Source: Paraspadella gotoi (Eukaryota; Animalia; Chaetognatha). Taken from it: 64,000 nt of DNA. The stretch is taken from positions 14,315,694 to 14,379,693 of the forward strand of contig CM119267.1 in the NCBI GenBank assembly GCA_051294375.1. Direction: 5' to 3'. The position numbers and the translations under genes are program-made. Within the stretch, counting starts at the first letter, position 1. Every line of letters starts with the position of its first letter. The notes under the pieces were generated by a model. It had not been told where the DNA came from. It saw only the letters and a list, made by a program, of their open reading frames with translations, and made no database searches. Below, one piece after another: positions 1 to 64,000 of the stretch.

Positions 1-2
1 AG

Positions 3-956
3 ATTTCTACGTCAGACGACGATGTTATGATTCTCAACGTGAACCTCGAAGAAGCAAAACCCTCGTCGACACCGAATTCGATAATGGAACCGAATTTTTC
101 GAATGAACCGATTACCAATGGGTCCGCTCCTAAAGTTTTAAGCCGCGCTTCGGGCTCTCGCAGTCGCCCTCCATCCCAATCACTTTCGCCCGTCGCTATT
201 AGCGCTCAAGCCCGCGTCACCGTTTCCGAAAAATCGGGCTCAAAAAAAGCAACGGCGGCCAAAGGTTCCTTCTCCCCAGTTACCATCATTCCAGCCTCTT
301 CCGGGTCCAAATCGAAAAAAGGTGCAGTGGTGAATCGCGACGTGGGGAAACCCTCCGTTCTTTCACGAATGGCACCTCGATCCATAACTATATTGGAGGA
401 TTCGTCATCGAATGCTAAGAGCGTTGGAGGAGCTGGCCAGACAAATGCTCAAGTTGCCTCATCCACTCCGAACATCCAACGACAGGCTGCGACAACCGGG
501 TCGCTTGTTTACCATTCCGTTTCTACTGAATCGGCCGAGCCGGAACCGTGGCTCGATGCATCTCGCGCTCTTGAAGCCAATCTCGAATTGCCATCAAACC
601 TGCCCGTTGCAAATGACCAATTTGTCTACCTTCAACTGTCCAATGGAGATATCGGAAAAATTTCCACTGCGGACTTTTTACAGTTGCAGCAACAAGCATC
701 ATGTCCGGAAAGAACCAGCGTTGGATCAATTCGACTAAACCAGAATCAGAATGACGACGTCAATTATAAAGTATTCGAAGAATTTTATCAAACCGATTCA
801 TCTTCTTCCTCTTCGTTAATTGTTCAAGGCGTTGACGGAATCGTAGGGGTCGACGAACGAGTAACTTTTAATGAACCACTTGGCGCCCCGGATGCATCCA
901 TAGGGGCTCAACTGGTTGATATCGATGGACAACTTTTTCAAATACAAGTACCGTGA
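3..956 (+). CDS. 3' part of an unknown Ser/Ala-rich, mostly low-complexity protein (starts upstream of the window)
   Basis: Frame is open from position 3 to TGA at 954-956. Exon-like GC content; AATAAA at 1009-1014. No recognisable domain. Confidence 0.65.
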   Translation: MSTSDDDVMILNVNLEEAKPSSTPNSIMEPNFSNEPITNGSAPKVLSRASGSRSRPPSQSLSPVAISAQARVTVSEKSGSKKATAAKGSFSPVTIIPASSGSKSKKGAVVNRDVGKPSVLSRMAPRSITILEDSSSNAKSVGGAGQTNAQVASSTPNIQRQAATTGSLVYHSVSTESAEPEPWLDASRALEANLELPSNLPVANDQFVYLQLSNGDIGKISTADFLQLQQQASCPERTSVGSIRLNQNQNDDVNYKVFEEFYQTDSSSSSSLIVQGVDGIVGVDERVTFNEPLGAPDASIGAQLVDIDGQLFQIQVP

Positions 957-1103
957 TCTTGCCGTTTCTTAGCCATTAACTACATATTTCCTCTTTTAAG
1001 TTGATTTGAATAAAACGATTATTTTTATTTTTAGCTCCTGCTGATTTGATTAGACTTTTGTTATAGTTTACGTTATTGTTATATTTTTCCAGAGAAAAAA
1101 ATC

Positions 1104-1376
1104 ATGGAAAAAACCATGGCTAAGCACTTGGAGGACGCTCTTGACCAACCGGGTGTCATTGGAGCGCTGACTACCGATCAGGGCGGCCTCCCACTATGCG
1201 TAAAAGGAGCAATCAATGCCTCCAACGCGGGATGCATTGCGGCGGCGGCGGAGAAAGCTTCCATGTTACATCCTGAGAAAAGAAATCCTGTGATAATCAT
1301 TGACATTTGTGACGGGAATTCGCTTATGGTCAAGCAGGATGAGTTGAGCACCACTATCGTCCACAAAAAAAATTAA
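1104..1376 (+). CDS. LAMTOR5: Ragulator complex subunit LAMTOR5 (HBXIP)
   Basis: 90 aa roadblock-type protein, MEKTMAKHLEDALDQPGVIGALTTDQGGLPLCVKG...PVIII...IVHK, matching the LAMTOR5 pattern. Acceptor atatttttccag ends at 1092. Confidence 0.9.
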   Translation: MEKTMAKHLEDALDQPGVIGALTTDQGGLPLCVKGAINASNAGCIAAAAEKASMLHPEKRNPVIIIDICDGNSLMVKQDELSTTIVHKKN

Positions 1377-1394
1377 AAAAAGACAAAAGACAAT

Positions 1395-2255
1395 ATGAAT
1401 CAAACAATTCCGACGCCCTTCTGTCCCCCACTTTTACATCCTCCTCCTCCTCCCGTACCACCTCCTCCTTCTGAACCTCCTCCTACTCCTAACCACCTTC
1501 AACCTTCCTGCACTAATGAACAATTAAATAAATATAGTGACCAAAACTATTACCCATTGTCCTCCATTGAAAAAGAACTGGTGTTGGCTTTGTCTCGCTC
1601 CGGTTTCGAACGCCAAACTTTCGAACTTATCATTCCGTCGCACATTCCCGAGATTAAGCTGCAGCGTGGTCCAACCTGCGGAATTACTGCGCTTCGAATG
1701 GCCTTGGACCTGGCAAGGGAGAACAACGCTAAAATACCTTTCCTATCCGACGAGGATATTATAACTATAGCTAAACAACGGGGATTTACAACTTATGGAG
1801 AAATTTTTTCTTGTTCGAATTTGCTCGACTTGGCCAAGACGCTTTTTGTCGAAGCGGCCTCACTTGAGATGGAGTTCCCTTCGACGGACTTTCCAACGAT
1901 CAAGCACAAGGTTGTGGAACATTTGAAGTCCCGAGGAACGATTCTCGTTCCTTACGACAAGGACCGGGACTTCACCCCTTGTTCACGTGGGGGATCTAAG
2001 GCTCATTGGGCGTTGGTTGTTGGCATTGCCACCGACGATCGCGAATCTGTCTCTTTAGTAGCGGCGCGACATGGACAATCGAAGCGAATAGTATTTTGGA
2101 ATTTGAACGATCTGATTAAGAGCAACCGACAGTTGATGGATTACGATTACGAGAGACTCTGTAAAGGGTGCCCCGCAGAGAAACCTGTCGTTCCCAAGGG
2201 AGGGTTAAAGGAGGGCTTGTTGGGTAAAATGATTTTTATTATTTCTGCTAGTTGA
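1395..2255 (+). CDS. ACTMAP: Actin maturation protease (C19orf54/UPF0692), cysteine protease-like
   Basis: N-terminal polyproline, QRGPTCG (catalytic Cys), GFTTYGEIFS, ILVPYDKDRDFTPC, GSKAHWALVVG, HGQSK, L..SNRQL. Intronless. Confidence 0.9.
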   Translation: MNQTIPTPFCPPLLHPPPPPVPPPPSEPPPTPNHLQPSCTNEQLNKYSDQNYYPLSSIEKELVLALSRSGFERQTFELIIPSHIPEIKLQRGPTCGITALRMALDLARENNAKIPFLSDEDIITIAKQRGFTTYGEIFSCSNLLDLAKTLFVEAASLEMEFPSTDFPTIKHKVVEHLKSRGTILVPYDKDRDFTPCSRGGSKAHWALVVGIATDDRESVSLVAARHGQSKRIVFWNLNDLIKSNRQLMDYDYERLCKGCPAEKPVVPKGGLKEGLLGKMIFIISAS

Positions 2256-2366
2256 TTTTCTAATTTTTCAATTTTTTTCAATTGGTGTGTTCACAGTATA
2301 AATAATTTTTCCTAATGTTTCCAATTCTTTCCATTAGTAGTATTTGATTTTTGAATTTTAAAAGAA

Positions 2367-5300
2367 ATGATTCGCGGTCAGGATCGTCGAATGGAACCCG
2401 GCCCCCCGGGAGAACCTTTTCTTTCCCCACGAAATGGCGGCCGACAAGGAGGATGGAACGAAGGAAGCGCTGGTGGTGACGTACATCTTATGGGACAGTT
2501 TCAGGGTGCTCCTCCGATGGCAGGAAATTTTCAGGGTTCAGGAAATATGGATGGACAAGATGGGTTTAACGCTCCCATCGGAGGCGATTATCCGGTAGGA
2601 GGTGGAAATTTCATCGGGGGAGACGGAGCTTTCGGTGGATCGGGCGGAGGAAACTTTGGGGTCGCGCCCATGGTAGGAGGAAATTTCGGCGTCGCGGCCC
2701 CGGGTGCGTCAGGCGGACATGTGGGCGGTGGTCACTTTCGCGGCGGGCGCGTGGGACGTCGCGGTTCCTTTCGAAAGTCGGGTCCTTCCCCGGATCGGCG
2801 ACGCAGACTGGATCAGTTTTCCGACTCTTCCTACTCCGACGAGGAGCCGTCAAATGAGAAACCGGTTAAAGGGGCCGGGGCTGAGGCGGAAGCCATGCCC
2901 GAAGATTCCGAACGAGACAAAGCGGGCGAAACCAACGGGAAACGTGGGCGATCAGCTCAGGGAGGAAGAAATCGCGGCGGAGAGCCAAAACGGTCTAGGG
3001 ATCGCGGCGACCGCCTGGATAGGTCGCGGAGGACCATCGTTTGGGACAAATCCAACGCCAAATTCTGGCAGAAACTCAAAGAACAGACTCGCGAACAGAT
3101 GGACTATCTCATCGACTCGGTTTACACTGAGGAAGTAAAAAAGTCTATCGGTGCTAACGCCCAACTCTCCCAGTACAGCATGGTCAAATGCGAGGCTTAT
3201 CTGCTTAACTTTGAAGACAGAAACTTTCCTATCTTCAAGGCCGAAGCGCAGGCTTTGGCCACTCCTGGAATTGAGCTCGAGGACATCGCCAAGAGACAGT
3301 TGGAACGAATTGGCTCTCGGCTGATGAAGGACAATTCGGGAGATAAATCTCACTTTCGCTTTAAACTCAATAGCTACGACGCCTATTTGCGAGCCATGGT
3401 CAATCGCAAGGCTTTACCTATCCAGTGGCACGACCTCCGCACTCTGGCCTTTCACTGGCCTCCCTTCGAGGACGAGGAAGAGGGTCGCAACTGGCTGCAA
3501 GAGCTGATCAAGAGGTTCTACAGCCTGGGCGCTTGTACGGTTGTTTTGCAGAAAGAGGGCCTACGACTCGAGGGCGAGGACGCGCAGGATCCTCATTTGA
3601 TCATGGCGGAAGAACCGTTCCCTCCCTTAGTTCGCTCTGTGCTGTTGGTCACCTTTTTCTTTCCTGAAACCGTGGATTTGCTGGCAGACTTAAAGATCAC
3701 CATGGATAAGCGTCCGCTCGTAGTACATCGAGTTCGTGCCGTCATAGGCGGATATGAGAAGGTTTTGCACCAAGGTTTCCCGCTTTACGTCTCTCTTTTG
3801 CCGCCCCAAGAATCTACACTGACGCGACCTAAAGACTTTGTCAACATCCAGGGTCCTGGAGCTCTGGCGCGGCAATTTCTTGGTCTACCACTTGCGGGCC
3901 CACACGACTCCAAGGCCAAAATCAAAGGTCCCGCTGGTGTCGACTTCGACTCAAATTATTCCAGAGGTCTATCGCCTTCTAAACAATCATATGAAGACGA
4001 CGGTCGAAAGAAAGAAAGGTCTCGATCTCGTTCCCGTCACCGCAAAGATAAGAAAGATGCAGGTGACGAAAAGAAAACTCGCGACTCTTCGCCGGGTCAT
4101 CACCATCGACGCAAGAAGCACCGCAGTCGTAGCCGAAGCCCGAGAGAACGAAAAAGCCGCAGCAAGAGTCGCAGCAAGAAGCACCGAAAATCTTCCAAAG
4201 CCGAGAAGGAAGCCCACGAGCATGTGGTGTCGTCCACATCGGGAAATGACAAGGGTGAAGAAGAAAATATTATCAAATACTTTCTTACGTCATCTGCGGA
4301 CGAGAAGCCTCTAGACTGCGAGGAGGTCAAAAAATATTTTTCCAAATTCGGCGAACTTGACTGGTGCATTCAGTCTGGTCTTAATAAGATGGCTGCCGCG
4401 TTCGCGTTCAAGGACGCTGGCATAAGCGTGCTTGTGGCTGGATATGGTCACAGGATCAACAAACGCGCCGTTATCCTACAGCCTATGGGGGATCACGGGC
4501 CGGTAGGGCAACCAACCGTGGCTACGGAGATCGGAGGAGAGGGCAAGAAGAATGACGCCAGCCGTGGGCGCCATCCCAATGGCGGCGAAGGGGGCGAATC
4601 TGGGGAAGAGGTCAATGCTGTGTGTATCCAGGGATTTGGTTTCGACGTGCCACAAAACATCATGCCCGATCTTAAAAATTATGTTCATTCCAAAGCTCAG
4701 CAATTGGGACTGCAAGATTTTCAGGGTCTTGCTACGATGGAAATGAGAAAGTCGGTGTCTACTAACGAATATTACTCAATCGTTTCTTTTAAAGACCAGC
4801 GCGACATGGATTCACTTTTAAACCATTCTTCTCATGTAATGACCGTCGGCGGGGTTCAAAAGTCCTTACATTTTGGTCCATACCAACCTCTGAGTGCTGA
4901 CGCTGAGCTGGAAGAAGCCAAAAACACCCGCTCTCTCTTTATTACTAACTTTCCAGGACAATCAAGTGGGATCGTTATCAGCAAAGAGATAGTGGAGAAC
5001 CACTTCCGTAAGCATGGAAGCATTCAACGCGTCATGTTAGCCGCACGAAAGACCGGCTATGATGGTATAATGTCTGCTGGAAAACCCGGTGATCTCTACG
5101 CGCTCATAACATATTACAACGTGACAGCGGCCGAAGCCGCCATCCAGTCTCGTCACGTCATTCCCGGAAGCGCGCAACCCTTGGCGGTAACGTGGTACAC
5201 ACGCCAGGAAGATTGGTCCGACTCGAACAAGAAAGCCAAGAGCGACGGCGTTGATGCAACCCCTCCGGCGCTATCGTCGCATCAACAGTTCGACTGCGCC

Positions 5301-6233
5301 ACCTATCCTACGTCCGCAGCCTCTAATCCGATCCAATCTTCATTCGTTCGACCGACGGCCACGAATTTTTTTGGTCCCGCTTCACAAAATCCAAATGTTA
5401 GCATGTTTTCCGTTCCTCCCCCTATCTGGTCGGGTGCAAACCCGAACGGTTCCGTCGCCGCTGGATATCCAGGAGCTGCGCCGGCGTCTTCCGACCCCGC
5501 GCCGAACTTTTCAACCGGCTCTTCGGGATTGCCTCAGTTTCCCAATGCCGTTTCGACGGGCGGGCCGCCAACTTCAGCCCCCGCCCCCCTTTCGACAAAA
5601 TCCGTTGGCGATTCGGCTTCTCAGGGTGACGGCAACGACGACCCGACCAATGCCATTTTGATCACGGGTTTTTCTAAGGAGAGAGATTACCACGATTTCA
5701 GCCTTTTCTTTCGCGGGATCGGTCGTATTCGCCGCTGCTATCTTAAATCCCACGAGACCGACAGTCGCTGGTGCGTGGTAACCTTTGAAAACCTTGTTGA
5801 CGCCAAAAAGGCTTGTACATCCGCCATCAAACTATCATTTCAAGTAAAGTACCACGAGTCCGACGAACTTACCATCCTCCCCCTCAACGAACATCCATTG
5901 GCTCCTCCGGAGGCCTTCCATGCGTGCAAGCCTTCCTTTTCAAGTTCGAGACATCATCACAGAGAAAAGGTTCAACATCATCCTCCAACGGCGCAAATGC
6001 CTGCGGTTGCGGCTCCGCCTTACCCGGGCGTAGTACCTACGGGACTGGGTGTTCCTCCGATGCCCATGACACAATCGCCCCTGCCGACCGGCGGCTACAA
6101 TCCGTTATTCGCCTCGACGACGGCGCCGCCGCCCGCCATGCCGCCGGCTGGGATGCCACCGGTCGGTTTTTCCATGCCTCCTCCTTCGGCCCCGATGCCT
6201 GGATCTGCTAATACATATCCGTACGGATATTGA
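2367..6233 (+). CDS. Large RNA-binding protein with Gly/RGG N-terminus, RS/His-Lys tract, about 4 divergent RRM-like domains and Pro-rich tail
   Basis: 1288 aa single ORF. RRM-like segments EEVKKYFSKFGEL..AFAF, SLFITNFP..VENHFRKHGSI..YALITY, AILITGF..WCVVTFEN; RSRSRS repeats. Confidence 0.8.
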   Translation: MIRGQDRRMEPGPPGEPFLSPRNGGRQGGWNEGSAGGDVHLMGQFQGAPPMAGNFQGSGNMDGQDGFNAPIGGDYPVGGGNFIGGDGAFGGSGGGNFGVAPMVGGNFGVAAPGASGGHVGGGHFRGGRVGRRGSFRKSGPSPDRRRRLDQFSDSSYSDEEPSNEKPVKGAGAEAEAMPEDSERDKAGETNGKRGRSAQGGRNRGGEPKRSRDRGDRLDRSRRTIVWDKSNAKFWQKLKEQTREQMDYLIDSVYTEEVKKSIGANAQLSQYSMVKCEAYLLNFEDRNFPIFKAEAQALATPGIELEDIAKRQLERIGSRLMKDNSGDKSHFRFKLNSYDAYLRAMVNRKALPIQWHDLRTLAFHWPPFEDEEEGRNWLQELIKRFYSLGACTVVLQKEGLRLEGEDAQDPHLIMAEEPFPPLVRSVLLVTFFFPETVDLLADLKITMDKRPLVVHRVRAVIGGYEKVLHQGFPLYVSLLPPQESTLTRPKDFVNIQGPGALARQFLGLPLAGPHDSKAKIKGPAGVDFDSNYSRGLSPSKQSYEDDGRKKERSRSRSRHRKDKKDAGDEKKTRDSSPGHHHRRKKHRSRSRSPRERKSRSKSRSKKHRKSSKAEKEAHEHVVSSTSGNDKGEEENIIKYFLTSSADEKPLDCEEVKKYFSKFGELDWCIQSGLNKMAAAFAFKDAGISVLVAGYGHRINKRAVILQPMGDHGPVGQPTVATEIGGEGKKNDASRGRHPNGGEGGESGEEVNAVCIQGFGFDVPQNIMPDLKNYVHSKAQQLGLQDFQGLATMEMRKSVSTNEYYSIVSFKDQRDMDSLLNHSSHVMTVGGVQKSLHFGPYQPLSADAELEEAKNTRSLFITNFPGQSSGIVISKEIVENHFRKHGSIQRVMLAARKTGYDGIMSAGKPGDLYALITYYNVTAAEAAIQSRHVIPGSAQPLAVTWYTRQEDWSDSNKKAKSDGVDATPPALSSHQQFDCATYPTSAASNPIQSSFVRPTATNFFGPASQNPNVSMFSVPPPIWSGANPNGSVAAGYPGAAPASSDPAPNFSTGSSGLPQFPNAVSTGGPPTSAPAPLSTKSVGDSASQGDGNDDPTNAILITGFSKERDYHDFSLFFRGIGRIRRCYLKSHETDSRWCVVTFENLVDAKKACTSAIKLSFQVKYHESDELTILPLNEHPLAPPEAFHACKPSFSSSRHHHREKVQHHPPTAQMPAVAAPPYPGVVPTGLGVPPMPMTQSPLPTGGYNPLFASTTAPPPAMPPAGMPPVGFSMPPPSAPMPGSANTYPYGY

Positions 6234-6724
6234 TACTCGGAATTTCGCATTTCAAAAATTCGGACAGACTAAGAAATTAATTCGTGGGAAAAAATTATAT
6301 TGTGACTTATTCAAGTTTTTTTTCAGATATTTAGAATCGGTTAATGTAATTGAATTCAGATATTTTCCGAAACACGTTTTTTCGCCGTTGTTTATTAAAG
6401 GCTGATTTTGCGGTCTCTATCGCAATTAGCGTTTTTTGTTTTTGTTTCAATTTTTTTTTCCTTTACGATGTTTAATCATCGTCATGAACTTTTCAAAGGA
6501 ATTTGTAGTATTTACATTTAATAAGTTTTTGACATGTTTCCAATTTATTTCTATTTCAGGTTAAGTCTCAAAATGTAGTAAAAAATTATACTGATCAATC
6601 TTGATTGTTTAACTTACTATGTACTTTTTTTTTGACAAAAGCAAGTCAATATGATTTGCCCGTTTATAAATCATAATTTCATCTTTTGTTGCATTTTTTC
6701 GGTTTCTTCCTCAGGCACGTAAAA

Positions 6725-7804
6725 ATGTCAACAAGCGCTAATCTTTTGGAGACTGCCTCTTTGTTTGAGAGTATGGAGGAAGCGTTTTTGAGCATCATCA
6801 TCGACGCAGCCTGCCGAATGGCGCATTACACGGGCATCAAAGTGTTCGCTTTGTTGGACGCTGGACCCAAAGGTCGAAAGATCGCTGGCCACGAAGACTT
6901 GAAAAGCGCTTTCCAGACGCACCGCTTATTTCCGGCGGAGACGGACCTTGAGCTTGACTCTCTTCAGGATCCGCCGCTAATCGAAAACGGAATTGTATTG
7001 CCCTCGACCTACTCTTCTCCAGTGGCTGGTCCGTACACAAACTTTTTTCCAAAAAGTAGAACAGCAACTTCAGTCAGGGGACGAAAACGCCTCCTCGAAG
7101 GTTGGCCTCGCCCAGCAAGCAACAAATTCCCCAGGGTGTCTCCTACTATGTCCGAAGAATCTGCGCACCTGTCTTTAAAGGACGAAAACGATGTTGAGAT
7201 AATTTTGGACGAGGATTATGGAATCGATTCGGTCGAGAACTCAAACGCAGTTTCTCATCCGCGACCGGTTAACCATGTTTTGAGCATTAACGAATCGCGA
7301 CCCGACGACGAAGATGCTTTTTTTCCCGGATGGAGTTTAAGCGCTTTTCTCTGCGGGAGCCCCAAAGCGGCGGCAATTCTTCAGACTGGACGAAGCTTTA
7401 CGCCGACCAAAGGGTCTACCTCGATGCGGATACTTCATTCGCTCGTTTGGGACATCGCCAAGGAGGTAGAGCCGTTTTGGCCCGAGGATCGACCGGGACG
7501 CACCTCTACGGCCAACCACGTCTTTGACCGTTTGTGGAGTTATTTTCCCGAGTTCGAGATCGAGGAGATTAGGGAGGCTCGGATTCAGGTTGGGAAACAA
7601 AGGTACAAGTTCAAGGCTTATTTAAAACACTGCGTGTGCAACACAATCAAGAACAAAGTAAAGCGACGAATGAAGTGCTCGGCGTCTCTACCGAAATCTA
7701 ACGATTGGAGCGACGGAGATTTGGGAGAATATTGGGAAGTGAATTTAGTCAATGAGGGCACAAAAGGATCCGGAGTAAAAAAATGCGAGGAAATCTGGAT
7801 ATAA
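6725..7804 (+). CDS. Uncharacterised protein, possibly nuclear, with a weak MADS-like N-terminal segment
   Basis: ATG at 6725 follows acceptor ggtttcttcctcag ending at 6714. 359 aa GC-rich ORF with a basic RGRKR motif. Confidence 0.7.
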   Translation: MSTSANLLETASLFESMEEAFLSIIIDAACRMAHYTGIKVFALLDAGPKGRKIAGHEDLKSAFQTHRLFPAETDLELDSLQDPPLIENGIVLPSTYSSPVAGPYTNFFPKSRTATSVRGRKRLLEGWPRPASNKFPRVSPTMSEESAHLSLKDENDVEIILDEDYGIDSVENSNAVSHPRPVNHVLSINESRPDDEDAFFPGWSLSAFLCGSPKAAAILQTGRSFTPTKGSTSMRILHSLVWDIAKEVEPFWPEDRPGRTSTANHVFDRLWSYFPEFEIEEIREARIQVGKQRYKFKAYLKHCVCNTIKNKVKRRMKCSASLPKSNDWSDGDLGEYWEVNLVNEGTKGSGVKKCEEIWI

Positions 7805-8109
7805 AATGGGGTATTATTAGTACTATTTCGACTTAAAGTAAATGAAAAAGAGCCTAAATACTAGTTTTTACTTTTTTTTACCTCGTGCATCAATAGTAGG
7901 GAATTTAAAAATAACAAAATATAACAAATCGAATAAGGTACATAGCTATTTTAGTGCAATCAAGTCTGTAGAATTCGATGTTGATAACCATTTTTTTTTA
8001 TAATTTCATCTTCTTTGTCGAAAATGGCGATTTTTGCAGCATATAAGGTACCATTCAAATGCAACTAACTTTGTGGAATATAAGAAACTCAAATTATTAA
8101 AATTTTATA

Positions 8110-8655
8110 AAAGCTATATTTAGCTTACATAATATGAAAATAAAGACCCATATAAATATTTCAGTAAGCTTATTTACTAATTTTAGATTTTATTAACTGT
8201 TTGTTAGCTATATTTATTAATAAATAATAATAAAAAATAAGCTAAAGTAAAAAAATAAAAAAGTAAAAATTTTAAAACCGGGTTTTAATTCCTTACAAAA
8301 AGTTGATATAAGAAAGTATAATCCATTTTAACAAATTCTTTCATTAAGTTGGTTAAAAATGTTAAAAACTTTTTTTTTAAGTAATTTTTAATTTTTAGCT
8401 TAAAATTATAGTTTTTTTGAATTTTGACCAACTTAATGACATAATTTTGGAATAAAAATTATATTTTCTTATATCAACTTTTTGCAAGGAATACAAATCC
8501 CAAAATAAAATTTTTAAATTATTATTTTTTAACTTTAACCTAATTTTTACTCATAATTATTAATAAATATAGTTAACTAACTTTTTATAAAATTTAGAAA
8601 TAAACTTACCAAATTTTTTTATATAAGTCTTTAATTTTATATTTCAAAAGCTCAT
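8110..8655. mobile_element. AT-rich imperfect foldback palindrome (MITE-like)
   Basis: Inverted arms, e.g. aaaagttgatataagaaa (~8297) vs tttcttatatcaactttt (~8466) and taagttggttaaaa vs ttttgaccaactta, centred near 8390. Boundaries approximate. Confidence 0.65.
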
Positions 8656-8899
8656 GTGGCGTGATTTTGGTTCGCCTCTTTTTTCGCTTCTTTGTGACCG
8701 TTGTCGACGTCGTCACGCTTCTTTACCATCGTAAATTTTCTCTCTTTTAATTATATATCGCTCTCTCTCTCTCTCCCTTTTTTTCCGTCGCTTCTTCTTC
8801 TGATTCGTCTAAAAACCAGTTCAGCTCTGCAGCGGCTATCCAACTTCTCTCTAGCTTTTTTTCTCTTTTTCTCTCTCTCTCATACATGCATGTTTTATT

Positions 8900-9440
8900 T
8901 ACAATGAATGACGAGAGTTTATGTCCAATAATCATCGTGTCAATGAATGATTATCATCGCCTCAATTATTGGTTATCATCGCATCAATATTTGGTTATCA
9001 TCGCATCAATAATTGGTTATCATGGCACTAATAATTGTTATCATCACATAAATCAATTATTATTACATCAATAAATCAATTACTATTACATCAATCAATC
9101 ATTTTCTATTATATAAATCAATCAATTACTATTATAAAATCAATCAATTTCTATTACATTAATCAATCAATTATTATTACATTAATCAATCAATTACTAT
9201 TACATTAATCAATCAATTATTATAACATTAATCAATCAAATACTATTATATTAATCAATTATTATTACATTAATCAATCAATTACTATTACATCTGTAGT
9301 TCGTCGCTCTTAACTTCCTTTTGTAAAAGTGTTTAAAAATATAAGCAAAATGGAAAACCCCGCTCATCACATTAATTACTATTACATCAATCAATCAATT
9401 ACTATTACATAAATCAATCAATTACTATTATTTTATCGTT
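8900..9440. repeat. Low-complexity minisatellite (aatcaatcaattactattacat-like units)
   Basis: Visible tandem units. A related tract, with a similar ctctgcagcggct flank, occurs at ~24170-24450. Confidence 0.8.
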
Positions 9441-9772
9441 TTTAATTTATTTAATTTAATAGTGGTATGATGGTGGTGTTTTTTAAAATCCACGTTTCTT
9501 AAAAGAGATTTCAACCATAACAACTATTCCTATGTGACCAAAGCGAAATATGGGAGAAGCTAACTCAAAACAGGCAGCCAGAAACTTTATGCAGAATGTC
9601 CCTGGAAAGGTTTGTTGCAAAACGTAAGAGCTTTTTTGGTTGATGTAGCGGTGACAATAGGTTTCTTTTGCGTTGTAATATTTACTTGTTATAAAAAAAT
9701 ATACGTATAAAGTGATCACCGCTGCATTCGTATCTTATTTTTTCACGAAGTAAAACAGAGACAACAGACGTT

Positions 9773-9925
9773 ATGGCAAATCCAGAAGAAGTCGAGGTAA
9801 AGGATAAAATCGCTTCGAAGCAGTCTCTCGTGACTCAACTTCATAGCATCGGATCTGACATTAGTAAAAAGAAAAGCGCGGTCGTGGAGGAAACAGAATC
9901 AAGAGCCTCGAAGTCGTTAAAATGA
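9773..9925 (+). CDS. Putative 50-aa small ORF (MANPEEVEVKDKIASKQSLVTQLHSIGSDISKKKSAVVEETESRASKSLK)
   Basis: GC-elevated island preceded by acceptor-like tatcttattttttcacgaag (ends 9750) and followed by a T-rich spacer of 118 nt before EXD1. Too short for the ORF track. Confidence 0.45.
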   Translation: MANPEEVEVKDKIASKQSLVTQLHSIGSDISKKKSAVVEETESRASKSLK

Positions 9926-10043
9926 TTATTTGATTTTGTAATATTTTATTTTTATGGCAACACTGAAATCGATATGATGTAATGATTTATTTTTCAAGGG
10001 CCTGTCTTTCTCAACAGTTATCTTAAATCAATAAGTAGAAACG

Positions 10044-12290
10044 ATGTCGTTGGCGTCTCGTCTCAATGGCACTGAGATCGAAATATTGACAACGGACGGT
10101 CAAGTAAAAGGCATCGTCAACCAAATAACTTTCAAACCTGGGGGCAACACTCTCGAGTCGGTTAAATCCGTGATTATTGATAACGTGTGGGACTTGACAA
10201 TGGGGGTCCACATTCACGGATTGCAAACCTTTAATGCCTCCGAGATAATTCGTTTCGTTAGCATCAGACCCTCGAATACTGAGGAAATTAACGAGGGAGG
10301 CACTCCTCCCCCAAACGATAAACCTTTGGAGAACGGCGCTGCTCCTGAGACTATGCTCAGAGTCGATGCCTTTTACATCGTGCTCGAATCGATCGGTGTC
10401 GTAGAGTTTCTTGTTGCCCTCGAAAGCATTCGTCACCAGCGTCGGATCGGAGTCTCTTTTTCCGGCTCACTACTCGGTCGTAATGGTCGCCTCGCGTACA
10501 TACAGATTGCGACAAAGGACACAGTCTTTCTCTTTGATATGATATCCCTCGGTCGCGCCGGCTTTGATCAGGGGCTGAGAGAGGTTTTCGCCAATCCCGA
10601 AATTGAGAAAGTGATGCATGATTGTCGCGCCGCCGCCGATTTTCTTAAGCATCAATACGATACTGACCTCGTTAACGTGTTCGACACGCAAGTTGCGCAG
10701 CTCCTTATTTGCTGGGATAGTGGATCACCCGCAAACATCGAGTCACTCTCGGCCACGCTGGCTTCTCATCTTCGGATTAGGGATGAGTCTGACGGCAGAG
10801 AACAATCTTCTCGTCAGGGCGAATATGGGCAAAGATTCTGCCGACGGCCTCCGAGCGAAGATCAGTTGAGATTCATGGTCAAGGAAGTTTTCTATCTCCT
10901 GTCACTTCGTCCAGTATTAGCAAAAAAACTGGCTCTGGAATTTCGCTGCGGCGTGGAAGTTTTTCTTACAAGTTTGAGAGACGCTGGCAATCTCCCTACG
11001 GAAGCCAATCGCCTGAAGCTTCCTGTGGACTTCCGTCGCATGGTTGCTGAAAAACGTGCGGATGCGACATTTTTTGATTCTCTCGATGATAATGGGCAGT
11101 TTATCGTACATCGTTTGTTGTTACGCAGCATTCCGGGCGAAAAATTAAAGAGTCATTTTGATTGCGTCAAAGCTAAAGAATTCGTGGGCAAAATTAATGT
11201 TTGCGTTAATCCGAAATCTAAGATAGCTCGTCAATTGCTGAAAAAGATGCGAATAGAAAGTGAAATGCCCAATTTGTTGCCATCAATTAATGAGCCTAAG
11301 GAGGTGCTTACTCATTATAAAACTTGCAGCAAAGATTTTTATTGAAAATAGCAATTAACACTAAGGATATTTTTGAAAACATTTTTTACGAATGTTTTGA
11401 AAAATTGTTCTTTATTACGATAATACATAATAATTAGTAAAACTGGAGAATCATTCAGATTTGAAGCGTCGGTTTTATATAATGATTAGACACCTCGATT
11501 CTACGTTATTTAGCTTATTCCTGATAATATGGTTAAAGAAACTATTAGTAATTTAGAAGATTTGCCTCCTTTGGAGAAATGCTTTTTAGAGGAATCTTAT
11601 TCTTTGCCATCCCTCGTTCCATTTTCGCCATCGTCGTCTCCGAAACGTTCAAAGACGTCGACCGTTGATACCCTAACACCCGTTAAAGACATGGGGTCAT
11701 CTAAATCCTTAATCCCGGTGGGAAATGTATCGACATACCCTTCCGAAATTCCGGCACTAAATCCGCCGCTTAAGCCGCCGCCATTCTTGGCTCAGGCTTT
11801 TTCTAAACCCGCTGTTCATTTACATTCAATTTCAAAACGTCGACCTAAGATTTGTTGTCCCGCCGGGAGAGAATACTTAAAATGTCAGCCGCAACAGCGA
11901 CAACAAGAGATGTCGGATCCCTCCGCGTCGACCGACGAATGGAGAGAAGCAGATAATTTTACTGTCCCTACATCGCGACTTGACCAAGATCTCAGTACGC
12001 AGCGACGTCTTAGAAAAGTAAAAGCATTGGAAGAACTATATCGAAATTGTTATCTTGATGATTCACTTGAAGCGCGTATCTCCGCCGATTTTCCTGTCTC
12101 TTCTTCGTCCTCTACTCTTGAGATAGCCGCCGAAGGTCGTTTGGCAACTCCAGAGGGTTTCCACGATGTGGAATCCTGGGAAGAAGCAGTTCAAATAAAT
12201 GAGAGGCCCCTCTTAACGCCGGCATCGTCCAATGATTTTGTTACTGATTTCTCTGTAATTCCCCGACCAACCTTCATTTGGCCATGTTGA
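10044..12290 (+). CDS. EXD1: piRNA biogenesis protein EXD1 (Lsm-like N-terminal domain plus degenerate DEDDy-type exonuclease domain)
   Basis: GRNGRLAYIQIATKDTVFLFD and KVMHDCR..DFLKHQY...NVFDTQVA in 10044-11345. ORF 11514-12290 can be joined in phase 0 through an intron at 11304-11513 (weak GAG|GTGCTT donor). Otherwise it is a separate gene and EXD1 ends at 11345. Confidence 0.8.
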
Positions 12291-13104
12291 TTGTTGAATG
12301 TATTTGCTAGATTAAGTATATAATAAAAATAGATATCCTGAAATACAAAAGTAAAGTTAGATATAAAAAGTAAAATACGACAGTAAAATTTAGCCCAATT
12401 GGCATTAGTCCGTCCACTGTAGAGAGACTGTAGTTATTCAGAATATTTGTTTTGAATAGGGAAAACTGCATTCGGTCTTTTTATATCGAGCATAAGGATG
12501 AAATTACGTTCTTCTTGCGTTATTCTTATTTTGTTTTGTTACCGTTCTTTTGCAAGGGCTTCGTTTATCATGTTAGCTCATTTTTTGTTCTCTACGGTTT
12601 TTATCGATTGACATTATTAGACAAGTTCCTCATTAATCTGTAGATTTTTGTTATCTTCAAGAGGCCCTGGGAAATTGATGATTTTTTTTCTCTTATTTCT
12701 TCTGTTCCTACTCAATCGCTATATGTCAGTTAGTCATTAGTTCGGGCATTACAAAATATATAACTTTTTTTCTCGAGAAACCGTTAAGTTTACATGGCAT
12801 GTAAGTTATTCTAAATTTAATTAAAAGAAACATTTTTGAGCAAAAATATATTCTAAGATTATTATCTACATACGTATCTGAAACTGTACCTAGAAACGAA
12901 AACTGTAGTGCACAGGATTTGCTTTACTGGTTTTTGTGGTCATTTAAATTTATTTGGCTATACAAGGAGATCTTTCCTTTTTTACTAACTTATATGATGA
13001 CATAATTTATGTTGAGTAGATTTTGCTACGTTATCTTTACTTTTTGTTACATTAAAAGTTTTGTTTTTTGATATTTCTAGCTCGGACAGAATATTAGAGT
13101 ACAA

Positions 13105-14701
13105 ATGGCGGAAACTTTGATTGCTCGGGGCTCCCTAAACTCCGTTTGCCATGACATATCTCCCCTGATCGGCGAAGAAGAATCAGTGACCGTCACCGAT
13201 CGGGAGTTAGACAATTTCGGGATTGAAACATCGACGCAACCAGTCAATTCGGCCGCCGCCGAGGCCGCTAGTATTTCAAACCCAGAATCCTCTACTTACC
13301 GCCTCACCTTACTTCGGTGGATATTTGGGTTTTGCCTCACCTTTGCTGGCGTTTCGCTCAACGTGACCACCCCGATTTACACGCTCGTCATTTCGGAAAA
13401 AAGCGACATCATCCTTATCAACGTACTCATCACTTTCTGGTGTTCAATTGTCTTTTTTCTCTGCTGGTCATTGCAGCAGCTCGTCACGGGACAGCGAGTC
13501 TACCTTCGACCAAAATCCGCCACTTTCTTCACCTTTGCTGTTCTCTCGGGATCTTCCAGCATTAGCAGCATTCTTATCACTTTCTCCATGTTGCCATCGA
13601 GAACGCCCAAGTTTCTTCAGGCAATCCTTTGCAACGGCTCACTTGTATTCGCTACAATCATCCGCAAATTTCTGTTAAAGAAGGGAGTCAGCGTGCGGAG
13701 GATTGTCTGCCTCGGGGTTGTGCTGTTGGGACTTTTCATCGCCGCCGAACCTTCTATATTTAATCTGCCTATGAGAGAGAAAAGGGCCCGCAATCTGACG
13801 AACGACTTTAGGCCGGACGTAATTATCGCTTCGCACGCGGTTCAAACAATACAGCTTACTTCGAAGCAAACTCCCTCCGGTAGTATTTTTCTTAAAATTC
13901 TCGATATTTCTTATCTCAAAATTTCAACGTTAATTAGTACAATTGCGTCATTTTTTAGGTTTTATCGATCTCTTTAGTTTCCTTTTTTCTAAAGTTGCGA
14001 CCGGTTTCATTAAGATTTCATAATCCATTTTAAAGCTTAATAATTAAACGGTACTCGGTTTTGCTTTAGCTCAAAGCGACCATTTCTCGTCGTCGGATTC
14101 TTCTCATTCTTACGCCGCTGGCTTTTGGTCGGTCATGCTGCTTCTCTCCAACATACCCGCAGGACTCGGCTGGGTCTTGTACGAGCGCGAGTCTCAGCGC
14201 CAACCCCACGAAGCTTTCCTGATCTCATGCTTTTCAAACGCCGGGGCCTGTCTATGGACTCTGGCTTTGTTTTGGCTGGATATACTTCCCGGCTTCGGGC
14301 AATCAAAATCGGCTTCACAGTTTTGGATTCGTTTTACGGAGGGTCTCCGATGTCACTACGCGCCTTCGTCTTTTCCCGGTTCCGAGTGCCACTTGACGCA
14401 GTGGTTGCTCTTCGCCGAGGTTTCATCCTACGGGTGTTTCATGGGTTTCCAGGTCCTGCTAATGGCCATTAGCGAGGGTGGCTCCATATTCTCGCTGATT
14501 GTCTCGAATCTGAGCGTACCCCTGACGTCTATTTTCTGGCTGTTATTTGATTATCAATTAAATTCGGGTATTTTTTGGTCCCCCTTTATCTCGCTCACTG
14601 CCGTGTTTCCCGTTGTTGGATTTTCCATCATGCTCCCGGCGGTGTTTTTGTTTACCTTAATTGGCCAATGGGAAAATAAGGTGTTATTTGATTCTTTATG
14701 A
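13105..14701 (+). CDS. CRT-like (chloroquine resistance transporter homolog, DMT superfamily) membrane transporter
   Basis: Exons 13105-13879 and 14070-14701 join in frame across a GT-AG intron. About 10 hydrophobic helices; SRTPKFLQAIL...RKFLLKK motif. Acceptor gatatttctag ends at 13080. Confidence 0.75.
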
Positions 14702-14909
14702 TCTGCTATATCTCTCCCAATTAACTATGTAGATTTTGCACCACCAAAGCGTTATTATTTGTTTTGTTATTTTTTTTCATCACCGGTGATAGGTTCTGCA
14801 AACTTCGTTTCCTTTCAACTATTTAAGTTTTTAACGGTTTTTATTTATATTACTTATTACACAATCACAATTTTTTATGTTAATTTTTTTTATTCCAAGG
14901 ACCACAAAT

Positions 14910-17900
14910 ATGGCGTTGATCATAGATCTCCAGCAGTTAAACATTTATTTAATGGATAAGAGCTATTTATTGGACGCGTATTTCCCCTCGCAATCCGACG
15001 CCATTCTGTGGAAAAACTTGAGTCATCGAGAAAACGAATTAAAGGACTTTCCTCATACCTGGCGATGGTTTAGTCACATTTCCTCATTTTCGGAAAATGA
15101 AAAAATGGCGTTTCCTGGCAACCATCAATTGGATCACGTTCTTCAGCTGATCTCGGGGTAAGATTTTTTTATTCCAAAACTTAATTTAGGTAATCCGCTA
15201 AATAATTCTATTAATAATAATATTTAACCTTTTTTTTTTCAGCTTTGAAGCGTCGACAATTCAACTTGAAGGGAGCACAAAAGAAAAAAGGGAGCAAACG
15301 AAGCAGCCTAAAATAATTGAAGCTCCAATTTCGTCTTCGGGTGAAAAGACGAAAGAGCAACTGAAGAAGGAAGCAGCCGAGAAGAAAAAGCAGGAAAAGT
15401 TAGCGAAATTTCAGGCCAAGCAGGAGAAACTGAAACAGTGCAAGGGAGGTACGGCCGAAGAAAAGAAGGAGAAAAAGGAGAAGAAAGGCAAAGAAAGCGA
15501 GAAAGTGGCCGTCGTTTACGACAGCGATACGAAAGATGGCGAAAAGAAGGACGTCGACCGGCCATTGCCCGACGCCTACGACCCCAAGTACGTCGAGGCC
15601 GCTTGGTACTCGTGGTGGGAAAAGAGCGGATTCTTCTGTCCTGAATACGGGCGGCGCAGCATCGACGATCCTAATCCGAAGGGAACGTTCATGATGGTCA
15701 TTCCTCCGCCCAACGTCACCGGGTCCCTGCACATCGGGCATGCCCTGACCAATGCCGTTCAGGACGCGCTGACGAGGTTGTGTGCGCGCCAAATAATATT
15801 CTTAATTGAGAAATAGTACGTAGAAACATCATGAGATTTTCACGATAAAGGTGGCATCGGATGCGCGGGGAAACAACTCTGTGGAATCCAGGTTGTGATC
15901 ACGCCGGGATCGCCACGCAGGCAAGTATTCTTTGTTAATTAGGGAGATAAAAACTGAAAAAAATCAAATTTTTTTTAATTAGATGGTGGTGGAAAAGCGG
16001 CTAAAACGCACAGAGAATTTGTCACGGCACGACATCGGCCGGGAAAAATTTGTGCAGTTAGCCCACCAGTGGAAGGATCAATACGAAGCCAAGATCTATA
16101 ACCAACTCAAGCGCCTAGGGTCGTCTTACGATTGGAATAGAGCTGCCTTCACAATGGAGCCAAAGGTATTATTTTTTTCATTTGAAGTTTTTAACAGAAT
16201 TATTATGTGTATTTGTATCTAGTTGTACGGTACTAATATTTGTACGATTGAAAAAGTTTTATTTATTATTTAGCTGTATCGTGCCGTAATCGAAGCCTTC
16301 GTCAGACTCCACGAAGACGGAACCATTTTTCGAGGCAATCGACTCATTAACTGGTCGTGTACGCTGCAGTCGGCGATATCAGATATCGAGGTAGATAAGA
16401 TTGAGCTTCCTGGGCGCACTTTGCTATCCGTACCCGGCTACGAGAACAAGGTCGAATTTGGCGTGCTCGTCTCTTTCGCTTATAAGGTGAGTCGCGTTGA
16501 TAATTGGACCATAAAACTCTTAACTTAATCGTAACTTTTTTATAATTAGTTAGAGGAGTCGGACGACGAAATAGTCGTGGCCACCACTCGTATAGAAACT
16601 ATGTTGGGAGATACTGCCGTAGCTGTACATCCTGAGGTAAGGACTGATATTTTCGGAAGCTTTGAAGACTGAATCTAATTTTAAGATTAAATCTTTACTT
16701 CGAGGATCCGCGTTATAGTAAATTTCACGGGAAACACGTGATTCATCCTTTTCTGGAGCGACGGCTTCCTATTGTCCTCGATTCTTTCGTTGAGCGCGAC
16801 TTTGGAACTGGAGCAGTGAAGATTACACCCGCCCACGACCCCAACGATTACGACGTCGGAAAGAGGTTTGTTAGCTACTACAAAGTTAACTTTGTCTTTG
16901 GTGTAAAAAAAATTGAATCCTTTAACTCTTTTTAGGCATAACCTAACCTTTTTGACAATCATGACGGACAAAGGATTCATGACTGAGGACTGCGGGGAAT
17001 TTGCAGGGATGAAGCGATTCGACGCCAGAATCAAAGTCCTCGAAGCTCTCAAGAAAAAGGGTCTTTATCGAGGAACGCAGGATAATCCTATGATAGTGCC
17101 AATCTGCAACAGGTTCGGATCCTGACTCCTTCAGGGTAAATTAAAAAAAAACAAACTATTATTCGGTTTGTTTTGGTCAGATCGAAGGACGTCGTTGAGC
17201 CTCTGATAAAACCTCAATGGTTCGTCAAGTGCGACGAGATGGCAGAAGACGCCAAAAATATCGTGGCGGTGGGAAATATTAGGATCATACCGGATATGTA
17301 TCTAAAAACGTGGAATACATGGTGACTAATTTTGCAAATAATTAGTTTACGTTAATAAATTATACGGAATTAATTAAATTTAGGTTAAACAACATTCGCG
17401 ATTGGTGTATCTCCCGCCAACTGTGGTGGGGTCACCGAATTCCGGCTTACTTTGTGACAATCAATGACGCGAACGCACCTCAAGGTCGCTCAGAAGACGG
17501 AGAGTTTTGGGTCTCGGGAAGAGACGAGGCTGAGGCCATGGAAAAGGCGGTCAAAAAGTTTGGTTATCCCAAAGATAAGATTTCACTCAATCAAGACCCA
17601 GACGTGTTGGACACTTGGTTTTCGTCTGGCTTGTTTCCTTTTTCCATCTTTGGCTGGCCCGACAAGACCGAGGATTTGACTCGATTTTATCCAGGTGATT
17701 AAGTGTGATTTAAAAAAATATTATAAATTTAGTTCTCAGGCAATGTTCAATGTTCAATTTGACTGCGATGTAAATTTTTTTATCAGGTTCCCTCCTTGAA
17801 ACGGGCTACGACATCATCTTTTTCTGGGTAGCTCGAATGGTCTTTTTTGGACGAAAACTCATGGGAGACGTTCCTTTTAGAGAAATCTATCTTCATTCCA

Positions 17901-19141
17901 TGGTTCGCGACGCTCATGGTCGCAAAATGTCCAAATCGCTCGGTAACGTCATCGATCCTTTAGATGTGATCGCAGGCATTTCCCTCGAGGGTCTCCATCA
18001 ACAGCTGATAGGCGGGAATCTCGATCCTAAAGAAGTGGAAAAGGCGAAAAAGGGCCAGATTGAGGATTATCCCAACGGAATCCCCGAATGCGGGGCCGAC
18101 GCATTGCGTTTCGCTCTCTGCGCCTACATGTCGCACGGGCGTGACATTAATTTGGACGTATTGCGCGTTCAAGGCTACAGATTTTTTTGCAATAAGCTTT
18201 GGAACGCAACCAAATTTGCGCTAATCAGCCTCGGTCGAGATTTTCGCCCCACCCAGGAAGTGGAAAACGACGGTTCTAAATCATTAATGGACCGGTGGAT
18301 TCTCAGCAAATTAGCCAGGGCCATCTATGCCTGCGAGCAGGGATTCAAAGCCTATGATTTCCCATCCGTCACTACCGCTTGCTATAATTTCTGGCTCTAT
18401 GAACTTTGCGACGTTTATCTGGAGTGCCTGAAACCCATCTTCCAATGCGGCGATGAAGCGAGCGCTACTGCGGCGCGTCAAACTCTTTACACTTGTCTCG
18501 ACGCTGGACTACGACTCATCTCGCCATTCATGCCTTTCGTCACGGAAGAGTTGTGGCAGCGCTTGCCGCGAAGAAATCCCGCAACCGACCCTCCATCGAT
18601 TTGCGTTGCTCCTTACCCGGAGAGCGACCACGCGGAAGCCAGCAACGTCGATACCAAGATCGAGAACGAAGTGGAACTGGCGTTGGCGGTAGTACGTTCT
18701 ATTCGGTCCACTAGGTCCGACTACAATCTGGTTCCTAAACAGAAGACGGAAGTCTTGCTCAATTGTGACAACTCCCCGCTCGTCGATCTACTGTTCGGTT
18801 TTAAAGTTTGGATCGACACTCTGGCGTCGTCTAATGTCAGTATTGGCATTGGTTCAGAGGCGCCGGCGGGGGCCGCCGTTGCCACTGTCAACGACAAAGT
18901 GTCAGCCTTCGTTGTGCTCAAGGGTGTCGTGGACGCCGCCAAAGAGATCTGCAAGCTGGAGAAGAAGCGAGAGGAATTAACGAAAGCATTGGCCAAGTTG
19001 AGGGAGGTAGCTGCTCAGGACGGATACGAAACAAAAGTGCCTGAAGTTGTGAGAAAAGAGAAGGCGGAAAAGATGGAACAATTGGTGGGGGAGATTAAAA
19101 CAATCGACCATGGAATTCCGCTTTTGAAAAAAATGCTTTGA
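14910..19141 (+). CDS. VARS1: Cytosolic valyl-tRNA synthetase with N-terminal EF1-beta-like GST-C domain
   Basis: [42 protein letters not shown]. In-frame exons: 14910-15157, 15243-15776, 15851-15920, 15983-16165, 16274-16486, 16550-16636, 16705-16865, 16936-17112, 17181-17322, 17384-17694, 17787-19141. Confidence 0.95.
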
Positions 19142-19238
19142 ATGTTGGTTAAGTTTCTAGATAAAATAACTGTTAAGTTACTATAATTCGTTTTATAATT
19201 GTTTTGGTATTTTATAAAAGGCAGGAACGACGACAAAA

Positions 19239-20282
19239 ATGCGTTTGACTGGAGCGTTTTTCTCTTCCTTCCGGGCACTGGTTGTGCCGGGACCGAAGCT
19301 TCCTGCTTCTGTTGAGACTTTGAGTCGGGATAAACTTCCGAAGGAATCGACGGTGAAGCAATCCCCCGGCTCCTGCGACACTCTCGTCGAAGTAAAGTAT
19401 TCCAACATAAACTACAAAGATGCGATGGTTGTAACAGGAAAGTATAAAGGTTTGTCTCGACCCTACACCGCCGGGATCGACCTCGTTGGTGTTGTGAAGG
19501 AAACTAGCTCTTCCAACTTCGCTAAAGGCCAAAAAGTTCTGCTCAATGGTTGGGGCATCGGAACGGATCACGACGGAGGCTACGCCCAAGAGGCTTCCGT
19601 AAAGTCCGACTGGCTCTTACCCCTTCCCACCAGTTTGTCCGAAATTGACGCAGCGCGTATCGGGACGGCGGGTTATACGTCTATGCTCTGTGTCTTGGCT
19701 CTGGAAAAGGGCGGTCTGATGCCTAATAATGGACCAGTGGTGGTCACTGGCGCTACCGGCGGAGTTGGATCTGTTGCCATCGCTATTCTTTCCAAGCTGG
19801 GCTATGAAGTCTTAGCTTTAACGGGAAAGAAAAGCGAAGAATCTTACCTTAAATCCATTGGTGCCTCTTCACTGCTCATTAGGTCCGACTACAGTGCGGA
19901 AAAACCAACGCCTTTGGGAAAAGAGACCTTTGCTGGCGTCGTCGACGCCGTGGGAGGCGTCGTCGTCTCCAATCTCCTCCCGCTAGTCAAATATAATGGA
20001 GGAGTCGCCTGTTGCGGCTTAGCCTCTGGCCCATCCCTTAACACTACCGTCATGCCGTTGATTTTGCGTGGCGTCTCAATTCACGGCATCGAATCCGTGT
20101 ACGCTGAAAAAGAGCGGAGGGTGGAGGCATATGCTAGGCTGGCTCAGGATTTGAACTTGGATACGTTGAAGGCCATCGGGCGTAACGAGCAAATCGTTGG
20201 TTTAGGAGAAGTTGTGGAAGTTGCGAAAAAAATGATGGCCGGCGAAGTAATGGGTCGCTTTGTGGTTGACGTCAATAAGTGA
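19239..20282 (+). CDS. acuI: Acryloyl-CoA reductase AcuI / YhdH-YhfP family MDR oxidoreductase (bacterial-type)
   Basis: YSNINYKD, GIDLVGVV, VLLNGWGIG..HDGGYAQ.A.VKSDWL.PLP, IGTAGYTSMLCVLALE, VVVTGATGGVGSVA, GVVDAVGG, CGLA.G..L.TTVMPLILRGV...GIESVY, GRFVVDVN. Intronless. Confidence 0.88.
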   Translation: MRLTGAFFSSFRALVVPGPKLPASVETLSRDKLPKESTVKQSPGSCDTLVEVKYSNINYKDAMVVTGKYKGLSRPYTAGIDLVGVVKETSSSNFAKGQKVLLNGWGIGTDHDGGYAQEASVKSDWLLPLPTSLSEIDAARIGTAGYTSMLCVLALEKGGLMPNNGPVVVTGATGGVGSVAIAILSKLGYEVLALTGKKSEESYLKSIGASSLLIRSDYSAEKPTPLGKETFAGVVDAVGGVVVSNLLPLVKYNGGVACCGLASGPSLNTTVMPLILRGVSIHGIESVYAEKERRVEAYARLAQDLNLDTLKAIGRNEQIVGLGEVVEVAKKMMAGEVMGRFVVDVNK

Positions 20283-20474
20283 TATTATTTTTTAGTCAAA
20301 TGAGTTAAATTTACTTTTCAGTGATTTTATTTTTTGGGATTTCTTGCATTTTGTCTATAACATTTATTAATTACATTATTATTATTATTATTATTATTAT
20401 TTTCCAAATCCATTTTACACATTTTTCCATGTAAACTAATTACAAATGAAACCATTAATGCATTTTCAGTAAAA

Positions 20475-21760
20475 ATGGATGTGTTACGACCTCCACTTAT
20501 ACATTTGAACGGAATATGCTATCGCAAAAACCCAAAAACTTTGATAAGCTTTAAAACCGACGATGACGATGACATGGCGGGAGAATTCTGCAATTATTCT
20601 ACGAATTCTTGTCAAGTAATTATGCTTTGTTTTGAGAATTCGTCGTTTTCAGGGTTTTCACCGCGCTAAGTATAATGGAATTTGTGCGTTCGTTAGCATA
20701 CTTTCCTATACAACTTTCCTTGAGTTTGCCTACTATTTAAATGTGACTATTTAGGAGGAGCCGTGCGATGCTGGTTTTAATCTAGAAGAAACCGCCCAAG
20801 GTTTTAAACTTTCTATTCACGTGGCGGCGGCCTATTTCAAATTTCTCATCGGCGCTCGGGGTCAGATGAAGAAGAGGCTAGAGATGGAGACAAGGACTCA
20901 AATTCGAATCCCGCGTCAAGGAAACGAAGGGGACGTGCATGTTCTTGGCGCCGAGAGGCGAGGAGTTGTTTCCGCGGGCACGCGTATCCTCCTCATCGTC
21001 GACGGCGCCAAAAAGAAGCTGCCGTTCACTCACTTTGTATCCTTTCCTTTGAACGCGCGCGACATGCAAGACCGGTTCGCCGAATTCAAATCGGACGTTC
21101 TTAGGTGAGGTTTTGAATCACATTGCCTATTGTTTTCTGCTCAAGTCAACTCTACCCAGTAACTGTAAGGGATTGCGACGACGACCGAGGAATCGACTTC
21201 TCCATTTTCCAACACCCTGCCAAAATTCACTTGACCATCGGCACACTGGTTCTGATGGATGAAGACGAGGTTAACGAGGCTCGCGAGGCGATGCGCTGGT
21301 GTTGTGAGGAAATCGTGTCTCCTCTGCTGAAGGGCGAAGGGCTGCGAGTCGACATTCGCGGCCTCGAATACATGAACGACGACCCTAGCGAAGTTGACGT
21401 GCTATATGCGGAAATCCATTCCTTTGATGGAAGCGACAAATTGCAGGTATCATTCGTTTAAATGGATGTTTGCGATCTACAGGGGTGGGACCATATATCG
21501 AGACAAAACTTAACGTCCTGCCCTGTATGAACGATTTGAGATACAATAATAAAATAGGTACCAAAAGATTTTTCTGTCTTTTTACTTTCATATGCAATGA
21601 AACAATAACAAATTTTAAATAACTGCAGGGCATTGTGGATGTTTTCAAATCATTTTGTCATTTTTATACGCGCACCTTACATTGTATAGTATAAAAGCCA
21701 TACTTGTTAATATTTTTCAGTGGAATTTTCTGAATATGAGTGGTTAAGGCGGGCCAAAAT

Positions 21761-21806
<46 letters not shown>

Positions 21807-24800
21807 CTTTTTATATCTTCTAGTTCTCTCAAAAAATTTTTTTTCTCCTTATTTTACTAGAGCCAAACTTCGTCAATGGGGTGGGTCAGAAGTTTGATTT
21901 GGGAACCTTTCCAAATGAAACTTCATACATTTCTGAGAAAACTTTCAATGGAGCAAAATTTTCTAAAATGGCAAGAAGCATTAGTAATTAATTTTTTAAT
22001 ATTTATTTATAGATAGGAAATGTGAAAAATTTTTTTTTGAATTTTTTATTTTTAAAAGCAGATTCAAATAGCTTATGAAAAGTTATCTACACAAAGTATA
22101 ATTCTTTTTTCAATATTTTGATGATAAGTGGGTTTAAATTGAGAAAAACCTTAAAAAATCATCATCATCATCATCATCCAATGATTTTAGCAGTTTTTAC
22201 TAATTTTTAGTAATAAAACATCAAAATTTTAAAAAGTTGTAATTATATTTTTTGCTTAACTTTTTAAGCTCTATCAGAATCAATTAAAAAAACTTAAAAT
22301 ATCCAAAAAAAATTTTTGACATTATATAGCAATATAATAATATTAAATAGCGAATTACTCATGGTTCGGAACATTTTTGTAAAAAAATATTTTAACACAA
22401 TAATTAATACCAATAATGGATTAGTTTAATGCTGTTCCCATTAAAATTTGAATTTGGTCGGCTACCGCTAATTTTACTAAATCGATTTTCAATGAAACTT
22501 TTTGAATTAGTTCATTGGGTTGTTGCACTGAAGCTTTTAAATATTTATTAATATATAACAAATGACAATACTTTTTTTTTGAAATTTTATTTTTTTAAAA
22601 ACGGATTCCTATAGAGCTTAAAAAGTTGAATACATTTTTTTTTAAATTTTGACAATAAATTGGTTAAAAATAGAAAAAACCTTAAAAAATCATCATTGAC
22701 TGAATTTTATAATTTTTTAAAATTTTCATTAATAAAACAAAAAAAATTTTAAAAGTTGTATTAATAACCTTTATCTAACTTTTAAAGCTCTATCAGAATC
22801 TATTAAAAAAAATTGAAAAATTCACAAAAACTTTTAAACTTTATATAGTAATAAAATAATATTTAAATGCTTCCGTGCGCTTATCAATAAGCTAAATTTT
22901 AAAAATTATTTTTATATTCTTTAACAGTCACTTAACCATTATTTATTTGAGAGAACTACTAGTTTCAAACCTGTTCCGGCCACTAATAGTGGTATGTCTT
23001 CTCTTTAATTTCTTCTAATTTCAGATTTTCATAACCATCCAAATTAAACTTATTTAAACTTCTATAAGGTAAGTAAAACAAACTTTTAAGAGGTTTTTAA
23101 GGAATAGCTTAAATCGTCAAATACTTTATGTATTTTTTGCTGACTTGACCCTTTTATCATGCATTCTGAAATCTGATATGATTACTCTACATATCTGACA
23201 ATATCATTATTAAATTTTTAAATTAAGGTCAGTTTTAATTTATTATAATAGTAACTTACCCGAATCTTACTTACCTTAACTTTTTTTGACAAAAATGTAA
23301 TGTATACCATGCTAAAAGTATTCTTATACTATAAATAAGCATTTTCATTAATAATTTTATCTGGCATGTTTTTAGAATGGGATTAAACAATAAGTAGTCA
23401 AACATTTTTCTTCCAAACCGCGCGGAGAAAACAGAGCAGTTGCTTTTGCTTCATCAAAATAAGCATTATATAAAAAAAATTTCATAACAATTAATATATC
23501 GGATAAAAGCGAAGAAAGAGCATAATTTTAATCTTTATTCAGATTTCGAAAACCATTAAGTTTTAGCGTAATGATTTTTTAAATTTTGTCTCGATATATG
23601 GTCCCACCCCTGTATATGAACTGAAACAGCAGATTTAAGTATATTTGTTTATTTAAGTCTATTTGTTATGATTACTTAGTAAATTATTTTCCAGCTATTT
23701 TTCCTTTACTTTTCTCTTTTATATTTGTATTTTATTTCATAATTGTAAAAGTGTATAATCATAGGAAGCTAAAAATTTAGATATAGCTTCTCAACATCAA
23801 GATCTTTTAAAATCACATATTTCATATAGGTTCATTTCTTTTCATTATGGTTTACTTGCAATATGCAAATTAGAATATCGTGTCTACTGCAATATGTAAA
23901 TTAGTATATAGTACTGTATTCTAATTTGTACATTGTAATATGCAAATAGTATATCGTATGATATTCTAATTCTAATTCAAAAAATATTTGAATCGATATG
24001 AAACATCATTTTTAAAGATCTTGATGATGAGAAGCTATATCTAAATTTGAATACAAATAAAAATACACACTTTTATAACTTCCAATTGTAAACAATTGTA
24101 ACAATTTCCAATTATTATCTTTTTGTTATTTTATTTCTTTAAATTATATATATTTCTTTTTCAGTCGCTGCCTCTGCAGCGGCTCGACTTCTTTTTTTTT
24201 CCTACACTCATACACACATTTTTTTATGAAAGTTGTAAATTTACTTGTTTTACTATTTTTTTTTTTAGATTTAAAATAACTATTGTTTATTTTTTTATTT
24301 ATTTTTTAAAATATTTTTGTATTATTTTATTTACGCTGAATGACTCATTGGGTCAATCAATCATTTGGTTATCATTGCATCAATTATTTGGTTATCATCG
24401 CATCAATAATCAATTATTATTAAATCAATCAATTATTATTATTATTATTATATCAATAATTTATTTTTTCTGTTTTTTTAATTAATTTTCTTTGATAGTA
24501 ACGTCTGGCGAGATCACTATACTTTTAATGTGAATTCAGAATAAATTTTTATTCACTAAAATGTTTTTTAATTTTTAAGATCAAGATATGTTTCTCAATC
24601 TGCAATTTTTTTTTTGCTTGTTAATCAAGTTTTAGTTGCGCCGCGAGTACTCGGCGCAGCAACTCTATAAGTTGCTTTTCGGTCGGTCGGTATGTCTGTC
24701 CGTCGGTCTGTCCCATTTTTGTTAAAAACGCTTATAATTTGCCTATAGTTGCTCATTTGTTAAAAATCAAATCTAAGCGACTACTGGCACCGCCTTTTGT

Positions 24801-26322
24801 TTTTAAAGAAATCTTATATACTATAAGTAATAAATAATATGATAAGTAAAAAGAAAAGTAATGCGGCGCAACACCTTGGAATAACCATTCCTTGTTTTGT
24901 GACCACAATCTGTTCCCACAAACTACTCGATATAATTTTATGAAATTTTACAATATAAATGGAACTATCGAGGCGAATTTTGATATTCAACCCCTGACAA
25001 GACATACAGGGCCTTGGGGGTGGACTCCTGGGGGGTTAAAAAAAGTTTAAAAAATGTTTTTGATTTTTAAAATTTTTTAGTACCACATTGACATTTTAAA
25101 CAGATAAAAAAATATTTTAGAACTAAAATTGATAAATTTAAATAATTAAGCATGGTTTGAAGATGTATGGTTCGTTTTATTTCCAATTTTCTCAAATTAT
25201 TCAAAATCTGACTTAAACTGCTGATGTTCATGAAGTTGAAAATTAAAGTAAACTAATATTTTGGTGGTAATAAATATGTTTTTGTGGAAGAGGAAACGAC
25301 TATGCAACTTTTCAAAACAGAAATAATAAAAAAAATTTTAAAAGATTTTGACAAAATTTTGCCCCTATTGGTGACCCCTCTGCTCAGGGGTAAAATATTA
25401 AAATTCGCCTCGATAGTTCTGTGGATAAGGCGCTAAGTGGGGCTGAAGAGCAGCCATAGAACGGGTCCTGGGCTTGGAACCAGGCTTGAGGGTTTTCCAC
25501 GCCCCCAAGGTGGCTTACCTAGAGGTCATGAGCTGATGGCTTTACTCAATGAGCCACCGGGTCATGACTGAAGGTGTCGTGCTTATAGGCGGGGTGAACC
25601 TAGGCAATGCCCGACTACAGTTCTATTTGTATTCACATCGGAATCGTTCATTCCAAATTTTAAAAAAATTAGGTCCAGTAGTTTTCTCGGAACATGTTCT
25701 TCATTTTATAATATGAAACCTTCTGTAAGTCACTTGTCGGTCGGTATGTCTGTCCGTCGGTCTGACCCACTTACGTTACAAATACTTATAATTCGCTTAT
25801 ATTTGGTTGCTCATTTGTTAAGACAGGAAAAAACGTCAAATCTAAGTGACTGCAAGCGCCGCCTTCAGGAAATCATAAAACTATAAAGTACAAAAGCAGT
25901 ACATGTCATATATACACAGGCTGTGATCATAAGAAAATTCACGTGAAAATAAAGTCACTGCGACGCAACACATAGGATGAACCCATCTTGTAATTTGGGC
26001 ATAGGTCATCTGCGATCGAATCGTCGATCATTTTTGCGGAAAAAATCTAATGACTCATCAGTATGACCGGGTGAAGATTCACGCCACTATCATGAACACA
26101 CTTTTTCGTCGTGACAACAGTGGTACCGACGCACCATCTTTACGCGGCGACGAGAGAATAGCCGTACGAAAAGATCGGGAGTCGTTTGACGCCCAAAAAC
26201 TATTAAAACTTTTCGCTGAACAAGATTTTGGGGAACATACAATCTCTGAAATTCATTTGTCAACCCGATACTCGACGGCGTCGGACGGTTATTATTTACC
26301 TGCTGCGAAGTTTAAGTTGTAA
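20475..26322 (+). CDS. ASCC1: Activating signal cointegrator 1 complex subunit 1 (KH plus 2H-phosphoesterase domains)
   Basis: MDVLRPPLI....CYRKNP start, KH motif FLIGARG, HLT and HAT motifs. Exons 20475-20615, 20755-21104, 21170-21446, 26005-26322; the last intron is about 4.56 kb and filled with TEs. Confidence 0.93.
21480..23612. mobile_element. Non-autonomous Tc1/mariner-type DNA transposon, about 2.1 kb
   Basis: Perfect 29-bp TIR caggggtgggaccatatatcgagacaaaa (21480-21508; reverse complement at 23584-23612), flanked by TA on both sides. No ORF; contains (TA)n and internal copies of another AT-rich repeat. Confidence 0.9.
23773..24048. mobile_element. MITE-like element, about 275 bp
   Basis: About 40-bp near-perfect inverted ends: aaatttagatatagcttctcaacatcaagatct vs agatcttgatgatgagaagctatatctaaattt. 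Confidence 0.7.
24630..24895 (+). mobile_element. Short non-autonomous Helentron/DINE-1-like element (second copy at ~25725-25991)
   Basis: T-rich start ttttagttgcg, gtcggtcggtatgtctgtccgtcggtctg microsatellite-like core shared by both copies, and a gcgNcgcaac sub-terminal inverted repeat near the 3' end. Confidence 0.55.
24896..25700. mobile_element. Long-inverted-repeat non-autonomous element; related arms at ~38860-38960 and ~41340-41465
   Basis: gaactatcgaggcgaattttgatatt..cccctga (~24962) is inverted relative to tcagggg..aatattaaaattcgcctcgatagttc (~25384-25419). Shared gtagtt..tgggaacag...tggtcacaaaa end motif. Confidence 0.6.
25420..25619. mobile_element. Solo LTR (200 bp), probably Ty3/gypsy-type
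   Basis: GC-rich island with termini TGTGG...CTACA and a 4-bp target-site duplication GTTC (25416-19 and 25620-23). Removing it restores the host element arm. Confidence 0.75.
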
Positions 26323-26468
26323 CTCTAAACTTATTATTTTTTAATGTTTATTTATTTGGCCTAATTTCTAAAAATAAGTAAGGGCTATTTAAAAAAAAAA
26401 ATTCACCCCTCTTTTTCTTTGTACCTAATTTAGATACAGTCCAAATCGAATAATACTAACGAAAAATC

Positions 26469-28598
26469 ATGATGAATATTTTCGGTCCTGCGCGAGCTCC
26501 TGAACCAGAGTCCGAAGAGACTGAGCCTCAACCGGGTCCTTCTTGGCTCGGGTATTCCGCCGAGGAAGAATCCAATTCTCTTACCATCGATCTCGGTGAA
26601 GACGGGGAACGAACCGCATCGCGTGCGCCATCGTCTATTAGCGGAGCCGCGCCGTCCCTGTCGGCGAGACCTTCGTCTCCGAGGTCTCACGAACCTCATG
26701 TCGATCGTTCCCTTCAGCGTGTCAACTCTCTGACAAAGGTTCAGGCTTCCAAGAGCACCAACAAAATTATTTTAGACGGTCACGATAACGGGTACTTGGC
26801 GGTTGTTCCTCCGGATTTGGATCGAGATTTGGTAACGTTGCCAAGTTTTCTTTCGTTTTCTTACCAGATAATTTGATCTTTGATCTTTCGATAGATGAAG
26901 TACGCGGTGCCAGCTCGCGACGGAATTATCGGTCCTCGACCAATTAAAGCTTCCATGCTTTTCGAATTCGACTACCGTCCTAAAATATCCAGTCTTTTAC
27001 CTCACGAGAGTCACAAAGAAATCAGCGCTCGTCTCAACATCGCTTGGAAAAGCATTTCTCAAGACATCCTTCGTCTTTACAAAGACCTGGCAAAAAAGGT
27101 GGAGCAGAGGCTCCGGGTCACTTCCGTCGGCGTCGTCTACAAACGAAAGGGCGCTGACAGAGGGAGGCGAAACTCGCGCGAGCCTCCCCACAACAGCGGG
27201 TTGCGTCGCTGCAATTGTCGACCAGATTGTCCCAAATACAAAATTATTCAGGGATCGGATCTTGAGCAAAAGTGGTTGGCCAAGTTTCGCGGGATTCAGG
27301 AAAACGTTGCGGAGCGCGAGACCCCGATGATTACGGGCGATGGGGCTGCGGCTCAGGCCTGTCCTTCGAACGACGCTTCCTTTGCCTCTCTCAATTCCCA
27401 ACCGACGGAGATTCAGACGAGGTCCAGTTTGACCGAACATCCCTTACAGCCTTTTTCGCACTTTAATATTCAACCATTGCTTCACAGTAGGCAAGATGGT
27501 CCAGCCGTTTCTGAGGCAACCCCGAGCAACAACGCAGTTTCCGATGAGGCCGTGGCGCAGGATATCACCCTCACAGCAGCTAACGACGCCGGTATCGACA
27601 TTGAATCGGAAATGGCCATGAATGTGACGATGCCCAAAACGCCGGGGCTTGTAACAGATCAGAGTGTCTATTATTCCATGACGATGGATCAAAACCTTGG
27701 CTATCAAGGATTTCCACCTTTTGTGGACCCTACTAACCTTCAGCAGTTGGCGCAGTTTGGGGGGAGTTACATATTCCCTGACGGCACCATCGTCAACGCG
27801 CAGGGGGAACCAATTGCTCTCACTTTGCCGCCAAGCCAGTTTGTCCCCTTGTCGCAGCAAGTGTCCGAGACGCCATCCTCTGACGCTCAGGAGCCCGCCA
27901 CCGATCAGGTCGTCCAATTACAAGAGTCGCAGTTAAACAGAAAACGAGACGAAAATGCCTTCTCTGGGGAGGTTCTTGATAGCGTGGGCACAGATGACTG
28001 CGACGTCGGCCAGCAGACGTTGCCCGAACTGAATTTGGTCACGGACGGAATTGTGGAGAAATCGTATAAGGCCGATACGGATGCTTTGGAGGTCAACTCG
28101 GCGATTCAAGGGAACGCCTTGTATTTCGACACTGCGTTGTCAGAAGTTATATTGGCCGAAACTGAATCGTTTTCTACTTCGCGCGAAGAGTTTAAAGCCG
28201 AAACTCCCAGAAACGACAAACTCGACGATCTGCCCGAAAAGGGGTTAGATTTTGTGTCCGACTTGCCCCAAGTGGATGTCGTGGTGGCGGAAATCGTCGA
28301 GGCACCAACGGGTGAAGCTTCGGCCAACGAAACCGTTCCGCTGGAGGAGGCAGCGAAACCGGGGGAGGAATTGGAGGAAGGCGCCGAGATTCTGGTCGCG
28401 GATGAGTCGATTCGAAACGAAATCAAATTTCGGAGTTCCTCGCCGCAAATCAACGCAGAAATCACCGAGGCGAGAAAGAACGAGTTGCAGAATCAAGAGC
28501 TGATAGAAGCGAGCGTCTGGGATGAAGGGGCTTGCTTCGAGGAAGCCGAAGCTAACGTCATCGAAAACATTCAACAAGACAGTCTGCGCAGTGATTAA
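26469..28598 (+). CDS. HMG-box protein (divergent Sox/TCF-class box) with long acidic C-terminus
   Basis: Exons 26469-26831 and 26895-28598 in phase 0. PRPIKASMLFEFDYRPKISSLLPHESHKEISARLNIAWKSISQDILRLYKDLAKK. Acceptor ends at 26433. Confidence 0.75.
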
Positions 28599-28870
28599 TC
28601 TTTGCCTTGGGTCGAAAGTTTCTTTTGTTCTTTTCAATCAAATTGATTTGTCTCCCGTAATTTACTCAGAAATAACAGTTAGTCCTCAGTTAAATATTCC
28701 TTTAGATATTTCGGTAATGATTTTATAAGACAAACCTACGTGTTGGTTGTATAATTTTAGTGAATTAGATTTGTTAATCCGCTATAAAGCAAATATGCAT
28801 TTTATTTTGATTTTTATCCAGCATACGATTCATCATGAAAAAACTCTGTAGTTGGGACTAGAAAGAAAAA

Positions 28871-30309
28871 ATGCTGACAAATTTTGAAAGTTTGTCCCCG
28901 TCTTCCCCGAAAAAAATGCGTTTGGAGTTCGTCGATTCCACTTCCGAGGAATTACCGACCGCACAGGTCGAAACTTTTAAATCGTCCTCCCGCGCGTCGC
29001 AACCAACATCAAAGAGCTTTTTGCCAGTTTCAATACCCAATCGAGTTGTGGCCATTTTGCCGCCGCGGTACTATCGTCCCGTGACGACGACCAAGGTTTT
29101 GGCGGCAAAGATTCTTGACAAAACCAAATTGAATCTTCTCCTACAAGCAGCCTGCAAGACTTTACGACTGAGCGACAACCTTTCTCATTTGAAACGGTAG
29201 TACGAACGTAACCTTACAATAATAAGAAAAAAAAATATCCTTGATTAATTTTTTTTTCCAGAGTAAAGTCTATCAATGTAAATGATAACGGGAAGCCTGA
29301 ACTTCATTTAATCGTTAGTGACGTCAAAAGTGTCGAGTTTGACGATGCAGGACAGTAAGTGTTGTACGTTCTTGAAAAATATTTGAAAACAAATTCTATC
29401 ATGTTTCTTCCCCACCAACAAAGTGAGCATCTGCTCNNNNNNNNNNAACCATAAATTATTTTTTTCGCTTATCTCATAATTCGACTTATTTTCAGTCTGG
29501 TCGACTATGCTCAACAACTTTTCTCCCGATCCCTGGAACTCTTGAAAAAAGATAATCCTGAAATCGAACCTTATTTGGCGTTCATTGGAGAACCTTATTT
29601 TACCGACGTTTCTGACAGGCCTCCTTTAACTCGTCACTACTACGAACGAGCGCGAACCCTGTGGCCTTGTACTTTTCACGAGGACAAAAGAATCGCCTCT
29701 CTTATCGATGGAAGTTTCTTCTCTTCCATGAAACTCGACATAATCCGCCGTTATATGCGCGACGCAGTTTTATTCTCACGACGCGCCGCGCTTTTTTACG
29801 AGGTCGAAGATCTGACCGCCTGTCTGATGGTTGACAATTATGACGGGCGCGTCGTGGCTCGCGCCCACGATCTCACGGGACTCGGGTCCACTCAGAAGAA
29901 AGAACCATTCGACGAAGATACTAAAACTACAAAAATACTTCCCTATTATCACGCGCCGATGATAGGGATCGATTTAGTCGCTCAGAGTCAAGGCGGTGGA
30001 GCGTACAATCTTGGCGTTGAGGAGTTTCCGCTGTTATTTATCGCTCCGGACAATGCCGCTGAGAAAGGGGAAGAAAAAAGACAAAAAACTGACAATGAAG
30101 AAGACGGCTCAAGCTACCTTTGCACCGGATATGACGTTTACCTCACGACGGAGCCTTGTTTGATGTGCGCAATGTCTCTCATGCATTCGCGTATCAGAAG
30201 ACTTTTTTACCTTAGACCCATAAGTGATGGGGCGCTGGGGTCAAAATTTTTCATCCACGCGATGGATTCGTTAAATCATCACTTCGAAGTCTTTCGACTG
30301 GAGGATTGA
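28871..30309 (+). CDS. ADAT3: tRNA-specific adenosine deaminase non-catalytic subunit ADAT3/Tad3
   Basis: LSHLKR, WPCTFHEDK, HAPM in place of HAE, YLCTGYDVYLTTEPCLMCAMSLMHSRIRRLFY, LNHHFEVF. Exons 28871-29196, 29262-29354, 29496-30309. Confidence 0.93.
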
Positions 30310-30663
30310 AGTAGAAATATACTATGAAATTAAATTCAACTGGGGCGGGGGTTCAAAACTTTAGTCTTGATGTCTAATTTCAGATAAAAAAAAATTTCTT
30401 TAAAAAAGTTCGATTTTAATGGTTTTAAAAATTACTATATGCTATCAAAATTAGACATCGTTATTTCCTTTCGTTTCGCTATCAAAATTACAATATTACG
30501 ATATAATGATAAAAAAAATTTTAATCAATGTTTGATGGATTCTGATAAAGCATAAAAAGTTAAATAAAAAATATAACTACAACTTTCAAAAATTCTTATG
30601 TTTTCTTGGTCAAAATTAAGAATAAGTAATAAAATTATCGATATATGATGATGATGATTACTA

Positions 30664-31283
30664 TTAATAGGGGTAGCCCCACTCAATGGGGTGGGTCCAA
30701 AATTTAGAATGATTACATGCTCAAACGAAAATTTATACATTTTTAAATAAACTTTAAATGGACAAAACATTTCTCATATGGCTCTATACCCAAATAATTA
30801 TTTTTTAATATTTATTTATAGATAGGAAAGGCCAAAAATTTTTTTTAGAATTTTTTAATTTTAAGACCAGATTCAGGATGCTCATAAAAAGTTATCTACA
30901 CCAAGTATAATTTTTTAAAAATATTTTTATGATAAGTGAGTCAAAAATAAGAAAACCGTAGCAAGTTGTCACAATCATCATCTTTCAATGATTTTATCAT
31001 TTTTTTTATATTCTCACTAAGAAAACGTAGGAATTTTTAAAAGCTATAATTATATTTCTTGTTTAACTTTTTATGCTCTATCAGAATCCATCAAAAATTT
31101 AAGATTTAAAAAAAAATTTTTATAATGAGAAAAAAGACCAGTAATATTTAATGTATTAATCAAGACGTATAATGTAAATTTTTTTTGAAAATGATTGCTT
31201 AAATTATAAATATTTAGTCAACTAAAAAAAATTTGCTATTAGTCGAAATTTTATATTATCTCCGGAGTTAGTCCCTACTATTA
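30664..31283. mobile_element. AT-rich MITE-like repeat in the ADAT3-GTF3C5 spacer
   Basis: Shares caatggggtgggtc, aaagttatctacac.aagtataat and gctctatcagaatc with ~21870-22330 and 22570-22860, and in reverse with ~43210-43320 and 43840-44000. Imperfect inverted ends. Confidence 0.65.
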
Positions 31284-31428
31284 AAAAAAAACTTAAATAA
31301 TGTTTTAGCCTTTCTTATTTATAAATAAAGAGCGAAAAAGTTGTTTTAGTTTTATTTTAAACAGTTTTAAAAATTTATTTTGTTTATTTTGTTTATTTTG
31401 ATCGTTAATATTATTTTAGATTTTTAAA

Positions 31429-33219
31429 ATGGCGTTTATACCCTTCGACTCCTCGAAGAAATTCGTCTGCGTCGAGTACCCAGGCATCGTCAAAAATACG
31501 GACAAACTGCTCCAAACACTTGGGGGAATAGAAACCATTTCAAAGACTCACGCTGACTCTTCACGCCGCTTGGAGCTGAGACTGAGACCCAACGACGTGT
31601 ATTGCAAACCAGCTTGCGCGGATCGATGTTCCACCAACAACGTTCTTTTGCGCGTACGTCGTAAAAAGCCCAAACCGGGCAGTGATAGCGACTTGGGGTC
31701 CAACGATCCCCTCCAATGCGCCATCGTCGGCGTCGTCGACACCACCTACAAATTCAAGTCCATGTGCGACTTCCAATATCTTCCGGCCACTTCCATCCTG
31801 AAGCGCGTTCTTCCCACCGACTCTTTCTCTCATTCAGCTTTAGAAGCGGCGGAGAGGCGCGAATGGAAATCTTTGACGAGCGAGTTGGTGGTGGACAAAA
31901 TCGAGAACTCGACCTGGCTCGAAAAGCCATCTCCTCTTTTCCTTCCGCCCCCGATCTTCTCTAGACAAGACACTCCAGTGGAGTATCTCTACCGACCAGA
32001 ACCCAAGCATCGAAACCCGAAAACCAAACAAGACTCACGGGCGGGTTCTTCGTCCACCGCTCCCAAAGCTCCGTGGAACGATGTCGACGGAAAAGACTTG
32101 AGCGCCTCAAAGGAGCACGTGACGCCTCATACGAATTTGATAGGGGTGGCCAGGCAGCGTCGCGCGGCGTACACAATCTTCGTCAATTTCGATGACCCAG
32201 AAGTGCCCCAGAGGTAATTACATCATTATTTACGGGGGCTCCGAGACCCCAGGTTCCGTCAATTTCGTTTTTGTTTCAGACCCATTCCCGAAGCGGAGAA
32301 AGCGGCCGCGACCCGAATCCATGACGAACGTGACAAGCGACGTCTGGAAGACATCAGGCGTCTCTTCAATGAGCGTCCAATATGGAGCAAAAACGCGCTT
32401 AAGTGCAAAGTGGACGTTGCGCCGGACAAACTCAAACTTATTCTTCCCGTCGTTGCCTACTTTTTTATTACAGGCCCCTGGCGCTCTCTCTGGGTTCGAC
32501 TCGGATACGATCCTCGACAAGACCCAGCATCCAAAATGTACCAGCTGGTCGACTTCCGTATTCGTCAACGGTCTGCTGCAGACAAAATCTGCATCCGGTC
32601 TAAGCGAAGCACGTATAGTTACAATTTGCCAAACACCGTGCAAAAGGCCCAACCACCGGTTGTGAGGATTTTTCAGGAAGATCTCGAACTCAAATCGAGC
32701 GACCGCGACGCTTCGTCCTCCCCCGTAAAGGACGACGAAGTCAAAAAGAAATCCGACTCTATCTACGTTTTTCGCAAAGGAACGCTCCCTCCTTTCCGCC
32801 AGATGTTCTACCAACTCTGCGACATTGAGGACGAAGAAGTGCAGCAGCTGTTAACAATTAACGAGGGCAAAGAGATGGAGCGAGGCTGCACCGAAAAGGA
32901 CGGATGGTGCTTGGAAGGAATGCAAGACAAGGCGCGGGACATAATCAGCCAGAGGTTGAAGGAGACGTTAATGGAAACAACCGGGGAGGATGCAGGCGAA
33001 ACGGCTGAGGGGAGTTCTTCGAAACCTGCGCTGGTTGAATCGAAGATGATATCGACAGGGAAAGTTAAGAGAAGCAAATCCAGCAAAGAGGACCTTCTTG
33101 ACAGGACCGGCGACGACGATGACGCCGCCGAGATGGACTACGGAGATCTGGATCAATCTTCTGAAAGGGAGACGGCGATGGAGGAGGATGATGATGAGTG
33201 GTTGCCTGGACGCGTTTGA
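31429..33219 (+). CDS. GTF3C5: General transcription factor IIIC subunit 5 (tau95/Tfc1)
   Basis: CVEYPGIVKN..K.LQTLGG, FKSMCDFQYL, FLPPPIFSRQDTP, LFNERPIWSKNAL, YFFITGPWRSLWVRLGYDPR, GWC, acidic tail. Exons 31429-32213 and 32280-33219. Confidence 0.95.
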
Positions 33220-33273
33220 GATTAGATTTCATTTTCAATTTAATTTTTTTTTAGTTGTAAAAATCGATAAGTA

Positions 33274-33957
33274 ATGGCGCAGACAAAGCAAGGCAACAAA
33301 AAGAAGTCGGGTGTTTCGTTCAAAAACCTTTTATCGGGACCAAAGACATTTACGTGGTCTTCCTTTCCCGAAGACGCGCGAAATTCTGTTCTCGGCCAAC
33401 TAACTAGGACTTTGGAAAAAATCAAATTTGCGAAGCCAAAAAGCGATAAAAACGTCAAAAGAGATAAAAAGTGCGACGAGGACAAAGCGATAGAAAACAA
33501 GTCTTGGAATGAATTTCGTCCTTTTCTATTCATCGGCCTCAATCAATGCACACGTGCGCTGGAGAAAGACTGTGTCGATCTTTTGCTCGTCGACCAGTCG
33601 CCCAATCCGTCGTCGTTGACAGACCATTTGAAACCTCTCGTAGCCATCAGAGGCGTTCACGTGATTCGAATCGACGGAATTTCGGAAAAGTTGGCTGAAA
33701 CGATACGTATGAGATCCGTCATTGCCTTAGGTTTCTCCAAGGATTTACCGAGGAACGCTGAACTAGGAATTTTAAAAAACAATCTGTTAGGGAGAGCCAA
33801 GAAAATTAAGATTCCTTGGGCATACAGAATCTTTAATCATGCTGGTTCTGTACTAGAAGAAGGAAGTGAAAGCGACGTGAAGTACGAACAGCTTTTGGTA
33901 AAGAAGATTACGCCAAACGAAAAAAGACCGAAGAAGAAAAAGAAAAACAAAAAATGA
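33274..33957 (+). CDS. RPP38: RNase P/MRP subunit p38 (L7Ae domain)
   Basis: FIGLNQCTRALEKDCVDLLLVDQSPNPSSLTDHL, SVIALGF, I.IPW, Y..L.VKKITPN.KR plus Lys-rich tail. Confidence 0.88.
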   Translation: MAQTKQGNKKKSGVSFKNLLSGPKTFTWSSFPEDARNSVLGQLTRTLEKIKFAKPKSDKNVKRDKKCDEDKAIENKSWNEFRPFLFIGLNQCTRALEKDCVDLLLVDQSPNPSSLTDHLKPLVAIRGVHVIRIDGISEKLAETIRMRSVIALGFSKDLPRNAELGILKNNLLGRAKKIKIPWAYRIFNHAGSVLEEGSESDVKYEQLLVKKITPNEKRPKKKKKNKK

Positions 33958-34062
33958 TATTTATTTATTGATGTTTATTATTTTGATATTCGCACTGTAA
34001 CTACTTCCTCTTATACACTAGTTTGCATTTCGCTGAATATGATTGATTTTTTTTCAGGCACC

Positions 34063-34800
34063 ATGTCCCAAAAAAGTTTAAAAATCAAAGATGACTTGGA
34101 GAAGTTTGAGGAAGATTCTTTACTCTCTCAGCGATCTCCTTTCTCATCCCAGGAATCGGGAGAGCTTTCGCAGCACGACTCAGATTCGGGACTTTCGTGT
34201 TCGATGCCCAATAATGATGTGAAACAGATTTCCTCTCCAAAAACGTCTTACATTAAAGACGACCCCGGTTCATCGCAAACCGGTTCGGACATTCTCGAAG
34301 AAATGGAAGCTTTTGTCAAAGTTTTGCGTAAAAAACGAGCTGACCTTCGAATCAGCCAAAGAAAGTTTGCTCAAAAGATGAAAATAATTCATCCAAACAT
34401 CTCACAATCGACGGTTTGTCGATTTGAAGGCCTCGAGCTGTCTTATCGAAATATGGCAACGCTGAAGCCGTTCTTTGAGACCGGCCTTTCGATCCTCGAA
34501 AAGGGATACTTGTCATCTGATAAAAGAATCCAACTATCTAGCAAAGCCCCGAAAAAGAGAAAATGTCGAACCGTGTTGACACAGAATTTGTCAATGTCTC
34601 TCGAAAAGGCGTTTAAGGCGAATGCCCGACCTTCGTCTGAAGAAATAGTTGTCATTGCAACTCACTGCGATTTGGATTACGACGTCGTTTACAATTGGTT
34701 CCTCAACAAAAGATCCGGATTAAGAAATAAGAATGAAAAGAAAATGAAGCATTGTATTTGTAATTGCCAAAGCGATGATTGTCAATTCTGCGAACTATAA
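34063..34800 (+). CDS. Divergent POU-domain homeobox transcription factor
   Basis: POU-specific domain EEMEAFVKVLRKKRADLRISQ...ISQSTVCRFEGLELSYRNMATLKP and homeodomain KKRKCRT...LEKAF....RPS.EEI...VVYNWFLNKRS. ATG follows ttttttttcag|gcacc. Confidence 0.88.
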   Translation: MSQKSLKIKDDLEKFEEDSLLSQRSPFSSQESGELSQHDSDSGLSCSMPNNDVKQISSPKTSYIKDDPGSSQTGSDILEEMEAFVKVLRKKRADLRISQRKFAQKMKIIHPNISQSTVCRFEGLELSYRNMATLKPFFETGLSILEKGYLSSDKRIQLSSKAPKKRKCRTVLTQNLSMSLEKAFKANARPSSEEIVVIATHCDLDYDVVYNWFLNKRSGLRNKNEKKMKHCICNCQSDDCQFCEL

Positions 34801-34964
34801 CAAGATATGTTGGGGTTAATTTTCGATTATTGTATTCAAAATTTCAATATTGCTAAAGCAAAACATTAGTTGTTTTTTTTGAACGACTTTCATTAGTTCG
34901 AGTTTAAAAATACGAATGATTTCGATATGTACCTTTTTTTCTTTTTTCAGTTACAGTCCAGACA

Positions 34965-35703
34965 ATGATAATGCCTCTAGTCGATCCGACTGAGACGGAC
35001 CATCCTTACGCATTAAGCACGTGGGAGGGACGCTTTCCATGCGTCATTCCAGGAGACGGGGTCAATGACTTGTTACGAGTTAAGGCGCCGAAAAGTTACT
35101 GGCTCGCGCTTGAATCCCAATACCCCGACTATTTCAACCAATACGGATTTTCCCCAATCGAGGTGCTTCGAAGGCAGCTCTATGGATCTAACGGATGTCC
35201 GCCGCTCGGTGAATCCTTCACGACAAGGGTTCGAAGAACGATTAGGTACGAGGGGTATATTTTTAAATCCTTCAAATCATTCAATTTTAAGTTTACGAAT
35301 TTTTAATTATTTTTTCAGCGCGCTTCGAAAAACTTTTTACGACACCGACTGGCACGAAAAATCAGACTTCAAGAATGATTTAATGTGGATTAGCATAAAG
35401 CGGCATGACTTTCTTTACCCGGCTCAAGTTGATTTTCCCAACTACGTGACACCGCCCCCTCGGTTTGGGCCCAAACCCCATCCTTCCGCCATGAAAGAAC
35501 ATATTCCAAACTACGACCCAGGAAAAGATCCCGAACCCGCGGACGAGTTCGAGTGGGAGGCGATGTTAGGAATTCCTCAAATCGGTTGCGAGTCCGTGGT
35601 CGCCGACGAGCATTGTCAAGTTAGCAATGAAGGCGTCGGTCAGATCGTTCACTATTACGACAGTGACATAACTGAGGGCATAAACTTTGTTGACTCTGCG
35701 TAG
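34965..35703 (+). CDS. Uncharacterised two-exon protein, about 220 aa
   Basis: Exons 34965-35245 (alternative donor at 35255) and 35319-35703 join in phase 2. Strong upstream acceptor ttttttcttttttcag ends at 34950. Confidence 0.65.
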
Positions 35704-36828
35704 TGCGAATTAAACTCTGTAATCGGGTATTATATTAATGTTAGTGTAAAAATTAATTTCAGATTATATCTGATCATTTTTATGATTAAATAAACTAATA
35801 TACAATGATTGTTTTGTATAAAACATTGAACAACGTGATTCTTTACAGTTTAAAGTACCTTATTTCAATTAATAGTTTGAATCAAATATTTTTAAGCGTT
35901 TTCCTAGAGCTTAAAAACGTAGTGCCACAGAAAGATAAATTTGGTGCATTTTTTTTTTAAATTCTTTGGAATGCCGCTGATGTATATTTTATACCTCTTA
36001 TGTTGTCTTTTTAAATATTGATTATTTTTAACAATCGCTCAGTCCAAAAAAAAACTATTTGCCCTTATCAATGTGGATTATGGAGGTTCGTAAACTTGGT
36101 CTGAAAGCTTCGATACTTTATCTTCATCCTCATTGACCTACTCGCCGAATTCATTGCAGACCTTTGATGTGGCCGCCGATCAATTAGAACCTAAGATATT
36201 TAACGCTTTACCCTTTACGGTCGTAGAGTTTTGGCGGATTTCGAGCTCTACTACTTTAGTTTTTATCTATTTTCAGATTAAAAGCCGGCTTGTGAAAAGT
36301 TATTTTCTGTCCTTTCCTAATTTGCTTGCTAATGTTCGCATGAGATTTACGTACGACTACTAAGTAAAAATATTACTGGATGACAGTCGTCAAAATAGTG
36401 TAGATGTTCCAGAATATTTTTTTTACATTGTAAAGTATCAATAAAAGTTATAATGCTCTGGGTAACCTTTCAATGAGCAAAGTTATCATTTTTATTTATC
36501 TGTGGATGTATTATCAGAACAAAATATCAAACCAGTCCAAAAAAAAAATTCAAGATTTTGTTGAAATGAAAGATATTGCATTATCACATTATGCAACAAC
36601 TTAAGCTCTGGTTTACTTTATTGGGATCAATCTTTGTCACTGCTTGCCAAGAACCATTTTTTCCATAAATCTGATAAAAAATATTATGCCAAAATTATAA
36701 TATTAACAATAATGTGAGTAGTCCTCTTGATCAAAAGAGGTGAAAACAGTTGGAGACAACCTCTTTTGGAATTTGATTGTATTAAATATTTTTATGTTGT
36801 TGAAAAATAATCTTTTTATATCTCTCTC

Positions 36829-37276
36829 NNNNNNNNNNNNNNNNNNNNNNNNNNNNNNNNNNNNNNNNNNNNNNNNNNNNNNNNNNNNNNNNNNNNNNNN
36901 NNNNNNNNNNNNNNNNNNNNNNNNNNNNNNNNNNNNNNNNNNNNNNNNNNNNNNNNNNNNNNNNNNNNNNNNNNNNNNNNNNNNNNNNNNNNNNNNNNNN
37001 NNNNNNNNNNNNNNNNNNNNNNNNNNNNNNNNNNNNNNNNNNNNNNNNNNNNNNNNNNNNNNNNNNNNNNNNNNNNNNNNNNNNNNNNNNNNNNNNNNNN
37101 NNNNNNNNNNNNNNNNNNNNNNNNNNNNNNNNNNNNNNNNNNNNNNNNNNNNNNNNNNNNNNNNNNNNNNNNNNNNNNNNNNNNNNNNNNNNNNNNNNNN
37201 NNNNNNNNNNNNNNNNNNNNNNNNNNNNNNNNNNNNNNNNNNNNNNNNNNNNNNNNNNNNNNNNNNNNNNNNNNNN
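36829..37276. other. Assembly gap (N run); smaller gaps at ~29437-29446 and ~52002-52026
   Basis: Runs of n in the sequence. Confidence 0.97.
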
Positions 37277-37670
37277 CAGGTACTTTGGAAGTGAATAATC
37301 ATATTAAAAAAGCTAACATTTTTTTTTCATTTTTTAAAATTTTTTAAAATTTTCAATAATTATGCATGGTTTGAAGATGCATGGTTTATCGTTTTACTTC
37401 CATTTTTCCCAAATTCTATCCAAATCTGACATCCTCTTGTGTCATAAAGTGATATTTTCTGTGGTAATACTATGATGAAAAAAAATTTGTCGCGGTTACT
37501 TTCCATGCTTTTTGGAATGAGTTATCCAAAAAAAATTTTTATTTTTTTCATATCTATATTTTTTATTATACTAATTTCCTGGTTTTTTTATTGCTTTTGA
37601 GTATACCTGTAGCGGTAGTATTTCATACCCCGCTACTCGTTCTAGAATCAGCAGCACTATAGCGCCGGAG

Positions 37671-37925
37671 CACAGAGGCTCGAATTATAACACACCCTGC
37701 AAAATTCCCTAACACATTCGCCCTGGCCTAATCAAGTATACACCAGAGGCTCGAATTATAAGCACCACTCTGCAATTTCCCTTACTCCTCATTCGCGACC
37801 TGCCAATCAGTATACACAGAGGCTCGAATTATAAGCACCACCTGCAAAATTCCTACTCCTCATTCGTCTGCCATCAAGTATATATCAAAATCCAGAACTC
37901 CTCATCGCCCTGCCAATCAAGTATC
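37671..37925. repeat. About 70-bp tandem repeat, 3-4 units (copy at ~57714-57970)
   Basis: Recurring cagaggctcgaattataagcaccac.ctgcaa....tcctcattcg.ctgccaatcaagtata. Confidence 0.8.
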
Positions 37926-38994
37926 GCGGAGGTAGCACGAGCTCCTCCCAACCCAAAGGATTCGGGTTCGCGCCCTGCTGATTCACACAAGTAAAAATTG
38001 GAGGGGGCGTTTAACCCACCTGTAGTGACGGACTACAGCCCGATCCGAAGTTCAGGACCTTGTGTGCTACGGATGGTAAACTGCTTGCGGCATCGTCTTC
38101 CACATTGGTGAGCCCACACGTATATGCTGGCTCGTTAATACACCTCTGCCCGGGATGTTAATGCACCTCTGTGCATCAACTCCATTAAGATAGATCAGGA
38201 TGAATCTTAAATTCATATATCAAAAAAAGACTTATTAAAAAAACTTAATATTGTAGATGCTTCAGAATATTTTTTTTTATATTATAAGTAATAATAAAAG
38301 TTATAAGGGTCTGGGCAACCTTTCTGTGAGCAAGTTATCATTTTTATTTACCTCTGGATGTATTAAACTATTCAAAAAAAAAATAAAGATTTTTGTGAAG
38401 TAAAAGACAATGCATCATCACATTATGCAGCATATAATTCAAGCCTGGATTACTTTATAGGGATCAATCTTTAAACTGCATGCCATAAACATTTTTTTCC
38501 CGAAATCTGATAAAAAATATATCAGGATATAATATTACCAATAATGTAAATCGTCCTCTTGATTAAAAGAATGAAAACAGTTGGAGACAACCTCTTTGGA
38601 AGTATTTGTATACATTAAATTTTTATGCTGTTGAGAAGTATTTTTTTATCAGTCCTAAGGAGCTCATATTATGTTAAAACTTATTTAACGGTCAAAAATA
38701 CATTGACAATGAAATTAACCGACTTCTCCAACCGCGACAATTTTTTTTTCCATCATGGTAAAATACGTTTTTGTGGAAGAGTAAACGTCTTTTTAACTGT
38801 TCAAAACAAAAATAATATAATTTTTGCCCCTATGGGGACCCCCCGGGGCCATTTCTCGCTGTCAATAGTCCATTTATATCCTCCATTAAGATTCTGTGTA
38901 AAATTTCATGAAATTGTCGGGTAGTTTAATGGGAACAGGGTCTGGTCACAAAAAACGGGTACTGTGGCGAATCGCTAAATTCGCCTCCCTATAG

Positions 38995-39180
38995 CTTAGT
39001 GAAACTCAACTCGTGCCCATTGGCTTGGACAGTGTTCACCAACCATGAGTCCGGTTCAATCCCCTCACGGTCAAGAAGGTTTAAGTGTTATGGCGTCGGC
39101 ATAAACACGTCAGTGACATGGGGTGGTCAATGTAGGTCCAAAGCCCTAGCGCCAGCTGTTGGGAGATTTAAACTTTTTTA
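38995..39180 (+). mobile_element. tRNA-derived SINE-like element (copy at ~59095-59290)
   Basis: B-box-like ggttcaatccc at 39053, GC-rich body, T-rich end; no complete cloverleaf. Confidence 0.45.
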
Positions 39181-40989
39181 TAAATTGAAATTTAGTTTTT
39201 TGTTATGGGGTAAGATGGACTTGTTGTAGTAGATAGATCCGAGAAACTCCATCCGAAAAATAGTAGTAGAGTGGTTGGGATGAAAAATGCCATGCGCCAA
39301 TAAAAAATGGGCACTCCAAAAGCTTTCGGGAATTCGATGTTTAAATCGATTTCATTTACAAATCAGACCTATTTAATTCGCAAATCAAATCACTATAAAA
39401 CAATGCAAAAGATTCTAAAGATAATGGGTAATTATATGACATGATATAACATGTAAAAATTAACATTCTAAATCCAATGTTGCTAGCGGATAATGCGAAC
39501 ACCTAAGATTGGCCCCAAAGCTACAGATTTAACCCACAGCTCCCCATAGTCCCTATTTTGCCCCGGGAAGTGACCAGTTTTTAAACAAAATTCAGTACTT
39601 TAATGCGGTTTACAAGTAATTAAAAAAACTCATAAAATAATTACACAAGACATAGTTCTATACATGTAATAAACGAAAAAACCGGTAATGGTAAAAAATA
39701 TAATATAATATAACCATAATGGAAACCGGACTGTCAAGACTCGTTATCAAATTTGGTTATATGTACAAAAATGTTTTTCTTTTCTCCCAGAAATGAAATT
39801 TTATCGAGCCTTTTTATCCCGGTCATTTAAAAACATTTACAGTCACAACCTTGGACGAATGTGGATATGAGCCGACTTTTGCAATTCAGAAAACGTTAGT
39901 CAATGATCACTTGTATCCACTTTCCGGTCGCGACATCGTTCTCCTGGTAGAGCATGACCCGTTTACACGATTGTCTACGTGGACCAGCTTACTCGCACGA
40001 GGATCAGTTGAGGCTCGAAGCTCTTGGAGCGGAATTCTATCGAGCAACCGGTGCGGACTGATCACTTTTCACGGTCCCGTCAACGTGGTTGTTTATCCAA
40101 TTTTAAATCTGAAAAAATCCTCCCTTTGAGCCTCGATCCGCGATATGTTTGCCTTCTGGAAAATACCTATTATTAAACTTTGCTCATCTTTATGGAGTCA
40201 AAGCTAAAAGGACCGAACACACAGAATCTGGTGGGAATAATAAAATAGCAGCCATCGGGGTTCACAATAAGCGAGGCGTTGTTTTCCATGGTTTAGGCCC
40301 TCAATTGTATGTCGAGCTAAATGGTACGATCACATTGTTCTTGCGGAATTAGCGACCTACTAAATGGTCACTTCATTGTCGCGAGAGACCCGCGAAAAAC
40401 TGACTGGTTAAACAAATTAATACCCAATACCTTAAATGTTTCGAAGAGTTTTTCAATGTAGTATAATTATGATGGAAAACTTTAATTTTAATGTTTTGGA
40501 GCCTTCAATAAGAAGGCACTTAGCGAATTTGCTTTGCTCCTTTTTGACTGTTTTATGTATATTGGTTTTTGCTTTCGGGAAAGACTAGATTTTTTCTAGT
40601 TTTCAAAAAGGAAATTGTTCACTGCCGTCAGAGTTCAAAAGAAATTCGTTGTTCCTCCAGAATTGAATTAAAATACGGCAAGCACTTTCTATTGTTCCGA
40701 GTAATGCCTCACCGTTAAATTGGAAAATTGATAGCTTCTACATTGGGCATTTTGCCCTAGGCTTCACACTACTAGTATTACTCTTTTATTTACTCAGGTA
40801 CAACTACAAATAATATTAAAATGAAAAGTATCACATAAAAAACAATGTCAGACCTTGTAAGGAGTAATTTAGTCAAGTTATCGCGCATTTATAATATATT
40901 TTTTTATAAAAAAGCTTTTCTCATCGATTGTACGTATGGCTAAAGTAGATATGGCCGAAGAGAGAGTTGGAAAAATAATTCGTATTTTT

Positions 40990-43900
40990 TCGGAAATTTC
41001 CAAGTTGCTTCGCGATCTCGGAACAGCGGAAACGATGTACCCACTATGCATGCTTGGCCATCGTTGGATTCTACTCGGGAGCATTTGTTGGTCAAAGCCT
41101 TTATGGTTGTCTATGTGATAGGATCGGTCGTCGACCGTTTTACTCGTTTGTTTATTATCAGTATTGTCACAAGTATTTAATATATTTAATGTATAAAAGG
41201 GCGTCTGAGAGCGGGGATTGCCCATTTCACCGCCGTTGCATAGCTAAGGCTTCGACCCTCCGTGGTCTCTGCCTCCATGGGCTTTTTTACGTACGTAATA
41301 TCCCTCCCAGTCATACTTGCCTTGGGACCTGTATCTCTTGTCAGGGGTTGATATCAAAATTCGCATCGATAGTCCATTTATATCGTCATTAGGACTCTAT
41401 ATAAAATTTAATGATCGATCGGGTAGTTGGTGGGAACAGATTTTGGTCCACAAAAAACGGGTACCTATTTTATAATATAAAGCCTTTTGTACAGTCATTA
41501 AACTCAAATCCTATTTTTTCCCAAAATAGTATTTATTTGGCTTTCGTACCCAACTATGCCTGCTGGTGTCCGCTCGTGTCATCGCTGTCTGATTAGGCGG
41601 AGCTCGCAACTTTCCAAAGCCGTCATCGCGACGTTTCCGACGACAGCAATGTCGCCGTGGATTCTCGCTCTACGCCGTCGGTTGGAGCACTAGTGTCATG
41701 GTTGGGGCTTTAATCGGGGGAGATGTTATCGGAGCCGGTGAAAAATACCCAGCAATATTCGGCTTGGATTGTCTCGTTGTTTTTTCCGACCGCCCATACT
41801 CCTCCCCTGTTTGGTCGGTCATCCATCAACGCACTGGCGTTTGTTCTCTAGTATCTTTGCCCTGGACGAAACTAAAGGGCTGTGATCGCCAAGAAAAGAC
41901 ACAATCGCTTCGACGTAAGTCCGACAAAGGCCTAAGGTCGGACGCGAGTCGCTGGAGAAGGCCGACGATTTTAACAACAACCGCGAAAAGATAGAAAGGA
42001 GTCGCGGATGCGCAAAATATCCACCGAGTTTACAGCATTTTCAGGACGTTTCAATAAATCAGCAATCTTTAGCCCCCTTCATTCTTGTCCCGCGATCCTT
42101 CTTCGGATGGGTGGGATACCTGGCGACGTGGGAGTCGAATCTCGCCGAATCGCAATGAAGCGTGCCCCTATTGAAACATGCTGAACCGTCCGTCTTGCAT
42201 GTCTTGCGCCAAAGGGGTCCGTGATCGCCATGTGTATTACGGATTGTATTCGTTTTAAATGTTTGTTCTCGGACGAGACGACACCGGTGAGGAATCTTTT
42301 GGCTTCGAAATCCGTTGCCCAAATAACGTTTAGTAATTCTGATTTTTTCGTAACTCGCAGTCTGGGTTGGACTAATCCATTTATGGTGGACTAAATTCAC
42401 GACTAGCGAATTGGCATGTTGACGGATGCCGGCTTTTTCATTGTGTATCTTTCGCTATATCTTGCCCACTGACGCTGGAATAATCGGAGCAAAAAAAGCA
42501 TTTATTTTTGGAATGTTTGACCGTGCTCGTTACATACCATGTTTATTCGGTTAACTTGATCATTCCAGGTCAATTAATGATGGAATCTAAGGCTTTATGA
42601 TAATATAAATCATAATTGATAATTAATTGATTAAGAATATAAATTAAGAATTAACTGAAAAAACCTAAAAGTACTAAAAAAACGTGAATTTCAATATTTT
42701 TGCTTTTCAACACTCCTGGTTGCGGCGAAAAGTTTTTTTTTTAGATAAAAATTTTTAGTTGAAAGAGTTTAGAAATATTACTGTGAAACTTTAATCTCAG
42801 TTGCATATTGGAGTAAGCCATTTTATCTCAAATCTTTTATTTTGGTACCAAGGTAAATTCCCAAGGTTTTGTAAAGATATTCCAACCCGTCCTGTCAGAA
42901 GCTTGCCAGACTATCATATTATTGTCGATTCAAATGTGGTCTAATTATATAATATATATCCTTAAATTAGTACATAGAGGCTAGTGATTCAAACTTAGAA
43001 TAGTATTACATCAGAATTTATATTTATTGTTTTATACATGTATTTATATACACGTATAAATAGCCATAAGCCGACTGAAATTTAAATGTAATATATACAG
43101 CGTTAAAATTATCTATCATGAGCATAGTTATTGTATATAAAATATTTTTGTCAAAAATGCTTTCTTTTGAGGCTACTAGCCTAATTAAAAATATTATATT
43201 ACTATATAGAGCAAAATGTTTTATTTTAAAATTTTTTTAAGGATTCTGATAGAGTATAAAAGTTAACAATAAATATATTACAACTTTTAAAATTCTTACG
43301 TATTCTAAGTGAAAATATAACAAGTTGAGCAAACATGGCGAATCTGCCTATGATAATTAAGCGGTTATTAGATAATCAGATGATAAATGAGAAATTCTTT
43401 CAATTTTGATCCTAACGGATCATAACATATCGTACCATACCAAACCAGTAATCACAAACAAATGATTTTTACTATTATTATTTTCGACTCGCATTATTTT
43501 TTTAACTTGCATCATTTTTCGACTTGCATCATTTTTTTTAAATTTGCAAATTATTTCATCTTGCATCATTTTTTTTAACTTGTATCATTTTTGCAACTTG
43601 CATCATTTTTTTCACTTTAATTAATTAATTATAAATTAATTAAATAATTGAGGCATAAACAATAAAAATTCAAGTCAATTAAGTTTTTTCCATGTACGAC
43701 GGCCATCATTTTTTTTTTCATAATTTATCATATTTGAGGTTCTGATATGATAAAAATTATTTACCGACAAGATTTTGGGTAGGACCGACGGACGACAGTG
43801 AATTATAGAGTCGGAATGTTCTTATAAGCAGATCCGTCTAAAAAACTGATAAAATCATCGAAAGATGTTTTTTTTAAAGTTTTTCTTATTTTTGACACAC

Positions 43901-44690
43901 TTATCATAAAAATATTTAAAAAAGAATTTTACTTTTCACAGACAACTTTTATGAGCTATCTGAATCAGGCCTTAAAATTTAAAATATGAAGAAAAAAAAA
44001 ATTTGCTTTCAACTCGTATTCATTTTGTCAACTCGCTCGATTCCATCGAAACTTTATATCCAGCTACATCACACACTTTCCTACCCACACACAAAATTTA
44101 ATCTCAATCTATCCATCTATTTATGTTTAATTTGAGTATTATGGTTAAACTAGTAAAACATTAATTAATTATATAATATATATATAATATTATATATAAT
44201 ATTATATATATAATATGTTATAAAATATACTGTCATTCGCGATTTAATCAACTGAACATTAGTTTTATTATCATTCATTTGTAATTTGCATTAATTTTAA
44301 TAATAAGTTTGTCTACAAAACAGATCCTTCGAGAAGAACCACTTGCTGTATTACCTCGCCTTTGTCTGGATAATCTTGAAATTGGTGGCGCCCTGTCTTT
44401 TATATTCCTATCTTGTATTTGCAACAATTGCGTTCCGCGTTGTTACATAGGAATCATGAATGGGGTCGCGACAAGCATATCTATATTTTACGCGTATTTT
44501 GGGCCCTTCGTTTGCGGGATCAGTGCTTTCCTGGAGTCTTTCTCCTACGGAGGACGATCGAAAAACCATTCCCGCTAGACTATCATTTTGTGTATTTTTG
44601 TCCCGATGCGGTGTCTTTCTTGTTATGGTAGTAGCTTTCTTTCACCTCGTCGTGCGACATAAAAAGAGTAAAATCTTCAAATTCTTAATG
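40990..44690 (+). pseudogene. Disrupted MFS transporter gene, ZIFL/DHA1-like
   Basis: Fragments lie in shifting frames: GQSLYGCLCDRIGRRP (MFS motif A), GWSTSVMVGALIGG..EKYPAIF, GIMNGVATS/TRILGPSFAGSVLSWS, PFPLDYHFVYF. Several frameshifts and stops. Confidence 0.65.
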
Positions 44691-44859
44691 TTTCCATAAC
44701 TGATATTTTTCAACTATACAAACACATGGGATAAAACAAAATAATTTATACTATATTTCTATTATATTCTTGTAACCTTTTACTTTGTCTTTATTTTAAA
44801 ACCAATTTTTTTCAGGTGTGCCGCGTTTTTTGAAATAAACTTAGATTAAAACTGATGTG

Positions 44860-46480
44860 ATGAAGGCGAAGCGAAAGGTCCGGTCTTCAACGGAGGCGTG
44901 ACTTTGCGCCGAAGCAAGCCGTCTGCGGGAACGGAGTCGCGATGCAATCAATGGGAACTCGTCGTCCGGGATCCTCCGTTTACCTCACACCCTCACTTTA
45001 TTCCTCAAGGGAATTCCCACTTTCGAGTCTCCTTCGTCTCGGACGTTCCTGTTTTCGAGCACCTTCTCCCCTTTATTTCCCTTTCCGACCTCGCCGCTCT
45101 GAAATGGTGGACGAAACTGCTTACGGATTTTCCGCGAAAGTCCTACTGGAAGCACAAGCTTTCCTTTTCCTCAAAGACAATTCCGGCGGAAGGCTTTTCG
45201 CCAAGTATACGACCAACATGCGCCCAGACCATCAGCTCTACCACCGACGCCTCTACACCAACTAAAGGTCGATCTCTCCCGGTTGGAGCGAAACCTCTCC
45301 CGTCTCACTACCGTGATCTTCTGTCGCCTGCCTTCGAGTGTAACTCGGTCGCCACGGACACGACCGGTCGCTTCGTATTCGCCGCCGGTGAAAACCAGGT
45401 CGACGTTTCGCCATCGCCGAGATCGAAAGGGCGCCGTCTCAAGCTACGCCATCACGTCAATTGGAGAAAGCTACCGACTACGACGGCGTGATGAGAACGC
45501 CACCCATTCGTTCTAGTCAGTTCTGGGGGAACTGGTATTCGTGGCTCACTACGACGGCCTGGTTTTCGGTTGGAACTGGCGAGATCAGTCCCTGATCCAC
45601 ATGATTCGCGACAACGTCGAGATGGAGAGATCTCGACCACTACACGACATCCCGTCATCACGGCCATGCAGGTCAGGCAAGACAAACGGTTTCGGTCTAT
45701 GGTCGAGGACCCGTCACCGTCTACCGGTGGTGATAATCCCGAGATTTCTCCGTCGTCGGGTAAAGTCATTTTGGAGGGATACGCTTCAGTCCACGCGTCG
45801 ATATCGACGCCCATCTAGTCGTCGTCGCTTACGATCTCTCCCCGGCTACGTCCATCAAATATGCGTTTGGGACCTGGAAAAGCTGCTCCGACAAGGTTTA
45901 TCTCGGCGCCGGACGTCAAGTCACTTTGCTTCAACGCTGGCCCAGGGAAGCTGTTGGGCCGGAGCTACCAAGAATAGAGGTTTCCGCACCCTCTTCTTCA
46001 GGTACGAGGGGTTACTAATTTTTTTATTTAGTATAATTTTTCTTAGATTGAATAATGAATGGTTTTCTTTTGTCTTGCCGATTATTCAGACTTTACTTTC
46101 TTCTACCACCTTTCCTCTGTCCACAACACTTCGTCCCTTCCCGTAATTGTTTTCCCTAACTTGTTCGGCCTAATCTTTATCTTTCCAGCTGTTCGACCTA
46201 AACGACGGTCAGGCAATAGTCTCTTTCAAGACCGAAAAGGGAGACCCATCTGACCGAGAGATGGACTACATTGAGGACTTTTTCTTGGAAGGTGGGGCAT
46301 GTTTTGGACCGACTGGTGCGACAAAATCGTCTCCGGCTACACTAGCGGACCGTCGCCGTTTACAGCTTTGAGACTCTCGATCCGCACCCGACGGCCTTCC
46401 TTCAAGCGCAAACGCTTCTCTGATACGTACCGTGTTGGATCAAGACATTTCTTCGAGGAGCCTATTTGGGTTCAATCATG
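44860..46480 (+). pseudogene. Frameshifted F-box/WD40-like gene relic
   Basis: GC-rich coding-like sequence after acceptor ttttttcag (44816). VFEHLLPFISLSDLAAL is F-box-like; AHYDGLVFGWNW and QICVWDL are WD-like. No continuous frame. Confidence 0.5.
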
Positions 46481-46655
46481 AGTCTGACGTTTGCTATTCG
46501 ACTTTTTATCTCTTTCCTCTTCAAAATTTTGAAACTGTTATGAACTTTTTTTCACAATCAGTTTATGCTTACCAGTGGAGTAGTATTGTGTTCCTTTACA
46601 TTAGAAGAAAAATATTTCATAATTATTGAATTGCCCGGCCTTTTTCTTTTTTCAG

Positions 46656-47850
46656 ATTGATCTACTCATTTTGTCAAGATGGCAACACTCGAACGTGATT
46701 CGAAACATTTGACGAAAAATGGCTTCCGTATTGGGGAAGGAACTATGCATATCTAGCAAAAAAATCGGCAAGAAATATGGCAATCCACGAACCCGCCGTA
46801 AAAATTGACCGGGACGAAAAATAATTGCGAACTTCGCTTCGAGCATTTTCGGCTTCTGCCCCGATTCCATATCATCGTCTACCGCGCTTTTCCTTGTCGC
46901 ACGATCGTCCATGCTTCCTCCCCCTCCTCTGAATTGAGCTCCCAAAGTCTATGGAGCGGCGGCCCAATGAAATGGCGAAGTACCAGGGGCGAAGGTCCCA
47001 GATCCCGCCTCCTTCCTCGCGGAGAACGGGAGTGTTTCATCGAAGGCCTTCTAACGTCACTTTCTACAAAGATAAGGCCCTCACGCTTCTTTCTGGTTCC
47101 CACTCGGTTTTGCTGGTGAAACAATCGGCGAACGTCCACCGTGCTTGTCTCCGACAACAAAGATCTCAATGTCTACGAAGAGTTTGTTTTTATACCTACT
47201 ATCGCTTTGACAACTGGACAATTAAAATAACCCTTAAACCCGTCAAGTTGGAAGGCGACGTCAATCTGCCATGTACTCTACCGCAGGGCATGAACACCGT
47301 GGTTAAGAAGTTCGGTGTGCGCGTAATCAACCCACGCGGCCCCTCGATAACAGGTTCTATTTCCGCGCATGTACCCCAACTCGCGCAAGTCCTACGATCA
47401 TCCCAGCCTCTGCTTAGAGGAGGCGAAAATACACCATCGTTTCGCATCAAGACGCCACTGGCGTGAGCTCACGGCCAAAAAGCGAATCACTCGCTCGTTC
47501 GCACCTTTTTCGTATGGATTCACCCGCTCTTGAGGGGTGTCCGCTTTTTCGAAAGGGGATGGCCTGATCGAGGTCCAGGCTTCCGTGCCCTTTTTCGCGT
47601 ATGGCAAGACTCTGATCAGTGGAGTTGGACTTCTCCGCCATCCCGAAAATGTCACGACGAAAAATATCAGTATCGAAATCGATCGAGTACAACGAGCTCA
47701 ACTGGTTTAAACAGCTTCACGGCCGCCCAGCGAACGCCGATCCTTCTCAACTTCAACATGCGGCGACGCTGCCCGTTTGGGCGCGGCCTCGCCACCCGCC
47801 CCTCACCCCTATTTCGTCTTCCAGGCTAATCGGGCTTCATTTATTCTAGT
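46656..47850 (+). pseudogene. Disrupted coding-like region of unknown family
   Basis: Exon-like GC content after acceptor tttttcttttttcag (46655). Overlapping short ORFs in alternating frames, then a T-rich tail. Confidence 0.4.
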
Positions 47851-50800
47851 CTCTCATTGGTTTCAAGCTACCTCTCGAGTTTATTTTACCGTTTTCTTGT
47901 TCTTATGCGTTTCGTTTTTTGAACAAACCACACCGTTTTTTGTTTATTAATTTATTATACTTAGATGGTCCTTTTTGTCAACTTTTCATTCTAGTCACGG
48001 ACGTCTCATTTTTGAAAGCTAAAAAGATGCTTCGTTTTTCATTTCAATTTTATTTTTGTTGGGATTTTTTATTATATCGAACTGGGTGATGCTATAACTC
48101 CAACTAGAAATTTCTCTAGAATCGACTGTAATCAGAAGGATTTTAAAAAGTACATGGAAATTGACACTTTTTGCAAGCTTTTACACACTTTTTAAATTTT
48201 CGTTACAACTGAATTCAGACTGTGCTGAGGATCTCATTTACAGACTATGTTGTTCATAGTTTTGTTTTTACTCGTCCCATATGTATATTATAAGTTAACT
48301 TTTTTACACACACACACACACAAGCACCACCCACACCAAATCCATGGTACCGAAATCGGGAGGCGGAATATTTATATCGAGCGAATTGTAAATTAGGATT
48401 TCGTTGTAAGTTTTTTGCTGGATCATTGTACTTAATCGGAGGGTTATCAAGTAAGATTCGTGCAAGGAGGTCGATCAGTAATGTCACTTATTCCAAACCA
48501 TCAGATATTTAATAAATGCTGTAAATTTTAAACTTTATTGTAAAGTAGTTAATTGATGTTTTGTTCGCACGTAAAATGGTTTTAATAGAGCTTGGCATGC
48601 GACGCGCAATTTAAGTAAATTTATGATGAGGAGGTTGATCACAACTGAGGTGATGAAAGAAATATGCAAGTGACCACCGTCACCGTGTAACTTAAACTGC
48701 ATTCTAAGATCTTGCCAGGTATTCTATTAGCAAGTTGCACACGAGGTAGTGGGGTGAGAAAAAAAATCCCAATCTGTCTCACTGCGATAATTTTTCCGCT
48801 TACATAAGATCCTTCTTACTCACAAGTGCGTCGAATAGTACCGCCCCTACCTCCTAAGACCTTAGCGTCGTATCGTCGTGTTAATTCGTATAATGTTCTG
48901 CTGAACATAAATCCCTAATTAGCTGCTTGAAGTTACAAGCATAGATACCTATACCTAAAGTACTATGGGTTGCAGTACAATAGAATCAGTACCTTTGTCG
49001 GTTTGAAAACATCAATCCTTTATAATCGAATTAATCTTCGGTCAATCTTGCCCTGACATTTTTTTTTTTCCCCCGTTTTTATGGTATCAAAATTTTATCC
49101 GCGCCCGTGATACCCGTCGTTTTTACCTTAAGAGGAAATAATTTAACTGTATCCATTTTGGCTATCCTGATAGCTCAGATTTCTAGCTTACTATACGCAA
49201 CTTTTTAATGCTACCATGCCCCTTGGACAATAATATCAGATTGTTATTCAATACAAAATCTACGCTCTTCAGTCATCACTCCCAACTAGGAAAACGCCCG
49301 ACATGTAAATAGCAACCTTTTACGCTCATATTACGACTTAGAAACAGCAAATTTGACGATTTACACATATTCCATCAGTTTGCTTTTAATCGGTTTTCTA
49401 TATAGAAATAAATGGTGCTCTATTCTTTTTGCAATAAGACCCTTTGTAATTGATATTGTCAAGTAGCACAAGATAGATGATCAAAAACACTAATAAACTT
49501 GGACAGGCATATCAATTTGGTTTCACATACGTTATTTATGTAACTATTTTGAAGGATGCAGCTAAATATTCATTTACCTAACAATATTTTCAAGTAATGC
49601 GTGGTTTTAATTTTTCACACATTGGGCGTTCCACTCTTTTATACACCTCATGTAACGGCATTTTTTTTGTTGTTCAACTTAGTTTAAAACGAGTTCACAC
49701 TTATTTAAAAAAAGAAATATCTTTGTCTTTATCGTTTTATTAGATTATTATGGAACTTGAAAAATTTTGACATTATCCCAGGCTGCCAGAACGTGGCTCT
49801 CAAGCTGAAATTGTTACCAAAATATTTTTAATGATCAACGATGACAATTTCGTAAAACTCTTAATTAAGTATCTCCAGTTTGGGGCGAAATTATAAAGTC
49901 AGACCATGTATTATGAGGAAGATTGCGGAAATGTATCCGCGGTCGATTATTTGTACAAAAAAATTTACTGATGATATGAAAAGAAAATCTAGAATTGGCC
50001 AACTTTTTTTCAATCGACATTGGACAATTCGAAAAAAAACAAGAATCTCTTTCAGATGCTTGGAATAATTGGTCCTGGCAAAAATCCTCCTACTATCACC
50101 ACGAAGTATATGTGCGCTGTTTATGACGATGCGACTGACCTGGTTTTTGCTGTTGATGCAAACGAAATTTGATATGTTGGGACACAATTGATGGAATTTT
50201 CTGTTTCCTTCAACAATGGGATGGAAGGCTCATGAGAAAATTAATATGTGGCTGGGTGGACCGGTTAAACCATGTCAGGAAACGGTCGCCTGTACTGCCC
50301 TACATTCAACAGACAAATTGTTTTATTAAACGTGGCAAGGAACGGACAAAACCGGCAGTTGATGTAACCTTCAAAGAAAAATTGTCCTTTTGGGAGGAAG
50401 CCATTTCTCGTCCTCTTTTGCTGTCAATGGTCAATATTAATAAGCGTACATCAATTCAATCCGGACCAAACTTTAGTGGCAGGTTTTTAATGTTTTGCCA
50501 ACAAAACTATTTTAATTGGACAATCGCCGCGTTTTGACGATGTTAAGCAACAGGGCTGACTGTAAATTTGAGCGGTATGGTCGCTCTTGCCTGTAAAAGA
50601 GGAGGAATTCAAGTGTTATGTTGTTTTTAGACAACGGCCAGTTGATTCATGAGATTAATTTACCATCGAAAAATTTTCAAATTCAAAACGTCGAGCTCAG
50701 TTCCACGCATGTTTGTATTATCTACCAATGAACATTACCAAGTTGATAGAACAGTGCTTAGTGTATACACTCTAACCGGAATGTATGTTAAGAACTTAGT

Positions 50801-52026
50801 GAGAAGTGGTTGGATAAATAGATGCTTCTTTCACCCTTTTTTGCCTAAGCTTGTTTTCGCTGATGATTATCGTCTGTTTATGTGGGAATTGAGCGAATTA
50901 AGTTCTTCGTGACAACCTGTGATTCAAAACGTCAGTTCTTGTTACATCTTGCTTGTGTGTACGAGTTTGGTTTACTTTGCCAAAGTAGATGACACAACGT
51001 GTTCATCTATTTACCATTTGTATTATTTGTAGATAGTCATAACACCTAATTGTCAAACCGCGTCTAACTTTTTGTGTGAAAGTCATTTTGGCAAGCTTTG
51101 GGTTTGACGAAATATCATATCTTTGATTAAAGTTATTTGGCTTGCATCCCCAATTGTCTAATCGCTTTTGATTAACAACAATTATTGTACTTTTGCCGTG
51201 TTTTAATTCGTTTATGTTTTATAACAAACTATAGAAATGATATCATGGACTTATTCGTTTACCTGAATACAATAAATAGCTACTACTTCTTTCAGTTATA
51301 TAGCAATACTTTCAACAGTTAAAGATTAGTTAATTTAGTTTCGTGAAACTTGATAAATTAAAATTATAAATTACATGTTTCATTATTTTCGGGTCGCCAG
51401 TAACTAATTAAAAAGTAATTAAAACTATTAAATTAAATCACGACTTAATTTTTTTGTGACGAGGGTTTTCAAAAATTTTAATTTTATATTTATTATTTAA
51501 TGAAAGTTTTTTTCTTTTATCATAATTTATATTTCTTCTTATCAATATTTTAATTAAACTAAATCATATATTATTTATATATTATTGGGATGGATGTTAG
51601 TGTTTTCTTCTAGAAATAGAGGGATCATCTATACACTGTATAGTATACAGTATTGTAACTCTCGCGTTTCTGAAGGAGAGAAGCCATGATCGTAACAGTA
51701 ACAGTATACAACACGAGGATTGATTACTTTCTGGATCGGTTTTTAAATAGACATCACACATGAATGATGATTTCTGTTAGAAAATCATTGAGAAACACAT
51801 AATCTCCTAAAGACTGAACAGAAAGGGAATGTATATATATGATTTTTTTTTACTATTAGGGATAAGAATACAGAGTAGATTTGTATGTTATGATAGGGAT
51901 ACATACTGGGAAAAAGTTTTATAGGGGCACCTTTACATTTTGAATATAACTTAAATATGACCTCATCTTATTTTCTTCTTGCTCTACCTTCCTCTTTCTT
52001 TNNNNNNNNNNNNNNNNNNNNNNNNN

Positions 52027-55000
52027 TTGTGAGGATTTTTCAGGAGATCTCGACTCAAATCGAGCGACCGCGACGCTTCGTCCTCCCCTCGACGAAGTCA
52101 AAAAAGAAATCCGACTCTATTCTACGTTTTCGCAAAAGCGAACGCTCCTCCTTTCCGCCAGATGTTCTACCAACTTAGAGAACATGAGGATACGAAGGAA
52201 GTGCAGCATGCTTGTTAACAAATTTAACGATGGGCAAAAGAGATGGAGCGAGGGCTGGCACCGAAAAGGACGGTGGTGCTTGGAAGGAATGCAAGACAAG
52301 GCGCGGAGAATTATACAAGCCAAGAGAGTTGGAAGGAGACGTTAATTGTAAACAACCGGGGAGGATGGCGGCGAAAACGGCTGAGGGATTTCTTCGAAAC
52401 TGCGCTGGTATAGAATCGATAGATGTATTATCGACAGGAAATGGTTAAGCAGAAGCAAATCCAGGCAAAGAGGACTTTCTTGACAGGACGGCGACGATAT
52501 TATCGTAAATAGAGATGACTACGGAGATCTGGATCAAATCTTCTGAAAGGAGACGGCGATGGAGGAGGATGATGTATGAGATAGAGATTGCCTGGACGCG
52601 TATTTGAGATTAGATTTCATTTTCAATTAATTTTTATATAATAGATAGTAAAATCGATTAAGTAAATGGCGCAGACAAAGCAATGGCAAACAAAGAAGTC
52701 GCGTTCAAAAAACCTTTTATTCGGACCAAAGACATTTACGTTGGTCTTCCTTTCCGAAGACGGCTGCGAAATTCTGTTCTCGGCCAAATAACTAGGACTT
52801 TGGAAAAAAATCAAATTGCCGAAGCCAAAAAGCGAATAAACGTCAGAAGATAAAGTGCGCAGAAGGACACTTATATAATATTATATATAGCGAATAATAT
52901 ATAGATACTTGGAATGAATTTCGTCCATTCTATTCATCTGGCCGCAATCAATGCACACATTGCGATAGAGGAGAAAGACTGTGTCGATCTTTTGCTTCGT
53001 CGACAGTCCCATCCGTCGTCGTTGACAGACCATTTGATCGCATAGAGGCTGTTTCACTAGAATCGACGAATTTCGGAAATGTTGGTGAAACGATACGTTG
53101 AGTTCGTTCATTGACCTTAGGTTTTCTTCCAAAGGATTTACGAGGAACGCTTGAACTAGGAATTTTTTAAAAAACAATTCTGTAGGGAAGAAGCTATAGT
53201 TCCTGGGCATACAGAATCTTTTAATCATGCTGGTTCTGTTACTTAGAAAGATAGGAAGTGAAAGCGACGGAAGTATCGAACAGTCTATTTGGGGTAAAGA
53301 GATTACGCAAACGAAATAAAGACCCGAAGAAGAAAAGAATAAAAACAAAAAATGATATTTATTTATTGATGTTTATTATTTTTGATATTCGCACTGTAAC
53401 TACTTCCTCTTATACACTAGTTTGCATTTCGCTGAATATGATCTGATTTTTTTTTCAGCACCATGTCCCAAAAAGTTTTTTAAATCAAAGATGACTGGAG
53501 AAGTTTGAGGAAGATCTTTACTCTCTCAGCGATCTCCTTTTTTTTTTTTTTTTCATCCCAGGAATCGGAGAGCTTTCGCAGCACGGTGAAAAACCCTAGA
53601 TTCGGGACTTTCGTTTGTTTCGATGCCCCAATAATTGATGTGTGAAACAGATTTCCTGCTCCAAAATACGTCTTACTATTAAAGGACGCCCGGTTATAGA
53701 CAAACCGGTTTTTTCGGACTTCTCGAAGAAATGAAGCTTTTGTTTCAAAGTTTTGCTGTAAAAAACGAGGCTGACCTTTCGAATCTAGTCCAAAGAAAGT
53801 TTGCTCAAAAGTATGAAAAATAATTTCATTTCCAACATCTCACAATCGACGGTTGTCGATTTGAGGCCTCGGAGCTTGTCTTATGAAATATGGCAACGCT
53901 GAAGCCGTTTCTTTTTGAACCGGCCTTTTCGATTCCTCTGAAAAGGTGATACTTGTCATCTGATAAAAGAATCCAACTATCTAGCAAAGCCCCGAAAAGA
54001 GGAAAATGTTCGAACCGTGTTGACACAGAATTTGTCAATGTCTCTTCGAAAAGGCGTTTAAGGCGAATGCCGACCTTCGTCTGGAAAGAAAATAGTTGTC
54101 ATTCCAAACTCACTGCGTTTGGATTACGACGGTCGTTTTACAATTGGTTCCTCAACAAAATGATCCGGATTTAAGATATTTAAGAATGAAAAGAAAATTC
54201 AAAGCATTGTATTGTAATTGCAAAAGCGTATGATTTGTCAATTTTCTGCGAACTATAACAAGCATTATGTTGGTGGTTATTTTTTACGATTATTGTATTT
54301 TCAAAATTTCAATATTGCCTAAAGCAAAACATTAGTTGTTTTTTTTGACGACTTTCATTTAGTTCGAGGTTTAAAAATACGAATGATTTCGATATGTACC
54401 TTTTTTTCTTTTTCAGTTACAGACCAGACAATGATAATGCCTTAGTCGATCCGACTTGAGACGGTGACCATCCTTACGCATAAGCAGTCGTGGGAGGGAC
54501 GCTTTCCATGCGTATTCCAGGAGACGGGTGTCAATGACTTGTTACGATGTTAAGGCGCCGAAAGTTACTGGGCTCGCGCTTTGAACCCAATTACCCGACT
54601 ATTCAACCAATACGGATTATCCCCAATTCGAGGTGCTTCGAAGGCAGCCTCTATGATCTAACGGATGTTCCGCCGTCGGTGGAATCCTTCACGACAAGGG
54701 TCGAAGAACGATTTAGGTACGAGGTATATTTTTAAATCCTTCAAATCATTAAATTTTTAAGTTTACGAATTTTAATTATTTTTTCAGCGCGCTTCGAAAA
54801 AACTTTACGACACCGACTGCAGAAAAATCAAGACTTCAAGAATGATTTATGTTAGCGATTAGGCATAAGCGGCATGACTTCTTTTACCCGGCTAAGTTGA
54901 TTTTCCCAACTAGTTTGACACCGCCCCCTTCGTTTGGCGCCCAAACCCCATCCTTCCGCCCATGAAAGAACATTATTCCAAAACTTACGACCCAGGCGAA

Positions 55001-58000
55001 AGATCCCGAACCCGCGGACGAGTTCGAGTGGGAGGCGATGTTTAGGAATTCCTCAAATTCGGTTGCGAGTTCCGTGGTCGCGACGAGCATTGTCAAGTTA
55101 GCAATGAAGCAGTCTGGTCATGATCGTTTCACTATTTACGACAGTGATGCATAACTGAGGAGATAACTTTGTTGACTCTGAACGTAGTGCGAATTAAACT
55201 CTGTAATCGCGGTATTATATTAATGTTAGTGTAAAAATTAATTTCAGATTATATCTGATCATTTTTATGATTAAATAAAACTAACTATTCAATGATGTTT
55301 GTATAAAACATTGAACAATCGTTGATTTCTTTACAGTTTAAAGTACCTTTTTCAATTAATAGTTTAAGAATCAAAAATATTTTTTAAGCGTTTCCTAGAG
55401 CATATAAAAAACGTAGTGCCACAGGAAAGAATAAATTTGGTGCATTTTTTTTTTTTTAAATTCTTTGGAATGCCGCTGATGTATTATTTTATACCACTTA
55501 TTGTTGTCTTTTTAAATATTGATTTATTTTTTAACATATCGCTCAGTACAATAAAAAAAAACTATTTGCCCTTATCAATGTGGATTATGGAGTTACAGAT
55601 AACTTAGAGATATAGAAAGCTTCGATTACTTTATCTTCATCCTCATTTTGACCTACTCGCCGAATTCATTGCAGACCTGATGTGCCGCCGACTCAATTAG
55701 AACCTAAGATAAATTTAAACGCTGTTACCCTTTTACGGTCGTATGAGTTTTGTGGGATTTTCGGAGCTCTATCTTAAATATATAGTTTTTATCTTTATTT
55801 TTCATATTAAAAGCCGGCTTTGTGAAAAGTTATATTTTTCGTTGTTCCTTCCTAATTTGCTTGTAATGTTAGACATGAGATTTACGGTTACGACTACTAA
55901 GTTAAAAATGATTTACTGGATGACCAGTTTCGTCAAATTAGTGTAGATGTTCCAGAAAATATTTTTATACATTGTAAGTATCAATAAATAGTTATTAATG
56001 CTCGCGGTTTCGGGTAACCCCTTTCATATGAGCAAAGTATCATTTTTATTTATCTGTGGATGTATATAATCAGAACAAAATATCAACCAGTCCAAAAAAA
56101 AAAATTCAAGCATTTTTGTTGAAATGAAAAGATTAATTGGCTCCATCATCACTTATGCAACAACTCAGCCTGGTTTACTTTATTGGGGATAATCTGTTCA
56201 ACTGCTTTGCCAAAGAAACCATTTTTTCCATAAATTCTGATTAAAAATATTATGCCAAAGATATAATATTAACAAATATATGAGTAGTCCTCTTGATCAA
56301 AAAGAGTGAAAACCAGTAGAGAGACAAACCTCTTTTTGGAAAAGATATAATTGATTGTTATTAAATATTTTTATAGATAGATATATATATTAAATTAATC
56401 TTTTTATTCAGTCCTAGGGAGGTGCATTATTACATATTAATTATTACCGACACAAATATTATTTGACATTGAAATTAGCCGACTTTTCAAACCGCGGACA
56501 ATTCTATTATACCCATTATGGTAGATGCCTCCCTCTCCTCTATATATATATATATAGAGGGACAACCTAAGAACCCCCTTCCCAAAATAAAATAAATATC
56601 AAGTTTTAGCACAATGCTGAGATACATAGACACAATTACCATTAGCGGTATGCAGACATGTTCGATAATTTAATTAATTTTATAAACAAAGCATAATCAT
56701 TATTAGTCATATAATAATGGAAGAGAGAATAGCACATGGTGATGGCTCGACCTTATACCTTGATATTGGGATCAAAGAGCCATCCATGAAGAGAGATATA
56801 AGATTTCCCAACTGAGGGACCTTCTTATTTTAAATATACCTTAAATATATATATATATGAATTATTTATAGATATTATGAGATTCTCATTAATGATTTTC
56901 TACAAAATATGATGTGTGATTCTACTCAGAAAAATAGAGCAGAAGTAATATAACCCCCTGTGTTGTATTAGATGTTCCTCTTTTCAGAGGCAAACACTAA
57001 CACCCTATTCTCCCATTTAAATAATATAATATTTTCAGATTTCATATTATCAAAAACCAAAATTAATATAAAAATATGATAATAGAGATAAAAAAATTAT
57101 AGAACTTATAATATATATTTTTATTTAAATATTATAAAATCTAATATTGAAACAAGTTATTTGCTAATTTTCATAACATTTAAATTATTTTGGTTTTTTT
57201 CAAATAAATAACTTCCTAACAAGAATGGATGGCTAATATTTTATTAGGGGAGTTGAGTCTTTCATACAATAACATTCTTTGAAATATTTACCACTTTTAT
57301 TGATAGGGAAGCCAGGTATTTGAAGTTTGAAATTAATCAGTATTAAAAAGCTAAAGCTAATTTTTCATTTTTTAAATTTTTTAAAAATATTTTCAAATAA
57401 ATTATTGCATTGGTTGAAGATGCATTGGTTTATCGTTTTACTTCCATTTTTCCCAAATTCTTCCAAATCTGACATCCTCTTGTGTTCATAAAGCTGATAT
57501 TTTTTGTGGTAATACTATGATGGAAAAAAATTGTCGCGGTTACTTTCCAGCTTTTGGAATGAGTTATCCAAAAAAATTTTATTTTTTTCATATCTATATT
57601 TTTTATTTATACTAATTTCTGGTTTTTTTTATTGCTTTTTGAGTATAACCTGTAGCGGTAGTATTTCATACCCCGCTACTCGTTCTAGAATCAGCAGCAC
57701 CTATAGCGCCGGAGCACAGAGGCTCGAATTATAAGCACCACCCTGCAAAATTCCCTAACACATTCGCCTGCCTAATCAAGATACACCAGAGGCTCGAATT
57801 ATAAGCACCACTCTGCAATTGTCCCTCTCTCCTCATTGCGACTGCCAATCAAGTATACACAGAGGCTCGAATTATAAGCACCACCCTGCAAAATCTCCTA
57901 CTCCTCATTCGTCTGCCAATCAAGTATATATCAAAATCCGAACTCCTCATTCGCCCTGCCAATCAAGCTATCGCGGAGGTAGCACGAGCTCCTCCCAACC

Positions 58001-61000
58001 CAAAGCCGAATTCGGCGTTCGCGCCCTGCTGATTCACAACAAGTAAAAATTGGAGGGGCGCGTTTAACCACTGTAGTGACGCGCACTACAGCCCGATCCG
58101 AAAGTTCAGGACCTCTGTGTGCTACGGATGGTAGAACTGCGTTGCGGGCATCGTCTTTCCACATTTGGTGAGCCCGCACAACGTATATGCTGGCTCGTTA
58201 ATAACCTCTGCCCGGGCATGTTTAATGCACCTCTGTGCATCAACTCCATTAAGATAGATTCAGGGATGAATCTTAAATTCATATATCAAAAAAAGAGCGT
58301 CATATAAAACAAACTTAATATTGTAGATGCTTCAGAATATTTTTTTTTATATTATAAAGTAATAAATAAAAGTTTATAAGGGTCTGAGGCTAACCTTTTC
58401 TGTTGAGCAAGTATCATTTTATTTCCTTGGATGTTATTAAACTATTCAAAAAAAAAATAAAGATTTTTTGAAGTAAAAGACAATGCATCATCACACTTAT
58501 GCAGCATATAATTCAGCCTGGATTACTTTATAGGGGGATCAATCTTTAAACTGCCATGCCATAAACTATTTTTTTGCCCGAAATCTTGCATAAAAAATAT
58601 ATCAGGATATTCAATATTAACCAATATATTAAATCGTCTCTCTTGATCTAAAAAGAAAGTGAAAACAGTTGGAGTACAACCTCTTTTGGAAGTATTTGTA
58701 TACATTAAATATTTTATTGCTGTTGAGAAGTATTTTTTTCTCAGTCCTAAGGCTAGCCTCATATTATGTTAAAACTTATTTAACGGTCAAAAATACATGT
58801 TGACAATGAAATTAACCGACTTCTCCAAACCGCGACAATTTTTTTTTTCCATCATGCGTAAATACGTTTTTGTGGAAGAGTAAACGTCTTTTTAACTGCT
58901 TCAAAACAAAAATAATATAAATTTTGTGCCCCTATGGGGACCCCCGCGGCGGCCATTTCTCGCTGTCAATAGTGTCCATTTATATCCTCATTAAGATTCT
59001 GTGTAAAATTTCATGAAATTGTCGGGTAGTTTAATGGGAACGGGTCTGGTCACAAAAAACGTACTGTGGCGAATCGCTAAATTCGCCTCCCTATAGCTTA
59101 GTGAAACTCAACTCGTGCCCATTGGCTTGGACAGTGTTCACCAACCATGAGGTTCCGGGTTCAATCCCCTCACGGGTCAAGAAGGTTTAAGTGTGTTGGC
59201 GTCGGCATAAACACGTCCAGTGGACATGTGGTGGTCAATGTAGCGTCCAAAGCCCTTAGCGCCAGCTGTTGGGAGATTTTAAACTTTTTTATAAATGAAA
59301 TCGTTTTTTCGTGTATGGGTAAGATGAGACTCTTGTTGAGCTACGATTAGAATCCGACGAAACTCCATTCGAAAAATACGTAGTAGACGTGGTTGCGGAT
59401 TGAAATGCCATGCGCCATATAAAAAATGGCGCACTTCCAAAAGCTTATCGGGAATTCGATGTTAGAATCGATTTCATTTACAAATCAGACCTATTTAAAT
59501 TCGCAAATCAAATCAACTATAAAACAATGCAAAAGATTCTAAAGATAATGGGTAATTAGTATGACATGATGCATAACATGTAAAAATTAACATTCTAAAT
59601 CCAATGTTGCTAGCTGGTATAATGCGAAACACCTAAGATTGGCCCCAAAGCTACAGATTTAACCCACAGCTCCCACATAGCTCCCTATTTTGCCCCGGGA
59701 AGTTGACCAGTTTTTAACAAAATTCAAGTACTTTTAATGCGGTTTACAAGTAATTAAAAAAACTCATAAAATAATGTACACAAGACATAGTTCTATACAT
59801 GTAATAAACGAAAAAACGGTAATGGTAAAAAATATAATATAATATAACCATAATGGTAAACCGGAACTTGCGTCAAGACTCGTTATCAAATTATGGTATA
59901 TGTACAAAAATGTTTCTTCTTTTTCCCAGAAATGAAATTTTATTCGAGCCTTTTTATCCCGGTCATTTTAAAACATTTACAGTCACAACTTGGACGAATG
60001 TGGATATGAGCCGACTTTTGCAATTCAAAAACGTTAGTCAATGATCACTTGTCATCCACTTCCGGTCGCGACATCGTTCTCCTGGTAGGCATGACCCGCT
60101 TTACACGATTGGTCTACGTGACCAGACTTACTTTCGCACGAGGGATCAGTTGAGGCTCGAAGTCTCTTGGAGCGGAATTCTATCGAGCAACCGTTGTGCG
60201 GACTGATCACTTTTCACGGTCCGCGTCAACTGGTTGTTTTATCCAATTTTAAATCTGAAAAAATCCTCCCTTTGAGACCTTCGATCCGCCGATATTGTTG
60301 CCTTACTGGAACTAATACCTATTATTAAACTCTTGCTCATCTTTATGGAGTCAAAGCTAAAAGGACCGAACACACAGAATCTGGTGGGAATAATAAAATA
60401 GCAGCCATCGGGGTTCACAATAAGCGAGGCGTTGTTTCTCCATGGTTTAGCCCTCAATTTGTATGCTCGACTCAAAATGGTACGATCACATTGTTCCTTG
60501 CGGAAATTAAGCGACCTACTAAATGGGTCACTTCATTGTCGCGAGAGACCCGCGAAACACTGACTGGTTAAAACAAATTACTACCCAATACCTTAAATGT
60601 TTCGAAGAGTTTTTTCAATGTAGGTATAATTATGATGGAAAACTTTAATTTTAATGTCTTGGAGCCTTCAATAAGAAGGCACTTAGCGAAATTTGCTTTT
60701 TTGCTCCTTTTTGACTTGTTTTATGTATATTGGTTTTTGCTTTCGGGAAAGACTTAGAATTTTTTCTAGTTTTCAAAAAGGAAATTATTCACTGCCGTCA
60801 GATGTTCAAAAGAAATTCGTTGTTCCTCCAGAATTTAATTAAAATACGGCAAGCACTTTCTATTGTTCCGCAGTAATGCCTCACCGTTAAATTGGAACAT
60901 TGATAGCTTCTACATTGGGCATTTTGCCCTTAGAAGCTTCACAACTACTAGTATTTACTCTTTTTATTTTACTTTCTCAGGTTACCAACTAACCCAAAAA

Positions 61001-64000
61001 ATAATATTAAAATTGAAATTATCACATAAAAAACAATGTCAGACCTTGTAAGGAGTAATTTAGTCAAGTTATCGCGCATTTATAATATATTTTTTTATAA
61101 AAAAGCTTTTCTCATCGATTGTACGTATGGCTAAAGTAGATATGGCCGAAGAGAGAGTTGGAAAAATAATTCGTATTTTTTCGGAAATTTCCAAGTTGCT
61201 TCGCGATCTCGGAACAGCGGAAACGATGTACCCACTATGCATGCTTGGCCATCGTTGGATTCTACTCGGGAGCATTTGTTGGTCAAAGCCTTTATGGTTG
61301 TCTATGTGATAGGATCGGTCGTCGACCGTTTTACTCGTTTGTTTATTATCAGTATTGTCACAAGTATTTAATATATTTAATGTATAAAAGGGCGTCTGAG
61401 AGCGGGGATTGCCCATTTCACCGCCGTTGCATAGCTAAGGCTTCGACCCTCCGTGGTCTCTGCCTCCATGGGCTTTTTTACGTACGTAATATCCCTCCCA
61501 GTCATACTTGCCTTGGGACCTGTATCTCTTGTCAGGGGTTGATATCAAAATTCGCATCGATAGTCCATTTATATCGTCATTAGGACTCTATATAAAATTT
61601 AATGATCGATCGGGTAGTTGGTGGGAACAGATTTTGGTCCACAAAAAACGGGTACCTATTTTATAATATAAAGCCTTTTGTACAGTCATTAAACTCAAAT
61701 CCTATTTTTTCCCAAAATAGTATTTATTTGGCTTTCGTACCCAACTATGCCTGCTGGTGTCCGCTCGTGTCATCGCTGTCTGATTAGGCGGAGCTCGCAA
61801 CTTTCCAAAGCCGTCATCGCGACGTTTCCGACGACAGCAATGTCGCCGTGGATTCTCGCTCTACGCCGTCGGTTGGAGCACTAGTGTCATGGTTGGGGCT
61901 TTAATCGGGGGAGATGTTATCGGAGCCGGTGAAAAATACCCAGCAATATTCGGCTTGGATTGTCTCGTTGTTTTTTCCGACCGCCCATACTCCTCCCCTG
62001 TTTGGTCGGTCATCCATCAACGCACTGGCGTTTGTTCTCTAGTATCTTTGCCCTGGACGAAACTAAAGGGCTGTGATCGCCAAGAAAAGACACAATCGCT
62101 TCGACGTAAGTCCGACAAAGGCCTAAGGTCGGACGCGAGTCGCTGGAGAAGGCCGACGATTTTAACAACAACCGCGAAAAGATAGAAAGGAGTCGCGGAT
62201 GCGCAAAATATCCACCGAGTTTACAGCATTTTCAGGACGTTTCAATAAATCAGCAATCTTTAGCCCCCTTCATTCTTGTCCCGCGATCCTTCTTCGGATG
62301 GGTGGGATACCTGGCGACGTGGGAGTCGAATCTCGCCGAATCGCAATGAAGCGTGCCCCTATTGAAACATGCTGAACCGTCCGTCTTGCATGTCTTGCGC
62401 CAAAGGGGTCCGTGATCGCCATGTGTATTACGGATTGTATTCGTTTTAAATGTTTGTTCTCGGACGAGACGACACCGGTGAGGAATCTTTTGGCTTCGAA
62501 ATCCGTTGCCCAAATAACGTTTAGTAATTCTGATTTTTTCGTAACTCGCAGTCTGGGTTGGACTAATCCATTTATGGTGGACTAAATTCACGACTAGCGA
62601 ATTGGCATGTTGACGGATGCCGGCTTTTTCATTGTGTATCTTTCGCTATATCTTGCCCACTGACGCTGGAATAATCGGAGCAAAAAAAGCATTTATTTTT
62701 GGAATGTTTGACCGTGCTCGTTACATACCATGTTTATTCGGTTAACTTGATCATTCCAGGTCAATTAATGATGGAATCTAAGGCTTTATGATAATATAAA
62801 TCATAATTGATAATTAATTGATTAAGAATATAAATTAAGAATTAACTGAAAAAACCTAAAAGTACTAAAAAAACGTGAATTTCAATATTTTTGCTTTTCA
62901 ACACTCCTGGTTGCGGCGAAAAGTTTTTTTTTTAGATAAAAATTTTTAGTTGAAAGAGTTTAGAAATATTACTGTGAAACTTTAATCTCAGTTGCATATT
63001 GGAGTAAGCCATTTTATCTCAAATCTTTTATTTTGGTACCAAGGTAAATTCCCAAGGTTTTGTAAAGATATTCCAACCCGTCCTGTCAGAAGCTTGCCAG
63101 ACTATCATATTATTGTCGATTCAAATGTGGTCTAATTATATAATATATATCCTTAAATTAGTACATAGAGGCTAGTGATTCAAACTTAGAATAGTATTAC
63201 ATCAGAATTTATATTTATTGTTTTATACATGTATTTATATACACGTATAAATAGCCATAAGCCGACTGAAATTTAAATGTAATATATACAGCGTTAAAAT
63301 TATCTATCATGAGCATAGTTATTGTATATAAAATATTTTTGTCAAAAATGCTTTCTTTTGAGGCTACTAGCCTAATTAAAAATATTATATTACTATATAG
63401 AGCAAAATGTTTTATTTTAAAATTTTTTTAAGGATTCTGATAGAGTATAAAAGTTAACAATAAATATATTACAACTTTTAAAATTCTTACGTATTCTAAG
63501 TGAAAATATAACAAGTTGAGCAAACATGGCGAATCTGCCTATGATAATTAAGCGGTTATTAGATAATCAGATGATAAATGAGAAATTCTTTCAATTTTGA
63601 TCCTAACGGATCATAACATATCGTACCATACCAAACCAGTAATCACAAACAAATGATTTTTACTATTATTATTTTCGACTCGCATTATTTTTTTAACTTG
63701 CATCATTTTTCGACTTGCATCATTTTTTTTAAATTTGCAAATTATTTCATCTTGCATCATTTTTTTTAACTTGTATCATTTTTGCAACTTGCATCATTTT
63801 TTTCACTTTAATTAATTAATTATAAATTAATTAAATAATTGAGGCATAAACAATAAAAATTCAAGTCAATTAAGTTTTTTCCATGTACGACGGCCATCAT
63901 TTTTTTTTTCATAATTTATCATATTTGAGGTTCTGATATGATAAAAATTATTTACCGACAAGATTTTGGGTAGGACCGACGGACGACAGTGAATTATAGA
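52027..64000 (+). repeat. Direct duplicate of 32660-43809 (3' GTF3C5, RPP38, POU, orphan, repeats, MFS relic), probably an assembly artefact
   Basis: Starts right after an N gap. 52027 to ~61040 is collinear but full of 1-nt indels. From ~61040 it appears identical at a constant offset of 20191 (identical ORFs at 40878/61069 and 42059/62250). Confidence 0.92.

What the first reader, a model, noticed from the sequence alone, without database searches (positions are those of the whole stretch)
3..35703. Candidate giant SL-trans-spliced animal operon of 16-17 cistrons
Seen: every gene over 35.7 kb is on the + strand. Stop-to-start spacers are 147, 18, 111, 491, 1968, 118, 814, 208, 97, 192, 146, 272, 1119, 54, 105 and 164 nt, and the two longest are filled by MITE or satellite insertions. 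Nearly every ATG lies 5-50 nt after a U-rich 3' splice acceptor with no evident upstream donor: AG ending at 1092, 6714, 13080, 14899, 19220, 20469, 26433, 28821, 31419, 33254, 34057 and 34950. Known: this layout defines SL-resolved operons in nematodes, tunicates, flatworms and chaetognaths, where operons typically have only a few genes. Inference: this is one very long polycistronic unit, or a few, and it extends beyond the window's 5' edge.
Basis: partly seen in the sequence, partly recalled or inferred. Interest (0 to 1): 0.85.

Follow-up and report, generated by a model that had tools for sequence, protein, structure and literature searches.

The report
Very long arrow-worm gene operon
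Seventeen genes lie head to tail on one strand in what is likely an arrow-worm genome; assembled RNA carries the published arrow-worm spliced leader in front of one gene and runs across most gaps between the last twelve, so they likely form one or two unusually long operons, probably longer than the nine-gene maximum published for this phylum.

Summary
The layout is real: 17 open gene models lie on + over 35.7 kb, all 12 listed AGs exist, and 15 of 16 spacers reproduce. One run of spliced RNA contigs carries 22 non-genomic letters at acceptor 20469. They equal the 3' end of chaetognath SL1, so this is likely an arrow worm, where SL operons are already published. Of 11 spacers between genes 6 and 17, 7 are bridged inside single spliced contigs and 2 are covered to within 9 nt of the acceptor. 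In the MITE-filled spacer, 13 of 13 changes are A>G on one arm of a predicted hairpin, which points to read-through. Verdict: known mechanism, unusual size; about 12 genes likely read through, against published maxima of 8-11 (14 by distance alone). The scan earlier noted a nine-gene operon on another piece of this genome.

The parts
3..956 (+). gene 1, 5'-open ORF, no Pfam hit
1104..1376 (+). gene 2, LAMTOR5; acceptor AG ends 1092
1395..2255 (+). gene 3, ACTMAP-like protease; 18 nt after LAMTOR5 with no U-rich acceptor
   Evidence: PF21646 E=1.5e-31; AGs only at 1381, 1388, then 1536
2367..6233 (+). gene 4, 1288-aa single-exon RRM protein
   Evidence: PF00076
6725..7804 (+). gene 5, 359-aa protein of unknown family; acceptor 6714
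   Evidence: no Pfam or NCBIfam hit
8131..8643 (.). palindromic MITE-like repeat in the 1745-nt spacer
   Evidence: self-BLAST
8644..8931 (.). unique CpG-rich island, candidate internal promoter (inferred)
   Evidence: 12 CpG per 150 nt, GC 0.43, joint highest of 16 non-coding stretches, tied with a stretch inside the ASCC1 intron
8931..9430 (.). 22-23 nt satellite arrays
9550..9925 (+). gene 6, 82-aa two-exon ORF (intron 9624-9750)
   Evidence: joint in RNA contig, open frame
10044..12290 (+). gene 7, EXD1-like 3'-5' exonuclease, 2 exons (EXD1 label recalled)
   Evidence: PF01612; intron seen
13105..14701 (+). gene 8, 468-aa predicted membrane transporter, 2 exons; acceptor 13080
   Evidence: weak TIGR03340 E=0.002; intron seen
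14910..19141 (+). gene 9, valyl-tRNA synthetase, 11 exons; contig starts at 14900 with 5 non-genomic letters
19239..20282 (+). gene 10, intronless AcuI/YhdH-family acrylyl-CoA reductase
   Evidence: TIGR02823 363 bits, above cut-off
20450..20469 (+). trans-splice acceptor that receives chaetognath SL1
   Evidence: 22-nt loose end at 20470 equals the last 22 nt of SL1 in Table 3 of PMC2481426; absent from window
20475..26322 (+). gene 11, ASCC1-like KH plus 2H-phosphoesterase, 4 exons, 4558-nt repeat-filled intron (ASCC1 label recalled)
   Evidence: PF00013, PF10469
26469..28598 (+). gene 12, HMG-box protein; optional 66-nt in-frame intron 27422-27487
   Evidence: PF00505 weak; joints
28871..30309 (+). 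gene 13, ADAT3-like deaminase, 3 exons (ADAT3 label recalled)
   Evidence: PF00383; joints
30329..31152 (+). MITE-derived predicted hairpin in the 1119-nt spacer (arms 30527-30652 and 30974-31099, 82% complementary)
30549..30592 (+). cluster of 13 A>G differences between RNA contig and window, likely A-to-I hyper-editing
   Evidence: 12 of 13 pair with 31034-31077 in the predicted fold
31429..33219 (+). gene 14, GTF3C5/Tau95, 2 exons; contig starts at 31420 with 5 non-genomic letters
   Evidence: PF17682, PF09734
33274..33957 (+). gene 15, RNase P subunit RPP38
   Evidence: PDB 6ahr_C E=7e-13
34063..34800 (+). gene 16, single-exon POU homeobox gene
   Evidence: PF00157, PF00046
34965..35703 (+). 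gene 17, 221-aa lineage-restricted protein, 2 exons; acceptor 34950 joined to 69 non-SL letters; contig runs on to 36425

Best explanation
This is a run of 17 same-strand genes, likely from a chaetognath (arrow worm), in which a spliced leader is seen joined to one gene start, and genes 6-17 (12 genes, 26 kb) are likely transcribed as one read-through unit that is cut into single mRNAs by 3'-end formation and leader trans-splicing at each U-rich acceptor. Shown: gene layout, cis-introns, SL1 at 20469, spliced contigs crossing 7 of 11 spacers. Inferred: that the 5 clipped letters at 14900 and 31420 are the TTAAA end shared by all chaetognath SL forms; that the A>G cluster is ADAR editing of a MITE hairpin and so marks read-through to at least 31077; that bridged spacers come from polycistronic precursor. 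Genes 1-5 likely form an upstream operon that may or may not be continuous with the rest; a promoter may lie at 8644-8931. Transposons appear to have inflated two spacers, so a 250-nt distance rule would cut the unit into pieces. Internal promoters are not excluded.
For: SL1 match 22 of 22 at 20470, exactly at the AG, absent from the window. Contigs begin exactly at 14900 and 31420 with 5 unaligned letters; all SL forms in the published table share their last 5 letters, so an assembly graph would branch there. Spacers of 118, 814, 97, 146, 272, 54 and 105 nt lie inside contigs whose introns are removed; those of 208 and 164 nt are covered to 9 and 1 nt from the acceptor (2385 of 3289 spacer bases in listed records). 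Most intron-containing bins and the 103-nt intron stretch 25900-26002 show no extra depth, so DNA background is unlikely. 13 of 13 changes are A>G within 44 nt, 12 pair with a downstream arm, and none of the other window copies has G there. The run holds 96% of sampled words of 1-8000, of which 12% is non-coding. Median spacer 155 nt.
Against: One run, contigs only; a contig across two genes shows no single molecule. Full leader seen at 1 of 10 listed acceptors laid; 2 indirect; 6 are crossed collinearly with no leader visible; 1 (34950) carries 69 letters that are not a listed SL and not in the window. The 192-nt spacer (simple repeat skipped) and 1119-nt spacer are not bridged; 31360-31419 has no cover. 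The edited hairpin could simply be a long 3' UTR of gene 13, and alleles or another MITE copy were not excluded with DNA reads. Extra depth is unexplained in 3 intron-containing bins (9460-9869, 27356-27719, 29176-29539). With the published 250-nt rule on coding ends the blocks are 4, 1, 2, 5, 1, 4.
Confidence: 0.62

Rival explanations
1. Several ordinary short operons (about 4-5, 2, 6 and 4 genes), each with its own promoter in a long spacer, lie in tandem on one strand. Contigs join them only because 3' UTRs and outrons overlap.
For: Blocks by distance are 4,1,2,5,1,4 (250 nt) or 5,2,6,4 (500 nt). The long spacers of 491, 814 and 1745 nt have unique sequence with 8-12 CpG per 150 nt and AATAAA/ATTAAA hexamers. 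The 1119-nt spacer is not bridged. Published chaetognath maximum is nine.
Against: The 814-nt spacer is covered end to end inside one spliced contig. The 1119-nt spacer is 63% repeat, CpG-poor (5 per 150 nt) and appears transcribed to within about 340 nt of the next acceptor.
Confidence: 0.3
2. Independent monocistronic genes in a compact genome, each with its own promoter and a cis-spliced non-coding first exon; leader addition is occasional.
For: Acceptor 34950 is joined to a non-SL piece. Donor-like sites occur in some spacers.
Against: SL1 at 20469. Spacers of 54-146 nt leave little room for a 3' end, promoter and exon. No joint from a spacer donor is listed.
Confidence: 0.05
3. Artefact: the bridging reflects genomic DNA in the run, or the gene order is an assembly error.
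For: The run is only guessed to be RNA. The window holds a noisy duplicate of 32660-43809 at 52027-64000.
Against: 21 shown joints remove introns, most intron bins have no extra depth, and the contigs independently give the same gene order with almost no other letters.
Confidence: 0.03

Closest known systems
Chaetognath SL-resolved operons: Spadella cephaloptera RPS14-PCNA (PMC2481426, sections 12 and 13 read) and Paraspadella gotoi operons (PMC12460157, section 10 and passages read)
   Same: Same leader family (SL1 end identical, 22 of 22), co-oriented genes with short spacers, mostly housekeeping content, apparently more than one SL form per gene.
   Different: Longest published operon has nine genes with other content (ribosomal proteins, ubiquitin, proteasome), called with a 250-nt rule. 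Here 12 genes are largely RNA-bridged and 17 are co-oriented, with repeat-inflated spacers, an edited MITE hairpin and a POU homeobox gene inside. The paper's spreadsheet of operons could not be read and may already list parts of this locus or its ortholog.
Operons of C. elegans (2-8 genes) and Macrostomum lignano (maximum nine) per PMC8629364; Schistosoma japonicum (nine) per PMC12582326; tunicates (up to 11) per PMC4122922 (passages read)
   Same: Polycistronic precursor resolved by SL trans-splicing; intercistronic gaps near 100 nt; Macrostomum spacers are also inflated by repeats.
   Different: Unrelated leader sequence; all smaller than 12. With the Macrostomum rule (repeat-adjusted gap under 1 kb) all 17 genes here would be one operon if all are trans-spliced (700 and 415 nt after subtraction).
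Pristionchus pacificus operon-like clusters (PMC4138322, passages read)
   Same: Long same-strand clusters, maximum 14 genes.
   Different: Called by a 3500-nt distance threshold; median gap 1149 nt against 155 nt here.
ADAR editing of DNA-transposon inverted repeats in C. elegans (PMC4317174, passages read)
   Same: Clustered A>G changes in a non-coding inverted repeat of a DNA transposon.
   Different: Here it lies between two cistrons and rests on one contig; ADAR and editing do not occur in the main text of the chaetognath genome paper.

Membership tests
SL-resolved animal operon | adjacent genes on one strand with short spacers | tested here: met
   17 of 17 on +, median spacer 155 nt; 11 of 16 under 250 nt
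SL-resolved animal operon | non-genomic leader joined at the acceptor of a downstream gene | tested here: met
   SL1 at 20470; 1 of 10 laid acceptors directly, 2 indirectly
SL-resolved animal operon | every downstream cistron receives a leader | tested here: inconclusive
SL-resolved animal operon | RNA continuity across intercistronic spacers | tested here: inconclusive
SL-resolved animal operon | single promoter at the head, none inside | not testable with these tools
   needs CAGE, ATAC or ChIP; CpG scan points to 8644-8931 as a candidate
SL-resolved animal operon | poly(A) site close to the next acceptor | tested here: inconclusive
   AATAAA/ATTAAA absent before the best acceptor in 10 of 16 spacers; no poly(A) reads available
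Chaetognath SL system | leader matches a published chaetognath SL | tested here: met
   22 of 22 letters to SL1 of PMC2481426 Table 3
Chaetognath SL system | SL RNA gene elsewhere in the genome | not testable with these tools
   no genome held; leader absent from window; no Rfam hit in 1-52000
mod(mdg4)/lola-type alternative terminal cassette (for gene 17) | protein lacks its own start and is fused to a constant front half | tested here: not met
   3 full-length relatives start at a Met a few residues before the same motif; no longer relative found (weak)

The most novel reading that the evidence does not exclude
All 17 genes, with more beyond the 5' edge and perhaps the lipoyltransferase gene at 39.8 kb, are one RNA polymerase II unit of over 36 kb: the longest animal operon among those I found in print. 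It is read through transposon-filled spacers whose hairpins are ADAR-edited, it includes a POU homeobox gene, and the 69-nt piece on the last gene is an exon from the operon head spliced across the whole unit. Chaetognath genomes would then approach kinetoplastid-like long polycistronic transcription that 250-nt rules hide.
Probability: 0.22. Interest if true: 0.72.

Novelty: new member of a known kind. Interest (0 to 1): 0.5.

Why it matters
The mechanism is published for arrow worms, so the value lies in size and anatomy. If 12 or more genes are read through, published operon sizes in this phylum are underestimated because transposon insertions split units under a fixed distance rule. The locus would be a ready test of how long an animal operon can be, whether developmental regulators such as a POU gene are really kept out of operons, and whether ADAR acts on intercistronic hairpins. 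A-to-I editing also offers a way to detect read-through across repeats that assemblies cannot bridge.

Tried and rejected
No whole genome was held, so no SL RNA gene search or genome-wide operon size distribution. The metagenome scan for relatives of the AcuI-like gene gave 1 locus of 167 candidates, bacterial-looking and useless for synteny. The ValRS search showed a slow-evolving bilaterian (best 58-59%) but no phylum. The first permutation test of acceptor scores was invalid because of a placeholder value for ATGs with no AG, and was replaced by rank and Fisher tests. A text search for the leader letters found 0 papers; the match came from reading the table, where the sequence is printed with gaps. 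The cassette idea for gene 17 was rejected, although only the frame of its ATG is open across the 30 shown letters of the loose piece. The Atlas gave no answer for gene 5. Rfam: 0 hits. Loose ends at 11385, 20787, 26407, 30534 and 33171 were taken as chance or repeat matches and not followed up. Lack of contig cover at 31360-31419 and near 20400-20469 is not used as evidence of a transcript end, since the tool skips repeats there. Searches for longer animal operons; for editing in operon spacers. The library lacks most subscription journals.
Full report
Observation. The window is animal DNA with spliceosomal introns. I built 17 gene models on + between 3 and 35703; all 17 translate without internal stops. 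The only Met-started minus-strand ORF over 120 aa is antisense to the HMG gene. Fifteen of 16 spacers reproduce. The exception is the small ORF at 9773, which RNA shows to be exon 2 of a gene starting at 9550, so that spacer is 1745 nt. A U-rich AG lies shortly before 13 of 16 ATGs against 37 of 161 non-coding ATGs (p=6e-6, rule set after viewing; rank test p=7e-4). Donor-like GT sites do exist in several spacers.

Gene content. Pfam, NCBIfam and PDB hits give LAMTOR5, an ACTMAP-like protease, an RRM protein, a 3'-5' exonuclease, valyl-tRNA synthetase, an AcuI/YhdH-family reductase, a KH plus 2H-phosphoesterase protein, an HMG-box protein, a deaminase, Tau95/GTF3C5, RPP38 and a POU homeobox gene. 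The labels EXD1, ASCC1 and ADAT3 are recalled from domain layout and come from no call. Genes 1, 5, 6 and 17 have no family hit; gene 8 has only a weak membrane-protein hit.

The RNA run. One public run, X1, holds 96% of sampled words of 1-8000. It is only guessed to be RNA, but its contigs skip introns: 15 of 17 joints are shown for 9460-21750 and 6 of 6 for 25900-36800. I recomputed the depth of each bin from the listed records. Most intron-containing bins, and the intron stretch 25900-26002, carry no extra depth; three intron-containing bins do. DNA background is therefore unlikely, though an assembler can drop rare paths.

The leader. The contig for gene 11 begins at 20470, exactly after the AG, with 22 letters that lie on nothing in the window. 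They are identical to the last 22 letters of chaetognath SL1 in Table 3 of PMC2481426 (section 12 read). This marks the animal as a likely chaetognath; I did not determine the species. Two more contigs begin exactly at an acceptor with 5 unaligned letters: 31420 and 14900 (depth accounting fits a start at 14900, not 14895). All SL forms in the table share their last 5 letters, so an assembly graph with two or more leaders would break just there. The letters were not shown, so this is inference. Six other listed acceptors (13080, 19220, 26433, 28821, 33254, 34057) are crossed collinearly. That is expected if short leader tips are pruned when a genomic path exists (recalled assembler behaviour), but it shows no leader. 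Only 6 of 13 loose ends were shown; all 5 were shown.

A counter-example. Acceptor 34950 is joined to 69 letters that do not end like a listed SL and are not in the window. Three full-length relatives of gene 17 start at a comparable Met, so it is not a terminal cassette. The piece may be a cis exon from outside the window or from an assembly gap, an unlisted leader, or a paralog's exon. It is unexplained.

Continuity. Between genes 6 and 17 there are 11 spacers. Seven (118, 814, 97, 146, 272, 54, 105 nt) lie inside contigs whose introns are removed. Two (208, 164) are covered to 9 and 1 nt from the acceptor, where the next contig starts with its foreign 5' piece. The 192-nt spacer is interrupted by a skipped simple repeat, and the 1119-nt spacer is not bridged. 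A contig across two genes is not a molecule, so this shows continuous RNA cover, not one transcript. For spacers of 54-146 nt a separate promoter is hard to fit. For genes 1-5 the only evidence is the 96% word share against 12% non-coding sequence, which argues that most spacer sequence there is in the run.

The edited hairpin. The gene 13 contig runs 320 nt into the MITE-filled spacer and differs from the window at 13 places within 30549-30592, all A>G. Folding the spacer pairs 12 of the 13 with 31034-31077; without that arm the pairing is weak, and none of the other copies of the repeat in the window has G at these places. This is the pattern of ADAR hyper-editing, known from DNA-transposon inverted repeats in C. 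elegans (PMC4317174, passages). It implies RNA reaching at least 31077, about 340 nt from the next acceptor. It rests on one contig with no matched DNA, and it fits a long 3' UTR as well as a precursor.

Where a break could lie. The 1745-nt spacer is 60% repeat, but holds a unique CpG-rich island at 8644-8931, a plausible promoter by inference; an equally CpG-rich stretch lies inside the ASCC1 intron, so the sign is weak. ATG 9550 has no good acceptor, as may suit a first gene. I therefore favour an upstream block of 5 or more genes and a downstream block of 12, with continuity of all 17 possible. By the published 250-nt rule on coding ends the blocks are 4, 1, 2, 5, 1, 4; at 1 kb they are 5, 8, 4.

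Mechanism. Polymerase II likely starts at an operon head and reads on; each gene's 3' end is formed in the U-rich spacer and the next acceptor takes an SL. Shown: layout, introns, one full leader, RNA cover. Inferred: the other leaders, read-through, editing, promoter position. AATAAA or ATTAAA is missing before the best acceptor in 10 of 16 spacers, so 3'-end signals were not located.

Comparison. SL operons in chaetognaths are published: RPS14-PCNA in Spadella, and in Paraspadella 18% of genes in operons with a longest of nine genes, called at under 250 nt (PMC12460157, section 10 and passages). Its spreadsheet supplement was too large to read and could already list parts of this locus or its ortholog; three PDF supplements held nothing relevant. 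Other maxima, from passages: C. elegans 8 and Macrostomum 9 (PMC8629364), Schistosoma japonicum 9 (PMC12582326), Ciona 6-7 (PMC7986045), tunicates up to 11 (PMC4122922), Pristionchus 14 by a 3500-nt distance rule (PMC4138322). Passages of PMC2566580, PMC2776167 and PMC7704054 gave background only. I found no longer animal operon in searches, within a library that lacks most subscription journals. An earlier scan note reports a nine-gene operon on another piece of this genome; it was seen after my own leader match and is not independent proof.

Verdict. A real SL-resolved operon region of a known kind, in a phylum where this is established. What is new is the probable size (about 12 genes read through, 17 or more co-oriented) and the edited intercistronic hairpin. 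The claim of a single 17-cistron unit remains open. Interest 0.5.

Noticed in passing
window 52027-64000: Duplicate of 32660-43809. The first part is 86% identical with 448 gap letters against 178 mismatches, like an uncorrected long read; a later 2710-nt part is 100% identical. Likely an assembly artefact, not a second set of genes.
   Followed up: partly
window 39760-40460: Frameshifted lipoyltransferase-like gene on + in noisy sequence, with a U-rich AG 2 nt before its ATG. The same-strand, acceptor-led run continues 4 kb after gene 17.
   Followed up: partly
window 19239-20282: Intronless AcuI/YhdH-family acrylyl-CoA reductase. In a 120-row tree it groups (SH-aLRT 100) with unnamed proteins, a copepod and a diatom, apart from the named bacterial rows; possibly a horizontally spread enzyme of marine eukaryotes linked to DMSP or acrylate (function recalled).
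   Followed up: partly
window 1104-2255: LAMTOR5 and ACTMAP are 18 nt apart with an A-rich spacer and no U-rich acceptor; may be a bicistronic mature mRNA translated by reinitiation.
   Followed up: partly
window 34063-34800: A single-exon POU homeobox gene sits 105 and 164 nt from its neighbours inside a bridged block, although developmental genes are reported as depleted from chaetognath operons.
   Followed up: no
window 15921-15982: GC-AG intron in valyl-tRNA synthetase.
   Followed up: partly
window 27422-27487: Optional 66-nt in-frame intron within the HMG-box gene; contigs break here.
   Followed up: no
window 34965-35703: Gene 17 belongs to a small unnamed family: 6 relatives among 1.84 billion representatives, 59-70% identical over exon 1, none named.
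   Followed up: partly
window 44285-50912: GC-rich, frameshifted coding-like stretches in noisy sequence, without a convincing Pfam hit.
   Followed up: no
window 21447-26004: The 4558-nt intron of gene 11 holds several MITE-like and satellite repeats shared with the long spacers.
   Followed up: no
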